From the NCBI GenBank assembly GCA_964016885.1, contig OZ024741.1, positions 217,868,001-217,932,000 of the forward strand: a stretch of 64,000 nucleotides of DNA, given 5' to 3'. Positions 1-64,000 of the stretch are shown here, one piece after another (position 1 is the first letter of the stretch; the number at the start of each line of letters is the position of its first letter). The DNA is from Eledone cirrhosa. Lineage: Eukaryota. Position numbers and translations under genes: made by a program. The notes below the pieces were generated by a model that did not search any database, was not told the DNA's origin, and saw only the letters and a program-made list of their open reading frames with translations.

Positions 1-3000
1 TGTTAGTGTTGGTGGTGGTAGTTGTGGTGATGGTGGTGTTTGTGAGGGGTGTTAGTGTTGGTGGAGGTAGTTGTGGTGATGGTGGTGTTTGTGGGCGGTG
101 TTAGTGTTGGTGGTGGTAGTTGTGGTGATGGTGGTGTTTGTGAGGGGTGTTAGTGTTGGTGGTGGTAGTTGTGGTGATGGTGGTGTTTGTGTGGGGTGTT
201 AGTGTTGGTGGTGGTAGTTGTGGTGATGGTGGTGTTTGTGGGGGGTGTTAGTGTTGGTGGTGGTTGTGGTGATGGTGGTGTTTGTGGGGGGTGTTAGTGT
301 TGGTGGTAGTTGTGGTGATGGTGGTGTTTGTGGGGGGTGTTAGTGTTGGTGGTAGTTGTGGTGATGGTGGTGTTTGTGGGGGGTGTTAGTGTTGGTGGTA
401 GTTGTGGTGATGGTGGTGTTTGTGAGGGGTGTTAGTATTGGTGGTGGTAGTTGTGGTGATGGTGGTGTTTGTGGAGGGTGTTAGTGTTGGTGGTGGTAGT
501 TGTGGTGATGGTGGTGTTTGTGGGGGGTGTTAGTGTTGATGGTGGTAGTTGTGGTGATGGTGGTGTTTGTGGGGGGGTGTTAGTGTTGGTGGTAGTTGTG
601 GTGATGGTGGTGTTTGTGGGGGGTGTTAGTGTTGGTGGTAGTTGTGGTGATGGTGGTGTTTGTGAGGGGTGTTAGTGTTGGTGGTGGTAGTTGTGGTGAT
701 GGTGGTGTTTGTGAGGGGTGTTAGTGTTGGTGGTGGTAGTTGTGGTGATGGTGGTGTTTGTGGAGGGTGTTAGTGTTGGTGGTGGTAGTTGTGGTGATGG
801 TGGTGTTTGTGGGGGGTGTTAGTGTTGGTGGTAGTTGTGGTGATGGTGGTGTTTGTGGGGGGTGTTAGTGTTGGTGGTAGTTGTGGTGATGGTGGTGTTT
901 GTGAGGGGTGTTAGTGTTGGTGGTGGTAGTTGTGGTGATGGTGGTGTTTGTGGAGGGTGTTAGTGTTGGTGGTGGTAGTTGTGGTGATGGTGGTGTTTGT
1001 GGGGGGTGTTAGTGTTGATGGTGGTAGTTGTGGTGATGGTGGTGTTTGTGGGGGGGTGTTAGTGTTGATGGTGGTAGTTGTGGTGATGGTGGTGTTTGTG
1101 GGGGGTGTTAGTGTTGATGGTGGTAGTTGTGGTGATGGTGGTGTTTGTGGGGGGTGTTAGTGTTGATGGTGGTAGTTGTGGTGATGGTGGTGTTTGTGGG
1201 TGGTGTTAGTGTTGATGGTGGTAGTTGTGGTGATGGTGGTGTTTGTGGGGGGTGTTAGTGTTGGTGGTGGTAGTTGTGGTGATGGTGGTGTTTGTGGGCG
1301 GTGTTAGTGTTGGTGGTGGTAGTTGTGGTGATGGTGGTGTTTGTGGGCGGTGTTAGTGTTGGTGGTGGTAGTTGTGGTGATGGTGGTGTTTGTGGGGGGT
1401 GTTAGTGTTGATGGTGGTAGTTGTGGTGATGGTGGTGTTTGTGGGCGGTGTTAGTGTTGGTGGTGGTAGTTGTGGTGATGGTGGTGTTTGTGGGGGGTGT
1501 TAGTGTTGGTGGTGGTAGTTGTGGTGATGGTGGTGTTTGTGGGCGGTGTTAGTGTTGGTGGTGGTAGTTGTGGTGATGGTGGTGTTTGTGGGCGGTGTTA
1601 GTGTTGGTGGTGGTAGTTGTGGTGATGGTGGTGTTTGTGGGGGGTGTTAGTGTTGATGGTGGTAGTTGTGGTGATGGTGGTGTTTGTGGGCGGTGTTAGT
1701 GTTGATGGTGGTAGTTGTGGTGATGGTGGTGTTTGTGGGGGGTGTTAGTGTTGATGGTGGTAGTTGTGGTGATGGTGGTGTTTGTGGGGGGTGTTAGTGT
1801 TGGTGGTGGTAGTTGTGGTGATGGTGGTGTTTGTGGGCGGTGTTAGTGTTGATGGTGGTAGTTGTGGTGATGGTGGTGTTTGTGGGGGGTGTTAGAGTTG
1901 ATGGTGGTAGTTGTGGTGGTGGTGGTGTTTGTGAGGGGTGTTAGTGTTGATGGTGGTAGTTGTTGTGATGGTGGTGTTTGTGGAGGGCGTTTGTGTTGAT
2001 GGTAGTAGTTGTGGTGATGGTGGTGTTTGTGGGGGGTGTTAGTGTTGGTGGTGGTAGTTGTGGTGATGGTGGTGTTTGTGGGGGGTGTTAGTGTTGATGG
2101 TGGTAGTTGTGGTGATGGTGGTAGTTGTGGTGATGGTGGTGTTTGTGGGGAGTGTAGTGTTGATGGTGGTTTTTGGGGGGGGTGTTTAGTGTGTGTTAGT
2201 GTTGGTGGTGGTAGTTGTGGTGATGGTGGTGTTTGTGGAGGGTGTTAGTGTTGGTGGTGGTAGTTGTGGTGATGGTGGTGTTTGTGGGGGGTGTTAGTGT
2301 TGATGGTGGTAGTTGTGGTGATGGTGGTAGTTGTGGTGATGGTGCTGTTTGTGGGGAGTGTTAGTGTTGATGGTGGTTTTTTGGGGGGGGTGTTAGTGTT
2401 GGTGGTGGTAGTTGTGGTGATGGTGGTGTTTGTGGAGGGTGTTAGTGTTGGTGGTGGTAGTTGTGGTGATGGTGGTGTTTGTGGGGGGTGTTAGTGTTGA
2501 TGGTGGTAGTTGTGGTGATGGTGGTGTTTGTGGGGGGGTGTTAGTGTTGATGGTGGTAGTTGTGGTGATGGTGGTGTTTGTGGGGGGTGTTAGTGTTGAT
2601 GGTGGTAGTTGTGGTGATGGTGGTGTTTGTGGGGGGTGTTAGTGTTGATGGTGGTAGTTGTGGTGATGGTGGTGTTTGTCGGCGGTGTTAGTGTTGATGG
2701 TGGTAGTTGTGGTGATGATGGTGTTTGTGGGCGGTGTTAGTGTTGGTGGTGGTAGTTGTGGTGATGGTGGTGTTTGTGGGGGGTGTTAGTGTTGATGGTG
2801 GTTGTTGTGGTGATGGTGGTGTTTGTGGGCGGTGTTAGTGTTGATGGTGGTAGTTGTGGTGATGGTGGTGTTTGTGGGGGGTGTTAGTGTTGATGGTGGT
2901 AGTTGTGGTGATGGTGGTGTTTGTGGGGGGTGTTAGTGTTGGTGGTGGTAGTTGTGGTGATGGTGGTGTTTGTGGGCGGTGTTAGTGTTGATGGTGGTAG

Positions 3001-6000
3001 TTGTGGTGATGGTGGTGTTTGTGGGGGGTGTTAGAGTTGATGGTGGTAGTTGTGGTGGTGGTGGTGTTTGTGAGGGGTGTTAGTGTTGATGGTGGTAGTT
3101 GTGGTGATGGTGGTGTTTGTGGAGGGCGTTTGTGTTGATGGTAGTAGTTGTGGTGATGGTGGTGTTTGTGGGGGGTGTTAGTGTTGATGGTGGTAGTTGT
3201 GGTGATGGTGGTGTTTGTGGGGGGTGTTAGTGTTGATGGTGGTAGTTGTGGTGATGGTGGTGTTTGTGGGGGATGTTAGAGTTGGTGGTGGTAGTTGTGG
3301 TGATGGTGGTGTTTGTAGGGGGTTTTAGTGTTGATGGTGGTAGTTGTGGTGATGGTGGTGTTTGTGGGGGGTGTTAGTGTTGATGGTGGTAGTTGTGGTG
3401 ATGGTGGTATTTGTGGGGGGGTGTTAGTGTTGGTGGTGGTAGTTGTGGTGATGGTGGTATTTGTGGGGGGTGTTAGTGTTGATGGTGGTAGTTGTGGTGA
3501 TGGTGCTGTTTGTGGGAGGTGTTAGTGTTGGTGGTGGTAGTTGTGGTGATGGTGGTGTTTGTGGGGGGGTGTTAGTGTTGGTGGTGGTAGTTGTGGTGAT
3601 GGTGGTGTTTGTGGGGTGTGTTAGTGTTGATGGTGGTTGTGGTGATAGTGGTGTTTGTGGGGGGTGTTAGTGTTGGTGGTGGTAGTTGTGGTGATGGTGG
3701 TGTTTGAGGGGGGTGTTAGTGTTGGTGGTGGTAGTTGTGGTGATGGGGTGTTGGTGAGGGGTGTTAGTATTGATGGTGGTAGTTGTGGTGATGGTGGTGT
3801 TTGTGGGGGGTGTTAGTGTTGATGGTGGTAGTTGTGGTGATGGTGGTGTTTGTGAGGGGTGTTAGTGTTGGTGGTGGTAGTTGTGGTGATGGGGTGTTGG
3901 TGAGGGGGTGTTAGTATTGATGGTGGTAGTTGTGGTGATGGTGGTGTTTCTGGGGGGTGTTAGTGTTGATGGTGGTTTTTGTGGGGGGTGTTAGTGTTGA
4001 TGGTGGTAGTTGTGGTGATGGTGGTGTTTGTGAGGGGTGTTAGTGTTGGTGGTGGTAGTTGTGGTGATGGTGGTGTTTGTGAGGGGTGTTGGTGTTGATG
4101 GTGGTTGTTGTGGTGATGGTGGTGTTTGTGGGCGGTGTTAGTGTTGATGGTGGTAGTTGTGGTGATGGTGGTGTTTGTGAGGGGTGTTAGTGTTGATGGT
4201 GGTGTTTGTGGGGGGTGTTAGTGTTGATGGTGGTGTTTGTGGGGGGTCTTAGTGTTGATGGTGGTAGTTGTGGTGATGGTGGTGTTTGTGAGGGGTGTTA
4301 GTGTTGGTGGTGGTAGTTGTGGTGATGGGGTGTTGGGGAGGGGTGTTAGTGTTGTTGGTGGTAGTTGGGGTGATGGGGTGTTGGAGAGGGGTGTTAGTGT
4401 TGTTGGTGGTAGTTGTGGTGATGGGGTGTTTGTGGGGGGTGTTAGTGTTGATGGTGGTGTTTGTGGGGGGTGTTGGTGTTGGTGGTGGTAGTTGTGGTGA
4501 TGGTGGTGTTTGTGAGGGGTGTTAGTGTTGTTGGTGGTAGTTGTGGTGATGGTGGTGTTTGTGGGGGATGTTAGTGTTGGTGGTGGTAGTTGTGGTGATG
4601 GTGGTGTTTGTGGGGGGTGTTAGTATTGATGGTGGTAGTTGTGGTGATGGTGGTGTTTGTGGGGGGTGTTAGTGTTGGTGGTGGTAGTTGTGGTGAAGGT
4701 GGTGTTTGTGAGGGGTGTTAATGTTGGTGGTGGTAGTTGTGGTGATGGTGGTGTTTGTGGGGGGTGTTAGTATTGGTGGTGGTAGTTGTGGTGATGGTGG
4801 TGTTTGTGGGGGGTGTTAGTGTTGGTGGTGGTAGTTGTGGTGATGGTGGTGTTTGTAGGGGGTGTTAGTGTTGATGGTGGTAGTTGTGTTGATGGTGGTG
4901 TTTGTGGGGGGTGTTAGTGTTGGTGGTGCTAGTTGTGGTGATGGTGGTGTTTGTGGGGGGTGTTAGTGTTGGTTGTGTTAGTTGTGGTGATGGTGCTGTT
5001 TGTGGGGGGGGGGGGGGGTGTTAGTTTTGATGGTGGTAGTTGTGGTGATGGTGGTGTTTGTGGGGGGTGTTAGTGTTGGTGGTGGTTGTTGTGGTGATGG
5101 TGTTGTTTGTGGGGGGTGTTAGTGTTGTTGGTGGTAGTTGTGGTGGTGGTGGTGTTTGTGTGTGGTGTTAGTGTTGTTGGTGGTAGTTGTGGTGATGGTG
5201 GTGTTTGTGGGGGGTGTTAGTGTTGATGGTGGTAGTCGTGGTGATGGTGGTGTTTGTGGGGGGTGTTAGTGTTGATGGTGGTGTATGTGGGGGTTGTTAG
5301 TGTTGATGGTGGTAGTTGTGGTGGTGGTGGTGTTTGTGTCTGTCTGGTGTTAGTGTTGTTGGTGGTAGTTGTGGTGATGGTGGTGTTTGTGGGGGGTGTT
5401 AGTGTTGATGGTGGTAGTCGTGGTGATGGTGGTGTTTGTGGGGGTGTTAGTGTTGATGGTGGTAGTTGTCGTGATGGGGTGTTTGTGGGGGGTGTTAGTG
5501 TTGTTGGTGGTAGTTGTGGTGATGGTGGTGTTTGTGGGGGGTGTTAGTGTTGGTGGTGGTAGTTGTGGTGATGGTGGTGTTTGTGGGGGGTGTTAGTGTT
5601 GATGGTGGTAGTTGTGGTGATGGTGGTGTTTGTGAGGGGTGTTAGTGTTGATGGTGGTAGTTGTCGTGATGGGGTGTTTGTGGTGGGTGTTAGTGTTGTT
5701 GGTGGTATTTGTGGTGATGGTGGTGTTTGTGGGGGGTGTTAGTATTGGTGGTGGTAGTTGTGGTGATGGTGGTGTTTGTGAGGGGTGTTAGTGCTGTTGG
5801 TGGTAGTTGTGGTGATGGTGGTGTTTGTGGGGGGTGTTAGTGTTGATGGTGGTAGTTGTCGTGATGGGGTGTTTGTGGGGGGTGTTAGTGTTGTTGGTGG
5901 TAGTTGTGGTGATGGTGATGTTTGTGGGGGGTGTTAGTGTTGATGGTGGTAGTTGTGGTGATGGTGGTGTTTGTGGGAGGTGTTAGTGTTGGTGGTGGTA

Positions 6001-9000
6001 GTTGTGGTGATGGTGGTGTTTGTGAGGGGTGTTAGTGTTGATGGTGGTAGTTATGGTGATGGTGGTGTTTGTGAGGGGTGTTAGTGTTGGTGGTGGTAGT
6101 CGTGGTGATGGTGGTGTTTGTGAGGGGTGTTAGTGTTGGTGGTGGTAGTTGTGGTGATGGTGGTCTTTGTGGGGGGTGTTAGTGTTGGTGGTGGTAGTTG
6201 TGGTGATGGTGGTGTTTGTGTGTGGTGTTAGTGTTGTTGGTGGTAGTTGTGGTGATGGTGGTGTTTGTGGGGGGTGTTAGTGTTGATGGTGGTAGTTGTG
6301 GTGTTGGTGGTGTTTGTGGGGGGTGTTAGAGTTGATGGTGGTAGTTGTGGTGATGGTGTTGTTTGTGGGGGGTATTAGTGTTGTTGGTGGTAGTTGTGGT
6401 GGTGGTGGTGTTTGTGTGTGGTGTTAGTGTTGTTGGTGGTAGTTGTGGTGATGGTGGTGTTTGTGGGGGGTGTTAGCGTTGATGGTGGTAGTCGTGGTGA
6501 TGGTGGTGTTTGTGGGGGGTGTTAGTGTTGATGGTGGTGTATGTGGGGGTTGTTAGTGTTGATGGTGGTAGTTGTGGTGGTGGTGGTGTTTGTGTCTGGT
6601 GTTAGTGTTGTTGGTGGTAGTTGTGGTGATGGTGGTGTTTGTGGGGGGTGTTAGTGTTGATGGTGGTAGTCGTGGTGATGGTGGTGTTTGTGGGGGTGTT
6701 AGTGTTGGTGGTGGTAGTTGTGGTGATGGTGGTGTTTGTGTGTGGTGTTAGTGTTGTTGGTGGTAGTTGTGGTGATGGTGGTGTTTGTGGGGGGTGTTAG
6801 TGTTGATGGTGGTAGTTGTGGTGATGGTGGTGTTTGTGGGGGGTGTTAGTGTTGGTGGTGGTTGTTGTGGTGATGGTGTTGTTTGTGGGGGGTGTTAGTG
6901 TTGTTGGTGGTAGTTGTGGTGGTGGTGGTGTTTGTGTGTGGTGTTAGTGTTGTTGGTGGTAGTTGTGGTGATGGTGGTGTTTGTGGGGGGTGTTAGTGTT
7001 GATGGTGGTAGTCGTGGTGATGGTGGTGTTTGTGGGGGGTGTTAGTGTTGATGGTGGTGTATGTGGGGGTTGTTAGTGTTGATGGTGGTAGTTGTGGTGG
7101 TGGTGGTGTTTGTGTCTGGTGTTAGTGTTGTTGGTGGTAGTTGTGGTGATGGTGGTGTTTGTGGGGGGTGTTAGTGTTGATGGTGGTAGTCGTGGTGATG
7201 GTGGTGTTTGTGGGGGTGTTAGTGTTGATGGTGGTAGTTGTCGTGATGGGGTGTTTGTGGGGGGTGTTAGTGTTGTTGGTGGTAGTTGTGGTGATGGTGG
7301 TGTTTGTGGGGGGTGTTAGTGTTGGTGGTGGTAGTTGTGGTGATGGTGGTGTTTGTGGGGGGTGTTAGTGTTGATGGTGGTAGTTGTGGTGATGGTGGTG
7401 TTTGTGAGGGGTGTTAGTGTTGATGGTGGTAGTTGTCGTGATGGGGTGTTTGTGGTGGGTGTTAGTGTTGTTGGTGGTATTTGTGGTGATGGTGGTGTTT
7501 GTGGGGGGTGTTAGTATTGGTGGTGGTAGTTGTGGTGATGGTGGTGTTTGTGAGGGGTGTTAGTGCTGTTGGTGGTAGTTGTGGTGATGGTGGTGTTTGT
7601 GGGGGGTGTTAGTGTTGATGGTGGTAGTTGTCGTGATGGGGTGTTTGTGGGGGGTGTTAGTGTTGTTGGTGGTAGTTGTGGTGATGGTGATGTTTGTGGG
7701 GGGTGTTAGTGTTGATGGTGGTAGTTGTGGTGATGGTGGTGTTTGTGGGAGGTGTTAGTGTTGGTGGTGGTAGTTGTGGTGATGGTGGTGTTTGTGAGGG
7801 GTGTTAGTGTTGATGGTGGTAGTTATGGTGATGGTGGTGTTTGTGAGGGGTGTTAGTGTTGGTGGTGGTAGTCGTGGTGATGGTGGTGTTTGTGAGGGGT
7901 GTTAGTGTTGGTGGTGGTAGTTGTGGTGATGGTGGTCTTTGTGGGGGGTGTTAGTGTTGGTGGTGGTAGTTGTGGTGATGGTGGTGTTTGTGTGTGGTGT
8001 TAGTGTTGTTGGTGGTAGTTGTGGTGATGGTGGTGTTTGTGGGGGGTGTTAGTGTTGATGGTGGTAGTTGTGGTGTTGGTGGTGTTTGTGGGGGGTGTTA
8101 GAGTTGATGGTGGTAGTTGTGGTGATGGTGTTGTTTGTGGGGGGTATTAGTGTTGTTGGTGGTAGTTGTGGTGGTGGTGGTGTTTGTGTGTGGTGTTAGT
8201 GTTGTTGGTGGTAGTTGTGGTGATGGTGGTGTTTGTGGGGGGTGTTAGCGTTGATGGTGGTAGTCGTGGTGATGGTGGTGTTTGTGGGGGGTGTTAGTGT
8301 TGATGGTGGTGTATGTGGGGGGTGTTAGTGTTGATGGTGGTAGTTGTGGTGGTGGTGGTGTTTGTGTGTGGTGTTAGTGTTGTTGGTGGTAGTTGTGGTG
8401 ATGGTGGTGTTTGTGGGGGGTGTTAGTGTTGATGGTGGCAGTCGTGGTGATGGTGGTGTTTGTGGGGGTTGTTAGTGTTGATGGTGGTAGTTGTCGTGAT
8501 GGGGTGTTTGTGGGGGGTGTTAGTGTTGTTGGTGGTAGTTGTGGTGATGGTGGTGTTTGTGGGGGGTGTTAGTGTTGGTGGTGGTAGTTGTGGTGATGGT
8601 GGTGTTTGTGGGGGGTGTTAGTGTTGATGGTGGTAGTTGTGGTGATGGTGGTGTTTGTGAGGGGTGTTAGTGTTGATGGTGGTAGTTGTCGTGATGGGGT
8701 GTTTGTGGGGGGTGTTAGTGTTGTTGGTGGTAGTTGTGGGGATGGTGATGTTTGTGGGGGGTGTTAGTGTTGATGGTGGTAGTTGTGGTGATGGTGGTGT
8801 TTGTGGGAGGTGTTAGTGTTGGTGGTGGTAGTTGTGGTGATGGTGGTGTTTGTGAGGGGTGTTAGTGTTGTTGGTGGTAGTTGTGGTGATGGTGGTGTTT
8901 GTGAGGGGTGTTAGTGTTGGTGGTGGTAGTTGTGGTGATGGTGGTGTTTGTGAGGGGTGTTAGTGTTGGTGGTGGTAGTTGTGGTGATGGTGGTGTTTGT

Positions 9001-12000
9001 GGGGGGTGTTAGTGTTGGTGGTGGTAGTTGTGGTGATGGTGGTGTTTGTGAGGGGTGTTAGTGTTGATGGTGGTAGTTGTGGTGATGGTGGTGTTTGTGA
9101 GGGGTGTTAGTGTTGGTGGTGGTAGTTGTGGTGATGGTGGTGTTTGTGGGGGGTGTTAGTGTTGGTGGTGGTAGTTGTGGTGATGGTGGTGTTTGTGTGT
9201 GGTGTTAGTGTTGTTGGTGGTAGTTGTGGTGATGGTGGTGTTTGTGGGGGGTGTTAGTGTTGATGGTGGTAGTTGTGGTGTTGGTGGTGTTTGTGGGGGT
9301 TGTTAGAGTTGATGGTGGTAGTTGTGGTGATGGTGGTGTTTGTGGGGGGTGTTAGTGTTGATGGTGGTAGTTGTGGTGATGGTGGTGTTTGTGGGGGGTG
9401 TTAGTGTTGTTGGTGATAGTTGTGGTGATGGTGGTGTTTGTGGGGGGTGTCAGTGTTGTTGGTGGTAGTTGTGGTGATGGTGGTGTTTGTGAGGGGTGTT
9501 AGTATTGATGGTGGTAGTTGTGGTGATGGTGGTGTTTGTGGGGGGTGTTAGTGTTGTTGGTGGTAGTTGTGGTGGTGGTGGTGTTTGTGGGGGATGTTAG
9601 AGTTGTTGGTGGTAGTTGTGGTGATGGTGGTGTTTATGAGGGGTGTTAGTGTTGTTGGTGGTAGTTGTGGTGATGGTGGTGTTTGTGGGGGATGTTAGAA
9701 TTGTTGGTGGTAGTTGTGGTGATGGTGGTGTTTGTGAGGGGTGTTAGTGTTGATGGTGGTTGTTGTGGTGATGGTGGTGTTTGTGAGGGGTGTTAGTGTT
9801 GGTGGTGGTAGTTGTGGTGATGGTGGTGTTTGTGGGGGGTGTTAGTGTTGGTGGTGGTAGTTGTGGTGATGGTGGTGTTTGTGAGGGGTGTTAGTATTGA
9901 TGGTGGTAGTTGTGGTGATGGGGTGTTTGTGGGGGGTGTTGGTGTTGATGGTGGTAGTTGTGGTGATGGTGGTGTTTGTGGGGGGCGTTAGTGTGGATGG
10001 TGGTAGTTGTGGTGATGGTGGTGTTTGTGAGGGGTGTTAGTGTGGATGGTGGTAGTTGTGGTGATGGTGGTGTTTGTGGGGGGTGTTAGTGTTGTTGGTG
10101 GTAGTTGTGGTGATGGTGGTGTTTGTGGGGGGGTGTTAGTGTTGGTGGTGGTAGTTGTGGTGATGGTGGTGTTTGTGGGGGGGTGTTAGTGTTGGTGGTG
10201 GTAGTTGTGGTGATGGTGGTGTTTGTGGGGGCTGTTAGTGTTGGTGGTGGTAGTTGTGGTGATGGTGGTGTTTGTGGGGGGTGTTAGTGTTGGTGGTAGT
10301 TGTGGTGATGGTGGTGTTTGTGGGGGGTGTTACTGTTGATGGTGGTAGTTGTGGTGATGGTGGTGTTTGTGGGGGGTGTTAGTGTTGATGGTGGTAGTTG
10401 TGGTGATGGTGGTGTTTGTGAGGGGTGTTTGTGTTGGTGGTGGTAGTTGTGGTGATGGTGGTGTTTGTGGGGGGTGTTAATGTTGATGGTGGTAGTTGTG
10501 GTGATGGTGGTGTTTGTGGGGGGTGTTAGTGTTGGTGGTAGTTGTGGTAATGGTGGTGTTTGTGGGGGGTGTTAGTGTTGATGGTGGTAGTTGTGGTGAT
10601 GGTGGTGTTTGGGGGGACCGTTAGTGTTGATGGTGGTAGTTGTGGTGATGGTGGTATTTGTGAGGGGTGTTAGTGTTGGTGGTGGTAGTTGTGGTGATGG
10701 TGGTGTTTGTGGGGGTTGTTAGTGTTGATGGTGGTAGTTGTGGTGATGGTGGTGTTTGTGGGGGGTGTTAGTGTTGGTGGTAGTTGTGGTGATGCTGGTG
10801 TTTGTGGGGGGTGTTAGTGCTGATGGTGGTAGTTGTGGTGATGGGGTGTTTGTGGGGGGTGTTGGTGTTGATGGTGGTAGTTGTGGTGATGGTGGTGTTT
10901 GTGGGGGGTGTTAGTGTTGGTGGTGGTAGTTGTGGTGATGGTGGTGTTTGTGGGCGGTGTTAGTGTTGATGGTGGTAGTTGTGGTGATGGTGGTGTTTGT
11001 GGGGGGTGTTAGTGTTGTTGGTGGTAGTTGTGGTGATGGTGGTGTTTGTGGGGGGTGTTAGTGTTGGTGGTGGTAGTTGTGGTGATGGTGGTGTTTGTGG
11101 GCGGTGTTAGTGTTGATGGTGGTAGTTGTGGTGATGGTGGTGTTTGTCGGGGGTGTTAGTGTTGTTGGTGGTAGTTGTGGTGATGGTGGTGTTTGTGGGG
11201 GGTGTTAGTATTGGTGGTGGTAGTTGTGGTGATGGGGTGTTTGTGAGGGGTGTTAGTGTTGATGGTGGTAGTTGTGGTGATGGTGGTGTTTGTGGGGGGT
11301 GTTAGTGTTGATGGTGGTGTTTGTGGGGGGTGTTAGTGTTGATGGTGGTAGTTGTGGTGATGGTGGTGTTTGTGGGGGGTGTTAGTGTTGGTGGTGGTAG
11401 TTGTGGTGATGGTGGTGTTTGTGGGCGGTGTTAGTGTTGGTGGTGGTAGTTGTGGTGATGGTGGTGTTTGTGGGCGGTGTTAGTGTTGATGGTGGTAGTT
11501 GTGGTGATGGTGGTGTTTGTGGGGGGTGTTAGTGTTGATGGTGGTAGTTGTGGTGATGGTGGTGTTTGTGGGGGGTGTTAGTGTTGGTGGTGGTAGTTGT
11601 GGTGATGGTGGTGTTTGTGGGTGGTGTTAGTGTTGGTGGTGGTAGTTGTGGTGATGGGGTGTTGGTGAGGGGTGTTAGTATTGATGGTGGTAGTTGTGGT
11701 GATGGTGGTGTTTGTGGGGGGTGTTAGTGTTGATGGTGGTGTTTGTGGGGGGTGTTAGTGTTGATGGTGGTAGTTGTGGTGATGGTGGTGTTTGTGAGGG
11801 GTGTTAGTGTTGGTGGTGGTAGTTGTGGTGATGGGGTGTTGGTGAGGGGTGTTAGTATTGATGGTGGTAGTTGTGGTGATGGTGGTGTTTGTGGGGGGTG
11901 TTAGTGTTGATGGTGGTGTTTGTGGGGGGTGTTAGTGTTGATGGTGGTAGTTGTGGTGATGGTGGTGTTTGTGAGGGGTGTTAGTGTTGGTGGTGGTAGT

Positions 12001-15000
12001 TGTGGTGATGGGGTGTTGGTGAAGGGTGTTAGTATTGATGGTGGTAGTTGTGGTGATGGTGGTGTTTGTGGGGGGTGTTAGTGTTGATGGTGGTGTTTGT
12101 GGGGGGTGTTAGTGTTGATGGTGGTAGTTGTGGTGATGGTGGTGTTTGTGAGGAGTGTTAGTGTTGGTGGTGGTAGTTGTGGTGATAGGGTGTTTGTGGG
12201 GGGTGTTAGTGTTGATGGTGGTAGTTGTGGTGATGGTGGTGTTTGTGGGGGGTGTTAGTGTTGGTGGTGGTAGTTGTGGTGATGGTGGTATTTGTGGGGG
12301 GTGTTAGTGTTGGTGGTGGTAGTTGTGGTGATGGTGGTGTTTGTGAGGGGTGTTAGTGTTGATGGTGGTGTTTGTGGGGGGTGTTAGTGTTGATGGTGGT
12401 AGTTGTGGTGATGGTGGTGTTTGTGAGGGGTGTTAGTGTTGTTGGTGGTAGTTGTGGTGATGGTGGTGTTTGTGGGGGGTGTTAGTGTTGATGGTGGTAG
12501 TTGTGGTGATGGTGGTGTTTTTGAGGTGTGTTAGTGTTGATGGTGGTAGTTGTGGTGATGGGGTGTTGGTGAGGGGTGTTAGTATTGATGGTGGTAGTTG
12601 TGGTGATGGTGGTGTTTGTGGGTGGTGTTAGTGTTGATGGTGGTGTTTGTGGGGGGTGTTAGTGTTGATGGTGGTAGTTGTGGTGAAGGTGGTGTTTGTG
12701 AGGGGTGTTAGTGTTGGTGGTGGTAGTTGTGGTGATGGGGTGTTTGTGGGGGGTGTTGGTGTTGATGGTGGTAGTTGTGGTGATGGTGGTGTTTGTGGGT
12801 GGTGTTAGCGTTGATGGTGGTAGTTGTGGTGATGGTGGTGTTTGTGGGGGGTGTTAGTGTTGGTGGTGGTAGTTGTGGTGATGGTGGTATTTGTGGGGGG
12901 TGTTAGTGTTGGTGGTGGTAGTTGTGGTGATGGTGGTGTTTGTGAGGGGTGTTAGAGTTGATGGTGGTAGTTGTGGTGATGGTGGTGTTTGTGGGGGGTG
13001 TTAGTGTTGATGGTGGTAGTTGTGGTGATGGTGGTGTTTGTGGGGGGTGTTAGTGTTGATGGTGGTAGTTGTGGTGATGGTGGTGTTTGTGGGGGGTGTT
13101 AGTGTTGATGGTGGTGTTTGTGGGGGGTGTTAGTGTTGATGGTGGTAGTTGTGGTGATGGTGGTGTTTGTGGGGGGTGTTAGTGTTGTTGGTGGTAGTTG
13201 TGGTGATGGGGTGTTGGTGAGGGGTGTTAGTGTTGTTGGTGGTAGTTGTGGTGATGGGGTGTTTGTGGGGGGGTGTTAGTGTTGATGGTGGTGTTTGTGG
13301 GGGGTGTTGGTGTTGGTGGTGGTAGTTGTGGTGATGGTGGTGTTTGTGGGGGGTGTTAGTGTTGATGGTGGTAGTTGTGGTGATGGTGGTGTTTTTGAGG
13401 TGTGTTAGTGTTGATGGTGGTAGTTGTGGTGATGGGGTGTTGGTGAGGGGTGTTAGTATTGATGGTGGTAGTTGTGGTGATGGGGTGTTTGTGGGGGGTG
13501 TTAGTGTTGATGGTGGTAGTTGTGGTGATGGGGTGTTGGTGAGGGGTGTTAGTATTGATGGTGGTAGTTGTGGTGATGGGGTGTTTGTGGGGGGTGTTAG
13601 TGTTGATGGTGGTGTTTGTGGGGTGTGTTAGTGTTGTTGGTGTTAGTTGTGGTGATGGGGTGTTGGTGAGTGGTGTTAGTGTTGTTGGTGGTAGTTGTGG
13701 TGATGGGGTGTTTGTGGGGGGTGTTAGTGTTGATGGTGGTGTTTGTGGGGTGTGTTAGTGTTGATGGTGGTAGTTGTGGTGATGGTGGTGTTTGTGAGGG
13801 GTGTTAGTTTTGGTGGTGGTAGTTGTGGTGATGGTGGTGTTTGTGGGGGGTGTTAGTGTTGGTGGTGGTAGTTGTGGTGATGGTGGTGTTTGTGGGTGGT
13901 GTTAGTGTTGATGGTGGTAGTTGTGGTGATGGTGGTGTTTGTGGGGGGTGTTAGTGTTGGTGGTGGTAGTTGTGGTGATGGTGGTGTTTGTGGGGGGTGT
14001 TAGTGTTGGTGGTGGTAGTTGTGGTGATGGTGGTGTTTGTGGGGGGTGTTAGTGTTGATGGTGGTAGTTGTGGTGGTGGTGGTGTTTGTGGGGGGGGTGT
14101 TAGTGTTGGTGGTGGTAGTTGTGGTGATGGTGGTGTTTGTGGGGGTGTTAGTGTTGGTGGTGGTAGTTGTGGTGATGGTGGTGTTTGTGGGCGGTGTTAG
14201 AGTTGATGGTGGTAGTTGTGGTGGTGGTGGTGTTTGTGAGGGGTGTTAGTGTTGATGGTGGTAGTTGTGGTGATGGTGGTGTTTGTGGGGGGCGTTAATG
14301 TTGATGGTGGTAGTTGTGGTGATGGTGGTGTTTGTGGGGGGTGTTAGTGTTGATGGTGGTAGTTGTGGTGATGGCGGTGTTTGTGGGGGGGTTAGTGTTG
14401 ATGGTGGTAGTTGTGGTGATGGTGGTGTTTGTGGGGGATGTTAGAGTTGGTGGTGGTAGTTGTGGTGATGGTGGTGTTTGTAGGGGGTTTTAGTGTTGAT
14501 GGTGGTGTTTGTGGGGGGTGTTAGTGTTGATGGTGGTAGTTGTGGTGATGGTGGTGTTTGTGGGGGGTGTTAGTGTTGATGGTGGTAGTTGTGGTGATGG
14601 TGGTGTTTGTGGGGGTTGTTAGTGTTGATGGTGGTAGTTGTGGTGATGGTGGTGTTTGTGGGGGGTGTTAGTGTTGGTGGTAGTTGTGGTGATGCTGGTG
14701 TTTGTGGGGGGTGTTAGTGCTGATGGTGGTAGTTGTGGTGATGGGGTGTTTGTGGGGGGTGTTGGTGTTGATGGTGGTAGTTGTGGTGATGGTGGTGTTT
14801 GTGGGGGGTGTTAGTGTTGGTGGTGGTAGTTGTGGTGGGGGGGGTTAGTGTTGGTGGTGGTAGTTGTGGTGATGGTGGTGTTTGTGGGGGGTGTTAGTGT
14901 TGGTGGTGGTAGTTGTGGTGATGGTAGTGTTTGTGGGGGGTGTTTGTGTTGGTGGTGGTAGTTGTGGTGATGGTGGTGTTTGTGGGGGGTGTTAGTGTTG

Positions 15001-18000
15001 GTGGTGGTAGTTGTGGTGATGGTGGTGTTTGTGGGGGGTGTTAGTGTTGGTGGTGGTAGTTGTGGTGATGGTGGTGTTTGTGAGGGGTGTTAGTGTTGAT
15101 GGTGGTAGTTGTGGTGATGGTGGTGTTTGTGAGGGGTGTTAGTGTTGGTGGTGGTAGTTGTGGTGATGGTGGTGTTTGTGGGGGGTGTTAGTGTTGGTGG
15201 TGGTAGTTGTGGTGATGGTGGTGTTTGTGTGTGGTGTTAGTGTTGTTGGTGGTAGTTGTGGTGATGGTGGTGTTTGTGGGGGGTGTTAGTGTTGATGGTG
15301 GTAGTTGTGGTGTTGGTGGTGTTTGTGGGGGTTGTTAGAGTTGATGGTGGTAGTTGTGGTGATGGTGGTGTTTGTGGGGGGTGTTAGTGTTGATGGTGGT
15401 AGTTGTGGTGATGGTGGTGTTTGTGGGGGGTGTTAGTGTTGTTGGTGATAGTTGTGGTGATGGTGGTGTTTGTGGGGGGTGTCAGTGTTGTTGGTGGTAG
15501 TTGTGGTGATGGTGGTGTTTGTGAGGGGTGTTAGTATTGATGGTGGTAGTTGTGGTGATGGTGGTGTTTGTGGGGGGTGTTAGTGTTGTTGGTGGTAGTT
15601 GTGGTGGTGGTGGTGTTTGTGGGGGATGTTAGAGTTGTTGGTGGTAGTTGTGGTGATGGTGGTGTTTATGAGGGGTGTTAGTGTTGTTGGTGGTAGTTGT
15701 GGTGATGGTGGTGTTTGTGGGGGATGTTAGAATTGTTGGTGGTAGTTGTGGTGATGGTGGTGTTTGTGAGGGGTGTTAGTGTTGATGGTGGTAGTTGTGG
15801 TGATGGTGGTGTTTGTGAGGGGTGTTTGTGTTGGTGGTGGTAGTTGTGGTGATGGTGGTGTTTGTGGGGGGTGTTAATGTTGATGGTGGTAGTTGTGGTG
15901 ATGGTGGTGTTTGTGGGGGGTGTTAGTGTTGGTGGTAGTTGTGGTAATGGTGGTGTTTGTGGGGGGTGTTAGTGTTGATGGTGGTAGTTGTGGTGATGGT
16001 GGTGTTTGTGAGGGGTGTTAGTGTTGATGGTGGTAGTTGTGGTGATGGTGGTGTTTGGGGGGACCGTTAGTGTTGATGGTGGTAGTTGTGGTGATGGTGG
16101 TATTTGTGAGGGGTGTTAGTGTTGGTGGTGGTAGTTGTGGTGATGGTGGTGTTTGTGCGGGTTGTTAGTGTTGATGGTGGTAGTTGTGGTGATGGTGGTG
16201 TTTGTGGGGGGTGTTAGTGTTGGTGGTAGTTGTGGTGATGCTGGTGTTTGTGGGGGGTGTTAGTGCTGATGGTGGTAGTTGTGGTGATGGGGTGTTTGTG
16301 GGGGGTGTTGGTGTTGATGGTGGTAGTTGTGGTGATGGTGGTGTTTGTGGGGGGTGTTAGTGTTGGTGGTGGTAGTTGTGGTGATGGTGGTGTTTGTGGG
16401 CGGTGTTAGTGTTGATGGTGGTAGTTGTGGTGATGGTGGTGTTTGTGGGGGGTGTTAGTGTTGTTGGTGGTAGTTGTGGTGATGGTGGTGTTTGTGGGGG
16501 GTGTTAGTGTTGGTGGTGGTAGTTGTGGTGATGGTGGTGTTTGTGGGCGGTGTTAGTGTTGATGGTGGTAGTTGTGGTGATGGTGGTGTTTGTCGGGGGT
16601 GTTAGTGTTGTTGGTGGTAGTTGTGGTGATGGTGGTGTTTGTGGGGGGTGTTAGTATTGGTGGTGGTAGTTGTGGTGATGGGGTGTTTGTGAGGGGTGTT
16701 AGTGTTGATGGTGGTAGTTGTGGTGATGGTGGTGTTTGTGGGGGGTGTTAGTGTTGATGGTGGTGTTTGTGGGGGGTGTTAGTGTTGATGGTGGTGTTTG
16801 TGGGGGGTGTTAGTGTTGATGGTGGTAGTTGTGGTGATGGTGGTGTTTGTGGGGGGTGTTAGTGTTGGTGGTGGTAGTTGTGGTGATGGTGGTGTTTGTG
16901 GGCGGTGTTAGTGTTGGTGGTGGTAGTTGTGGTGAAGGTGGTGTTTGTGGGCGGTGTTAGTGTTGATGGTGGTAGTTGTGGTGATGGTGGTGTTTGTGGG
17001 GGGTGTTAGTGTTGATGGTGGTAGTTGTGGTGATGGTGGTGTTTGTGGGGGGTGTTAGTGTTGGTGGTGGTAGTTGTGGTGATGGTGGTGTTTGTGGGTG
17101 GTGTTAGTGTTGGTGGTGGTAGTTGTGGTGATGGGGTGTTGGTGAGGGGTGTTAGTATTGATGGTGGTAGTTGTGGTGATGGTGGTGTTTGTGGGGGGTG
17201 TTAGTGTTGATGGTGGTGTTTGTGGGGGGTGTTAGTGTTGATGGTGGTAGTTGTGGTGATGGTGGTGTTTGTGAGGGGTGTTAGTGTTGGTGGTGGTAGT
17301 TGTGGTGATGGGGTGTTGGTGAGGGGTGTTAGTATTGATGGTGGTAGTTGTGGTGATGGTGGTGTTTGTGGGGGGTGTTAGTGTTGATGGTAGTGTTTGT
17401 GGGGGGTGTTAGTGTTGATGGTGGTAGTTGTGGTGATGGTGGTGTTTGTGAGGGGTGTTAGTGTTGGTGGTGGTAGTTGTGGTGATGGGGTGTTGGTGAA
17501 GGGTGTTAGTATTGATGGTGGTAGTTGTGGTGATGGTGGTGTTTGTGGGGGGTGTTAGTGTTGATGGTGGTGTTTGTGGGGGGTGTTAGTGTTGATGGTG
17601 GTAGTTGTGGTGATGGTGGTGTTTGTGAGGAGTGTTAGTGTTGGTGGTGGTAGTTGTGGTGATAGGGTGTTTGTGGGGGGTGTTGGTGTTGATGGTGGTA
17701 GTTGTGGTGATGGTGGTGTTTGTGGGTGGTGTTAGCGTTGATGGTGGTAGTTGTGGTGATGGTGGTGTTTGTGGGGGGTGTTAGTGTTGGTGGTGGTAGT
17801 TGTGGTGATGGTGGTATTTGTGGGGGGTGTTAGTGTTGGTGGTGGTAGTTGTGGTGATGGTGGTGTTTGTGAGGGGTGTTAGTGTTGATGGTGGTGTTTG
17901 TGGGGGGTGTTAGTGTTGATGGTGGTAGTTGTGGTGATGGTGGTGTTTGTGAGGGGTGTTAGTGTTGTTGGTGGTAGTTGTGGTGATGGTGGTGTTTGTG

Positions 18001-21000
18001 GGGGGTGTTAGTGTTGATGGTGGTAGTTGTGGTGATGGTGGTGTTTTTGAGTTGTCTTAGTGTTGATGGTGGTAGTTGTGGTGATGGGGTGTTGGTGAGG
18101 GGTGTTAGTATTGATGGTGGTAGTTGTGGTGATGGTGGTGTTTGTGGGTGGTGTTAGTGTTGATGGTGGTGTTTGTGGGGGGTGTTAGTGTTGATGGTGG
18201 TAGTTGTGGTGAAGGTGGTGTTTGTGAGGGGTGTTAGTGTTGGTGGTGGTAGTTGTGGTGATGGGGTGTTTGTGGGGGGTGTTGGTGTTGATGGTGGTAG
18301 TTGTGGTGATGGTGGTGTTTGTGGGTGGTGTTAGCGTTGATGGTGGTAGTTGTGGTGATGGTGGTGTTTGTGGGGGGTGTTAGTGTTGGTGGTGGTAGTT
18401 GTGGTGATGGTGGTATTTGTGGGGGGTGTTAGTGTTGGTGGTGGTAGTTGTGGTGATGGTGGTGTTTGTGAGGGGTGTTAGAGTTGATGGTGGTAGTTGT
18501 GGTGATGGTGGTGTTTGTGGGGGGTGTTAGTGTTGATGGTGGTAGTTGTGGTGATGGTGGTGTTTGTGGGGGGTGTTAGTGTTGATGGTGGTAGTTGTGG
18601 TGATGGTGGTGTTTGTGGGGGGTGTTAGTGTTGATGGTGGTGTTTGTGGGGGGTGTTAGTGTTGATGGTGGTAGTTGTGGTGATGGTGGTGTTTGTGGGG
18701 GGTGTTAGTGTTGTTGGTGGTAGTTGTGGTGATGGGGTGTTGGTGAGGGGTGTTAGTGTTGTTGGTGGTAGTTGTGGTGATGGGGTGTTTGTGGGGGGGT
18801 GTTAGTGTTGATGGTGGTGTTTGTGGGGGGTGTTGGTGTTGGTGGTGGTAGTTGTGGTGATGGTGGTGTTTGTGAGGGGTGTTAGTGTTGATGGTGGTAG
18901 TTGTGGTGATGGTGGTGTTTTTGAGGTGTGTTAGTGTTGATGGTGGTAGTTGTGGTGATGGGGTGTTGGTGAGGGGTGTTAGTATTGATGGTGGTAGTTG
19001 TGGTGATGGGGTGTTGGTGAGGGGTGTTGGTGTTGGTGGTGGTAGTTGTGGTGATGGGGTGTTTGTGGGGGGGTGTTAGTGTTGATGGTGGTGTTTGTGA
19101 GGGGTGTTAGTGCTGTTGGTGGTAGTTGTGGTGATGGTGGTGTTTGTGGGGGGTGTTAGTGTTGATGGTGGTAGTTGTCATGATGGGGTGTTTGTGGGGG
19201 GTGTTAGTGTTGTTGGTGGTAGTTGTGGTGATGGTGATGTTTGTGGGGGGTGTTAGTGTTGATGGTGGTAGTTGTGGTGATGGTGGTGTTTGTGGGAGGT
19301 GTTAGTGTTGGTGGTGGTAGTTGTGGTGATGGTGGTGTTTGTGAGGGGTGTTAGTGTTGTTGGTGGTAGTTGTGGTGATGGTGGTGTTTGTGAGGGGTGT
19401 TAGTGTTGGTGGTGGTAGTTGTGGTGATGGTGGTGTTTGTGAGGGGTGTTAGTGTTGGTGGTGGTAGTTGTGGTGATGGTGGTGTTTGTGGGGGGTGTTA
19501 GTGTTGGTGGTGGTAGTTGTGGTGATGGTGGTGTTTGTGGGCGGTGTTAGTGTTGATGGTGGTAGTTGTGGTGATGGTGGTGTTTGTGGGGGGTGTTAGT
19601 GTTGATGGTGGTGTTTGTGGGGGGTGTTAGTGTTGATGGTGGTAGTTGTGGTGATGGTGGTGTTTGTGGGGCGTGTTAGTGTTGTTGGTGGTAGTTGTGG
19701 TGATGGGGTGTTGGTGAGGGGTGTTAGTGTTGTTGGTGGTAGTTGTGGTGATGGGGTGTTTGTGGGGGGGGGGGGTTACTGTTGATGGTGGTGTTTGTGG
19801 GGGGTGTTGGTGTTGGTGGTGGTAGTTGTGGTGATGGTGGTGTTTGTGGGGGGTGTTAGTGTTGATGGTGGTAGTTGTGGTGATGGTGGTGTTTTTGAGG
19901 TGTGTTAGTGTTGATGGTGGTAGTTGTGGTGATGGGGTGTTGGTGAGGGGTGTTAGTATTGATGGTGGTAGTTGTGGTGATGGGGTGTTTGTGGGGGGTG
20001 TTAGTGTTGATGGTGGTAGTTGTGGTGATGGGGTGTTGGTGAGGGGTGTTAGTATTGATGGTGGTAGTTGTGGTGATGGGGTGTTTGTGGGGGGTGTTAG
20101 TGTTGATGGTGGTGTTTGTGGGGTGTGTTAGTGTTGTTGGTGTTAGTTGTGGTGATGGGGTGTTGGTGAGTGGTGTTAGTGTTGTTGGTGGTAGTTGTGG
20201 TGATGGGGTGTTTGTGGGGGGTGTTAGTGTTGATGGTGGTGTTTGTGGGGTGTGTTAGTGTTGATGGTGGTAGTTGTGGTGATGGTGGTGTTTGTGAGGG
20301 GTGTTAGTTTTGGTGGTGGTAGTTGTGGTGATGGTGGTGTTTGTGGGGGGTGTTAGTGTTGGTGGTGGTAGTTGTGGTGATGGTGGTGTTTGTGGGTGGT
20401 GTTAGTGTTGATGGTGGTAGTTGTGGTGATGGTGGTGTTTGTGGGGGGTGTTAGTGTTGGTGGTGGTAGTTGTGGTCATGGTGGTGTTTGTGGGGGGTGT
20501 TAGTGTTGGTGGTGGTAGTTGTGGTGATGGTGGTGTTTGTGGGGGGTGTTAGTGTTGATGGTGGTAGTTGTGGTGATGGTGGTGTTTGTGGGGGGGTGTT
20601 AGTGTTGGTGGTGGTAGTTGTGGTGATGGTGGTGTTTGTGGGGGTGTTAGTGTTGGTGGTGGTAGTTGTGGTGATGGTGGTGTTTGTGGGCGGTGTTAGT
20701 GTTGATGGTGGTAGTTGTGGTGATGGTGGTGTTTGTGGGGGGTGTTAGAGTTGATGGTGGTAGTTGTGGTGGTGGTGGTGTTTGTGAGGGGTGTTAGTGT
20801 TGATGGTGGTAGTTGTGGTGATGGTGGTGTTTGTGGGGGGCGTTAATGTTGATGGTGGTAGTTGTGGTGATGGTGGTGTTTGTGGGGGGTGTTAGTGTTG
20901 ATGGTGGTAGTTGTGGTGATGGCGGTGTTTGTGGGGGGGTTAGTGTTGATGGTGGTAGTTGTGGTGATGGTGGTGTTTGTGGGGGATGTTAGAGTTGGTG

Positions 21001-24000
21001 GTGGTAGTTGTGGTGATGGTGGTGTTTGTAGGGGGTTTTAGTGTTGATGGTGGTAGTTGTGGTGATGGTGGTGTTTGTGGGGGGTGTTAGTGTTGATGGT
21101 GGTAGTTGTGGTGATGGTGGTGTTTGTGGGGGGTGTTAGTGTTGATGGTGGTAGTTGTGGTGATGGTGGTGTTTGTGGGGGTTGTTAGTGTTGATGGTGG
21201 TAGTTGTGGTGATGGTGGTGTTTGTGGGGGGTGTTAGTGTTGGTGGTAGTTGTGGTGATGCTGGTGTTTGTGGGGGGTGTTAGTGCTGATGGTGGTAGTT
21301 GTGGTGATGGGGTGTTTGTGGGGGGTGTTGGTGTTGATGGTGGTAGTTGTGGTGATGGTGGTGTTTGTGGGGGGTGTTAGTGTTGGTGGTGGTAGTTGTG
21401 GTGATGGTGGTGTTTGTGGGCGGTGTTAGTGTTGATGGTGGTAGTTGTGGTGATGGTGGTGTTTGTCGGGGGTGTTAGTGTTGTTGGTGGTAGTTGTGGT
21501 GATGGTGGTGTTTGTGGGGGGTGTTAGTATTGGTGGTGGTAGTTGTGGTGATGGGGTGTTTGTGAGGGGTGTTAGTGTTGATGGTGGTAGTTGTGGTGAT
21601 GGTGGTGTTTGTGGGGGGTGTTAGTGTTGATGGTGGTGTTTGTGGGGGGTGTTAGTGTTGATGGTGGTGTTTGTGGGGGGTGTTAGTGTTGATGGTGGTA
21701 GTTGTGGTGATGGTGGTGTTTGTGGGGGGTGTTAGTGTTGGTGGTGGTAGTTGTGGTGATGGTGGTGTTTGTGGGCGGTGTTAGTGTTGGTGGTGGTAGT
21801 TGTGGTGAAGGTGGTGTTTGTGGGCGGTGTTAGTGTTGATGGTGGTAGTTGTGGTGATGGTGGTGTTTGTGGGGGGTGTTAGTGTTGATGGTGGTAGTTG
21901 TGGTGATGGTGGTGTTTGTGGGGGGTGTTAGTGTTGGTGGTGGTAGTTGTGGTGATGGTGGTGTTTGTGGGTGGTGTTAGTGTTGGTGGTGGTAGTTGTG
22001 GTGATGGGGTGTTGGTGAGGGGTGTTAGTATTGATGGTGGTAGTTGTGGTGATGGTGGTGTTTGTGGGGGGTGTTAGTGTTGATGGTGGTGTTTGTGGGG
22101 GGTGTTAGTGTTGATGGTGGTAGTTGTGGTGATGGTGGTGTTTGTGAGGGGTGTTAGTGTTGGTGGTGGTAGTTGTGGTGATGGGGTGTTGGTGAGGGGT
22201 GTTAGTATTGATGGTGGTAGTTGTGGTGATGGTGGTGTTTGTGGGGGGTGTTAGTGTTGATGGTAGTGTTTGTGGGGGGTGTTAGTGTTGATGGTGGTAG
22301 TTGTGGTGATGGTGGTGTTTGTGAGGGGTGTTAGTGTTGGTGGTGGTAGTTGTGGTGATGGGGTGTTGGTGAAGGGTGTTAGTATTGATGGTGGTAGTTG
22401 TGGTGATGGTGGTGTTTGTGGGGGGTGTTAGTGTTGATGGTGGTGTTTGTGGGGGGTGTTAGTGTTGATGGTGGTAGTTGTGGTGATGGTGGTGTTTGTG
22501 AGGAGTGTTAGTGTTGGTGGTGGTAGTTGTGGTGATAGGGTGTTTGTGGGGGGTGTTGGTGTTGATGGTGGTAGTTGTGGTGATGGTGGTGTTTGTGGGT
22601 GGTGTTAGCGTTGATGGTGGTAGTTGTGGTGATGGTGGTGTTTGTGGGGGGTGTTAGTGTTGGTGGTGGTAGTTGTGGTGATGGTGGTATTTGTGGGGGG
22701 TGTTAGTGTTGGTGGTGGTAGTTGTGGTGATGGTGGTGTTTGTGAGGGGTGTTAGTGTTGATGGTGGTGTTTGTGGGGGGTGTTAGTGTTGATGGTGGTA
22801 GTTGTGGTGATGGTGGTGTTTGTGAGGGGTGTTAGTGTTGTTGGTGGTAGTTGTGGTGATGGTGGTGTTTGTGGGGGGTGTTAGTGTTGATGGTGGTAGT
22901 TGTGGTGATGGTGGTGTTTTTGAGTTGTCTTAGTGTTGATGGTGGTAGTTGTGGTGATGGGGTGTTGGTGAGGGGTGTTAGTATTGATGGTGGTAGTTGT
23001 GGTGATGGTGGTGTTTGTGGGTGGTGTTAGTGTTGATGGTGGTGTTTGTGGGGGGTGTTAGTGTTGATGGTGGTAGTTGTGGTGAAGGTGGTGTTTGTGA
23101 GGGGTGTTAGTGTTGGTGGTGGTAGTTGTGGTGATGGGGTGTTTGTGGGGGGTGTTGGTGTTGATGGTGGTAGTTGTGGTGATGGTGGTGTTTGTGGGTG
23201 GTGTTAGCGTTGATGGTGGTAGTTGTGGTGATGGTGGTGTTTGTGGGGGGTGTTAGTGTTGGTGGTGGTAGTTGTGGTGATGGTGGTATTTGTGGGGGGT
23301 GTTAGTGTTGGTGGTGGTAGTTGTGGTGATGGTGGTGTTTGTGAGGGGTGTTAGAGTTGATGGTGGTAGTTGTGGTGATGGTGGTGTTTGTGGGGGGTGT
23401 TAGTGTTGATGGTGGTAGTTGTGGTGATGGTGGTGTTTGTGGGGGGTGTTAGTGTTGATGGTGGTAGTTGTGGTGATGGTGGTGTTTGTGGGGGGTGTTA
23501 GTGTTGATGGTGGTGTTTGTGGGGGGTGTTAGTGTTGATGGTGGTAGTTGTGGTGATGGTGGTGTTTGTGGGGGGTGTTAGTGTTGTTGGTGGTAGTTGT
23601 GGTGATGGGGTGTTGGTGAGGGGTGTTAGTGTTGTTGGTGGTAGTTGTGGTGATGGGGTGTTTGTGGGGGGGTGTTAGTGTTGATGGTGGTGTTTGTGGG
23701 GGGTGTTGGTGTTGGTGGTGGTAGTTGTGGTGATGGTGGTGTTTGTGAGGGGTGTTAGTGTTGATGGTGGTAGTTGTGGTGATGGTGGTGTTTTTGAGGT
23801 GTGTTAGTGTTGATGGTGGTAGTTGTGGTGATGGGGTGTTGGTGAGGGGTGTTAGTATTGATGGTGGTAGTTGTGGTGATGGGGTGTTGGTGAGGGGTGT
23901 TGGTGTTGGTGGTGGTAGTTGTGGTGATGGGGTGTTTGTGGGGGGGTGTTAGTGTTGATGGTGGTGTTTGTGAGGGGTGTTAGTGCTGTTGGTGGTAGTT

Positions 24001-26545
24001 GTGGTGATGGTGGTGTTTGTGGGGGGTGTTAGTGTTGATGGTGGTAGTTGTCATGATGGGGTGTTTGTGGGGGGTGTTAGTGTTGTTGGTGGTAGTTGTG
24101 GTGATGGTGATGTTTGTGGGGGGTGTTAGTGTTGATGGTGGTAGTTGTGGTGATGGTGGTGTTTGTGGGAGGTGTTAGTGTTGGTGGTGGTAGTTGTGGT
24201 GATGGTGGTGTTTGTGAGGGGTGTTAGTGTTGTTGGTGGTAGTTGTGGTGATGGTGGTGTTTGTGAGGGGTGTTAGTGTTGGTGGTGGTAGTTGTGGTGA
24301 TGGTGGTGTTTGTGAGGGGTGTTAGTGTTGGTGGTGGTAGTTGTGGTGATGGTGGTGTTTGTGGGGGGTGTTAGTGTTGGTGGTGGTAGTTGTGGTGATG
24401 GTGGTGTTTGTGGGCGGTGTTAGTGTTGATGGTGGTAGTTGTGGTGATGGTGGTGTTTGTGGGGGGTGTTAGTGTTGATGGTGGTGTTTGTGGGGGGTGT
24501 TAGTGTTGATGGTGGTAGTTGTGGTGATGGTGGTGTTTGTGGGGCGTGTTAGTGTTGTTGGTGGTAGTTGTGGTGATGGGGTGTTGGTGAGGGGTGTTAG
24601 TGTTGTTGGTGGTAGTTGTGGTGATGGGGTGTTTGTGGGGGGGGGGGTTACTGTTGATGGTGGTGTTTGTGGGGGGTGTTGGTGTTGGTGGTGGTAGTTG
24701 TGGTGATGGTGGTGTTTGTGGGGGGTGTTAGTGTTGATGGTGGTAGTTGTGGTGATGGTGGTGTTTTTGAGGTGTGTTAGTGTTGATGGTGGTAGTTGTG
24801 GTGATGGGGTGTTGGTGAGGGGTGTTAGTATTGATGGTGGTAGTTGTGGTGATGGGGTGTTTGTGGGGGGTGTTAGTGTTGATGGTGGTAGTTGTGGTGA
24901 TGGGGTGTTGGTGAGGGGTGTTAGTATTGATGGTGGTAGTTGTGGTGATGGGGTGTTTGTGGGGGGTGTTAGTGTTGATGGTGGTGTTTGTGGGGTGTGT
25001 TAGTGTTGTTGGTGTTAGTTGTGGTGATGGGGTGTTGGTGAGTGGTGTTAGTGTTGTTGGTGGTAGTTGTGGTGATGGGGTGTTTGTGGGGGGTGTTAGT
25101 GTTGATGGTGGTGTTTGTGGGGTGTGTTAGTGTTGATGGTGGTAGTTGTGGTGATGGTGGTGTTTGTGAGGGGTGTTAGTTTTGGTGGTGGTAGTTGTGG
25201 TGATGGTGGTGTTTGTGGGGGGTGTTAGTGTTGGTGGTGGTAGTTGTGGTGATGGTGGTGTTTGTGGGTGGTGTTAGTGTTGATGGTGGTAGTTGTGGTG
25301 ATGGTGGTGTTTGTGGGGGGTGTTAGTGTTGGTGGTGGTAGTTGTGGTCATGGTGGTGTTTGTGGGGGGTGTTAGTGTTGGTGGTGGTAGTTGTGGTGAT
25401 GGTGGTGTTTGTGGGGGGTGTTAGTGTTGATGGTGGTAGTTGTGGTGATGGTGGTGTTTGTGGGGGGGTGTTAGTGTTGGTGGTGGTAGTTGTGGTGATG
25501 GTGGTGTTTGTGGGGGTGTTAGTGTTGGTGGTGGTAGTTGTGGTGATGGTGGTGTTTGTGGGCGGTGTTAGTGTTGATGGTGGTAGTTGTGGTGATGGTG
25601 GTGTTTGTGGGGGGTGTTAGAGTTGATGGTGGTAGTTGTGGTGGTGGTGGTGTTTGTGAGGGGTGTTAGTGTTGATGGTGGTAGTTGTGGTGATGGTGGT
25701 GTTTGTGGGGGGCGTTAATGTTGATGGTGGTAGTTGTGGTGATGGTGGTGTTTGTGGGGGGTGTTAGTGTTGATGGTGGTAGTTGTGGTGATGGCGGTGT
25801 TTGTGGGGGGGTTAGTGTTGATGGTGGTAGTTGTGGTGATGGTGGTGTTTGTGGGGGATGTTAGAGTTGGTGGTGGTAGTTGTGGTGATGGTGGTGTTTG
25901 TAGGGGGTTTTAGTGTTGATGGTGGTAGTTGTGGTGATGGTGGTGTTTGTGGGGGGTGTTAGTGTTGATGGTGGTAGTTGTGGTGATGGTGGTGTTTGTG
26001 GGGGGTGTTAGTGTTGATGGTGGTAGTTGTGGTGATGGTGGTGTTTGTGGGGGTTGTTAGTGTTGATGGTGGTAGTTGTGGTGATGGTGGTGTTTGTGGG
26101 GGGTGTTAGTGTTGGTGGTAGTTGTGGTGATGCTGGTGTTTGTGGGGGGTGTTAGTGCTGATGGTGGTAGTTGTGGTGATGGGGTGTTTGTGGGGGGTGT
26201 TGGTGTTGATGGTGGTAGTTGTGGTGATGGTGGTGTTTGTGGGGGGTGTTAGTGTTGGTGGTGGTAGTTGTGGTGGGGGGGGTTAGTGTTGGTGGTGGTA
26301 GTTGTGGTGATGGTGGTGTTTGTGGGGGGTGTTAGTGTTGGTGGTGGTAGTTGTGGTGATGGTAGTGTTTGTGGGGGGTGTTTGTGTTGGTGGTGGTAGT
26401 TGTGGTGATGGTGGTGTTTGTGGGGGGTGTTAGTGTTGATGGTGGTTGTGGTGATAGTGGTGTTTGTGGGGGGTGTTAGTGTTGGTGGTGGTAGTTGTGG
26501 TGATGGTGGTGTTTGTGGGGGGTGTTAGTGTTGATGGTGGTTTTT
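1..26545. repeat. 49-bp G/T-rich satellite array with higher-order repeats (runs off the left edge)
   Basis: Consensus TGTTAGTGTTG(A/G)TGGTGGTAGTTGTGGTGATGGTGGTGTTTGTGGGGGG repeated hundreds of times, with 31/46/67-bp indel variants. Rare variants recur at ~1.77, ~4.87 and ~6.5 kb spacings. Confidence 0.98.
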
Positions 26546-26856
26546 GAGTGTCAGGGGGGGGGGGGTTAGTGTTGGTGGTGGTTGTAATGTTGGAAGTTGT
26601 GGCGATGGTGGTGATGATGGAGGTGGTGGTGTTGGTCGTGTTGGTGGTGATGGTGGTGGTGCTGTTATGGTGGATTAGGAAGAAAAGGGAGTGCGATGGT
26701 ACATTATATTTAGGGCATCACATACAGAGTGGTGATAGTGGTGATGATGGTGGTGATAATGGTAATGGTGATGGTGGTGGTGGAGGTGGTGCTTTCAGAA
26801 GAAAAGGAGGAGCTGCCATGGAAGGAGGGGGGGGTGACATGGTACATTATATTTAG

Positions 26857-26952
26857 GGCATCACAGCTTTGTCATTCTTCTACAATAATGTAAACATTTC
26901 TAATCCAATGGACTCTGACTTCACTCCCTGGGGTAAAGAACTTCCCAGTACT
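26857..26952 (+). CDS. candidate isolated 96-nt phase 0-0 exon (GITALSFFYNNVNISNPMDSDFTPWGKELPST), gene unknown
   Basis: Only complex sequence between simple repeats. Bounded by tatttag| and |gtgagt; one plus-strand frame is open. No recognisable homology and no partner exon found. Confidence 0.25.
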
Positions 26953-27290
26953 GTGAGTGTGTATCTGTGGACGTGTGTGTTTATGTGTGTGTATGTGTGT
27001 AGGTGAGAATATCCCAGCACTGTGTGGATGTGTGTATGTATGTGTGTATGTGTGTGTGTGCATATATATGTGTGTATATGTGTGTGTGTGTATATCTGTG
27101 TATATGTGTGTGTATGTGTATATGTGTGTGCATGTGTATATGTGTGTGTATGTGTATGTGTGTGTGTGTATGTGTATATGTGTGTGTATGTGTATATGTG
27201 TGTGTATGTGTATATGTATGTGTATATGTGTGTGTGTGTGTGTGAGTATATGTGTGTTTATTTGTGTGTATGTGTGTGTATATGTAGGCG
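26953..27290. repeat. compound (GT)n/(AT)n microsatellite
   Basis: Directly visible dinucleotide repeats. Confidence 0.95.
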
Positions 27291-27349
27291 AGAATATCCC
27301 AGCACTGTGTGGGTGAGGTGGGTAAGATGTTTATAGAAATAGGTCAGCT

Positions 27350-28130
27350 GTGGTGGTGTGTGATGGTGGTGGTGGTGTGTGATGGTGGTGGTGGTGTGTG
27401 TGATGGTGGTGGTGTGTGTGATGGTGGTGGTGTGTGTGGTGGTGGTGGGGTGTGATGGTGGTGGTGTGTGTGTGGTGGTGGTGGTGTGTTTGTGGTGGTG
27501 GTAGTGATGGTGGTGGTGTGTGTGATGGTGGTGTGTGTGGTGGTGGTGGTGTGTGTGATGGTGGTGGTGTGTGTGGTGGTGGTGTGTGTGATGGTGGTGG
27601 TGTGTGTGGTGGTGGTGGTGTGTGTGATGGTGGTGGTGTGTGTGGTGGTGGTGGTGAGTGTGATGGTGGTGTGGTGTGTGTGATGGTGGTGGTGTGTGTG
27701 ATGGTGGTGGTGTGTGTGATGGTGGTGTGTGTGGTGGCGGTGGTGTGTGTGATGGTGGTGGTGTGTGTGGTGGTGGTGGTGTGTGTGATGGTGGTGGTGT
27801 GTGTGGTGGTGGTGGGGTGTGATGGTGGTGGTGTGTGTGTGGTGGTGGTGGTGTGTTTGTGATGGTGGTGGTGATGGTGGTGGTGTGTGTGATGGTGGTG
27901 GTGGTGTGTGATGGTGGTGGTGTGTGATGGTGGTGGTGGTGTGTGTGATGGTGGTAGTGGTGTGTGATGGTGGTGTTGATTGTGGTGGTGGGGTGTGATG
28001 GTGGTGGTGTGTGATGGTGGTGGTGTGTGTGATGGTGGTGGTGGTGTGTGATGGTGGTGGTGTGTGATGGTGGTGGTGTGTGTGATGGTGGTGGTGGTGT
28101 GTGATGGTGGTGGTGGTGTGGTGTTGATGG
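27350..28130. repeat. low-complexity (GGT)n/(GT)n/GAT compound repeat
   Basis: Irregular GTGTGTGATGGTGGTG units. Confidence 0.95.
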
Positions 28131-28312
28131 TTGTTGTTTGTGTGGGTGTATGAGCAGTGGTGGTTGTATGTTTATAGAAATAGGTTAGCTGTGGTGGTGG
28201 ATGTTATGGTGCTATACACACACACACACATACATACACACACATACATGCACACATATACACCCAGATACCCACACATATACACACACACGCTCAGGCA
28301 CACATACATACA

Positions 28313-28798
28313 CATGATGTACACTCCAGAAGTTTTGTGACTTTTTCTTTTCAGGCACCTTTAATTGACCTATGTAACTGTCACTCTAATATATTCTTGA
28401 TGTGGTTATAATAAACTAAGATGACAAATCTTTTCTTCCAAGCTCAAGGTTCAGGACAATGCCCCTTGCCACAAATCCATCCTGGGGACCACCTACTTGG
28501 CCAATATGGAGCTCAAGACTGTCCCTCATCCTTCCTATAGTCCAGACATCTCGTCTGTGACTTTTGGTTGTTCCAGAAGCTGAAGGAGAAGCTCAGGGGT
28601 GTCCACTATGATGATGTGGAGGCGATGAAGGAGGCTGTGACAAGCGCCTGAGACACCTTTCAGAAGTGAATGGAGCGGTACAACAAGTGCAATGAAGTTA
28701 GAGGATCCTACGTTGAGGGAGACTAGAGTGTTGTGTTGATCTGAGTTAAATAAATGTCTCTCTGATAAAGTCTCAAAACTTCTTGTGTGTACCTCGTA
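28313..28798 (+). mobile_element. internally deleted, decayed Tc1/mariner element
   Basis: Plus-strand remnant QDNAPCH...PHPSYSPDI/CDFWLFQKLKEKLRG...ERYNKC..VRGSYVE is a mariner catalytic C-terminus with a frameshift and stops. ~30-bp imperfect TIRs (gtacactccagaagttttgtgacttt / aaagtctcaaaacttcttgtgtgtac); TA at the right end. Confidence 0.9.
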
Positions 28799-28807
28799 TA
28801 CATATAT

Positions 28808-29153
28808 ATCATCATCATTTCATTTTACGTCCGCTTTTTCCCTGCTTGCAAGCGTGGGACAGGAACTGATGCTGGCTTGATTTCTACAGCTGGATGCCCT
28901 TCCTAACACCAACCTCATTTACAGTGAGTGCTGGGTACTTTTTTGCCTAGGCACCGCCACGACCATGTTGTAGTGGAATGATAGGGACCCCAGTCCCTAT
29001 CATCTCATTTCTACAGCTGAGTAAACTGGAGCAATGTGAAATAAAGTGTCTTGCTCAAGGAAACAACACATCACCCGGTCTGAGAATTGAACTCGCAACC
29101 TTTCGATTGCAAGGCCAATGCTCTAGCCACTGAGCACTGAGCCATGTGCCTCC
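28808..29153 (-). mobile_element. tRNA-headed SINE with RTE-type 3' end (family A)
   Basis: A/B-box head, ccttgagcaagacactt core, ggaagggcatccagctgtagaaa domain, gcggacgtaaaa(tga)n tail. Several near-identical copies in the window. Confidence 0.9.
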
Positions 29154-29275
29154 ATATATATATAATTACAACACTGGATAGAGTTGACGTACGGTAAGAG
29201 GTTACTCTACGAGCTATGGAAGAATTGTTGAAGATACTTAGTTCCTGATCCTTCTGTATTCCGGAGTGTAGATAA

Positions 29276-29494
29276 AGAATGGATAATAACAGGTAGACAT
29301 CATAAAAAGGTAATTTATTCCGTGTGCTTACAAATGTTTCCACGGTGGTTATACAGCCTAGTTATGCTATGTGCAAATTTATAACTATTTGCAAAACTCA
29401 ATTATCAAATGCTGTTACCACTGTATCCTCAGGGCAGAATGGTTAAAATTTAAAATGTAAATTGTCTATGATGTCTACCTGTTATTATTCATTC

Positions 29495-29495
<1 letters not shown>
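29276..29495 (-). mobile_element. inverted-repeat element containing a hammerhead-like motif (Penelope-like pLTR relic?)
   Basis: ~29-bp inverted repeats at 29276-29304 and 29467-29495 enclose a CTGAGGA-long stem-GAAAC...GTA motif on the minus strand. Confidence 0.6.
29325..29437 (-). ncRNA. type I hammerhead ribozyme-like motif with extended stem II
   Basis: tgcc CTGAGGA TACAGTGGT...ACCACCGTG GAAA C attt G TA agca. Stem II is 8/9 paired and continues as acagc/gctgt. GUA triplet; stem I has one mismatch. Confidence 0.6.
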
Positions 29496-29526
<31 letters not shown>

Positions 29527-29997
29527 GTTTAACGTCCCTGTTCCACGCTTGCATGGGTTTGGACGGGGGTTTTCCCACTTGAGGCAAGAGTGGTTGTCTT
29601 GCTCGCATAGGACTGTCTGGCGGGTTTTCTACAGCTGGATGCCCATCCTAACACCAACCACATTTACAGTGTGGGGCTGGGAGGTTTTTACCGTGTTGCC
29701 TACACGGCCACATTACAGCGTGGACTGTCTGGCGTGTTTTCTACAGCTGGATGCCCTTCCTAACACCAACCACATTTACAGTGTGGGACTGGGAGGTTTT
29801 TACCGTGTTGCCTACACGGTCACATTACAGCGTGGACTGTGTGTTTTTTTGTCGTGACACCTACACGATCTCGTTTGTTTCGGCCTGGATGTTGTGGCAC
29901 CAACATAACTTTGCATTGAAGGGGGCGGTGTGGATGGGGTGGGACGGGGGTGTATTTTGTTAGAGATGCCTACTGACTAATAGGTTTTACTTTGTAT

Positions 29998-30530
29998 TTA
30001 GGTAAGGCGTGTCTTCTCTGTTACTGAGTACCGCCAAAGGTCTCGGTCCAGTGACATTGTCTTGGAGAGGTGTAAGTGTGTGAGGTCGGAATTTATCAGC
30101 TCGTCCCAGGTTTTCCTGGGTCTGCCTACTCCGTGGCTACCATCTATCTTTATTGCCCTGCACTTTGTTATACAGCTGTCGTCTTTCATGCGCATCACGT
30201 GACCATACCAACGTAGCCTTCTCTCGAGTAAACAACATCTGATCCCTCTTATTTCTAATTTTTTCCTTAGTTCATTTATGCTTTGCCGTTCACGTATATT
30301 ACTATTACACATCCAGCGGAGCATGCAAGCTTCGTTCCTCTCTAGTCTGCGTATATCCTCTGCACACAATGCCCAGGTCTCACTGCCATGCAACATTGCT
30401 GTTCGTATGCAGGCATCATACAACCTGCCTTTCATTTTTAGGGAGAACCCTTTAGCGGCTAATAGTGGTATAAGCTCTCTGAACTTTTTCCATCCAGTTC
30501 TGACTCTAGCTACTGTACTTTCAGAGCACC
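29998..30530 (-). pseudogene. RTE C-terminal ORF fragment
   Basis: LHGSETW, RRLRWYGHVMR, GRPRKTW, DRDLWR motifs. Confidence 0.93.
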
Positions 30531-31658
30531 CTCCCCACTGCTGATTTTGTCACCCAGGTAACGGAAGCTGTCCACTATTTCTATAGAACCCTCTGCGCAA
30601 TTGAAAGAGTTAATGTTTTGTGGGCACTTGCTACTACTTATTGCACCAGAGCACCGGCCACATGTAAAATCTGTGTTCTTAGTTAGCTTACCTGTGATCC
30701 CACTACATCTTTTATGCACCCATACTTTGCATTTGGGACATAAAATGGAGTTTCTACCTACGCCTTTCCTACACACTGAGCATGGCCATTTCCAGGAGGG
30801 GACCGGCGCCTTATTTTCTTTCCTACAAACTAGAACTTTAGTCTTAGTCAGGTTAATTTTAAGGCCTTTTGATTCTAGGCCGTGCTTCCATGTTTGGAAT
30901 TTCTTCTCTAGCTCGGCCATTGATTCAGCTATGAGCGTTAGATCATCTGCATATAGGAGTTCCCATGGGCAGCCGGTCTTGAACTCCTCTGTTATAGCCT
31001 GAAGGGCAATAATAAATAGTAGGGGGCTAAGAACAGAGCCCTGATGGACACCAACTTTTACGCTAAACTCTTCACTATATTCGTTGTTAATTCTAACCTT
31101 GCTGACTGTTTCTTTATACATGGCTTGTATGGCTCTCACAAGCCATTCGTCAACACCTAGTTTTCTAAGAGCCCACCAGATAATGGAACGGGGGACTCTG
31201 TCGAAGGCTTTCTCCAAGTCGACAAAAGCTAAGTATAGGGGTTTACTTTTAGCTAGGTACTTCTCCTGTAGTTGTCGTACAATGAAAAGAGCGTCTGTGG
31301 TACTTTTGCCTGACACAAACCCGAACTGCATTTCATCTAGATCAATTCTCTCTCTGATTAGTTGCGCTATTACTTTTTCCGTGACCTTCATGACCTGGTC
31401 GATTAATTTAATGTCTCTATAGTTACTCCTATCTAGGGCGTCTCCTTTACCCTTGTAACAGTTAACGATGATGCTGCTACGCCAGTCCTTCGGAACAACC
31501 CCATTCTGTATGACTTGGTTTACTATCCGGGTGACCATGGTGTGTCCCACCGTACCGGAGGCTTTCAGCATCTCAGCAACTATTTCCGAAGGCCCAGCCG
31601 CCTTACCCGTCTTCATATCTTTGATTGCCTTACTTATTATACTACCTTCAACTAGCAC
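30510..31658 (-). pseudogene. RTE reverse transcriptase plus PHD-like Cys/His finger ORF fragment
   Basis: FVDLEKAFD, GVHQGSVLSPLLF, LLYADDL, then CSVC...CPKC..WVH..C...CGRC and FRYLG. Confidence 0.95.
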
Positions 31659-31750
31659 TGCTGGTCCCTCTATTGGATCGATGTGGGGGAGACTGTCTTT
31701 CTCCCATTTATTCTCCTCATTTAGTAGCCTTTCGTAGTGACACTTCCAAG

Positions 31751-32905
31751 CTACCTTCTTATCAGCGTCAGTGATGGCAAGTACGCCATCATCGTTAAGT
31801 ACACACTTCTCCCCGACAATATCATGGTTTTCCTGAACACCTCACGTTTTTGGTCCTCGCGTTGTAGAACATGCTTGAACTTTCTTTCCTCTGTTTCCCT
31901 TCTTGCGAAGTACACTTGTCTCCTAGCTTCCCTCCTGGCCACTTGATAGTCTTCTCTACTTCCCCCATCCCGCCATACTTTCCAAGCCTGCTTTTTGGCC
32001 TTGATTGACCCCTCCACCTTACTGTTCCACCACCATGTTACTCTCCTCCTGCCTACAGGCCTGCTCCAGTAACAGACTTCGTCTGCCGCCATCAGCAGGT
32101 TTGCTTTCAGGAATTCCCACTGTTCCTCTACCTTGTACGACTCTAATTGCTCTTCCTTACTGTCGAAAGCATCAAGTAATATGCTTTGAAATTTATTTCT
32201 GGCTGTGGGATCCTTTAGCTTCCATATTTTTCTCCTGAGGATAGTCCTCTTCTGCTGTCTAGTACGTCTCGTCCTGACTATGAGGTCGCTAATTATCAGT
32301 CTATGTTGGGAGGTGCATTCTTCATGGGGGAGGGATTTAGTGTTTACAACAGACACTCTGTCACGTCCTCTGGTAAGGATATAATCTACCTGGCTGGTAT
32401 GTTCCCCTGATCTGTAGGTGATCAAGTGATTGTCTCGTTTTTTGAAGTTAGTGTTACAGATAGTTAGGTTGTTCGCATCACAGAATTCCAGGATTCTGGA
32501 GCCTTCCTCGTTTCTAGTACCAAACCCATAGCCTCCGTGGATTCCGTCATAGCCATCACAATGTTGTCCAACGTGACCATTTAGGTCGCCAGCAATAATT
32601 ATATAGTCACTGTCGGTTATTTGGGAGGTAGTGAGCATCAGTGTCTCATAGAATCTGTCTTTTATAATGCCAGGCAGTCCGGATTGGGGCGTGTATGCAA
32701 ATATTACTGTCACAGTAGTTCTGTTTAGAACAAGTCTTATTTTAATTATTCTGTCATTCACTCTATTTACGTCTATTATCTTATCCACCCATTTTTCTGT
32801 TAACATGATTCCTACCCCACCTATCCCATTGTCATTCCCCACCCAGAAAAGCTTATAGCAACGTTTTTTACCAACAATGAATCTAGCAGACCCGCCCCTC
32901 CACCT
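31751..32905 (-). pseudogene. RTE apurinic endonuclease domain ORF fragment
   Basis: Motifs GVGIML, AGDLNGHVG, NEEGSRILEFC, SQVDYIL, SQHRLII, TWWWN. The N-terminal start of APE is missing. Confidence 0.93.
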
Positions 32906-33534
32906 GTCCGCGGCCGAAACAAAGAGGGTGGGGGGCCTTGCCCCTTCGTCCGGCAGCATGAGGTGAATTTGTCGTTATCTTTGGCATTGTTATCGAGTGT
33001 CCAGATTCTTCAGACTCTTCAGAAATTCCTTAGTCCATCCATCATATCGTATCGAAAAGCAGCCAGTGGTGATAGCATAGGCCGTTGACTTGTGATTGGT
33101 CCAAATAGTAAAGGTGGAGAGTGGAGGCGGGAAGGAGGGATATGGGGGTAGTTAGCAATGAGGGAGACTATTTAGAACCAGCGTGGAGAAGATTAATTTA
33201 AAGCAAGAATAGCAACGATTGTAGATATATATGGATGAATGAACGAGGTTTTAAGGAGACAAGAAGAAAATGTTCTATAATACATTACATTTTCGTAGAA
33301 TCGACTGACCATTTAATAAGGGTTGACAAGTTCTGAGGTTTTGTCCCTCGTAACATTCTTATTTATATTAGGGAGTGAGAGGTCGAGAGGGACGTATATG
33401 TTAGAGAGAGTGGGAGTAATAGCGAATTTGATGGCCGGGAGAGAGAGAGAGAATCTATTTTTATGAATCCTGGAAAATTTTAGCAATGAGGGAGACTATA
33501 TATATATAAGCTGAACATATAGACAAAATGATCC

Positions 33535-33755
33535 CACCCCCTCCCACTGCAAAGTGGATGTGTAGGTGCCACGGCAAAAAAACACCCAGCATTCACTGTA
33601 AATGAGGTTAGTGTTAGGAAGAGCATCCAGCCATAGAATTCAAGTCAGAATCAGGTCCTGCATGAGCAAGACAAGGTCAGCCGACTGGACACTGCCCACA
33701 ACAGGACAACGTGTCTAACCCATGCTAGCATGGAAGAACAGACGTAAAATGGTGA
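33535..33755 (+). mobile_element. RTE/SINE-type 3'-end fragment
   Basis: ggaagagcatccagcc domain and cccatgctagcatggaa...gacgtaaaa terminus. Confidence 0.8.
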
Positions 33756-33919
33756 TATATATATATGTACATAAATATATGTATATATAAATATATATAT
33801 TTTTTTTCCTGGACCTTTCCGACGGAATTACTTCATTTAAATATATATATATATATAAATATAGGAAAAGAGTCAGGGCCCCGATGGCTGGGCTCTGGCC
33901 ATTTCGACAGCTAGGTCGT

Positions 33920-35548
33920 CCTGTTGGTGTCACAACAAAAAGCACCCAGCCCACACTGTAAAGTAGTTGTGTTGGTGACATGACAAACAGCACCCAGCAC
34001 ACACTGTAAAGTGGTCATGTAGGTGTCACAACAAAAAGCACCCAACACACACTGTAAAGTGGTCATGTTGGTGACATGACAAACAGCACCCAGCACACAC
34101 TGTAAAGTGGTCATGTAGGTGTCACAACAAAAAGCACCCAGCACACACTGTAAAGTGGTCATGTTGGTGACATGACAAACAGCACCCAGCACACACTGTA
34201 AAGTGGTCATGTAGGAGACATGACAAACAGCACCCCGCACACACTGTAAAGTGGTCATGTTGGTGACATGACAAACAGCACCCAGCACACACTGTAAAGT
34301 GGTCATGTAGGAGACATGACAAACAGCACCCCGCACACACTGTAAAGTGGTCATGTAGGAGACATGACAAACAGCACCCCGCACACACTGTAAAGTGGTC
34401 ATGTTGGTGACATGACAAACAGCACCCAGCACACACTGTAAAGTGGTCATGTTGGTGACATGACAAACAGCACCCAGCACACACTGTAAAGTGGTTGTGA
34501 TGGTGACATGACAAACAGCACCCCGCACACACTGTAAAGTGGTTGTGATGGTGTCATGACAAACAGCACCCAGTCCACACTGTAAAGTGGTCATGGTCAT
34601 GTTGGTGACATGACAAACAGCACCCAGCACACACTGTAAAGTGGTCATGTTGGTGTCATGACAAACAACACCCAGTCCACACTGTAAAGTGGTTGTGTTG
34701 GTGTCATGACAAACAGCACCCAGTCCACACTGTAAAGTGGTTGTGTTGGTGTCATGACAAACAACACCCAGTCCACACTGTAAAGTGGTTGTGTTGGTGT
34801 CATGACAAACAACACCCAGTCCACACTGTAAAGTGGTTGTGTTGGTGTCATGACAAACAGCACCCAGTCCACACTGTAAAGTGGTTGTGTTGGTGACATA
34901 ACAAACAGCACCCAGCACACTGTAAAGTGGTTGTGTAGGTGTCATGACAAACAGCACCCAGTCCACACTGTAAAGTGGTTGTGTTGGTGACATAACAAAA
35001 AGCACCCAGCCCACACTGTAAAGTGGTTGTGTAGGTGTCATGACAAACAGCACCCAGTCCACACTGTAAAGTGGTTGTGTAGGTGTCATGACAAACAGCA
35101 CCCAGTCCACACTGTAAAGTGGTTGTGTTGGTGACATGACAAACAGCACCCAGCACACACTGTAAAGTGGTCATGTAGGAGACATGACAAACAGCACCCA
35201 GTCCACACTGTAAAGTGGTTGTGTAGGTGTCATGACAAACAGCACCCAGTCCACACTGTAAAGTGGTTGTGTTGGTGACATGACAAACAGCACCCAGTCC
35301 ACACTGTAAAGTGGTTGTGTAGGTGTCATGACAAACAGCACCCAGTCCACACTGTAAAGTGGTTGTGTTGGTGTCATGACAAACAGCACCCAGCACACAC
35401 TGTAAAGTGGTCATGTTGGTGTCATGACAAACAACACCCAGTCCACACTGTAAAGTGGTTGTGTTGGTGTCATGACAAACAGCACCCAGCACACACTGTA
35501 AAGAGGTCATGTAGATGTCACAACAAAAAGCACTCAGCACACACTGTG
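33920..35548. repeat. 48-bp minisatellite (~34 units) expanded from an internal module of the RTE/SINE 3' region
   Basis: Unit ACAAACAGCACCCAG(T/C)(C/A)CACACTGTAAAGTGGT(TG/CA)TGT(T/A)GGTG(A/T)CATG runs directly into the parent element 3' end at 35549-35700. Confidence 0.95.
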
Positions 35549-35700
35549 AATGTGGTTGGTGTTAGGAAGAGCATCCAGCCAGAACCAATCCTATATGAGT
35601 AAGACATGATCATTTGACCCAACTTGCCTCAAATGGAACACTCCCTTCTAACCCATGCTAGCATGGAAAATGGACGTTAAACAATGATGATGATGATGAT
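35549..35700 (+). mobile_element. 3' end of the RTE/SINE-type parent of the 48-bp array
   Basis: ggaagagcatccagcc...cccatgctagcatggaaaatggacgttaaa(tga)n. Confidence 0.85.
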
Positions 35701-35988
35701 AGAAAATATCAACTTGCTGCACCATAACCACTCAATGTAAAATTGGAGCTAAAATACGAAAAACAGAGCACACTTGTACTGATAAAGTCATGGGTACATT
35801 ATTTTTATCTTGCAAAGCATTGAGGTTAACTTTCCCTTTCATCCTTACGGCGTCGATAAAATAAAGTACCAGTAATGCATTGGGTAATTTTTGGCCTTGT
35901 GCCTAAAGTACTAACAATTATTTTTATCTTGCACAAAACCCAACATAGAATCAGGTAGGACATCAAGATATTACATATGTTACATTAA

Positions 35989-36174
35989 CTGTCTCTACTT
36001 TAGGCACAAGGCCAGCAATCACTCAGTGCATTACTGGTACTTTATTTTATCGACCCCGTAAGGATGAAAGGCAAAGTCAACCTCGGCGGGATTTGAACTC
36101 AGATCGTAAAGGGACGTAACTATGCTGGAAAGCATGGCGTCCGACCCTCTACCGATACTGCCAATCCACCGCCT
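35989..36174 (-). mobile_element. tRNA-derived SINE with Nin/Deu-like core (family B), 14-bp TSD
   Basis: gagttcaaatcccgccgaggttgactttgcctttcatccttacggggtcgataaaataaagtaccag. Flanked by atatgttacattaa on both sides. Confidence 0.85.
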
Positions 36175-36399
36175 ATATGTTACATTAAAAATATATAGTT
36201 CCAAATATATATTTATATCATTGAGGTCACAAAATGCTTGACAAAAGAGCTTTGACAATTAAATAACCATCCGGTTAGTAAACTAAGCAAGGAATGGTTG
36301 AGTTATCTAATGAATAATAAAACTGAAGTGAAACTCAATGGTGCATATGCTTTTATTGGCTACATGACCTGTCTAAACTATAACAATATGTACGTGTAT

Positions 36400-36883
36400 A
36401 TATTGTTATACTTTGGGAGGGTCATGTTGCTAATAAGAAACACATGCACCAGTTGCTTTCACTCCAATTTATTATAAATTAAAGTATAAATTTAAAAATT
36501 TCCGGATGGTTGGTTGGTTCCACAACCGGACGGTTGTTCATATATTGTCAAAGTTCTTTCGTCACACATTCTGTGACCTCTTCAGTGACTGGGGATTCTT
36601 TTCTTTGTCCTACGCCATCTTGTTTTTGTGAACACACACAAAAACAAGATGGCGTAGGACAGAACAAAGGAGAGGCACAAAACAAAGAAAAGAATCCCCA
36701 GTCACTGAAGAGGTCACAGAATGTGTGACGAAAGAACTTTGACAATATATGAACAACCAGAAATTTATAATATATTGGAGTGAAAGCAACTGGTGCGTGT
36801 GTTTCTTATTGGCAATATGACCCTCCCAAAGTATAACAATATCGGTTTCAACACACGTTTTCAGATAAAGAATCTTGCTAAAC
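36400..36883. mobile_element. fold-back element with hammerhead-like core in each arm and a one-sided ~40-nt tail
   Basis: ~200-bp inverted arms centred near 36633. Core gtca CTGAAGA g GTCAC agaatgt GTGAC GAAA gaactt tgac at 36701-36743. Tail 36843-36883. Confidence 0.8.
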
Positions 36884-36906
36884 AAATTCAGAAACGAAAT
36901 ATATAT

Positions 36907-37228
36907 ATCATCATCATTTTACGTCCGCTTTTCCCTGGGACGGGAATTGATTCTGGCTTGATTTCTACAGCTGGATGCCCTTCCTAACACCAACCTCATT
37001 TACAGTGAGTGCTGGGTGCTTTTTTGCCGTGGCACCTCCACATCCACTTTGTAGTGGAATGATAGGGACCCCAGACCTTATCATCTCATTTCTACAGCTG
37101 AGTAAACTGGAGCAATGTGAAATAAAGTGTCCTGCTCAAGGAAACAACACATCACCCGGTCTGAGAATTGAACTCACAACCTTTCGATTGCAAGGCCAGT
37201 GCCCTAACCACTAAGCCATGTGCCTCCA
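36907..37228 (-). mobile_element. SINE family A copy
   Basis: Near identical to 43290-43633. Confidence 0.9.
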
Positions 37229-37455
37229 TATAAATACAAATAATGAATCAAAACATATCAAATATGTTTAGAATTTTGTGTTTCTCAATAAGCAAGCTCA
37301 ATAGACATTATCTAGAGCCATATTAACCAAATAAAGAGATATATCTATATATAAGAGAGAAAGAACCATATATCATATAAGAAATATATTATATTGTATA
37401 TATACCAAATACATATACCATAGAAGAATATGTACACAGCTGGAATCATAAGAGA

Positions 37456-37608
37456 AATCTTATAGTGCTATTTCATACCCGGCGAGTGTAGCTCAAAATC
37501 AATCTATGTAATTGATCATCGAAAAAAATCAATCAATATAATCGATCATCAAAGACAAACTACCGATTATAATTAAACAACAGGAGACCCAGGTACTCAT
37601 CGGGGGTT
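37456..37608 (-). ncRNA. decayed hammerhead-like motif with long stem II insertion
   Basis: CCGATGA GTACCTGG ... CCGGGTAT GAAA TAG ca CTA TA. Stem II is 8 bp with wobbles and stem III is 4 bp, but the core has U4>C and stem I is poor. Confidence 0.4.
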
Positions 37609-37944
37609 AGTAAATAAGACAATATACTTGCCAATATCCTTAGAGATGTCTAACGCAACCGTCATGCTGAAATCATGTTAAACCCAAGGTAAATAGATAT
37701 TAACAAGGTAGACATTAACTCTGCTAGAAATAGGTGCGATGGCTCTTTCTCTCTCTCTCTATATATATACATATATCTTTTTCATTTGTTACATATATAT
37801 ACGTACTGTATAGTGGTTGTGTAGGTGTTATGACAAAAAGCACCCAGTCCACACTGTAAAGTGGTCATGTTGGTGTCATGACAAACAGCACCCAACACAC
37901 AAATAGATATCAACAAGGTGGACATTAACTTCTAAAGTTATATG

Positions 37945-38405
37945 ATGCCTGTGTGAGATGTGCGATGCTACATGGTAGTGAGACATGGGCAGCAACTGCA
38001 GAGGATATGCGACGGCTGGAGAGAAATGAAGCAAGCATGCTCCGTTGGATGTGCAGTGTAAATGTGTGTGAATGACCAAGCATGGATGTGTTGAGAGAGA
38101 AATTATGTCTGAGAGGGATAAATTGTAGTGTGCGGGAGAGGAGACTGCGATGGTATGGACATGTGATGTGCATAGAGGATGACCGATGGGTAAAGAAGTG
38201 CCAAGAAATGCCAGTTGAAGGAAGACGTAGTAGAGGAAGACCACGAAAAACATGGGCAGAGGTGGTGATAGTAAACCTTAGATCGCTGAAGTTCACAGTG
38301 GAGATGACGAAGGACCGTGACAAGTGGAGAGATGCTGTGCTGAATAGGACCTGTCCCACCCTTGCAAGCAGGGAAAAGCGGACGTAAAATGATGATGATG
38401 ATGAC
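37945..38405 (+). mobile_element. 5'-truncated RTE LINE (family B) 3' end
   Basis: RRLRWYGHV...GRPRKTW...LASREKRT* immediately followed by (TGA)n. Confidence 0.93.
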
Positions 38406-38544
38406 ATGGTATGATCCTGTAACTCCTGGTAGAGTCATAGGGGCACCATTATGTCAATATGGCGTTTCTTTGTCATTTTAAGCCTGGCAGAGCCCATCCC
38501 TCTCCTAGCCTGAGTACAGCAGATTTCTTCCAGATAGAGGAAGA

Positions 38545-38705
38545 ATCGACCCCAGTACTAGACTGGTACTTTTTTTTATCAACCTCGAAAGGATGAAAGG
38601 CAAAGTTGAGCTTGGCGGGATTTGAACTCAGAGCAGAAAGCTGGAACGAATACCATAAAGCATTCTATCCGACGTGCTAACGACTCTGCCAATTCACTGC
38701 CCATG
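38545..38705 (-). mobile_element. SINE family B copy
   Basis: ggcagagtcgttagcacgtcgg...gagttcaaatcccgcc...gcctttcatcctttcg. Confidence 0.85.
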
Positions 38706-38749
38706 TATATATATATATATAAAAACCTGGGACGATTTGATAAATTCCG

Positions 38750-39255
38750 ACCTGACACACTTACACCTCTCCTAGACAATGTCACTGGACCGAGATCTTT
38801 GGCGCTATGCAGTAATACAGAAGACCCGCCTTGCCTATGTACAAAGCGAAACCTAGTCAGTAAGCACCTCTTAACCAAATGTATACCCCATCCCACTACC
38901 CCTACTCCCCCCCCCCCCCCCCCCCCACACTCCCACCAACACCACCCTTTCTCTGTAAAGTTATGTTGGTACCACAACATCCAGTCCAAAATAAATGAGG
39001 TCGTGTAGGTGTCACAACAAAAAAACACACAGTCCACGCTGTAATGTGGCCGTGTAGGTAACACGGTAAAAACCTCCCAGTCCACACTGTAAACGTGGTT
39101 GGTGTTAGGAAGGGCATCCAGCTGTAGAAAAACTGCCAGACAGTCCTATACAAGCGGGACATGGTCACCCGACCAATCTTGTGGGACAATTCTCGTCTAA
39201 ACCCATGCTAGCGTGGAAGATAGACATTAAACAATGATGATGATGATGATGATGA
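38750..39255 (+). mobile_element. 5'-truncated RTE family A copy (ORF end plus 3' UTR)
   Basis: Homologous to the reverse complement of 29496-30085; (GAT)n tail. Confidence 0.9.
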
Positions 39256-39305
39256 TATATATAATAATTAGGGAACAAAGAATCAGTCTCATATACATAT
39301 TTAAT

Positions 39306-39396
39306 CACATATTACATATGTTTCACTGCCAATCAGCTCGAGGAATGAGCGATTGTTTGTTCCTGACTCTGGAATTGAAATCTCTTCAGATATGTG
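39306..39396 (-). ncRNA. type I hammerhead ribozyme-like motif (best preserved in the window)
   Basis: CACATAT CTGAAGA [58-nt structured stem II] GAAA CATATG TA ATATGTG. Perfect 7-bp stem I, palindromic stem III (ACATATGT), GUA triplet; the base of stem II is imperfect. Confidence 0.7.
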
Positions 39397-39539
39397 TTCT
39401 CACATGTAGACTCGTGAGGTGTTCAATTTTCATTACATTTATTGAGGTGTGATGCACGTTTTGTGATTCATCAGCTCATGGTTCAATCTGTATCGATCTA
39501 GCCTGACCCTGGAATCAAAAGCTTGTTGGACTTATATAT

Positions 39540-39825
39540 CATCATTTCATCATTTCATTTTACGTCCACTTTTCCCTGCTTGCAAGGGTGGGACGGGAAC
39601 TGATTCTGGCTTGATTTCTACAGCTGGATGCCCTTCCTAACACCAACCTCATTTACAGTGAGTGCTGGGTGCTTTTTTGCCGTGGCACCTCCACGACCAC
39701 TTTGCAGTGGAATGATAGGGACCCCAGTCCCTATCATCTCATTTCTACAGCTGAGTAAACTGGAGCAATGTGAAATAAAGTGCCTTGCTCAAGGAAACAA
39801 CACATCACCCAGTCTGAGAATTGAA
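39540..39825 (-). mobile_element. SINE family A copy, truncated in the tRNA head
   Basis: Matches other copies up to ctgagaattgaa, then (TA)n. Confidence 0.9.
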
Positions 39826-39837
39826 TATATATATATG

Positions 39838-40255
39838 TGAGGTAATTCCGAAGGAAAAGCAAAGGAAAAAAGAGTGCTCTATGTATAGAACAGAGCTATT
39901 TAATTAGAAAGTAAACAACACAATATATAACTACTCCATTACCAAAGGTTTCAGGACCCTAGACAAAATTAATGTATGTCTAGATCGTTCATCAGACAGA
40001 GATGTTATCTTATGGGCTGAAACCTCGAAGTACTGCAATACCAGGTCAACCTGTGGCAAAGGCGGAGCAAGCCCCCAACTCTTTACCTATTTCCGAAAAT
40101 CAGTTTAATATCGATGATCCCATATAGGGATCGTATCAGATATTAAGCTGATAAGAACAGGTCTGATGAACGATCCAGACATATATTAATATTGTCTAGG
40201 GTCCTGAAACGTTTGGTAATGGAGTAGTTATATATTGTGTTGTTTACTTACTAAT
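39838..40255. mobile_element. fold-back element with hammerhead-like arms enclosing a U2 snRNA fragment; tail at 39838-39902
   Basis: ~95-bp inverted arms at 39903-39997 and 40161-40255, each starting gtCTGATGA-hairpin-GAAAC. Flanked by (TA)n. Confidence 0.75.
40012..40160 (-). pseudogene. U2: 5'-truncated U2 snRNA copy (about nt 40 to the 3' end)
   Basis: Minus strand reads CTGTTCTTATCAGCTTAATATCTGATAC (stem IIa), GATCCC/GGGATC stem IIb, variant Sm site GATTTTCGG, GGCTTGCTCC stem III loop, GACCTGGTATTGCAGTAC stem IV. It lacks the 5' end and branch-site-pairing GTAGTA. Confidence 0.95.
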
Positions 40256-40268
40256 ATATATATATATA

Positions 40269-40612
40269 TGGAGGCACATGGCTTAGTGGTTAGAGCATTG
40301 GCCTTGCAATTGAAAGGTTGTGAGTTCAATTCTCAGACCGGGTGATGTGTTGTTTCCTTGAGCAAGACACTTTATTTCACATTGCTCCAGTTTACTCAGC
40401 TGTAGAAATGAGATGATAGGGACCCCAGTCCATATCATTCCACTGCAAAGTGGTCGTGGAGGTGCCACGGCAAAAAAGCACCCAGCACTCACTGTAAATG
40501 AGGTTGGTGTCAGGAAGGGCATCCAGCTGTAGAAATCAAGCCAGAATCAGTTCCCGTCCCACCTTTGCAAGCAGGGAAAAGCGGACGTAAAATGATGATG
40601 ATGATGATGATG
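40269..40612 (+). mobile_element. full-length SINE family A copy
   Basis: ggaggcacatggcttagtggttagagc (A box), gagttcaattctc (B box), RTE-type terminus plus (TGA)n. Confidence 0.92.
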
Positions 40613-40626
40613 ATATATATATATAT

Positions 40627-40787
40627 ATTATAAAGAGTTGGGACCCATTGACTGAGCTCTTGCCATTTCAACAGTTTGTTCCAGACATAGTTATTGAAAC
40701 AGCAAGAGCTCAGCTGTTGGGTTCTGACCCTTTATAATATACCCATAGTCTACTACTCCAAGTATCCAGTACACTGTTGAGTAATGG

Positions 40788-40793
<6 letters not shown>
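40627..40793. repeat. decayed inverted repeat with one-sided tail between (TA)n tracts
   Basis: attataaagagttgggaccc..gagctcttgccatttcaa versus ttgaaacagcaagagctc..gggttctgaccctttataat. A related arm occurs at 33866-33912. Confidence 0.6.
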
Positions 40794-40827
<34 letters not shown>

Positions 40828-40951
40828 TTCTTGTCTTACCAATCTCTCTCTATATATATATATGCACTTCACTACTAACTTGGTCTATGATGACTCGTCC
40901 AATCATTGCATGGAAAACAGCCATTAAATAATGATATATATATATATATAT

Positions 40952-40982
<31 letters not shown>

Positions 40983-41435
40983 CAGGTACATATACATATA
41001 TATATAGATATATATGTACAGACAAACACATATATATATTTGCATGTGTGGGTGTGGTGCAGCAAATGTCATACTTATTTTTCCTCATGTGCTCACTGAC
41101 TTAAATGACTCACCACCACCACCACCACCACCACCACCACCACCACCACCACCACCACTACGATGACTACAACAACTACCATGTTTCATATTAATTGTGA
41201 AATTTCCAGGAATCTACACACGAAGTTATAAATCACCAGTGTAGTCTTATCTACCAATACATACCATCAGTGGAGTCTTATCTACCAATACATACCATAC
41301 CATCTGTGTAGTCTTATCTACCAATGCTAAGGATGTTGTCAAGGCCTTCTCCCCCAAATAAAAAATAAAACTCTAGCAGCAAGTGAATGGCTGAAACTAA
41401 TAAGAGACAAGAGAAGACATTAGAAAATATATAAT

Positions 41436-41738
41436 TTATTGAACAGGTGTGAGCGGTAAAAGTATGTCAAAGTATCCTGTACCAAACGTGGGGAGTTTAC
41501 CGGCAACTATTTGGGACGTAGGGGAACGTAGTAAGTCTTTAAAGCGATAAGAAGCAGCATTTGTCAAAACACGGTAAGCTGACTCGAAGGAAATCTGTTG
41601 GAATGGTGATGGACAGGAGTGCATACCATGTTGGTTGAAGAATATCAGTTCACCTTCAAATGCCATGTAGTCAGCGATCAAAGACAAATGGCGGTAGTCC
41701 ACTTTGATACCATAAACACCAAACACAGACTGGATTTC
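41436..41738 (-). CDS. POLR1A: RNA polymerase I largest subunit, terminal coding exon
   Basis: EIQSVFGVYGIKVDYRHLSLIADYMAFEG...SPFQQISFES...LRSPTSQIVAGKLPTFGTGYFDIL is an RPA1-type C-terminus with no CTD heptads. Acceptor ttgcag; 303 nt including TAA. Confidence 0.93.
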   Translation of the reverse strand, partial: EIQSVFGVYGIKVDYRHLSLIADYMAFEGELIFFNQHGMHSCPSPFQQISFESAYRVLTNAASYRFKDLLRSPTSQIVAGKLPTFGTGYFDILLPLTPVQ

Positions 41739-41904
41739 CTGCAAGATAAAATATTTTATACAATAAAAGGTATTTTTGTAAAACCCTTTTGTGACTGTAT
41801 TTCTAATGAAATACATTCTATTTCCAATAATACACTGTCAGAAAGAGGATAGACAAATACATCTCTGTCATAAAATGTTGTACGGGGCACAATATTTTGG
41901 CCCT

Positions 41905-42072
41905 TTAACCCTTTAGCATTTAAACCGGCCATATCCAGCCAGAATTCTCTCACCCGCTTCCGTTCAAACCAGCCATAACTGGTCACTCACATTGACGTTA
42001 AGGTATTGTTCTCAAAATAAATAACATCAAAATCTAGTAATATATAGAGTAATGTAAATGCTAAAGGATTAA
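41905..42072. mobile_element. piggyBac-like MITE
   Basis: TTAA-CCCTTTAGCATTTA ... TAAATGCTAAAGGA-TTAA termini; three related copies in the window. Confidence 0.75.
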
Positions 42073-42099
42073 ACAACAGAACTACTTGCCTCATAAGGC

Positions 42100-42130
<31 letters not shown>

Positions 42131-42131
<1 letters not shown>

Positions 42132-42833
42132 CAAATGAGATCGTGTAGGTGTCATCATCAACGTTTAACGTCCGTGTTCCACGCTTGCATGGGTTTGGAC
42201 GGGGGTAGTCCCACTTGAGGCAAGAGTGATTGTCTTGCTCGCATAGGACTGTCTGGCAGGTTTTCTACAGTTGGATGCCCTTCCTAACACCAACCACATT
42301 TACAGTGTGGGTCTGGGAGGTTTTTACCGTGTTGCCTACACGGCCACATTACAGCGTGAACTGTGTGTTTTTTTGTCGTGACACCTACACGATCTCATTT
42401 GTTTCGGCCTGGATGGCGCGGCACCAACATAACTTTACATAGAACGGGGTGGTGTGGATGGGGTGGGGGTGGTGGGACGGGGTGTATTTTGTTAGAGATG
42501 CCTACTGGCTGTAGTAGGTTTTACTATGTATTTAGGTAAGGCGGGTCTTACCTAACAACTGAGTACCGCCAAAGGTCTCGGTCCAGTGACATTGTCTTGG
42601 AGAGGTGTAAGTGTCACGACAAAAAAAACACAGTTCACGCTATAATGTGGCCGTGTAGGCAACACGGTAAAAACCTCCCAGCCCCACACTGTAAATGTGG
42701 TTGGTGTTAGGAAGGGCATCCAGCTGTAGAAAACCCGCCAGATTGTCCTATGCGAGCAAGATAATCACTCTTGCCTCAATTGGGAAATCCCCCGTCCAAA
42801 CCCATGCAAGTGTGGAACACGGACGTTAAACGT

Positions 42834-42870
<37 letters not shown>
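42131..42870. mobile_element. RTE family A 3' end (plus) interrupted by an inverted RTE family A 3' end (42154-42614, minus)
   Basis: atcgtgtaggtgtca|cgacaaaa continuity is split by the inverted copy; gtgtca occurs at both junctions. Confidence 0.85.
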
Positions 42871-43258
42871 ATAAACAAATAGTAAAAAGGAAAAAAAAAA
42901 TACAGTAGCAACTGCTACCGCCTCTGTTGGTCAACACTAGCAGAGAGCAAAAGAGAGCTTTGGACAGAAATATGAACTTTCCTCTCTAAATATGTATGTA
43001 AAAACTAATAATTTTTTTTCTCCATTTTATTATTATTCGTATAAATATGCAATTTAATTTCACTTATACACTTCCGTCGTTGAAAAAGCATATAAAGCTG
43101 AAACCGGTACACAATTAAATGTGGAAATCCCTACTTTATAAATAAATGTTTTGATATTATACTGAAAAAAATCCCTCCAGCATTTTCTACTGTATTTTTT
43201 TTCCTTTTGACTATTTGTTTATATATATCAACTCGTGTGTCACTTTTATTCATTCCAT
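42871..43258 (+). mobile_element. inverted-repeat element with decayed hammerhead-like motif and tail
   Basis: IRs at 42871-42916 and 43179-43222. Internal TTGAAAA AGC atataaa GCT GAAA CCGG TA at 43080-43109. Confidence 0.5.
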
Positions 43259-43289
43259 ATATATATATATATATATTCCATATATATAT

Positions 43290-43632
43290 ATCATTTCATC
43301 ATCATTTCATTTTACGTCCACTTCTCCCTGCTTGCAAGGGTGGGACAGGAACTGATTCTGGCTTGATTTCTACAGCTGGATGCCCTTCCTAACACCAATC
43401 TCATTTACAGTGAGTGGTGGGTGTTTTTTTGCCGTGGCACCTCCACGACCACTTTGCAGTGGAATGATATGGACCCCAGTCCCTATCATCTCATTTCTAC
43501 AGCTGAGTAAACTGGAGCAATGTGAAATAAAGTGTCTTGCTCAAGGAAACAACACATCACCCGGTCTGAGAATTGAACTCACAACCTTTCGATTGCAAGG
43601 CCAATGCTCTAACCACTAAGCCATGTGCCTCC

Positions 43633-43633
<1 letters not shown>
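43290..43633 (-). mobile_element. SINE family A copy
   Basis: Full-length match to the reverse complement of 40269-40612. Confidence 0.92.
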
Positions 43634-43671
<38 letters not shown>

Positions 43672-43706
<35 letters not shown>

Positions 43707-44337
43707 TTTACGTCCGCTTTTCCCTGCTTGCAAGGGTGGGACGGGTCTTATTCAGCACAGCATCTCTCCACTCGTCACGGTCCCTCGTCATCTCCACCGT
43801 GAGCTTCAATGATCTGAGGTCTGTTCTCACCACCTCCGCCCATGTTTTTCGTGGTCTACCTCTACTACGTCTTCCTTCAACTGGCATTTCCTGGCACTTC
43901 TTCACCCATCCGTCATCCTCCATGCGCATCACATGTCCATACCACCTCAGTCTCCTCTCCCGTACACTACATTCTATCCCTCTCAGACACAGTTTCTCTC
44001 TCAACACATTTATGCTGGGTCGTTCACGTACATTTACACTGCACATCCAACGGAGCATGCTTGCCTCATTTCTCTCCAGCCGTCGCATATCTTCTGCGGT
44101 AGCTGCCCATGTCTCACTACCATGCAGATTCGCGCTCCTCACACAGGCATCATACAACCGGCCTTTCGTACGCAGGGAGAAACCCTTCTTCGTCAACAGA
44201 GGAAGCAGCTCCCTAAACTTCTTCCAACCCGTCCTTATTCTAGATACTATGGCCTCGGAACACCCTCCGCCCATGCTAATCTGATCTCCTAGGTACCGGA
44301 AGCTATCCACCACTTCTATAGCGCCCTCTCGCATTTG

Positions 44338-44338
<1 letters not shown>
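43672..44338 (-). mobile_element. 5'-truncated RTE LINE (family B)
   Basis: Open frame from DSFRYLGD to LASREKRT*, then (GAT)n. Confidence 0.95.
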
Positions 44339-44339
<1 letters not shown>

Positions 44340-44379
<40 letters not shown>

Positions 44380-44558
44380 CATATATATATATATATTCCA
44401 TATATATATATATATATTCCACATATATATATATATATTCCACATTTATATATATATATTCCACATATATATATATATTCCACATATATATATATATATA
44501 TATATATATTCCATATATATATATATATATATTCCATATATATATATATATATATATA

Positions 44559-44635
<77 letters not shown>
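44340..44635. repeat. (TA)n microsatellite punctuated by TTCCA(CA)
   Basis: Directly visible. Confidence 0.95.
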
Positions 44636-44636
<1 letters not shown>

Positions 44637-44869
44637 TTAAAGGTTGTTAAGACGGGATTATTTTACCGTAATTCATATATATGTGCATACACCCCCCCCC
44701 CCCACACACACACATATATATATATAAAATAGTAATGAGTATAATCGAAGTTGCAGCTGAAAGTAGCAGATTCACACCCGATTTTCGAAGGCTGTCACAA
44801 AGCACTCTGTGAGAGAGTAATTAATTAATATATATATATATACATGAAACCCATGGACGTTAATAATGA

Positions 44870-47800
44870 TATATATATATGTGTGTGGTATAGTTGGGCA
44901 TGGTTTCTACATACATATATATATATATATATATGTGTGGTATAGTTGGGCATGGTTTCTACATACATATATATATATATATGTGTGGTATAGTTGGGCA
45001 TGGTTTCTACATACATATATATATATATATGTGTGTGGTATAGTTGGGTATGGTTTCTACATACATTTATATATATATATATGTGTGGTATAGTTGGGCA
45101 TGGTTTCTACATACATATATATATATGTGTGTGGTATAGTTGGGCATGGTTTCTACATACATATATATATATATATATGTGTGGTATAGTTGGGCATGGT
45201 TTCTACATACATATATATATATGTGTGTGGTATAGTTGGGCATGGTTTCTACATACATATATATATATGTGTGTGGCATAGTTGGGCATGGTTTCTACAT
45301 ACATATATATATATGTGTGTGGTATAGTTGGGCATGGTTTCTACATACATATATATATATGTGTGTGGTATAGTTGGGCATGGTTTCTACATACATATAT
45401 ATATATGTGTGTGGTATAGTTGGGTATGGTTTCTACATACATATATATATGTGTGTGTGGTATAGTTGGGCATGGTTTCTACATACATATATATATATGT
45501 GTGTGGTATAGTTGGGCATGGTTTCTACATACATATATATATATATATGTGTGTGGTATAGTTGGGCATGGTTTCTACATACATATATATATATGTGTGT
45601 GTGGTATAGTTGGGCATGGTTTCTACATACATATATATATATGTGTGTGGTATAGTTGGGCATGGTTTCTACATACATATATATATATGTGTGTGGTATA
45701 GTTGGGCATGGTTTCTACATACATATATATATATGTGTGTGTGGCATAGTTGGGTATGGTTTCTACATACATATATATATATGTGTGTGTGGTATAGTTG
45801 GGCATGGTTTCTACATACATATATATATATGTGTGTGGTATAGTTGGGCATGGTTTCTACATACATATATATATATGTGTGTGGTATAGTTGGGCATGGT
45901 TTCTACATACATATATATATATGTGTGTGTGGCATAGTTGGGCATGGTTTCTACATACATATATATATATATGTGTGGTATAGTTGGGCATGGTTTCTAC
46001 ATACATATATATATATGTGTGTGGTCTAGTTGGGCATGGTTTCTACATACATATATATATATATGTGTGTGGTATAGTTGGGCATGGTTTCTACATACAT
46101 ATATATATATATATGTGTGGCATAGTTGGGCATGGTTTCTACATACATATATATATATGTGTTTGTGGTATAGTTGGGCATGGTTTCTACATACATATAT
46201 ATATATATATGTGTGTGGCATAGTTGGGCATGGTTTCTACATACATATATATATATGTGTGTGGTCTAGTTGGGCATGGTTTCTACATACATATATATAT
46301 ATATGTGTGTGGTATAGTTGGGCATGGTTTCTACATACATATATATATATATATGTGTGGTATAGTTGGGCATGGTTTCTACATACATATATATATATAT
46401 ATGTGTGGCATAGTTGGGCATGGTTTCTACATACATATATATATATGTGTTTGTGGTATAGTTGGGCATGGTTTCTACATACATATATATATATATATGT
46501 GTGTGGCATAGTTGGGCATGGTTTCTACATACATATATATATATGTGTGTGGTATAGTTGGGCATGGTTTCTACATACATATATATATATATGTGTTTGT
46601 GGAATAGTTGGGCATGGTTTCTACATACATATATATATATATATATGTGTGTGGTATAGTTGGGCATGGTTTCTACATACATATATATATATATATGTGT
46701 GGTATAGTTGGGCATGGTTTCTACATACATATATATATATGTGTGTGGTATAGTTGGGTATGGTTTCTACATACATATATATATATGTGTGTGGCATAGT
46801 TGGGCATGGTTTCTACATACATATATATATATATGTGTGTGGTATAGTTGGGCATGGTTTCTACATACATATATATATATGTGTGTGGTATAGTTGGGCA
46901 TGGTTTCTACATACATATATATATATATGTGTTTGTGGTATAGTTGGGCATGGTTTCTACATACATATATATATATATATATATGTGTGGTATAGTTGGG
47001 CATGGTTTCTACATACATATATATATATGTGTGTGGTATAGTTGGGTATGGTTTCTACATACATATATATATATGTGTGTGGTATAGTTGGGCATGGTTT
47101 CTACATACATATAAATATGTGTGTGCGTGGTATAGTTGGGCATGGTTTCTACATACATATATATATATGTGTGTGGCATAGTTGGGCATGGTTTCTACAT
47201 ACATATATATATATATGTGTGGTATAGTTGGGCATGGTTTCTACATACATATATATATATATATGTGTGGTATAGTTGGGCATGGTTTCTACATACATAT
47301 ATATATATATGTGTTTGTGGTATAGTTGGGCATGGTTTCTACATACATATATATATATGTGTGTGGTATAGTTGGGTATGGTTTCTACATACATATATAT
47401 ATATATATGTGTGTGGTATAGTTGGGCATGGTTTCTACATACATATATATATATATATATGTGTGGTATAGTTGGGCATGGTTTCTACATACATATATAT
47501 ATATGTGTGTGTGGTATAGTTGGGCATGGTTTCTACATACATATATATATATGTGTGTGGCATAGTTGGGCATGGTTTCTACATACATATATATATATGT
47601 GTGTGGTATAGTTGGGCATGGTTTCTACATACATATATATATATGTGTGTGGTATAGTTGGGCATGGTTTCTACATACATATATATATATGTGTGTGGTA
47701 TAGTTGGGTATGGTTTCTACATACATATATATATGTGTGTGTGGTATAGTTGGGCATGGTTTCTACATACATATATATATATGTGTGTGGTATAGTTGGG

Positions 47801-50800
47801 CATGGTTTCTACATACATATATATATATATATGTGTGTGGTATAGTTGGGCATGGTTTCTACATACATATATATATATGTGTGTGTGGTATAGTTGGGCA
47901 TGGTTTCTACATACATATATATATATGTGTGTGGTATAGTTGGGCATGGTTTCTACATACATATATATATATGTGTGTGGTATAGTTGGGCATGGTTTCT
48001 ACATACATATATATATATGTGTGTGTGGCATAGTTGGGTATGGTTTCTACATACATATATATATATGTGTGTGTGGTATAGTTGGGCATGGTTTCTACAT
48101 ACATATATATATATGTGTGTGGTATAGTTGGGCATGGTTTCTACATACATATATATATATGTGTGTGGTATAGTTGGGCATGGTTTCTACATACATATAT
48201 ATATATGCGTGTGTGGCATAGTTGGGCATGGTTTCTACATACATATATATATATATGTGTGGTATAGTTGGGCATGGTTTCTACATACATATATATATAT
48301 GTGTGTGGTCTAGTTGGGCATGGTTTCTACATACATATATATATATATGTGTGTGGTATAGTTGGGCATGGTTTCTACATACATATATATATATATGTGT
48401 GTGGTATAGTTGGGCATGGTTTCTACATACATATATATATATATGTGTGGTATAGTTGGGCATGGTTTCTACATACATATATATATATATATGTGTGGTA
48501 TAGTTGGGCATGGTTTCTACATATATATATATATATATGTGTGGCATAGTTGGGCATGGTTTCTACATACATATATATATATGTGTTTGTGGTATAGTTG
48601 GGCATGGTTTCTACATACATATATATATATATATGTGTGTGGCATAGTTGGGCATGGTTTCTACATACATATATATATATGTGTGTGGTATAGTTGGGCA
48701 TGGTTTCTACATACATATATATATATATGTGTTTGTGGAATAGTTGGGCATGGTTTCTACATACATATATATATATATATATGTGTGTGGTATAGTTGGG
48801 CATGGTTTCTACATACATATATATATATGTGTGTGGTATAGTTGGGCATGGTTTCTACATACATATATATATGTGTGTGGTATAGTTGGGTATGGTTTCT
48901 ACATACATATATATATATATGTGTGTGGTATAGTTGGGCATGGTTTCTACATACATATATATATATATGTGTGTGGTATAGTTGGGCATGGTTTCTACAT
49001 ACATATATATATATATGTGTGTGGTATAGTTGGGCATGGTTTCTACATACATATATATATATGTGTGTGGTATAGTTGGGCATGGTTTCTACATACATAT
49101 ATATATATATATGTGTGGTATAGTTGGGCATGGTTTCTACATACATATATATATATGTGTGTGGTATAGTTGGGTATGGTTTCTACATACATATATATAT
49201 ATGTGTGTGGCATAGTTGGGCATGGTTTCTACATACATATATATATATTTGTGTGTGGTATAGTTGGGCATGGTTTCTACATACATATATATATATGTGT
49301 GTGGTATAGTTGGGCATGGTTTCTACATACATATATATATATATGTGTTTGTGGTATAGTTGGGCATGGTTTCTACATACATATATATATATATATATGT
49401 GTGGTATAGTTGGGCATGGTTTCTACATACATATATATATATGTGTGTGGTATAGTTGGGTATGGTTTCTACATACATATATATATATGTGTGTGGTATA
49501 GTTGGGCATGGTTTCTACATACATATAAATATGTGTGTGCGTGGTATAGTTGGGCATGGTTTCTACATACATATATATATATGTGTGTGGCATAGTTGGG
49601 CATGGTTTCTACATACATATATATATATATGTGTGGTATAGTTGGGCATGGTTTCTACATACATATATATATATATATGTGTGGTATAGTTGGGCATGGT
49701 TTCTACATACATATATATATATATATGTGTGGTATAGTTGGGCATGGTTTCTACATACATATATATATATGTGTGTGGCATAGTTGGGCATGGTTTCTAC
49801 ATACATATATATATATGTGTGTGGTATAGTTGGGCATGGTTTCTACATACATATATATATATGTGTGTGGCATAGTTGGGCATGGTTTCTACATACATAT
49901 ATATATATGTGTGTGGTATAGTTGGGTATGGTTTCTACATACATATATATATATGTGTGTGGCATAGTTGGGCATGGTTTCTACATACATATATATATAT
50001 GTGTGTGGTATAGTTGGGCATGGTTTCTACATACATATATATATATATATGTGTGGTATAGTTGGGCATGGTTTCTACATACATATATATATATATATGT
50101 GTGGTATAGTTGGGCATGGTTTCTACATACATATATATATATATGTGTGTGGCATAGTTGGGCATGGTTTCTACATACATATATATATATGTGTGTGGTA
50201 TAGTTGGGCATGGTTTCTACATACATATATATATATATATGTGTGGTATAGTTGGGCATGGTTTCTACATACATATATATATATATATGTGTGGTATAGT
50301 TGGGCATGGTTTCTACATACATATATATATATGTGTGTGGTATAGTTGGGCATGGTTTCTACATACATATATATATATATGTGTTTGTGGTATAGTTGGG
50401 CATGGTTTCTACATACATATATATATATATATATATGTGTGGTATAGTTGGGCATGGTTTCTACATACATATATATATATGTGTGTGGTATAGTTGGGTA
50501 TGGTTTCTACATACATATATATATATGTGTGTGGTATAGTTGGGCATGGTTTCTACATACATATATATATGTGTGTGTGTGGTATAGTTGGGCATGGTTT
50601 CTACATACATATATATATATGTGTGTGGCATAGTTGGGCATGGTTTCTACATACATATATATATATATGTGTGGTATAGTTGGGCATGGTTTCTACATAC
50701 ATATATATATATATGTGTGGTATAGTTGGGCATGGTTTCTACATACATATATATATATATATGTGTGGTATAGTTGGGCATGGTTTCTACATACATATAT

Positions 50801-51501
50801 ATATATGTGTGTGGCATAGTTGGGCATGGTTTCTACATACATATATATATATGTGTGTGGTATAGTTGGGCATGGTTTCTACATACATATATATATATGT
50901 GTGTGGCATAGTTGGGCATGGTTTCTACATACATATATATATATGTGTGTGGTATAGTTGGGTATGGTTTCTACATACATATATATATATGTGTGTGGCA
51001 TAGTTGGGCATGGTTTCTACATACATATATATATATGTGTGTGGTATAGTTGGGCATGGTTTTTACATACATATATATATATGTGTGTGGCATAGTTGGG
51101 CATGGTTTCTACATACATATATATATATGTGTGTGGCATAGTTGGGCATGGTTTCTACATACATATATATATATGTGTGTGGCATAGTTGGGCATGGTTT
51201 CTACATACATATATATATATGTGTGGTATAGTTGGGCATGGTTTCTACATACATATATATATATGTGTGTGGCATCGTTGGGCATGGTTTCTACATACAT
51301 ATATATATGTGTGTGTGGCATAGTTGGGCATGGTTTCTACATACATATATATATATGTGTGTGGTATAGTTGGGCATGGTTTCTACATACATATATATAT
51401 ATGTTTGTGGCATAGTTGGGCATGGTTTCTACATACATATATATATATGTGTGTGGTATAGTTGGGCATGGTTTCTACATACCTATATATATATATATAT
51501 A
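44870..51501. repeat. intronic 44-52-bp minisatellite: constant core plus variable (TA)n(TG)n
   Basis: Core GG(T/C)ATAGTTGGG(C/T)ATGGTTTCTACATACA repeated roughly 140 times, with block duplications at 240, 2284 and ~2415 bp. Confidence 0.97.
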
Positions 51502-52214
51502 TTTGCCAAACAAAAGATTGTGAGGACCATTCCTTCATGTCAAAGACATCGCAGCCTCCCTAGTGTTGCTGATCTACACGATAAACACACCCAGCACACG
51601 CTGTAAAGTGCTTGGTGATAGGAAGACCTTCAGTTTTGTCAAAGACACGATAGATCCCTGGCTTGACTGGTAGATTTGTAGACAATGCTTCAATACTGAC
51701 TTGGTCTATGTAGACCCATCCAACCCTTACTAACAGGGAAAGTGGATGTTAAAATGATGATGATGAGGAAATCATGCCAAAAAGGGCCAAGAGGACTCTT
51801 CAGCACAACAACCTTTGTAGTGTTAGTGACCTTCATGATAAACACACCAAGTACACTCTGTAAAGTGGTTGCTGATAGGAAGGGGGCATCCAGTCATAGA
51901 AAGCTTGCCAAACAAAGGGCTGGGAGGCCTCTTCAGCTGTACCAAAGACATGATGGCCTTCCTAGTGTTGGTGTCATGATAAAATATGCTCGGTAGAGCA
52001 TGGGAATGTATGTAAGCAAGATGTGGACCTTCAGTCCACCTGAGGGTTCAGTACCCTCGCTTGAGTACTGACTTGGTCTGTGAAGATCCCTCCAGCCCTT
52101 GCTAGCAGGGAAAATGGATGTATGATGTATATATATATATATTTCATTGTTTGAACGATTGACAGATCTCAAACTACATTTGCTTACTGAGTGGTGTGGA
52201 ACTTGTCAAATCAG

Positions 52215-52390
52215 ACAGAGGAAACAATATTTCCATTGCTGATTCTATCTGCCGGTCACAACTCCTGGTAGAAAGAGCAACATGAAATAAAGTGCCTTGC
52301 TCAAGGACATAACACATTGCCTGGTCCAGGAATCGAACTCGCAACCTTATGATCTTGAATCTAAATTTGTTAACCACTAAGCCATATGCC
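52215..52390 (-). mobile_element. tRNA-headed SINE (variant body)
   Basis: ggcatatggcttagtggtta...gagttcgattcctggacc...ccttgagcaaggcactt; sister copy at 59120-59277. Confidence 0.8.
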
Positions 52391-52439
52391 TAAACCCTAT
52401 TGGTGTGTGGAGGAAAGAGTCTAACAAGTTAACACTCAC

Positions 52440-52550
52440 CTTTATGATGACTTTCTGACCGGCTTCTATCCCATAGATGTTTGACATGATAGTTGGAGAG
52501 TTACAGTAAATGCGATTAATGTCCAGAATTTTGTCAAACTGTAGCATATA
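52440..52550 (-). CDS. POLR1A: POLR1A-like internal exon (YMLQFDKILDINRIYCNSPTIMSNIYGIEAGQKVIIK)
   Basis: 111 nt, ttgcag|...|gtgagt, phase 0-0. Contains YGIEA, matching RPA1 LDLRRLYSNDIH...YGIEAA. Not in the ORF track. Confidence 0.92.
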
Positions 52551-52639
52551 CTGCAAAACAAGGAATAAAATTAGACAAAATACACTAACTCAGGTCAATT
52601 CTTAAAAAATATGAACATTAGTTAAATTGGAATGTTGAG

Positions 52640-53172
52640 TTAACCCTTTAGCATTTAAACCAGCTGTAACTAGCCGCTCATACTGATGTTAAGGTATTGT
52701 TCTCAAAATAAATAATATCAAAATTTCATGGATTTGATATTTTGTGAGGTAAAGTCTTTACTGTGAAAATATGTGTGTGTGTGTGTGCGCGTGCGTGTGT
52801 GTGTGTGTATAGTATGGTATGGCATGGCACGGACCCGTAACTCCTGAGGAGTCGTAGCGGCATCATATTGACATACAGCACTTCTAGGGCATTTTTTTAT
52901 AAACCTGGCGGAGCCCATCTCCTCTCCAGATCTGAATACAGAAGATTTCTTCCAGAGAAGGATAGAGAGAGTGAGAGAGAAAGGAAGAGAGAAAGAGATA
53001 CTTTTGTTTATCCACCATGAATGGGTGAAAGGCAAAGTTGACCTCGGCAGGACTTGAACTCAGAAAGCAAAGAACCGGAATGAATACTACAAGGCATTCT
53101 ATCTGACGTTCTAGCGACTCTGCCAATTCTCCACCTTGTATATATAGAGTAATGTAAATACTAAAGGGTTAA
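52640..53172. mobile_element. piggyBac-like MITE with nested microsatellite and family B SINE (53010-53135, minus)
   Basis: TTAACCCTTTAGCATTTA ... TAAATACTAAAGGGTTAA; internal sequence shared with 41905-42072. Confidence 0.75.
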
Positions 53173-53174
53173 AC

Positions 53175-54230
53175 CAATTTAATACCAATCAGCCTAAAAA
53201 TAACCCTGGTTTATTTAATGATACAAGTATCAGAGACAGTGTCTTTCATTAGAGATATGGTAACAAAGGGGTTTAAGTGCTTTATATTTGTCTAAAAAGC
53301 TTCCATCATAATTTAATGTAAGAATCCTTATATTCTAAACAACATCTTTTAGAGGAAGAAATCATCATCATCCTCATCATTTCATTTCACGTCTGCTTTT
53401 TCCCTGCTTGCAAGGGTGGGACGGGAACTGATTCTGGCTTGATTTCTACAGCTGGATGCCCTTCCTAACACCAACCTCATTTACAGTGAGTGCTGGGTGC
53501 TTTTTTGCCGTGGCACCTCCACGACCACTTTGCAGTGGAATGATATGAACCCCAGTCCCTATCATCTCATTTCTACAGCTGAGTAAACTGGAGCAATGTG
53601 AAATAAAGTGTCTTGCTCAAGGAAACAACACAGTTATATTACACAGTTATAAACAACAAAGTTATATTACTAAATCCTTCCACATTCTTGATTGTTTAAA
53701 AAATTATCCAAAGACCATAAAAAGTGTTTATATTTATCTAAAAACCTTCCAACATAATCTTAAAAAAGAACCTTTGTTAAGTTACGTTCCAAACACCAAC
53801 TTAATAATTGTTTCTACTATTGGCACAAGGCCAGCAATTATTCCAGTGCATTACTGGTACTTTATTTTATCGACCCCATAAGGATGAAAGGCAAAGTTAA
53901 CCTCGGTGGGATTTGAACTCAGACCATAAAGGGGCGTAAGTTTATGCTGGAAAGCATGGCGTCCAACCTTCAACTTAATAATGAGAAAGTAAGTTATATT
54001 ATTAAAATCTCTCAAAATTTTGATTATTTAAAAAATTATCTAAAGACCTTACAAAGTGTTTTTATTAGAAATATGGTAAAGAAAGGGTTAAAGCATTTAT
54101 ATTTATCTCAGATCCTTCCATCATAATTTTATGTAAGAACCTCTGTTAAGTTATGTTCAAAACATCAACTTAATAACGAGAAAGTTAGTTATATTACTAA
54201 ATTAGAAATAAGGAAATGAAAGGGTTAAAG
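53175..54230. repeat. AT-rich dispersed/tandemised repeat with nested SINE A (53364-53630) and SINE B (53815-53965)
   Basis: Recurring tttatatttatctaaaaaccttcc..cataat..ttatgttccaaacacc..cttaataatgagaaag units; the same family occurs at 63020-63715. Confidence 0.65.
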
Positions 54231-54512
54231 AGAATAAAAATCTGAATTTTTCTTATCAAATTGCAATGAAATAAAATCTAAACTTTCTGTTAATCAACAT
54301 CATCGTTATTTAATGTCTGTTTATCTATGTTGGTATGGGTCAGACACAAACACATATCTTTCTCATTATCAACACTGCTTAATGTCTATTTTTCCATGCT
54401 TGCATGGGTTAGACCGGTTGTCCATGTTATGAGACAAGTCTGGCCAGTGGGCCGTGATGTAACTTGCTCAAACAGAACAGTATTTTGGCTGCTTTTTTTA
54501 CAGCTTGTTGTA

Positions 54513-54750
54513 TCATCATCATCATCATCGTTTAACGTCTATCTTCCATGCTAGCATGGGTTAGACGGGAATTGTCTCATTTGAGGTAAGATTGGTCGGG
54601 TGACCGTGTCTCACTCGTATAGGACTATCTGGCAGGTTTTCTACGGTTAGATGCCCTTCCTAACACCAACCACATTTACAGTGTGAACTGGGAGCTTTTT
54701 ACCGTGTTACCTACATGAATGACCACATTACAGCATGGACTGTGTTGTTT
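54513..54750 (-). mobile_element. RTE family A-like 3' UTR fragment
   Basis: (CAT)n cgtttaacgtc...gatgcccttcctaacaccaaccacatttacagtg. Confidence 0.85.
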
Positions 54751-54781
54751 TTTGTTTCCTTATTTTTTTTTTATATTGTAT

Positions 54782-54934
54782 ATATTTATTTTATTATAGA
54801 AATGACTTCTTCAGGATTAGAACTGTTTCATTTGAGCTGTTTCTAGTCCCGTAGAAGTCATTTCTATAATAAAATAAATATGTCTATACTCTACAAATGC
54901 ATTGAGTACCATTTTTAACTACTGTCACCTCGCG
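54782..54934. repeat. hairpin element with one-sided tail
   Basis: A 29-bp perfect arm atatttattttattatagaaatgacttct pairs with agaagtcatttctataataaaataaatat; weaker inner pairing; tail to 54934. Confidence 0.75.
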
Positions 54935-54944
54935 ATATATATGT

Positions 54945-54980
<36 letters not shown>

Positions 54981-55149
54981 GCGCACAATGACAGAGGGAG
55001 AGAGAGAATAAGAGAGAAAGAAAGAGTCAGAGAGTGAGCGAGAGAGAGTGAAAGAGGTTGTGCAGCAGCAGTATTTTCTCTATAGACCCACAGCCACTAA
55101 ACATTAAAATTCATTAAATCTCTTGTTTTTTGTTTTCTTTTACGAAGGT

Positions 55150-55566
55150 AAATAATAATAATAATGAAATTATTGTGTACTACAGGTGCACTACAACTCA
55201 TCAAAGGTGCATGTATAGTACATAGAATAATGTACAAATGTCAGGGAAGTGAATAGTGTATGAGTCATGATATACATGTGTGCATGTGTATGGAGGGGGG
55301 CATATCAGGAAGCATGGAGGTTTTAAAGGATGCAGTGTCTCGACAGCTCACAACTGATGCAGGTAGTTTGTTCCATGGGGGGTTTTAAAGGATGCAGTGT
55401 CTCGACAGCTCACAACTGATGCAGGTAGTTTGTTCCATGCTTCAGCAACTCTGAGCATGAAAAACTGTTTCGGAAAGTCACGGGAGCTGTGCTGTTTTCT
55501 GATTTTGTAGGCATGCCCACGTGTGTTAGACACATGGAATTCAAAAAGGTACTCAGGGTTGTTGTT
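55150..55566 (-). mobile_element. CR1-clade LINE 3' fragment with internal ~63-bp duplication and (ATT)n tail
   Basis: TRGHAYKI...FFMLRVAEAWNKLP...ASFK C-terminal motif; a second 3' UTR copy lies at 57545-57665. Confidence 0.85.
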
Positions 55567-55590
55567 GGCAAGAAAGAAATAGAGACTTAC

Positions 55591-55755
55591 ATTAATTTCA
55601 ATTCCTTCTGTCTGTAGGTGGAGTTCAGTTCCTCTTGGTGTCTTCACATTGGTTAAAATGGAACGTTCAATACCAGGGATTTGATGTACAATGGAAGTTT
55701 GTGCATGGTCTTTGATAATGGTCAGCAGGTCAACCTTGGTCAGTTTCAAGTCAAA
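55591..55755 (-). CDS. POLR1A: POLR1A-like internal exon (FDLKLTKVDLL...IPGIERSIL...LQTEGIEIN)
   Basis: 165 nt, gtcag|...|gtaagt, phase 0-0. GI.R and L.TEG.N motifs of RPA1. Confidence 0.9.
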
Positions 55756-55804
55756 CTGACATACAAATAATCAAAGGAAATGGTAAGTAACAGTATAAAC
55801 TTAG

Positions 55805-56030
55805 GAGGGATTGGCAGTATCGATAGATTGTCGGACACCATGCTTTGCAGCATAGAGTTATGGCCCTTTATGTTCTGAGTTCTGAGTTCAAATCCTGCCA
55901 TGGTCAGCTTTGCCTTTCATCCTTACATGGTCGATAAAATAAAGTACCAGTCATGTACTAGGGTCGATATAATCGACTTTCCCCCCTCCCCAAAATTGCT
56001 GGTCTTGTGCCTAAATTGGAAACCATTATT
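55805..56030 (+). mobile_element. SINE family B copy
   Basis: gagttcaaatcctgcc...gcctttcatccttacatggtcgataaaataaagtaccag. Confidence 0.85.
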
Positions 56031-56049
56031 TCCCACATTTGGGGGTTTA

Positions 56050-56590
56050 TTATTTTACTGGTTTCAGCCATTACACTGTGGCCATGCAGCGGCTCTGCCT
56101 TGGTTTAGTTGATAATATCAACTCTGGTACTTATTTTACTGGTTTAATCATTACACTGTGGCCATGCTGGGGCATTGCCTTGATTTAGTTGATAATACCA
56201 ACCCTGGTACTTATTTCATTGGTTTAAATTATTACACTGTGGCCATTGCCTTGATTTAGTTGATCAATTCAACCACATTACTGGTACATCGCACTACCCA
56301 GCCCCCCTGTACCTCCTCAAAATATTACTGGTACATCTAATTACTTCAAAACATTACTGGGAGATCTATTACCTTCCACCCCTGTGTGTCCTCAAGATAT
56401 GACTGGTACATCTATTACTATCCACACCATGTACCCCTAAGATATTACTGGTACATCTATTACCATCCACACCATGTACTCCTAAGATATTGCTGGTACA
56501 TCTATTACCATCCACACCATGTACCCCTAAGCTATTACTGGTACATTTATTACTATCCACACCATGTACCCCTAAGATATTACTGGTATA
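56050..56590. repeat. two adjacent minisatellites (~77-bp x3; 45-bp x~5)
   Basis: ttacactgtggccat...tttagttgat units, followed by tattactggtacatctattac..tccacaccatgtacccctaaga units. Confidence 0.85.
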
Positions 56591-56711
56591 TATTAGTCTA
56601 GATTATTGACAATCTTGTCAATGATGATTCATTGTTATAAATTAGTTTATATTGTAAATAATTCATTAAAGCAGATGATAATGAAGGCAACAAGAGCCAT
56701 AACTGAGGCCC

Positions 56712-57346
56712 TACTTAAGTGAGGGTTAACAAATGAGGTGAGTCTAAAGTTAACTGGGTCTTACTGTAGTCTTACTTAAGAGAGGGTTAACAAATGAGGT
56801 GAGTCTAAAACTAGCTGGGTCTTACTGTAGTCTAACTTAAGTGAGGGTTAACAAATGAGGTGAGTCTTACTTAAGTGAGGGTTAACAAATGAGGTGAGTC
56901 TGAAACTAGCTGGTTCTTACTGTAGCCTTACTTAAGAGAGGGTTAACAAATGAGGTGAGTCTAAAGTTAGCTGGGTCTTACTGTAGTCTTACTTAAGAGA
57001 GGGTCAACAAATGAGGTGAGTCTAAAACTAGCGGGTTCTTACTGTAGCCTTACTTAAGTGAGGGTTAACAAATGAGGTGAGTCTAAAGTTAGCTGAGTCT
57101 TACTGTAGCCTTACTTAAGAGGCGGTTAACAAATGAGGTGAGTCTAAAGTTAGCTGGGTCTTACTGTAGTCTTACTTAAGAGAGGGTCAACAAATGAGGT
57201 GAGTCTAAAACAAGTTGGGTCTTACTGTAGTCTTACTTAAGTGAGGGTTAACAAATGAGGTGAGTCTAAAGTTAGCTGGGTCTTACTGTAGTCTTACTTA
57301 AGTGAGGGTTAACAAATGAGTGAGTCTAGAGATAGTTGGATCTTAC
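56712..57346. repeat. ~59-bp minisatellite (~11 units) abutting an exon 5' splice site
   Basis: Unit CTTACTTAAG(A/T)GAGGGTTAACAAATGAGGTGAGTCTAAAGTTAGCTGGGTCTTACTGTAGT. Confidence 0.92.
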
Positions 57347-57427
57347 CTTAAACACAACTTCACACCAAAGGCTGTTTTCCTTATCGTATTTATATGAGTA
57401 AATATTTTCAGTGAATGCTTTTAAATA
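57347..57427 (-). CDS. POLR1A: POLR1A-like internal exon (YLKAFTENIYSYKYDKENSLWCEVVFK)
   Basis: 81 nt, tttcag|...|gtaaga, phase 0-0. Y.YD....LWC.V motif following the RPA1 acidic loop. Confidence 0.9.
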
Positions 57428-57705
57428 CTGAAAAATATAATATATATAGGCATGTATTTATTTAAATATATATATATATTTCAATGTATAACGGCAGATC
57501 ATATCATTATATGCATGAGGTATCTACCTGTTTATATATATATATAATAATAATAATGAAATTATTGTATACAGTGCTCAGGTGCACTACAAGTCAACAA
57601 AGGTGCATGTATAGTACATAGAATAATATACAAATGTCAGGGAAGTGAATAGTGTATGAGTTATGAGGCTTCTACAGGACTAGAACTGTTTAATTCGGGA
57701 GAAAT

Positions 57706-58040
57706 GGAGGCACATGGCTAAGTGGTTAGAACATTGGCCTTGCAATCGAAAGGTTGTGAGTTCAATTCTCAGACCGAGTGATGTGTTGTTTCCTTGAGCA
57801 AGACACTTTATTTAACATTGCTCCAGTTTACTCAGCTGTAGAAATGAGATGATAGGGACTGGGGTCCATATCATTCCACTGCAAAGTGGTCGTGGAGGTG
57901 CCATGGCAAAAAAGCACCCAGCACTCACTGTAAATGAGGTTGGTGTTAGGAAGGGCATCCAGCTGTAGAAATCAAGCCAGAATCAGTTTCCGTCCCACCC
58001 TTGCAAGCAGGGAAAAAGCGGACATGAAATGAAATGATGA
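57706..58040 (+). mobile_element. full-length SINE family A copy
   Basis: Near identical to 40269-40612. Confidence 0.92.
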
Positions 58041-58287
58041 TATAGGAATGAAGTATCCATATAACATTGATCAGCTCAAGGTACAATTGGAAGTAATCAA
58101 ACCTAACTCAAGAATTGATTGCTCATCAGATGTGGATTCTTGAGAATCCACATCTGATAAGCAATTGATATTATATATATATATACACACACAAAACATT
58201 GGTCTGCCCATGCTCATCTAAAGGTCCATGCAGTGAAGCAAACTTTTATACCACACAGCCATACAAGTCTGTGTCTGCGTGTGCATA

Positions 58288-58329
<42 letters not shown>

Positions 58330-58333
<4 letters not shown>

Positions 58334-58936
58334 TACTTGGGGAGGGTCATATTTGTGTAATAATATTGCCAGAATTAATAACAGAACACACTCACTGTTT
58401 GGTTGCTTCTGTATCTTTTATATCAGTTAATTTAATTTATTCGGTCCTCAATGTTACCATTGACTGACCAACGGTAAAAAATACAGATATAATATAGACA
58501 CAAACACATATATATATATAGTCTAACAAAGTTCTTTCGTTGCACATCTGCAACATCGTCAGTGGTGCTATTATGTTTCCTCCTGTTGTATTGTATGCCT
58601 ACGCCATCTTTTTGGCGTAGGCATACAATACAACAGGAGGAAACATAATAGCACCACTGACGATGTTGCAGATGTGCAACGAAAGAACTTCGTTAGACTA
58701 TATGTGTTTGTGTCTATATTATATCTGTATTTTTGACCGTTGGTCAGTCAATGGTAACATTGAGGACCGAATAAATTAAATTAATTGATATAAAAGATAC
58801 AGAAGCAAAAACCAACCAAACAGTGAGTGTGTTCTGTTATTAATTCTGGCAATATTATTACACAAATATGACCCCCCCCCCAAGTATAACAATATTTGTT
58901 TCAACACACGATTTCATATGAAAAACCTCGCAAAAC
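58330..58936. mobile_element. large fold-back element (~277-bp arms, 6-nt loop) with hammerhead-like core and one-sided tail
   Basis: Near-perfect palindrome 58330-58890 centred at 58607-58612. Core CTGACGA t GTTGCA gatg TGCAAC GAAA gaactt at 58657-58690. Tail 58891-58936 resembles 36843-36883. Confidence 0.85.
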
Positions 58937-59561
58937 TATATATATATAAATATTGGTCAAATTGTTGTCCATGCTGGGTCAAGACATGAAATCAACATAC
59001 ATACACAGGCAGGAGTATATAGATGTACGTATACACACGCACACACACACATATATCGACAGTCAATCGACTTTCGTCAAATCGGACCGAGGAAACAATG
59101 TTTCCTTTAGTCTTTCCAATTGCTAGTAATATCTATCGGTCACAACTCTAGGTAGAAAGAGCAACATGAAATAAAGTGTCTTGCTCAAGGACATAACGTA
59201 TCGCCCGGTTCAGGAATCAAACTCACAACCTCACGATTGTGAATCCAATTCTCTAACCACTCAGCCATGCGCCTCCACACACACACACACATATATATAT
59301 GTATATATATATATACACACACCACACATATACATATTAATCAAATTGTGGTCCATGCTGGGTCAAGACATGAAATCAACATACATACACGTGTGTGTGT
59401 GTGACTATATGTGTACATGTATATACTTTCGTGAATGTTTGTTGTTTTCAAGTCCTAAGCCAGCATTGATCAGAATTTGACCAATATTGTTAGAGATGTA
59501 GTATTAGATGAGGCTTGACCTAAAGCTCAACAACAACAACAAACAAATCAACTCAACTTAC

Positions 59562-59647
59562 TTTTCCTTTCGGTGGTGCTTTCGGAGTACTTTTATTTCC
59601 ATCATCAAAGCAAAAATACCCCTCTGTAGCTTTTTCTTTCTTGTCTT
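59562..59647 (-). CDS. POLR1A: POLR1A-like small exon (KDKKEKATEGYFCFDDGNKSTPKAPPKGK), variable loop
   Basis: 86 nt, acacag|...|gtaagt. Its phase 1-0 exactly bridges the phase-1 end of the upstream exon and the phase-0 downstream exon. Confidence 0.75.
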
Positions 59648-59746
59648 CTGTGTGGTAGAGAGAAAATTCTAGAGTAAATATTGTAAACAGTGTCTACACT
59701 GTCCTTTCTCAACCCTGTTCTGTTCTATGATACAAAACCCCCCATT

Positions 59747-59975
59747 TTAACACTTTAGTATTTACATTATTTTATATATATACTATTGTATTTTCACAGA
59801 AAACACTAGCTTACATAATTATTCCACATGATATTGAAGCTACGAGATTTTGATATTGTTTATTTTGAGAACAATACTTTAACATAAATATGAGTGGCCA
59901 GTTACGGCCAGTTTGAACAGAAAAGGGTGAGAAAATTCTGGTCGGATATGGCTGGTTTAAATGCTAAAGGGTTAA
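59747..59975. mobile_element. piggyBac-like MITE (opposite orientation)
   Basis: TTAACACTTTAGTATTTAC ... TAAATGCTAAAGGGTTAA. Confidence 0.75.
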
Positions 59976-60287
59976 AGAGTGTTTCATCACAAACACTGCC
60001 ACCGCTACCACCACCAACACACACACATATATATGTATGTGTGTGTGTATATATAGCAACTTAATTTATGGTTGAATGGTTATTGATAAGAAGGAGACAT
60101 CAAACAATTGCTCCAACACACATATGCATGGTTGAATGGCTAATGGTATCCAACATATAAACCATCTTCTCTATTCAAACACGAAAGAAAGAAAGGTGAT
60201 TTTTGTGTGTTCCATCTTTGTCATTTCTAGAATATTCTAACAACAAAAACAGTGAAAAGACAAAACGAAAAATAAATATCAACAAAC

Positions 60288-60685
60288 TTTTGTTATTATT
60301 TTCAACCATTTCAGTGACATTGCCCTCGTCTGTTTTAATTTGAATCTCATCATCATCATCATCATCATCATCAACAACAACAACAACATCATCATCATCA
60401 TTGTCATCATCATCGTCATCGTCATCATCATCGTTGTAGTCTTGTTCATCCTTTGATTGTTTCTTGTGTTTGCCATCCATCCCATCATCGTCATCATCAT
60501 CATCATCATCACTGGACTCTGATTCCTCACGTTGATTCCTCACCTCCTCAACACTGGCTGTTGGCTCAGGAGTCCCTGCTTCTCCATCACTACCCTCATT
60601 ATCTTTCTTATCACTGGCCACTGGTTCTTCCGATTCGTCCATTGAAGCCTTCAGAGTATGGATGACGCTTTTGGGGAGAATTCGT
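60288..60685 (-). CDS. POLR1A: POLR1A-like exon encoding the acidic expander/DNA-mimicking loop
   Basis: 398 nt, ttcaacag|...|gtttgt, phase 2-1. Asp-rich with DG.D.K.K....DEQDY resembling the RPA1 expander motif. Upstream exons were not found in the window. Confidence 0.82.
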
Positions 60686-60726
60686 CTGTTGAAGACAGAA
60701 AAAAAAATGAAATGTAAATATAAAGT

Positions 60727-60922
60727 AGTGTAGGTAACACGGTAAAAAGCTCCCAGTTCCACATTGTAAATGTGGTTAGTGTTAGAAAGGGCATCCAGCC
60801 ATAGAAAACCTGCCAGATAGTCCTATACAAGTGAGACACGGTCACCCGACAAATCTTGCCTCAAGTGGGACAATTCCCGTCTAACCCATGCTAGCATGGA
60901 AGATAGACGTTAAACGATGATG
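60727..60922 (+). mobile_element. RTE family A-like 3' UTR fragment
   Basis: Ends cccatgctagcatggaagatagacgttaaacgatgatg. Confidence 0.85.
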
Positions 60923-61118
60923 TAGTTAATACAAAGTATTGTGGGATATGTAACAAAAGACCGATAACTTTCTCAAAGCTGGTACGACATGGTAGAAAAT
61001 ACAAAGGGTAAATGATGACAATAAAACAAAATGTTTTACCCAGTGTATTTCAACATGATATTTCAGAGCTATTACTCTCTTTTCAAATGTGGGGTCTGAA
61101 ATGATCAATGATAGTTGA

Positions 61119-61478
61119 TCATCATCATCATCATCACCATTTTACGTTCGTTCTTCCATGCTAGCATGGGTGTGACGGGTTGTCCTGTTGTGGGCAGTGT
61201 CTCCGGTCGGCTGACCATGTCTTACTCATACGGGAACTGATTCTGGTTTGATTTCTACAGCTGGATGTCCTTCCTAACACCGACCTCATTTACAGTGAGT
61301 GCTGGGTGCTTTTTTTCCCATGGCACCTACATGTCCACTTTACAGTGTTGGCTGGGTGCTTTTTTGCCGTGGCACCTCCATGACTACTTTGCAGTGGGAT
61401 GGGGTGGGGACATATTGTCTATATGCTTCAGCTTCGGCTTGTACCCGTGGGAAGTCGGGTCTTCTGTATTACTGCGTC
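61119..61478 (-). mobile_element. RTE 3' end (ORF tip plus UTR) located in the spacer of an inverted repeat
   Basis: gacgcagtaatacagaagacccga ORF end to (GAT)n; sister copy at 61999-62355. Confidence 0.85.
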
Positions 61479-61713
61479 TTATTTTGAACTGTTTCAGCCC
61501 CAACATTTGAAAAGAGGGTATTAGCCCCGAAATATCATGTTGAAATATACTGGGTAAAATATTACCTTGTTTTGTTTTATTTGTCATCATTTGCTCTTTA
61601 TATTTTTCAACCACATTGTATTGGCTATTTGAAATTTATCAGTCCAAAACATAAATACTTTTGATAGCAAACCACATGAAACTATCCTTGCTTCTACAAT
61701 ACAAAATTGTTTA

Positions 61714-61963
61714 TCTATATATCTAAAACAGAGAATGTCTGTCTGTCTGACTCCCTAAAACTCGAGAACCATCCAACCGATTTTTTCAAACTTTACACAT
61801 GTAATACTTATGGTCGTGTGAGTGTTTTGAGCAAAAAATATTTCAAATTTTCAATGCCCTAGGGATCGCATTAAGCGCTGAACGTCGCGTCTTTATAATA
61901 TCTGTCTGTATGTCTGGTTGTCTGCATTACAACATTATGACGTTATCTGTGTGTGTGTGTATA

Positions 61964-62002
<39 letters not shown>

Positions 62003-63019
62003 TCATCATCATCATCATCACCGTTTTACGTCCGTTCTTCCACGCTAGCATGGGTTAGACGGGTTGTCCTGTTGTGGGCAGTGTCTGGTCGGCTGACCAT
62101 GCCTTGCTCATACAGGAACTGATCTGGCTTGATTTCTACAGCTGGATGCCCTTCCTAACACCAACCTCATTTACAGTGAGTGCTGGGTGCTTTTTCGTGG
62201 CGCCTACACGTCCACTTTACAGTGTGGGCTGGGTGCTTTTTTGCCGTGGCACCTCCACGGCCACCTTGCGGTGGGGGGGGGGGGGGGCATATTGTTTATA
62301 TGCTTCAGCATGTACCCATGGGAGGTCGGGTACCCTGTATTACTGCGTGACGCAGTATATATAGTGTGTAACGTTTTTCGAAATATTTACTTCTGTGTTC
62401 ACAGTTTGATTTTTTTAATTTCAGAAGATCCCGTAAAGCAGCGATTCTTTGCTTAAACTTTAATCTGTTATTTTAATATATATTCGTGTACAGATATTTT
62501 TGCATACAAAAAAAAAAAAAATATAAACAACAGCAAAAAAAAACAACAAAAAAGAGAGGGAATGCAATTACATGCTTTTGAAAAATCGTAATGGAAAACT
62601 AATTGCCTATTCACCCAAGGCGACTTCACTTTTCATTAGAACTTCTGCATCAATTGGTGAACATATGACGAAACATTGAAAGGAGTAAGACCACACCATT
62701 CTCCACCACTGCAGTCCCACATGCTTACTGCTCTCTAACTATTGCTTTCATTGTACCATAACACAACAAATACATGTTCGGTTTGTCGAATGCCTTTTTA
62801 CTTAACCCTATCGTCTTGGCTTTCGTGGGTTGAACATTTTGCTCTCAGGCACCCAATTAAGTTAAACCCCTGGTAATCTACGACAAATTTTTTTTATAAG
62901 CACAAAATGTAGACACCATGCCGAGGCCGTCGTATCCCGTACTTCTCCGTTTCAGAAAGGAGGGATAAACATGCCAATCTATGTTTAGAATCCCGAGCAA
63001 CGCTGGGCCATTCTGCTAG
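61714..63019 (+). mobile_element. non-autonomous Helitron with nested RTE 3' fragment (61999-62355)
   Basis: 5' TC(TATATATCTAAAA); 3' hairpin cccgagcaacgctggg followed by CTAG. Inserted between A and T with no TSD. Removing it restores tgttta|tatttatctaaaaa.ccttcc, seen intact at 53725 and 63553. Confidence 0.9.
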
Positions 63020-63724
63020 TATTTATCTAAAAAACCTTCCAGCATAATTTTATGTTAGAACATTTATTATGTTATGTTCCAAACACCAGCTTAATAATGT
63101 GAAAGATACTCTTGCGTCCCAAATAAGGGGGAGGGGTTGAAATAAGTGGGGAGAGTGGAAAATTGGTAATTTTTTAAAGTTGTCTCCATTGTTTTTTTTT
63201 CAAAAACCAGAATTAGTCGTTTAGTTTACATACTGAGACCCCAACCCATCCTATTTATTTTATAATATATGGGATTTCTAGTAATATACTTTTTTTGTCA
63301 TGCATAATGTTTTTTAATGTATAAAGAAAATGTCAGAGGAATGCTACCACTTAAAATAAATTTTTGGTGGAGATAGATTAGCAAAATTTAATAAGCAATG
63401 GTGGGTGGATAGGGTGGGGATAGAAACAATTATTTGAGACTTGAGAGTAGTTACATTACTAAATCCCTCCAAATTGTTGATTATTTTCAAAATTATTTAA
63501 AAACCATAGACAGTGTCTTACATTAGAAATGTGGTAGTGAAAAGGTGAAAGTGTTTATATTTATCTAAAAACCTTCCACTATATAATGTTATGCTCCAAA
63601 CACCAACATAATAATGAGAAAGTTAGTTATATTACTAAATCCTTCCAAATTCTTGATTATCTTCAGTTATTTAAAAATCCTATGCAGTGTCTTTCATTAG
63701 AAATATGGTGGCAAAAGTCTAAGT

Positions 63725-63985
63725 TTAAAGTCTGTCACGAGCTCAGAGACTCATCGGGCCGGTGCTTATCACAGTTTCTTGGCATGAAGCAGCTGAAAGT
63801 ACAAGACTCCCCACTGGACAGGGTGCCAGTCCATCACAGGGTTAAACCCCCAGTTATTGCTGGTACTCATTTTCAGCTGAGTATACTGGAGCAACGTGAA
63901 ATGAAGTGCTTTGCTTTAGAACATAACACGCAACCCAGCCCAGGAATTGAATCCACGACATTATGATTGTAAGTCCAACACTTCC
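63725..63985 (-). mobile_element. tRNA-headed SINE (third body type)
   Basis: Minus strand ggattcaattcctgggc B box, aagcaaagcacttcatttcacgttgctccag core, tggactggcaccctgtccag. Confidence 0.7.
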
Positions 63986-64000
63986 ATTGTGACAAAAAAA

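What the first reader, a model, noticed from the sequence alone, without database searches (positions are those of the whole stretch)
36400..58936. Two palindromes 22 kb apart conserve only ordered motifs and a covarying stem
Seen: 36400-36883 and 58330-58936 differ over most of their length but share, in order, AAGATGGCGTAGG near the apex, CTGANGA+1 nt, a stem II with compensatory sequence (GTCAC/GTGAC versus GTTGCA/TGCAAC), GAAAGAACTT, the outer end ATATGACCC.CCC.AAGTATAACAATAT, and an unpaired tail GTTTCAACACACG.TTTCA.AT.AA.AA.CT.GC. Inference: selection on RNA structure and on cis signals. AAGATGGCG matches a YY1-type core and could be an internal initiator. Stem I is 4 bp in the first element and weak in the second, so activity is uncertain.
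Basis: partly seen in the sequence, partly recalled or inferred. Interest (0 to 1): 0.75.

Follow-up and report, generated by a model that had tools for sequence, protein, structure and literature searches.

The report
Inverted Penelope-like retroelement insertions
The two palindromes are separate head-to-head insertions of two families of Penelope-like retrotransposons, and their shared motifs are the hammerhead-ribozyme motif already described for such elements and the start of the element's protein-coding gene, so the finding is ordinary.

Summary
In detail: both palindromes and all the ordered motifs are present. They are not a pair. Each is an independent insertion of a Penelope-like retroelement (PLE) into a (TA)n microsatellite. 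Each consists of two 5'-truncated copies of the element's 3' end joined head to head. The two come from two families that are very abundant in this 3-Gb genome, with 5,566 and 8,663 exact hammerhead matches and 0 for the reversed controls.

- **CTGANGA+1 nt / stem II / GAAA:** this is the published PLE "minimal hammerhead". Helix II is 6 bp and paired in 16 of 16 sequences, with two compensatory pairs between the families.
- **Outer end and "unpaired tail":** these are the ORF's first ATG and codons 1-28. The ends of the copies lie at discrete sites 26 and 84 bases into the ORF (+26, +84). This is the known PLE "tail" signature.
- **AAGATGGCG box:** it sits at a hot spot for 5' ends. 24 of 53 truncated copies end there (P = 6e-19). 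This fits an internal initiator, which remains unproven.

About half of sampled copies lie in head-to-head pairs. Verdict: new members of a known kind, low interest.

The parts
36223..36389 (+). Older, diverged, tail-less 3' fragment of a PLE of the same kind. It ends in ..CTATAACAATAT, 10 nt before element 1.
   Evidence: blastn of element 1 against its own locus, 71-75% identity; inverted repeat I3; sequence.
36400..36630 (-). Element 1, inverted arm: a 5'-truncated PLE 3' end. Its outer end is at 36400 (ATATTGTTATAC = reverse complement of ORF +26, no tail). Its 5' end is about 11 nt upstream of the AAGATGGCG box.
36631..36842 (+). Element 1, direct arm: from the 5'-end hot spot to ORF +26.
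36645..36657 (+). AAGATGGCGTAGG box (YY1-like by recalled consensus). It lies 59 nt upstream of the hammerhead core, at the hot spot for 5' ends of truncated copies.
36701..36743 (+). Minimal hammerhead motif of element 1. Helix I GTCA (36701-36704) pairs with TGAC (36740-36743). Core CTGAAGA 36705-36711. Extra G 36712. Helix II 36713-36718 / 36724-36729. GAAA 36730-36733. Predicted cleavage after 36739. A mirror copy lies on the minus strand at about 36547-36589.
   Evidence: features as in PMC4209133
36817..36900 (+). Start of the PLE ORF: ATG at 36817, codons 1-28 (MTLPKYNNIGFNTRFQIKNLAKQIQKRN). Copy-end site 1 is after 36842 (+26). The 'tail' is 36843-36900 and ends at +84, followed by (TA)n.
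58326..58606 (-). Element 2, inverted arm, tail-less. Its outer end merges into (TA)n at about 58326. It carries the full AAGATGGCGTAGG (58598-58610, minus strand) and a hammerhead motif within 58505-58578.
58613..58895 (+). Element 2, direct arm, starting at TGGCGTAGG. It is 83% identical to the 3' UTR of the intact tandem PLE in L045.
58657..58690 (+). Minimal hammerhead motif of element 2. Core CTGACGA 58657-58663. Extra T 58664. Helix II 58665-58670 / 58675-58680. GAAA 58681-58684. GAACTT 58685-58690. Helix I forms only 3 of 4 pairs in this family.
58868..58938 (+). Start of the PLE ORF in element 2: ATG at 58868. The frame is broken by an extended C run that the inverted arm lacks. Copy-end site 1 is after 58895. 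The tail is 58896-58938, ending at about +69 and followed by (TA)n.

Best explanation
Each palindrome is one insertion of a Penelope-like retroelement (PLE) into a (TA)n microsatellite. It is made of two 5'-truncated copies of the element's 3' end joined head to head, likely because cDNA was primed on both strands of the cut target.

Shown:
- An intact relative of element 2 exists as a 4,145-bp tandem unit with a 1,216-aa ORF.
- The outer-end motif is that ORF's first ATG plus codons 1-9, and the tail is codons 9-28.
- Copies end at discrete sites (+26, about +69, +84), almost always against (TA)n.
- Head-to-head pairs are the commonest arrangement.
- The hammerhead-like island keeps its core and its paired helix II in both families.

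Inferred, by analogy with the Anolis PLE studied in vitro (PMC11167929):
- The endonuclease cuts both strands of the target.
- Reverse transcription starts inside the RNA at the two sites. One arm therefore carries the tail and the other does not.
- The two cDNAs are joined at their 5' ends.

The motif islands are shared because the master copies of both families are under selection for three things. The first is the N-terminal coding sequence and the reverse-transcription start region. The second is the minimal hammerhead, predicted to act as a dimer or with protein help. The third is a box at the probable 5' end of the template RNA.
For: Identity of the arms:
- Upstream of the arm in many copies lies a frame with a GIY-YIG domain (PF01541, E = 8e-06, 26.5 bits against a cut-off of 22.6).
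- The same frame holds RT motifs, including YVDD. RVT_1 scores 24.8-26 bits.
- The endonuclease regions of the two families are 55% identical (E = 7e-36).
- Atlas neighbours carry RVT_1 + HTH_animal + GIY-YIG.
- L045 and L046 hold tandem units 99.5-100% identical with an open 1,216-aa frame. L046 and L047 show an inverted 5'-truncated copy abutting the direct copy.
- Element 2 is 83% identical to the L045 3' UTR on both arms.

Coding nature of the outer end and tail:
- The first ATG of the 1,216-aa frame lies in ATATGACC.
- tblastn of the ORF hits 36811-36897 (76% identity) and 58879-58968 (67% identity).
- Differences between families fall 4, 2 and 11 at codon positions 1, 2 and 3.

3' ends:
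- Of 90 hammerhead-anchored copies of the element-1 family, 45 end at +26, 36 at +84, 4 have partial tails and 5 have other ends.
- Of 30 copies of the element-2 type, 15 were scored tail-less, 3 end at about +69, 6 at +84, 4 continue into the ORF and 2 lack the motif.

Arrangement:
- Among the first 100 listed places of the ORF-start 26-mer there are 27 head-to-head pairs within 5 kb, against 2 tail-to-tail and 1 same-strand pair.
- In 7 of 7 palindromic loci examined the apex junction differs, so they arose independently.

Hammerhead:
- Helix II is paired in 16 of 16 sequences, with 2 compensatory pairs and 1 G-U. G10.1-C11.1 is invariant. An extra nucleotide follows A9. Position 7 varies (A, C or U).

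Literature:
- PMC4209133 (parts 1-2 read) describes these hammerhead traits and dual motifs 100-700 bp apart on opposite strands.
- PMC8557442 (passages) describes the inverted 5'-truncated copy, the one-sided tail and (TA)n targets.
- PMC11167929 (main text read) describes cutting and extension of both strands, with the tail lying between two internal start sites.
Against: - Rfam gave no hammerhead match, even at E up to 10.
- RVT_1 stays below Pfam's cut-off of 29.6 bits.
- Pfam finds no GIY-YIG in the intact L045 ORF itself at E up to 0.1-1. That link rests on the 55% identity to the element-1-type domain.
- The covariation comes from only two lineages, so it reflects a single split.
- Helix I is unpaired at one position in the element-2 type. 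Across the alignment helix I is 83.6% paired.
- The 3' part of the motif differs in the intact L045 family.
- No cluster of 5' ends is seen at the predicted cleavage site: 0 or 1 of 20 truncated copies in a noisy sample of 30.
- The tails are 43-58 nt, longer than the 30-40 bp quoted in the literature.
- Priming on both strands is inferred from another PLE. It is not shown here.
Confidence: 0.9

Rival explanations
1. The palindromes arise by snap-back. The reverse transcriptase reaches the 5' end of the RNA and turns back to copy its own cDNA, so both arms come from one template.
For: The apex often lies at the same hot spot near AAGATGGCG. The arms are 91-100% complementary.
Against: In 7 of 7 palindromic loci examined the inverted arm stops exactly at the +26 site while the other arm runs to +84. 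That query included the tail, so only the inverted arm is an unbiased observation. The two arms often reach different 5' positions (L013, L019, L024, L028, L029). The arms of element 1 differ by an indel of about 30 nt.
Confidence: 0.15
2. They are foldback or MITE-type DNA transposons whose terminal inverted repeats happen to carry the motifs.
For: Long inverted arms with a defined outer end, ATATTGTTATAC...GTATAACAATAT.
Against: The same arm is the 3' UTR plus ORF start of an RT-endonuclease element. Single-arm copies are common. The tail is one-sided. The apex varies between loci. No target-site duplication is visible at either element, although the (TA)n targets would hide one.
Confidence: 0.02
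3. They are selected hairpin-RNA loci, for example sources of small RNAs against PLEs or ribozyme genes, and the palindrome itself is the functional unit.
For: Generic hairpin and microRNA-precursor models score on both apices, all far below their gathering scores.
Against: The apex and arm lengths differ from locus to locus. The arms decay like neutral copies. There is no RNA evidence. Any small-RNA output would be a by-product of the insertion structure.
Confidence: 0.05
4. They are non-LTR retrozymes: short tandem hammerhead repeats that make circular RNAs.
For: They carry a hammerhead motif and are PLE-derived. A 2026 preprint derives vertebrate retrozymes from PLE pLTRs (10.64898/2026.07.22.740005; abstract and outline seen).
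Against: In the window the hammerheads of each element lie on opposite strands, so no same-strand pair exists to cut out a unit. Same-strand repeats were seen only in full-length tandem arrays, 4,145 nt apart.
Confidence: 0.03

Closest known systems
Endonuclease-positive Penelope-like elements (PLEs); tentatively Neptune/Nematis-like
   Same: [quoted passage not shown]
- Tandem or pseudo-LTR arrangement.
- An inverted 5'-truncated copy next to the direct copy.
- A one-sided tail.
- (TA)n targets.
- A hammerhead motif in the pseudo-LTR (PMC8557442 passages).
- The ORF shows C-x4-C-x2-C just upstream of the GIY-YIG core (HCTNRKCIICK). This fits the CX2-5CxxC linker that the paper gives for Neptune and Nematis.
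   Different: The clade was not tested by phylogeny. The tails are 43-58 nt, against the 30-40 bp quoted. The families are very abundant: the ORF-start 26-mer occurs 27,081 times.
Minimal hammerhead ribozymes of metazoan PLEs (Cervera and De la Pena 2014, PMC4209133)
   Same: - Core CUGANGA...GAAA.
- An unpaired nucleotide between A9 and 10.1.
- A G10.1-C11.1 pair.
- A long helix II (6 bp).
- A short helix I (4 bp).
- Almost no helix III.
- Dual motifs on opposite strands a few hundred bp apart.
   Different: Positions 15.1-16.1 read AGAACU, which is only partly palindromic (two A-A mismatches). In the intact L045 family they read AGAUUU. Helix I has a mismatch in the element-2 type. Cleavage was not tested. 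Rfam models do not detect the motif.
PAc, a Poseidon-clade PLE of Anolis carolinensis (Frangieh et al. 2024, PMC11167929)
   Same: The copy ends fall at two discrete sites inside the start of the ORF, and the tail is the stretch between them. The targets are AT-rich. The hammerhead lies upstream of the start sites.
   Different: Here the sites are at +26 and +84 (plus about +69), not +111 to +118. The hammerhead lies about 110 nt upstream of the ATG instead of overlapping it. Each site ends in AT or TA next to (TA)n, so microhomology with the target cannot be excluded.
[quoted passage not shown]
   Same: An AAGATGGC-type box lies a few to about 17 nt downstream of where copies begin. In L1, YY1 binding there dictates where transcription initiates (PMC11602158, abstract in a search listing). 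D. virilis Penelope has an internal TATA-less promoter like those of LINEs (PMC2377424, passages).
   Different: Neither binding nor a transcription start was tested here. The YY1 consensus is recalled and comes from no call. The Penelope promoter described in PMC2377424 uses Inr and DPE elements, not this box.

Membership tests
Penelope-like element (EN+) | One ORF with a reverse transcriptase followed by a C-terminal GIY-YIG endonuclease | tested here: met
   - GIY-YIG (PF01541) is above its cut-off in an element-1-type copy.
- That domain is 55% identical to the C-terminus of the intact 1,216-aa ORF.
- RT motifs including YVDD are visible. RVT_1 scores 24.8-26 bits, below its cut-off of 29.6.
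- Atlas neighbours carry RVT_1 and GIY-YIG.
- Pfam finds no GIY-YIG in L045 itself.
Penelope-like element (EN+) | Tandem or partial-tandem copies forming pseudo-LTRs, often with an adjacent inverted 5'-truncated copy | tested here: met
   Tandem 4,145-bp units in L045 and L046. Inverted truncated copies abut direct copies in L046 and L047. There are 27 head-to-head pairs among 100 listed places.
Penelope-like element (EN+) | An optional tail at one end, reflecting two internal reverse-transcription start sites | tested here: met
   Element-1 family, 90 copies: 45 end at +26, 36 at +84, 4 partial, 5 other. Element-2 type, 30 copies: ends at +26, about +69 and +84. That the sites are RT starts is inferred from PMC11167929.
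Penelope-like element (EN+) | RT groups with PLE and telomerase RTs in a phylogeny | not tested
PDB gave only weak generic RT matches.
Minimal (PLE-type) hammerhead ribozyme | Catalytic core CUGANGA ... GAAA with a G10.1-C11.1 pair and an extra nucleotide after A9 | tested here: met
   Invariant in 16 of 16 aligned sequences from both families. Position 7 is A, C or U.
Minimal (PLE-type) hammerhead ribozyme | Helix II of 6-8 bp kept by compensatory change | tested here: met
   6 bp, 100% of cells paired, 2 pairs changed on both sides and 1 G-U. There are only two lineages, so this reflects one event.
Minimal (PLE-type) hammerhead ribozyme | Helix I of 4-5 bp next to the cleavage site | tested here: inconclusive
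   4 of 4 pairs in the element-1 type. 3 of 4 in the element-2 type: one compensatory pair and one mismatch. 83.6% of cells are paired overall.
Minimal (PLE-type) hammerhead ribozyme | Palindromic positions 15.2-16.2 / loop 3, allowing a dimer | tested here: inconclusive
   AGAACU gives 4 pairs and 2 A-A mismatches as a self-duplex. AGAUUU in L045 pairs fully if G-U is allowed. Both were read by eye.
Minimal (PLE-type) hammerhead ribozyme | Self-cleavage | not testable with these tools
   No RNA runs were listed. No excess of 5' ends at the predicted site.
Rfam hammerhead families | Match to a curated hammerhead covariance model | tested here: not met
   No hammerhead hit at gathering scores or at E up to 10. 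This is expected for a motif without helix III.
DNA transposon / MITE / foldback element | Terminal inverted repeats with target-site duplications and no RNA-copy features | tested here: not met
   The arms are a retroelement's UTR and ORF start. The tail is one-sided. No duplication is visible, although (TA)n targets would hide one.
Non-LTR retrozyme | Short same-strand tandem repeats, each with a hammerhead | tested here: not met
   The hammerheads of each window element lie on opposite strands.

The most novel reading that the evidence does not exclude
The (A)AGATGGCGTAG box, kept in two PLE families whose UTRs have otherwise diverged, is a YY1-type internal initiator. It would fix the transcription start 5-17 nt upstream. 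The RNA made from it would run about 250-300 nt, from the start site through the hammerhead to the first 9-28 codons. That RNA would be the preferred template for thousands of SINE-like 'solo pseudo-LTR' copies, typically laid down as head-to-head dimers. This would explain why the apices of independent palindromes coincide.
Probability: 0.3. Interest if true: 0.4.

Novelty: new member of a known kind. Interest (0 to 1): 0.2.

Why it matters
The result explains a striking sequence pattern as ordinary PLE anatomy and so removes a false lead for a new structured RNA. It also adds genome-scale counts from one animal genome that agree with the in vitro picture of PLE insertion: discrete internal start sites, a one-sided tail, and head-to-head copies in about half of the sampled places. 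Finally, it points to one small open item, a conserved box at a 5'-end hot spot that could mark the element's promoter.

Tried and rejected
- **Rfam:** searched at gathering scores and at E up to 10. No hammerhead match; only generic hairpin and microRNA hits far below their cut-offs.
- **Pfam on the whole 1,216-aa ORF:** 0 families. Tiles gave only sub-threshold RVT_1.
- **PDB sequence search:** only weak generic RT hits.
- **Four long copies of the element-1 family:** they turned out truncated or decayed. The intact reference had to come from the element-2 family.
- **RNA evidence:** no RNA holder listed. No reads were laid, so transcription start and cleavage remain untested.
- **More PLE families for covariation:** 30 loci found with the GIY-YIG model gave no strict hammerhead hit downstream in my scan. 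One locus (L197) shows a looser hammerhead-like motif with a palindromic AGUACU, which I did not pursue. The covariation test therefore rests on two lineages.
- **5' ends at the predicted hammerhead cleavage site:** 0 or 1 of 20 truncated copies among 30 sampled. Several alignment calls were noisy.
- **Earlier notes of this scan:** nothing was found for this place.
- **Literature on the box:** one search for 'Penelope-like' with 'YY1' found one unrelated review. I know of no description of this box in PLEs, but that rests on this single search.

Full report
**1. Observation**

Both regions are long imperfect palindromes. Element 1 has arms 36400-36630 and 36637-36842. Element 2 has arms about 58326-58606 and 58613-58895. 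Three details need correcting:
- Stem II is 6 bp in both elements (GTCACA/TGTGAC and GTTGCA/TGCAAC).
- In element 2 the complete AAGATGGCGTAGG is on the minus strand at the apex.
- The tails run to 36900 and 58938.

Rfam finds no hammerhead in either region, even at E up to 10. It finds only generic hairpin hits far below their gathering scores.

**2. A very abundant repeat**

The window lies in a 3.0-Gb genome. Exact-match counts, each with 0 for the reversed control:

| Sequence | Exact matches |
|---|---|
| 27-mer starting at AAGATGGCG | 5,569 |
| Element-1 hammerhead 39-mer | 5,566 |
| Element-2 hammerhead 30-mer | 8,663 |
| Outer-end 26-mer | 27,081 |

**3. What the arm is**

In many copies the arm is not preceded by its mirror image. 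Instead it follows about 300 nt or more of conserved sequence. That sequence translates into a GIY-YIG endonuclease domain (PF01541, E = 8e-06, above its cut-off). Further upstream there are reverse-transcriptase motifs.

A search with the RT piece gave 14,451 first-look candidates, some with open frames above 1,000 aa. Two loci, L045 and L046, hold tandem units of 4,145 bp. The units are 99.5-100% identical and carry a 1,216-aa open frame.
- RVT_1 matches this frame only below Pfam's cut-off: 24.8-26 bits against 29.6.
- Pfam does not see the GIY-YIG domain in it.
- Its C-terminus is 55% identical (E = 7e-36) to the element-1-type domain that Pfam does recognise.
- Its Atlas look-alikes carry RVT_1, HTH_animal and GIY-YIG.

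An RT followed by a C-terminal GIY-YIG endonuclease in one ORF is the architecture of endonuclease-positive Penelope-like elements. Both arms of element 2 are 81-83% identical to the 3' UTR of this intact element. Elements 1 and 2 align with each other only over 77 nt. They therefore belong to two families, and their 22-kb spacing has no meaning. The window holds no other piece of the ORF.

**4. The outer end and the tail are coding sequence**

The first ATG of the 1,216-aa frame lies in the motif ATATGACCC. The "outer end" is codons 1-9 and the "tail" is codons 9-28. tblastn of the ORF hits 36811-36897 at 76% identity and 58879-58968 at 67% identity.

Between the families, differences in the first 28 codons fall 4, 2 and 11 at codon positions 1, 2 and 3. 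Eight of the codons that differ are synonymous. In element 2 an extended C run breaks the frame. The inverted arm lacks this C run.

**5. Ends of the copies**

I took the first 90 listed genomic places of the element-1 hammerhead and classified their 3' ends by script:

| 3' end | Copies of 90 |
|---|---|
| Ends at AACAATAT (+26) | 45 |
| Ends at ..GAAACGAAAT (+84) | 36 |
| Partial tail | 4 |
| Motif absent or mutated | 5 |

Nearly all are followed by (TA)n, and none continues into the ORF. Two of the 45 tail-less calls look doubtful by eye (L139, L089).

For the element-2 type I classified 30 copies:

| 3' end | Copies of 30 |
|---|---|
| Scored tail-less (one, L198, really has a tail with a deletion) | 15 |
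| Ends at about +69, as window element 2 does | 3 |
| Ends at +84 | 6 |
| Runs on into the ORF (tandem copies) | 4 |
| Lacks the motif | 2 |

This is the PLE "tail" signature. Craig et al. describe a 30-40-bp extension at one end only, an adjacent inverted 5'-truncated copy, and (TA)n targets (PMC8557442, passages seen). Frangieh et al. show for an Anolis PLE that reverse transcription starts at two internal sites within the start of the ORF. They show that the tail is the stretch between those sites, and that the protein cuts and extends both target strands (PMC11167929, main text read).

**6. The palindrome is an insertion structure**

Among the first 100 listed places of the ORF-start 26-mer there are 27 head-to-head pairs within 5 kb. 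There are only 2 tail-to-tail pairs and 1 same-strand pair. So 54 of the 100 places lie in head-to-head pairs.

In 7 of 7 palindromic loci retrieved with the arm-plus-tail query, the flanks and apex junctions differ. In all 7 the inverted arm ends at +26. The tail on the direct arm was selected for by that query.

L046 and L047 show the same head-to-head junction next to full-length copies. I infer one insertion event with cDNA primed on both strands, and I rank snap-back copying second.

**7. The hammerhead**

Cervera and De la Pena (PMC4209133, parts 1-2 read) describe minimal hammerheads in PLE pseudo-LTRs. Their traits are a helix II larger than usual, a helix I of 4-5 bp, an unpaired nucleotide between A9 and 10.1, and a conserved G10.1-C11.1 pair. 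Positions 15.2-16.2 are palindromic, and dual motifs occur 100-700 bp apart on opposite strands.

I aligned 16 sequences, 6 of the element-1 type and 10 of the element-2 type, chosen by me from the loci held. Results on that alignment:
- The core, the extra nucleotide and G10.1-C11.1 are invariant.
- Helix II is paired in all cells, with two pairs changed on both sides and one G-U.
- Helix I is 83.6% paired, with one compensatory pair and one position unpaired in the element-2 type.
- 0 of 500 shuffles reached the observed paired fraction or covariation score.
- Sliding the partners by 1 to 3 columns destroys the pairing.

The variation comes from only two lineages, so this is a single evolutionary split and the statistical weight is small. 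The 3' part of the motif (GAAAGAACTT) reads GAAAGATTTATG in the intact L045 family.

Among 30 copies anchored on the ORF start, 20 are truncated within reach. Of these, 0 or 1 start at the predicted cleavage site, and several alignment calls there were noisy. This agrees with the report that unprocessed RNA is the main template in vitro (PMC11167929). Cleavage itself is untested.

**8. The AAGATGGCG box**

Of the 90 hammerhead-anchored copies, 37 extend 500 nt or more upstream and 53 are truncated within 500 nt. Of those 53, 24 have their 5' end in the 22-nt window from -76 to -55 relative to the hammerhead core. The box starts at -59. A uniform model expects 2.3, giving a binomial P of 6e-19.

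Caveats: the copies were not de-duplicated, both arms of a palindrome count separately, and a uniform model is crude.

A sample anchored on the 27-mer agrees: 5 of 14 truncated copies among 30 end within -10 to 0. In the element-2 type, 3 of 13 truncated copies among 30 end within 6 nt of ATGGCGTAG. In the ORF-start sample, which also sees shorter copies, only 2 of 20 truncated copies end at the hot spot. The peak is therefore local and does not account for most copies.

The partner sequence at the junction varies: (TA)n, an inverted arm cut at various points, or only an inverted tail. A discrete 5' end of the template RNA explains this best. Two published facts make an initiator plausible:
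- D. virilis Penelope has an internal TATA-less promoter in this part of the element (PMC2377424, passages).
- The YY1 site of human L1 dictates where transcription starts (PMC11602158, abstract in the listing).

A stop of the reverse transcriptase at the A-rich tract just upstream is the alternative. No RNA runs were listed for this sequence, so this stays open. One search for 'Penelope-like' with 'YY1' found nothing relevant.

**9. Verdict**

The sequence pattern is real and non-random. It is the normal anatomy of Penelope-like retroelements, all parts of which are in print:
- the pseudo-LTR with a minimal hammerhead
- the ORF start that doubles as the reverse-transcription start region
- the one-sided tail
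- (TA)n targets
- head-to-head truncated copies

The families here are new members of a known kind. The only item that may add something is the conserved box at the 5'-end hot spot.

Noticed in passing
window 40007-40186 (-): A full-length U2 spliceosomal snRNA match (RF00004, 102.7 bits, E = 1.4e-19). Its 5' stem-loop region is poorly aligned, so it may be a variant or a pseudogene.
   Followed up: no
window 36223-36389 (+): An older, diverged, tail-less PLE 3' fragment ends 10 nt before element 1. The same microsatellite site therefore seems to have been hit twice.
   Followed up: partly
L045 2761-6408 and L046 2671-6318: The open 1,216-aa PLE frame holds a long asparagine-rich low-complexity stretch (about residues 255-420) between the N-terminal region and the RT. 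This may be why Pfam found nothing on the whole protein.
   Followed up: no
L168-L197 (own genome): Other PLE-like families with a C-terminal GIY-YIG domain (10,597 first-look candidates) have different 3' UTRs. My strict scan found no hammerhead in them. L197 carries a looser motif with a 5-bp helix I and a palindromic AGUACU.
   Followed up: partly
L031 4420-5499 (own genome, about 5 kb upstream of the window start): A 360-aa open frame with LINE-type reverse-transcriptase motifs, unrelated to the PLE.
   Followed up: no
own genome: The ORF-start 26-mer is about five times more frequent than the element-1 hammerhead 39-mer (27,081 against 5,566). Many copies must therefore be shorter than about 170 nt or belong to further subfamilies. 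Head-to-head pairs only 80-170 nt apart occur.
   Followed up: partly
window 36480-36531 against 36759-36775: The two arms of element 1 differ by an indel of about 30 nt in an AACC-repeat/hairpin region that also varies between genomic copies. Either it was deleted after insertion, or two different template RNAs were used.
   Followed up: no

Follow-up and report, generated by a model that had tools for sequence, protein, structure and literature searches.

A U2 snRNA fragment between head-to-head arms of a Penelope-like element in Eledone cirrhosa, and further small-RNA captures beside hammerhead-bearing repeats

The window analysed here is a 64,000-nt stretch (G000:C2:217868001-217932000) of a 3.0-Gb genome, and the sole RNA recognised in it by Rfam is a U2 snRNA on the minus strand, with a score of 102.7 bits, which bears out the U2 fragment reported in the initial annotation. 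The repeats look cephalopod-like. The fragment is enclosed by two inverted arms derived from a Penelope-like element (PLE), and these in turn are bordered on both sides by (TA)n. The features of the locus, with the basis of each assignment in brackets, are:

39825-39839, no strand: (TA)n/(TG)n run, the left target side (sequence; most other copies lie in the same context).
39840-39899, minus strand: PLE "tail" of ~60 nt, on the left arm alone (clustering of arm ends, pair counts).
39900-40008, minus strand: long arm, the 3′ end (pLTR) of a PLE family, in the sense of U2 (repeat matches, colinearity with ORF and UTR).
39927-40008, minus strand: predicted complete type I hammerhead motif, with the core CTGATGA at 39995-39989 and the predicted cut after 39940.
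40009-40011, minus strand: 3-nt linker, neither U2 gene flank nor sequence of the parent element.
40012-40160, minus strand: U2 snRNA nt 41-189, up to its inferred mature 3′ end (Rfam and the genome's own U2 genes).
40161-40255, plus strand: short inverted arm, without tail, in which the hammerhead lacks the 5′ strand of stem I.
40256-40269, no strand: (TA)n run, the right target side (sequence).

Comparison of the U2 piece (40160-40012) with its closest variant, a tandem gene on C13, gave 144 of 149 identical positions, and 4 of its bases were absent from all 11 U2 variants fetched. The piece halts at nt 189, short of the 3′ flank of the gene. In other dispersed U2 copies that are complete on the 3′ side, the last base is one of nt 189-192, from which nt 189 is taken to be the mature 3′ end. 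Since the piece ends before the gene's 3′ flank, as other retrocopies do, the template was therefore RNA. The U2 promoter, the 5′ part of U2 and the U2 3′ flank are all missing from the locus. The insert had been described as U2 from about nt 40 to the 3′ end followed by ~14 extra nt; the U2 portion agrees well with this (nt 41-189), but the 14 nt (39998-40011) are not U2 flank, as the U2 genes continue differently beyond their 3′ ends. Instead, 11 of them recur in other copies of the element, and the remaining three form the linker. The reported lack of a poly(A) stretch was confirmed; whether a target duplication is present as well is not readable, because both flanks consist of (TA)n. The junctions between U2 and the arms were read in one assembly. 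The U2 locus itself is probably without function, and the copy that holds U2 is probably inert and has not multiplied.

The arms (39903-39997 and 40161-40255) are 95 nt long and 95% complementary, in line with the 95-bp inverted repeat first noted around U2. They differ at 5 of 95 positions and have three minority alleles in common. Both hold the series CTGATGA-hairpin-GAAAC, but the start attributed to them, 2 nt before CTGATGA, does not apply to the left arm, which begins 13 nt before that motif because 11 of the 14 nt next to U2 are element sequence. At its other end the left arm runs on as the ~60-nt "tail" to 39840. The hairpin is itself surrounded by an outer 271-nt inverted repeat, formed by two copies of an abundant SINE (39555-39825 and 40270-40595) that face away from each other and are identical at 261 of 271 positions; the left copy lacks the head, which we take to be tRNA-like.

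Elsewhere in the window, positions 1-27000 consist of ~27 kb of an extremely G/T-skewed simple repeat (GC skew ~0.98). A decayed, LINE-like reverse transcriptase region was recognised by eye on the minus strand at ~30100-33000, a minisatellite with a unit of ~48 bp lies at 33900-35560, and a short head-to-head hairpin of another PLE-like family, with a longer relative in L117, was found at 36500-36900. Genes for U2 (in two variants), U6 and U1 form tandem arrays elsewhere in the genome (G000), at C3:307.35-307.45, C13:36.17-36.18, C19:31.78-31.84 and C2:180.97-181.00 Mb.

With regard to the hammerhead, the 11 nt of element sequence provide the 5′ strand of stem I, as a result of which the long arm folds into the full type I motif. 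The right arm lacks this strand, and the initial description of the repeat as hammerhead-armed consequently holds in full for the left arm, where the motif is complete, and not for the right. Imposing the hammerhead fold gave −12.2 kcal/mol for the left (long) arm versus +10.6 for the right arm, and stems I-III of the long arm are contained in its minimum-energy fold. Across 53 copies, 94.6% of the cells in the hammerhead pairing were compatible with it, as compared with 30-55% for slid controls. Covariation was modest, in that pairs changed on both sides were matched by 210 of 500 shuffles, a control that is weak because related copies inflate it. The z-scores of the arms' unconstrained folds were not significant, and the Rfam profile search of the window called no hammerhead. 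The hammerhead of the long arm is hence described as a predicted motif, on the strength of the motif and the pair counts. In vitro, PLE hammerheads are inefficient cutters (PMC4209133), and at the hammerhead site of an anole PLE no read ends were observed (PMC11167929).

The left arm and its extension (39840-40008) constitute a repeat with 3146 first-look candidates, 40 of which were scored. An adjoining inverted partial arm was present in 19 of the 29 other top copies, and U2 in none of them; inverted arms are thus not peculiar to the U2 locus. Likewise, a tail on one arm only was observed in 54 of 63 distinct head-to-head pairs among the loci tested, some of which had been picked for having two arms, and in the window the tail is confined to the left arm. 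The ends of the arms cluster at element positions 107-113 and 168-170. Arms within one locus are 93.9% alike, compared with 89.9% between loci (63 pairs), and non-majority bases are common to paired arms in 364 of 674 cases, as against 128 expected. Most other copies of the family share the (TA)n target seen in the window. Decayed pieces of a putative RT/GIY-YIG ORF, colinear with the 3′ UTR and the arm, were found in 3 of 8 fetched regions (L186, L190, L193). One ORF fragment scored 0.96 against GIY-YIG/HTH_animal clusters of the ESM atlas and has 8 longer homologues; this fragment (L187) displays a CxCx5C linker followed by VVY..YVG with no cysteine in between. An upstream walk through the regions fetched revealed no intact ORF of the window's family, Pfam returned 0 matches on the Hydra-type ORF pieces, and a search for the parent ORF by the extension of L026 recovered short copies only. 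ORFs near arms in L105, L117, L120, L124 and L126 were considered as parent and rejected, as they belong to other families; an RWK motif was found only in the sibling ORF in L126.

In combination, these observations identify the arms as the ordinary 3′ end of an abundant PLE family. Judged by its sequence features, the family probably belongs to the Hydra clade, the signature of which comprises a C-terminal endonuclease (EN) without CCHH, a CxCx5C linker, (TA)n targets and hammerheads (PMC8557442). The arrangement of an inverted truncated copy with a one-sided tail has also been described for PLEs (PMC8557442, PMC3846280).

By its 3′ end, U2 is attached to the element at a position that forms a break hot spot in this family; the hot spot coincides with the 5′ edge of stem I and lies 68 nt upstream of the predicted hammerhead cut. 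At the hot-spot base, the 267 exact matches that span it divide into 57 with C, 94 with A or T and 116 with the parent's G. Counted by eye among the matches listed, 55 of the 57 C-type and ~64 of the 94 A/T-type sequences leave the parent at this point, and two of the three letters of the linker recur at the break in 44 of the 57 listed C-type junctions (also by eye). A cap-derived origin of the C was considered; 2 of the 57 C-type sequences continue as parent, and an inverted arm can supply a C. The parent has no AG at the hot spot, for which reason a splice site was dismissed. Several copies of the family continue by self-priming through stem I, and the hot spot is also where, in L197 and L106, an arm of the window's family gives way to sequence from other PLE-like families. 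On its 5′ side, U2 joins the short arm without microhomology. The divergence of the arms (5/95) and that of U2 (5/149) are consistent with a single age, and the alleles and differences of the arms, along with the four private bases of U2, speak for one old event rather than a mis-assembly.

The junction was found only once. A search for the U2 3′ end followed by the hammerhead core gave 3 matches, of which only that in the window is U2, the other two being chance. Among U2 sequences with an exact 18-mer, 81 of 82 listed are intact across nt 41, and only the one in the window breaks there. No Utopia or Keno element is present at the U2 junction, where the neighbour is the inverted PLE arm. The locus contains no ORF, whether for an RLE or APE endonuclease or otherwise, and the ORF linked to the family is of a putative GIY-YIG type. 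Further copies that share the U2-element junction, in the manner of SINEU, were not found in the assembly. Searches for arm-gap-arm patterns showed foreign cargo at the window only (1 of 5 loci; 1 of 26 matches by the first 80 bases), Rfam gave 0 matches to cargo RNA on 18 hand-picked loci of the window's family, and the hunt for cargo in this family yielded none beyond the window among the matches listed, which in one search were 100 of 210, with part of the remainder covered by a further one. The Rfam search of the genome for U2 returned genes only. The proposal of an element family that uses or targets U2 is thus not borne out: the junction is unique, all other listed U2 sequences are intact and no Utopia/Keno element is involved. 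Keno and Utopia, initially said to insert at about this position, insert at U2 nt 38/39 (nt 39 in Phytophthora numbering), with U2 on their 3′ side, which places the Utopia site 1-2 nt from the break (PMC4640811). We read this proximity as either a coincidence or a shared stall point. Modified bases of U2 near nt 40 may stall reverse transcription.

Cargo-bearing relatives, by which the first interpretation was to be judged, were not found among the loci of the window's family examined, but independent captures of U2, pre-tRNA and U6 were observed with other hammerhead families. Two of 25 other U2 loci examined belong here, L247 (C6:55168646) with U2 nt 14-189 and L262/L349 (C1:413399170) with U2 nt 1-191. 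At both, a second repeat family is attached to the 5′ end of U2 through short microhomology, and (TA)n follows the U2 3′ end; U2 stands at the variable end of that family and in the opposite sense (head-to-head), between (TA)n runs. The second family is a ~1-kb tandem unit with 1409 candidates. One of its ends is constant in 29 of 30 loci while the other varies, and it carries a hammerhead-type motif whose loop 3 was found by eye to be palindromic across variants. In L279-L308 the family looks young and retrozyme-like: its copies are ~99% identical, all start at one point in (TA)n and in some cases exceed one unit, and stem II of the motif is long and branched; retrozymes have been argued to be derivatives of PLEs (bioRxiv 10.64898/2026.07.22.740005).

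In the same geometry, a tRNA-Asp was found at the variable end of the second family in one of 28 further loci scanned (L287:2617-2712; C1:116038376). Its source is a tandem tRNA array on C3 that repeats every ~1.34 kb. The captured copy includes 6 nt of leader at one end and runs into the source's T-run terminator at the other, which identifies it as a pre-tRNA. L247, L262 and L287 fit priming from two ends because they contain no sense arm to fold back on. Opposite-sense LINE-1 chimeras have correspondingly been explained by twin priming (PMC4476161, PMC13174262). For U1, 39 of 40 matches were gene-like and one was a dispersed copy; the dispersed U1 in L350 runs from ~nt 14 to the 3′ end and is followed by (TA)n, with unassigned sequence on its 5′ side.

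For U6, 100 of the 101 matches to its 3′ end were listed, 32 of them gene-like and 68 not. From these, 20 regions with partners unlike the common SINE/LINE ends were chosen by eye and, with L335 and L347, make up 22 loci; two of the families concerned had been recognised before fetching. In 12 of the 22 hand-picked loci (L335, L347, L354-L356, L358, L361-L364, L367 and L370), which represent several different repeat families, the terminal T run of U6 is joined right after a GAAA-C..G-UH motif of the parent (GCAA in one family). Examples are found at G000:C10:48072622, C2:266758283 and C4:274669677. The whole core is contained in the parent at 9 junctions, where 2-9 base pairs close stem I right at the join, and only the 3′ half of the motif was found at 3. 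The loose motif test is passed by ~1% of positions (11/1071), and the strict full-core test at the U6 junctions gave cores for one family only; the counts of 9 and 3 come from a wider test that also admits the U3-A8 core variant (PMC4209133) and relaxes the requirement on stem I. L335 reproduces the layout of the U2 locus, with U6 between inverted PLE arms and a single tail. Among the U6 loci in which U6 is fused to unassigned repeat ends (L359, L360, L365, L368, L369), two have the same start and some contain mirrored U6. Many dispersed U6 copies show the classic chimera layout, their partner being either a SINE head or the 3′ portion of a single short element, and in L336 U6 lies between a PLE arm region and the end of a SINE.

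Hammerhead products carry a 5′-OH. RtcB joins U6 with a cyclic-phosphate end to 5′-OH RNA (PMC6789731), and the position of U6 at cut motifs suggests cleavage in vivo followed by ligation to U6; a run-off jump from a cut end would give the same pattern. Given the poor cutting in vitro and the lack of reads at the anole site, the U6 pattern bears on the question of cutting in vivo.

As for the window, we consider it probable that the locus is one head-to-head PLE insertion in (TA)n, during the integration of which the reverse transcriptase likely jumped onto mature U2. From the anatomy, family, polarity, single copy and U2 end point observed, we infer the following enzymatic steps. An endonuclease would cut (TA)n, and reverse transcription would begin at the tail. 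About 170 nt would be copied through the uncut hammerhead, as far as the point at the 5′ edge of stem I where the family usually stops. After the 3-nt linker, synthesis would go on from the U2 3′ end and halt at nt 41, and the short inverted arm, joined without microhomology, would then arise either through a second priming event at the opposite DNA end or through fold-back. By analogy with L247, L262 and L287 we lean towards second-end priming, although fold-back also occurs, as evidenced by the self-priming copies through stem I and by the mirrored U6 loci. For a PLE protein from an anole, cutting and extension of both strands have been shown in vitro (PMC11167929). The template switching between element RNA and U2 put forward in the initial annotation is in keeping with the polarity of U2, with its mature 3′ end and with where the junction lies; the U2-using family offered beside it is unsupported.

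By sequence, such a jump is not distinguishable from a prior ligation of RNA, in which U2 would be joined to the element RNA and the chimeric RNA then reverse-transcribed, as for U6/LINE-1. The polarity would be identical, and the U6 junctions, which in 12 of 22 loci fall precisely on hammerhead-type cut motifs, agree with RtcB ligation (PMC6789731). However, U2 is joined 68 nt upstream of the predicted cut, and with a linker in between. U2 ends in a 3′-OH, which counts against its ligation by RtcB. This enzyme needs a 2′,3′-cyclic phosphate (PMC6789731). On balance, prior ligation is an unlikely source of this locus.

The insertion could also have arisen in two events, with a U2 retrocopy or U2 DNA entering an existing PLE hairpin at the repair of a break, or with the arms inserting next to a U2 pseudogene of greater age. 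The genome has more than 20 dispersed copies of U2, and hairpins are fragile; yet neither arm is separated from U2 by target sequence, U2 reaches the family's break hot spot exactly with its 3′ end, and the divergence of the arms agrees with that of U2, which makes such a history quite improbable. It is very improbable that the assembly joined a U2 gene to a repeat hairpin: the region is rich in repeats and the junctions were read in a single assembly, but 4 U2 bases occur in none of the 11 variants, the arms differ from each other, and analogous junctions were seen at other loci. Hardly any weight can be given to a U2-targeting or U2-carrying family (Utopia/Keno-like) or a founder SINE headed by U2, since, despite a 5′ break 1-2 nt from the Utopia/Keno site and the existence of U2-headed SINEs (PMC4494074), 81 of 82 listed U2 sequences are intact, the junction is single-copy, the U2 promoter, 5′ part and 3′ flank are absent, and in the two further captures U2 is broken elsewhere, at nt 14 and nt 1.

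The U2 locus is a by-product and not the mark of a U2-carrying family, and the class of captures is of more value than the locus. We tentatively propose, as a generalisation that could about as easily fail as hold and is put forward with some reserve, that hammerhead PLEs routinely retropose nuclear small RNAs by two routes, namely separate priming of the ends and in vivo cleavage with ligation to U6 (RtcB-type); the U2 locus would be one fossil of this activity. By the first, each end of the cut (TA)n would be primed separately, and U2 or pre-tRNA would be copied at one of them and become joined head-to-head to the element; by the second, hammerhead products with a 5′-OH would be ligated to U6 before copying, which would leave U6 at the cut site, as seen in several families.

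How PLEs make their head-to-head inversions, which RNA strand is copied and whether the hammerheads cut in vivo are stated to be open questions (PMC3846280, PMC8557442, PMC4209133, PMC11167929). A captured snRNA marks the direction of synthesis, because its 3′ end is fixed and no antisense form of it exists. In the window the captured piece points to sense RNA as the template of the tail-bearing arm, and the captures with an inverted arm only (L247, L262, L287) favour priming from both DNA ends. U6 at predicted cut sites would amount to genomic evidence of cleavage in vivo, and could be counted in any PLE-rich genome. No report of snRNA-PLE chimeras or of U6 at hammerhead cut sites was found in the open-licence literature searched, the supplements of which may list some, and the main text of an octopus repeat paper contains neither "hammerhead" nor "snRNA" (PMC13282606).

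Among known systems, the closest in anatomy are the EN+ PLEs of the Hydra clade (PMC8557442; PMC3846280, PMC11167929), which have in common with the locus the head-to-head truncated copy, the tail on one arm, the hammerhead in the pLTR, the (TA)n target, the C-terminal GIY-YIG without CCHH and the CxCx5C linker. Here, by contrast, a cellular snRNA fills the inversion junction, the tail measures ~60 nt as opposed to 30-40, and only decayed ORFs were found. The snRNA-LINE chimeras (PMC4476161, PMC13174262, PMC6789731; tripartite PMC2104539) share the 3′ end of an snRNA fused in sense to a 5′-truncated element, and their opposite-orientation partners have been explained by twin priming (PMC4476161, PMC13174262). 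The present locus differs from them in that the element is a PLE, the RNA is U2 and not U6, there is no poly(A) or readable target duplication, and a sense and an antisense partner are combined in one insertion.

Unrelated sequence between pLTRs is also known from the PLE capture in Adineta vaga (PMC3846280), although there the captured material consists of intron-containing genes or spacers, whereas the cargo described here has mature RNA ends. Utopia and Keno (PMC4640811) likewise display U2 from ~nt 39-41 after element sequence, but they insert into U2 genes with their own 3′ end on U2; at the present locus the neighbour is an inverted PLE arm, and the gene flanks are missing. Finally, the non-LTR retrozymes (bioRxiv 10.64898/2026.07.22.740005) share the type I hammerhead and a proposed derivation from PLEs. 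It is the second family that resembles them, whereas the family of the window is linked to an ORF and forms hairpins instead of tandem arrays.
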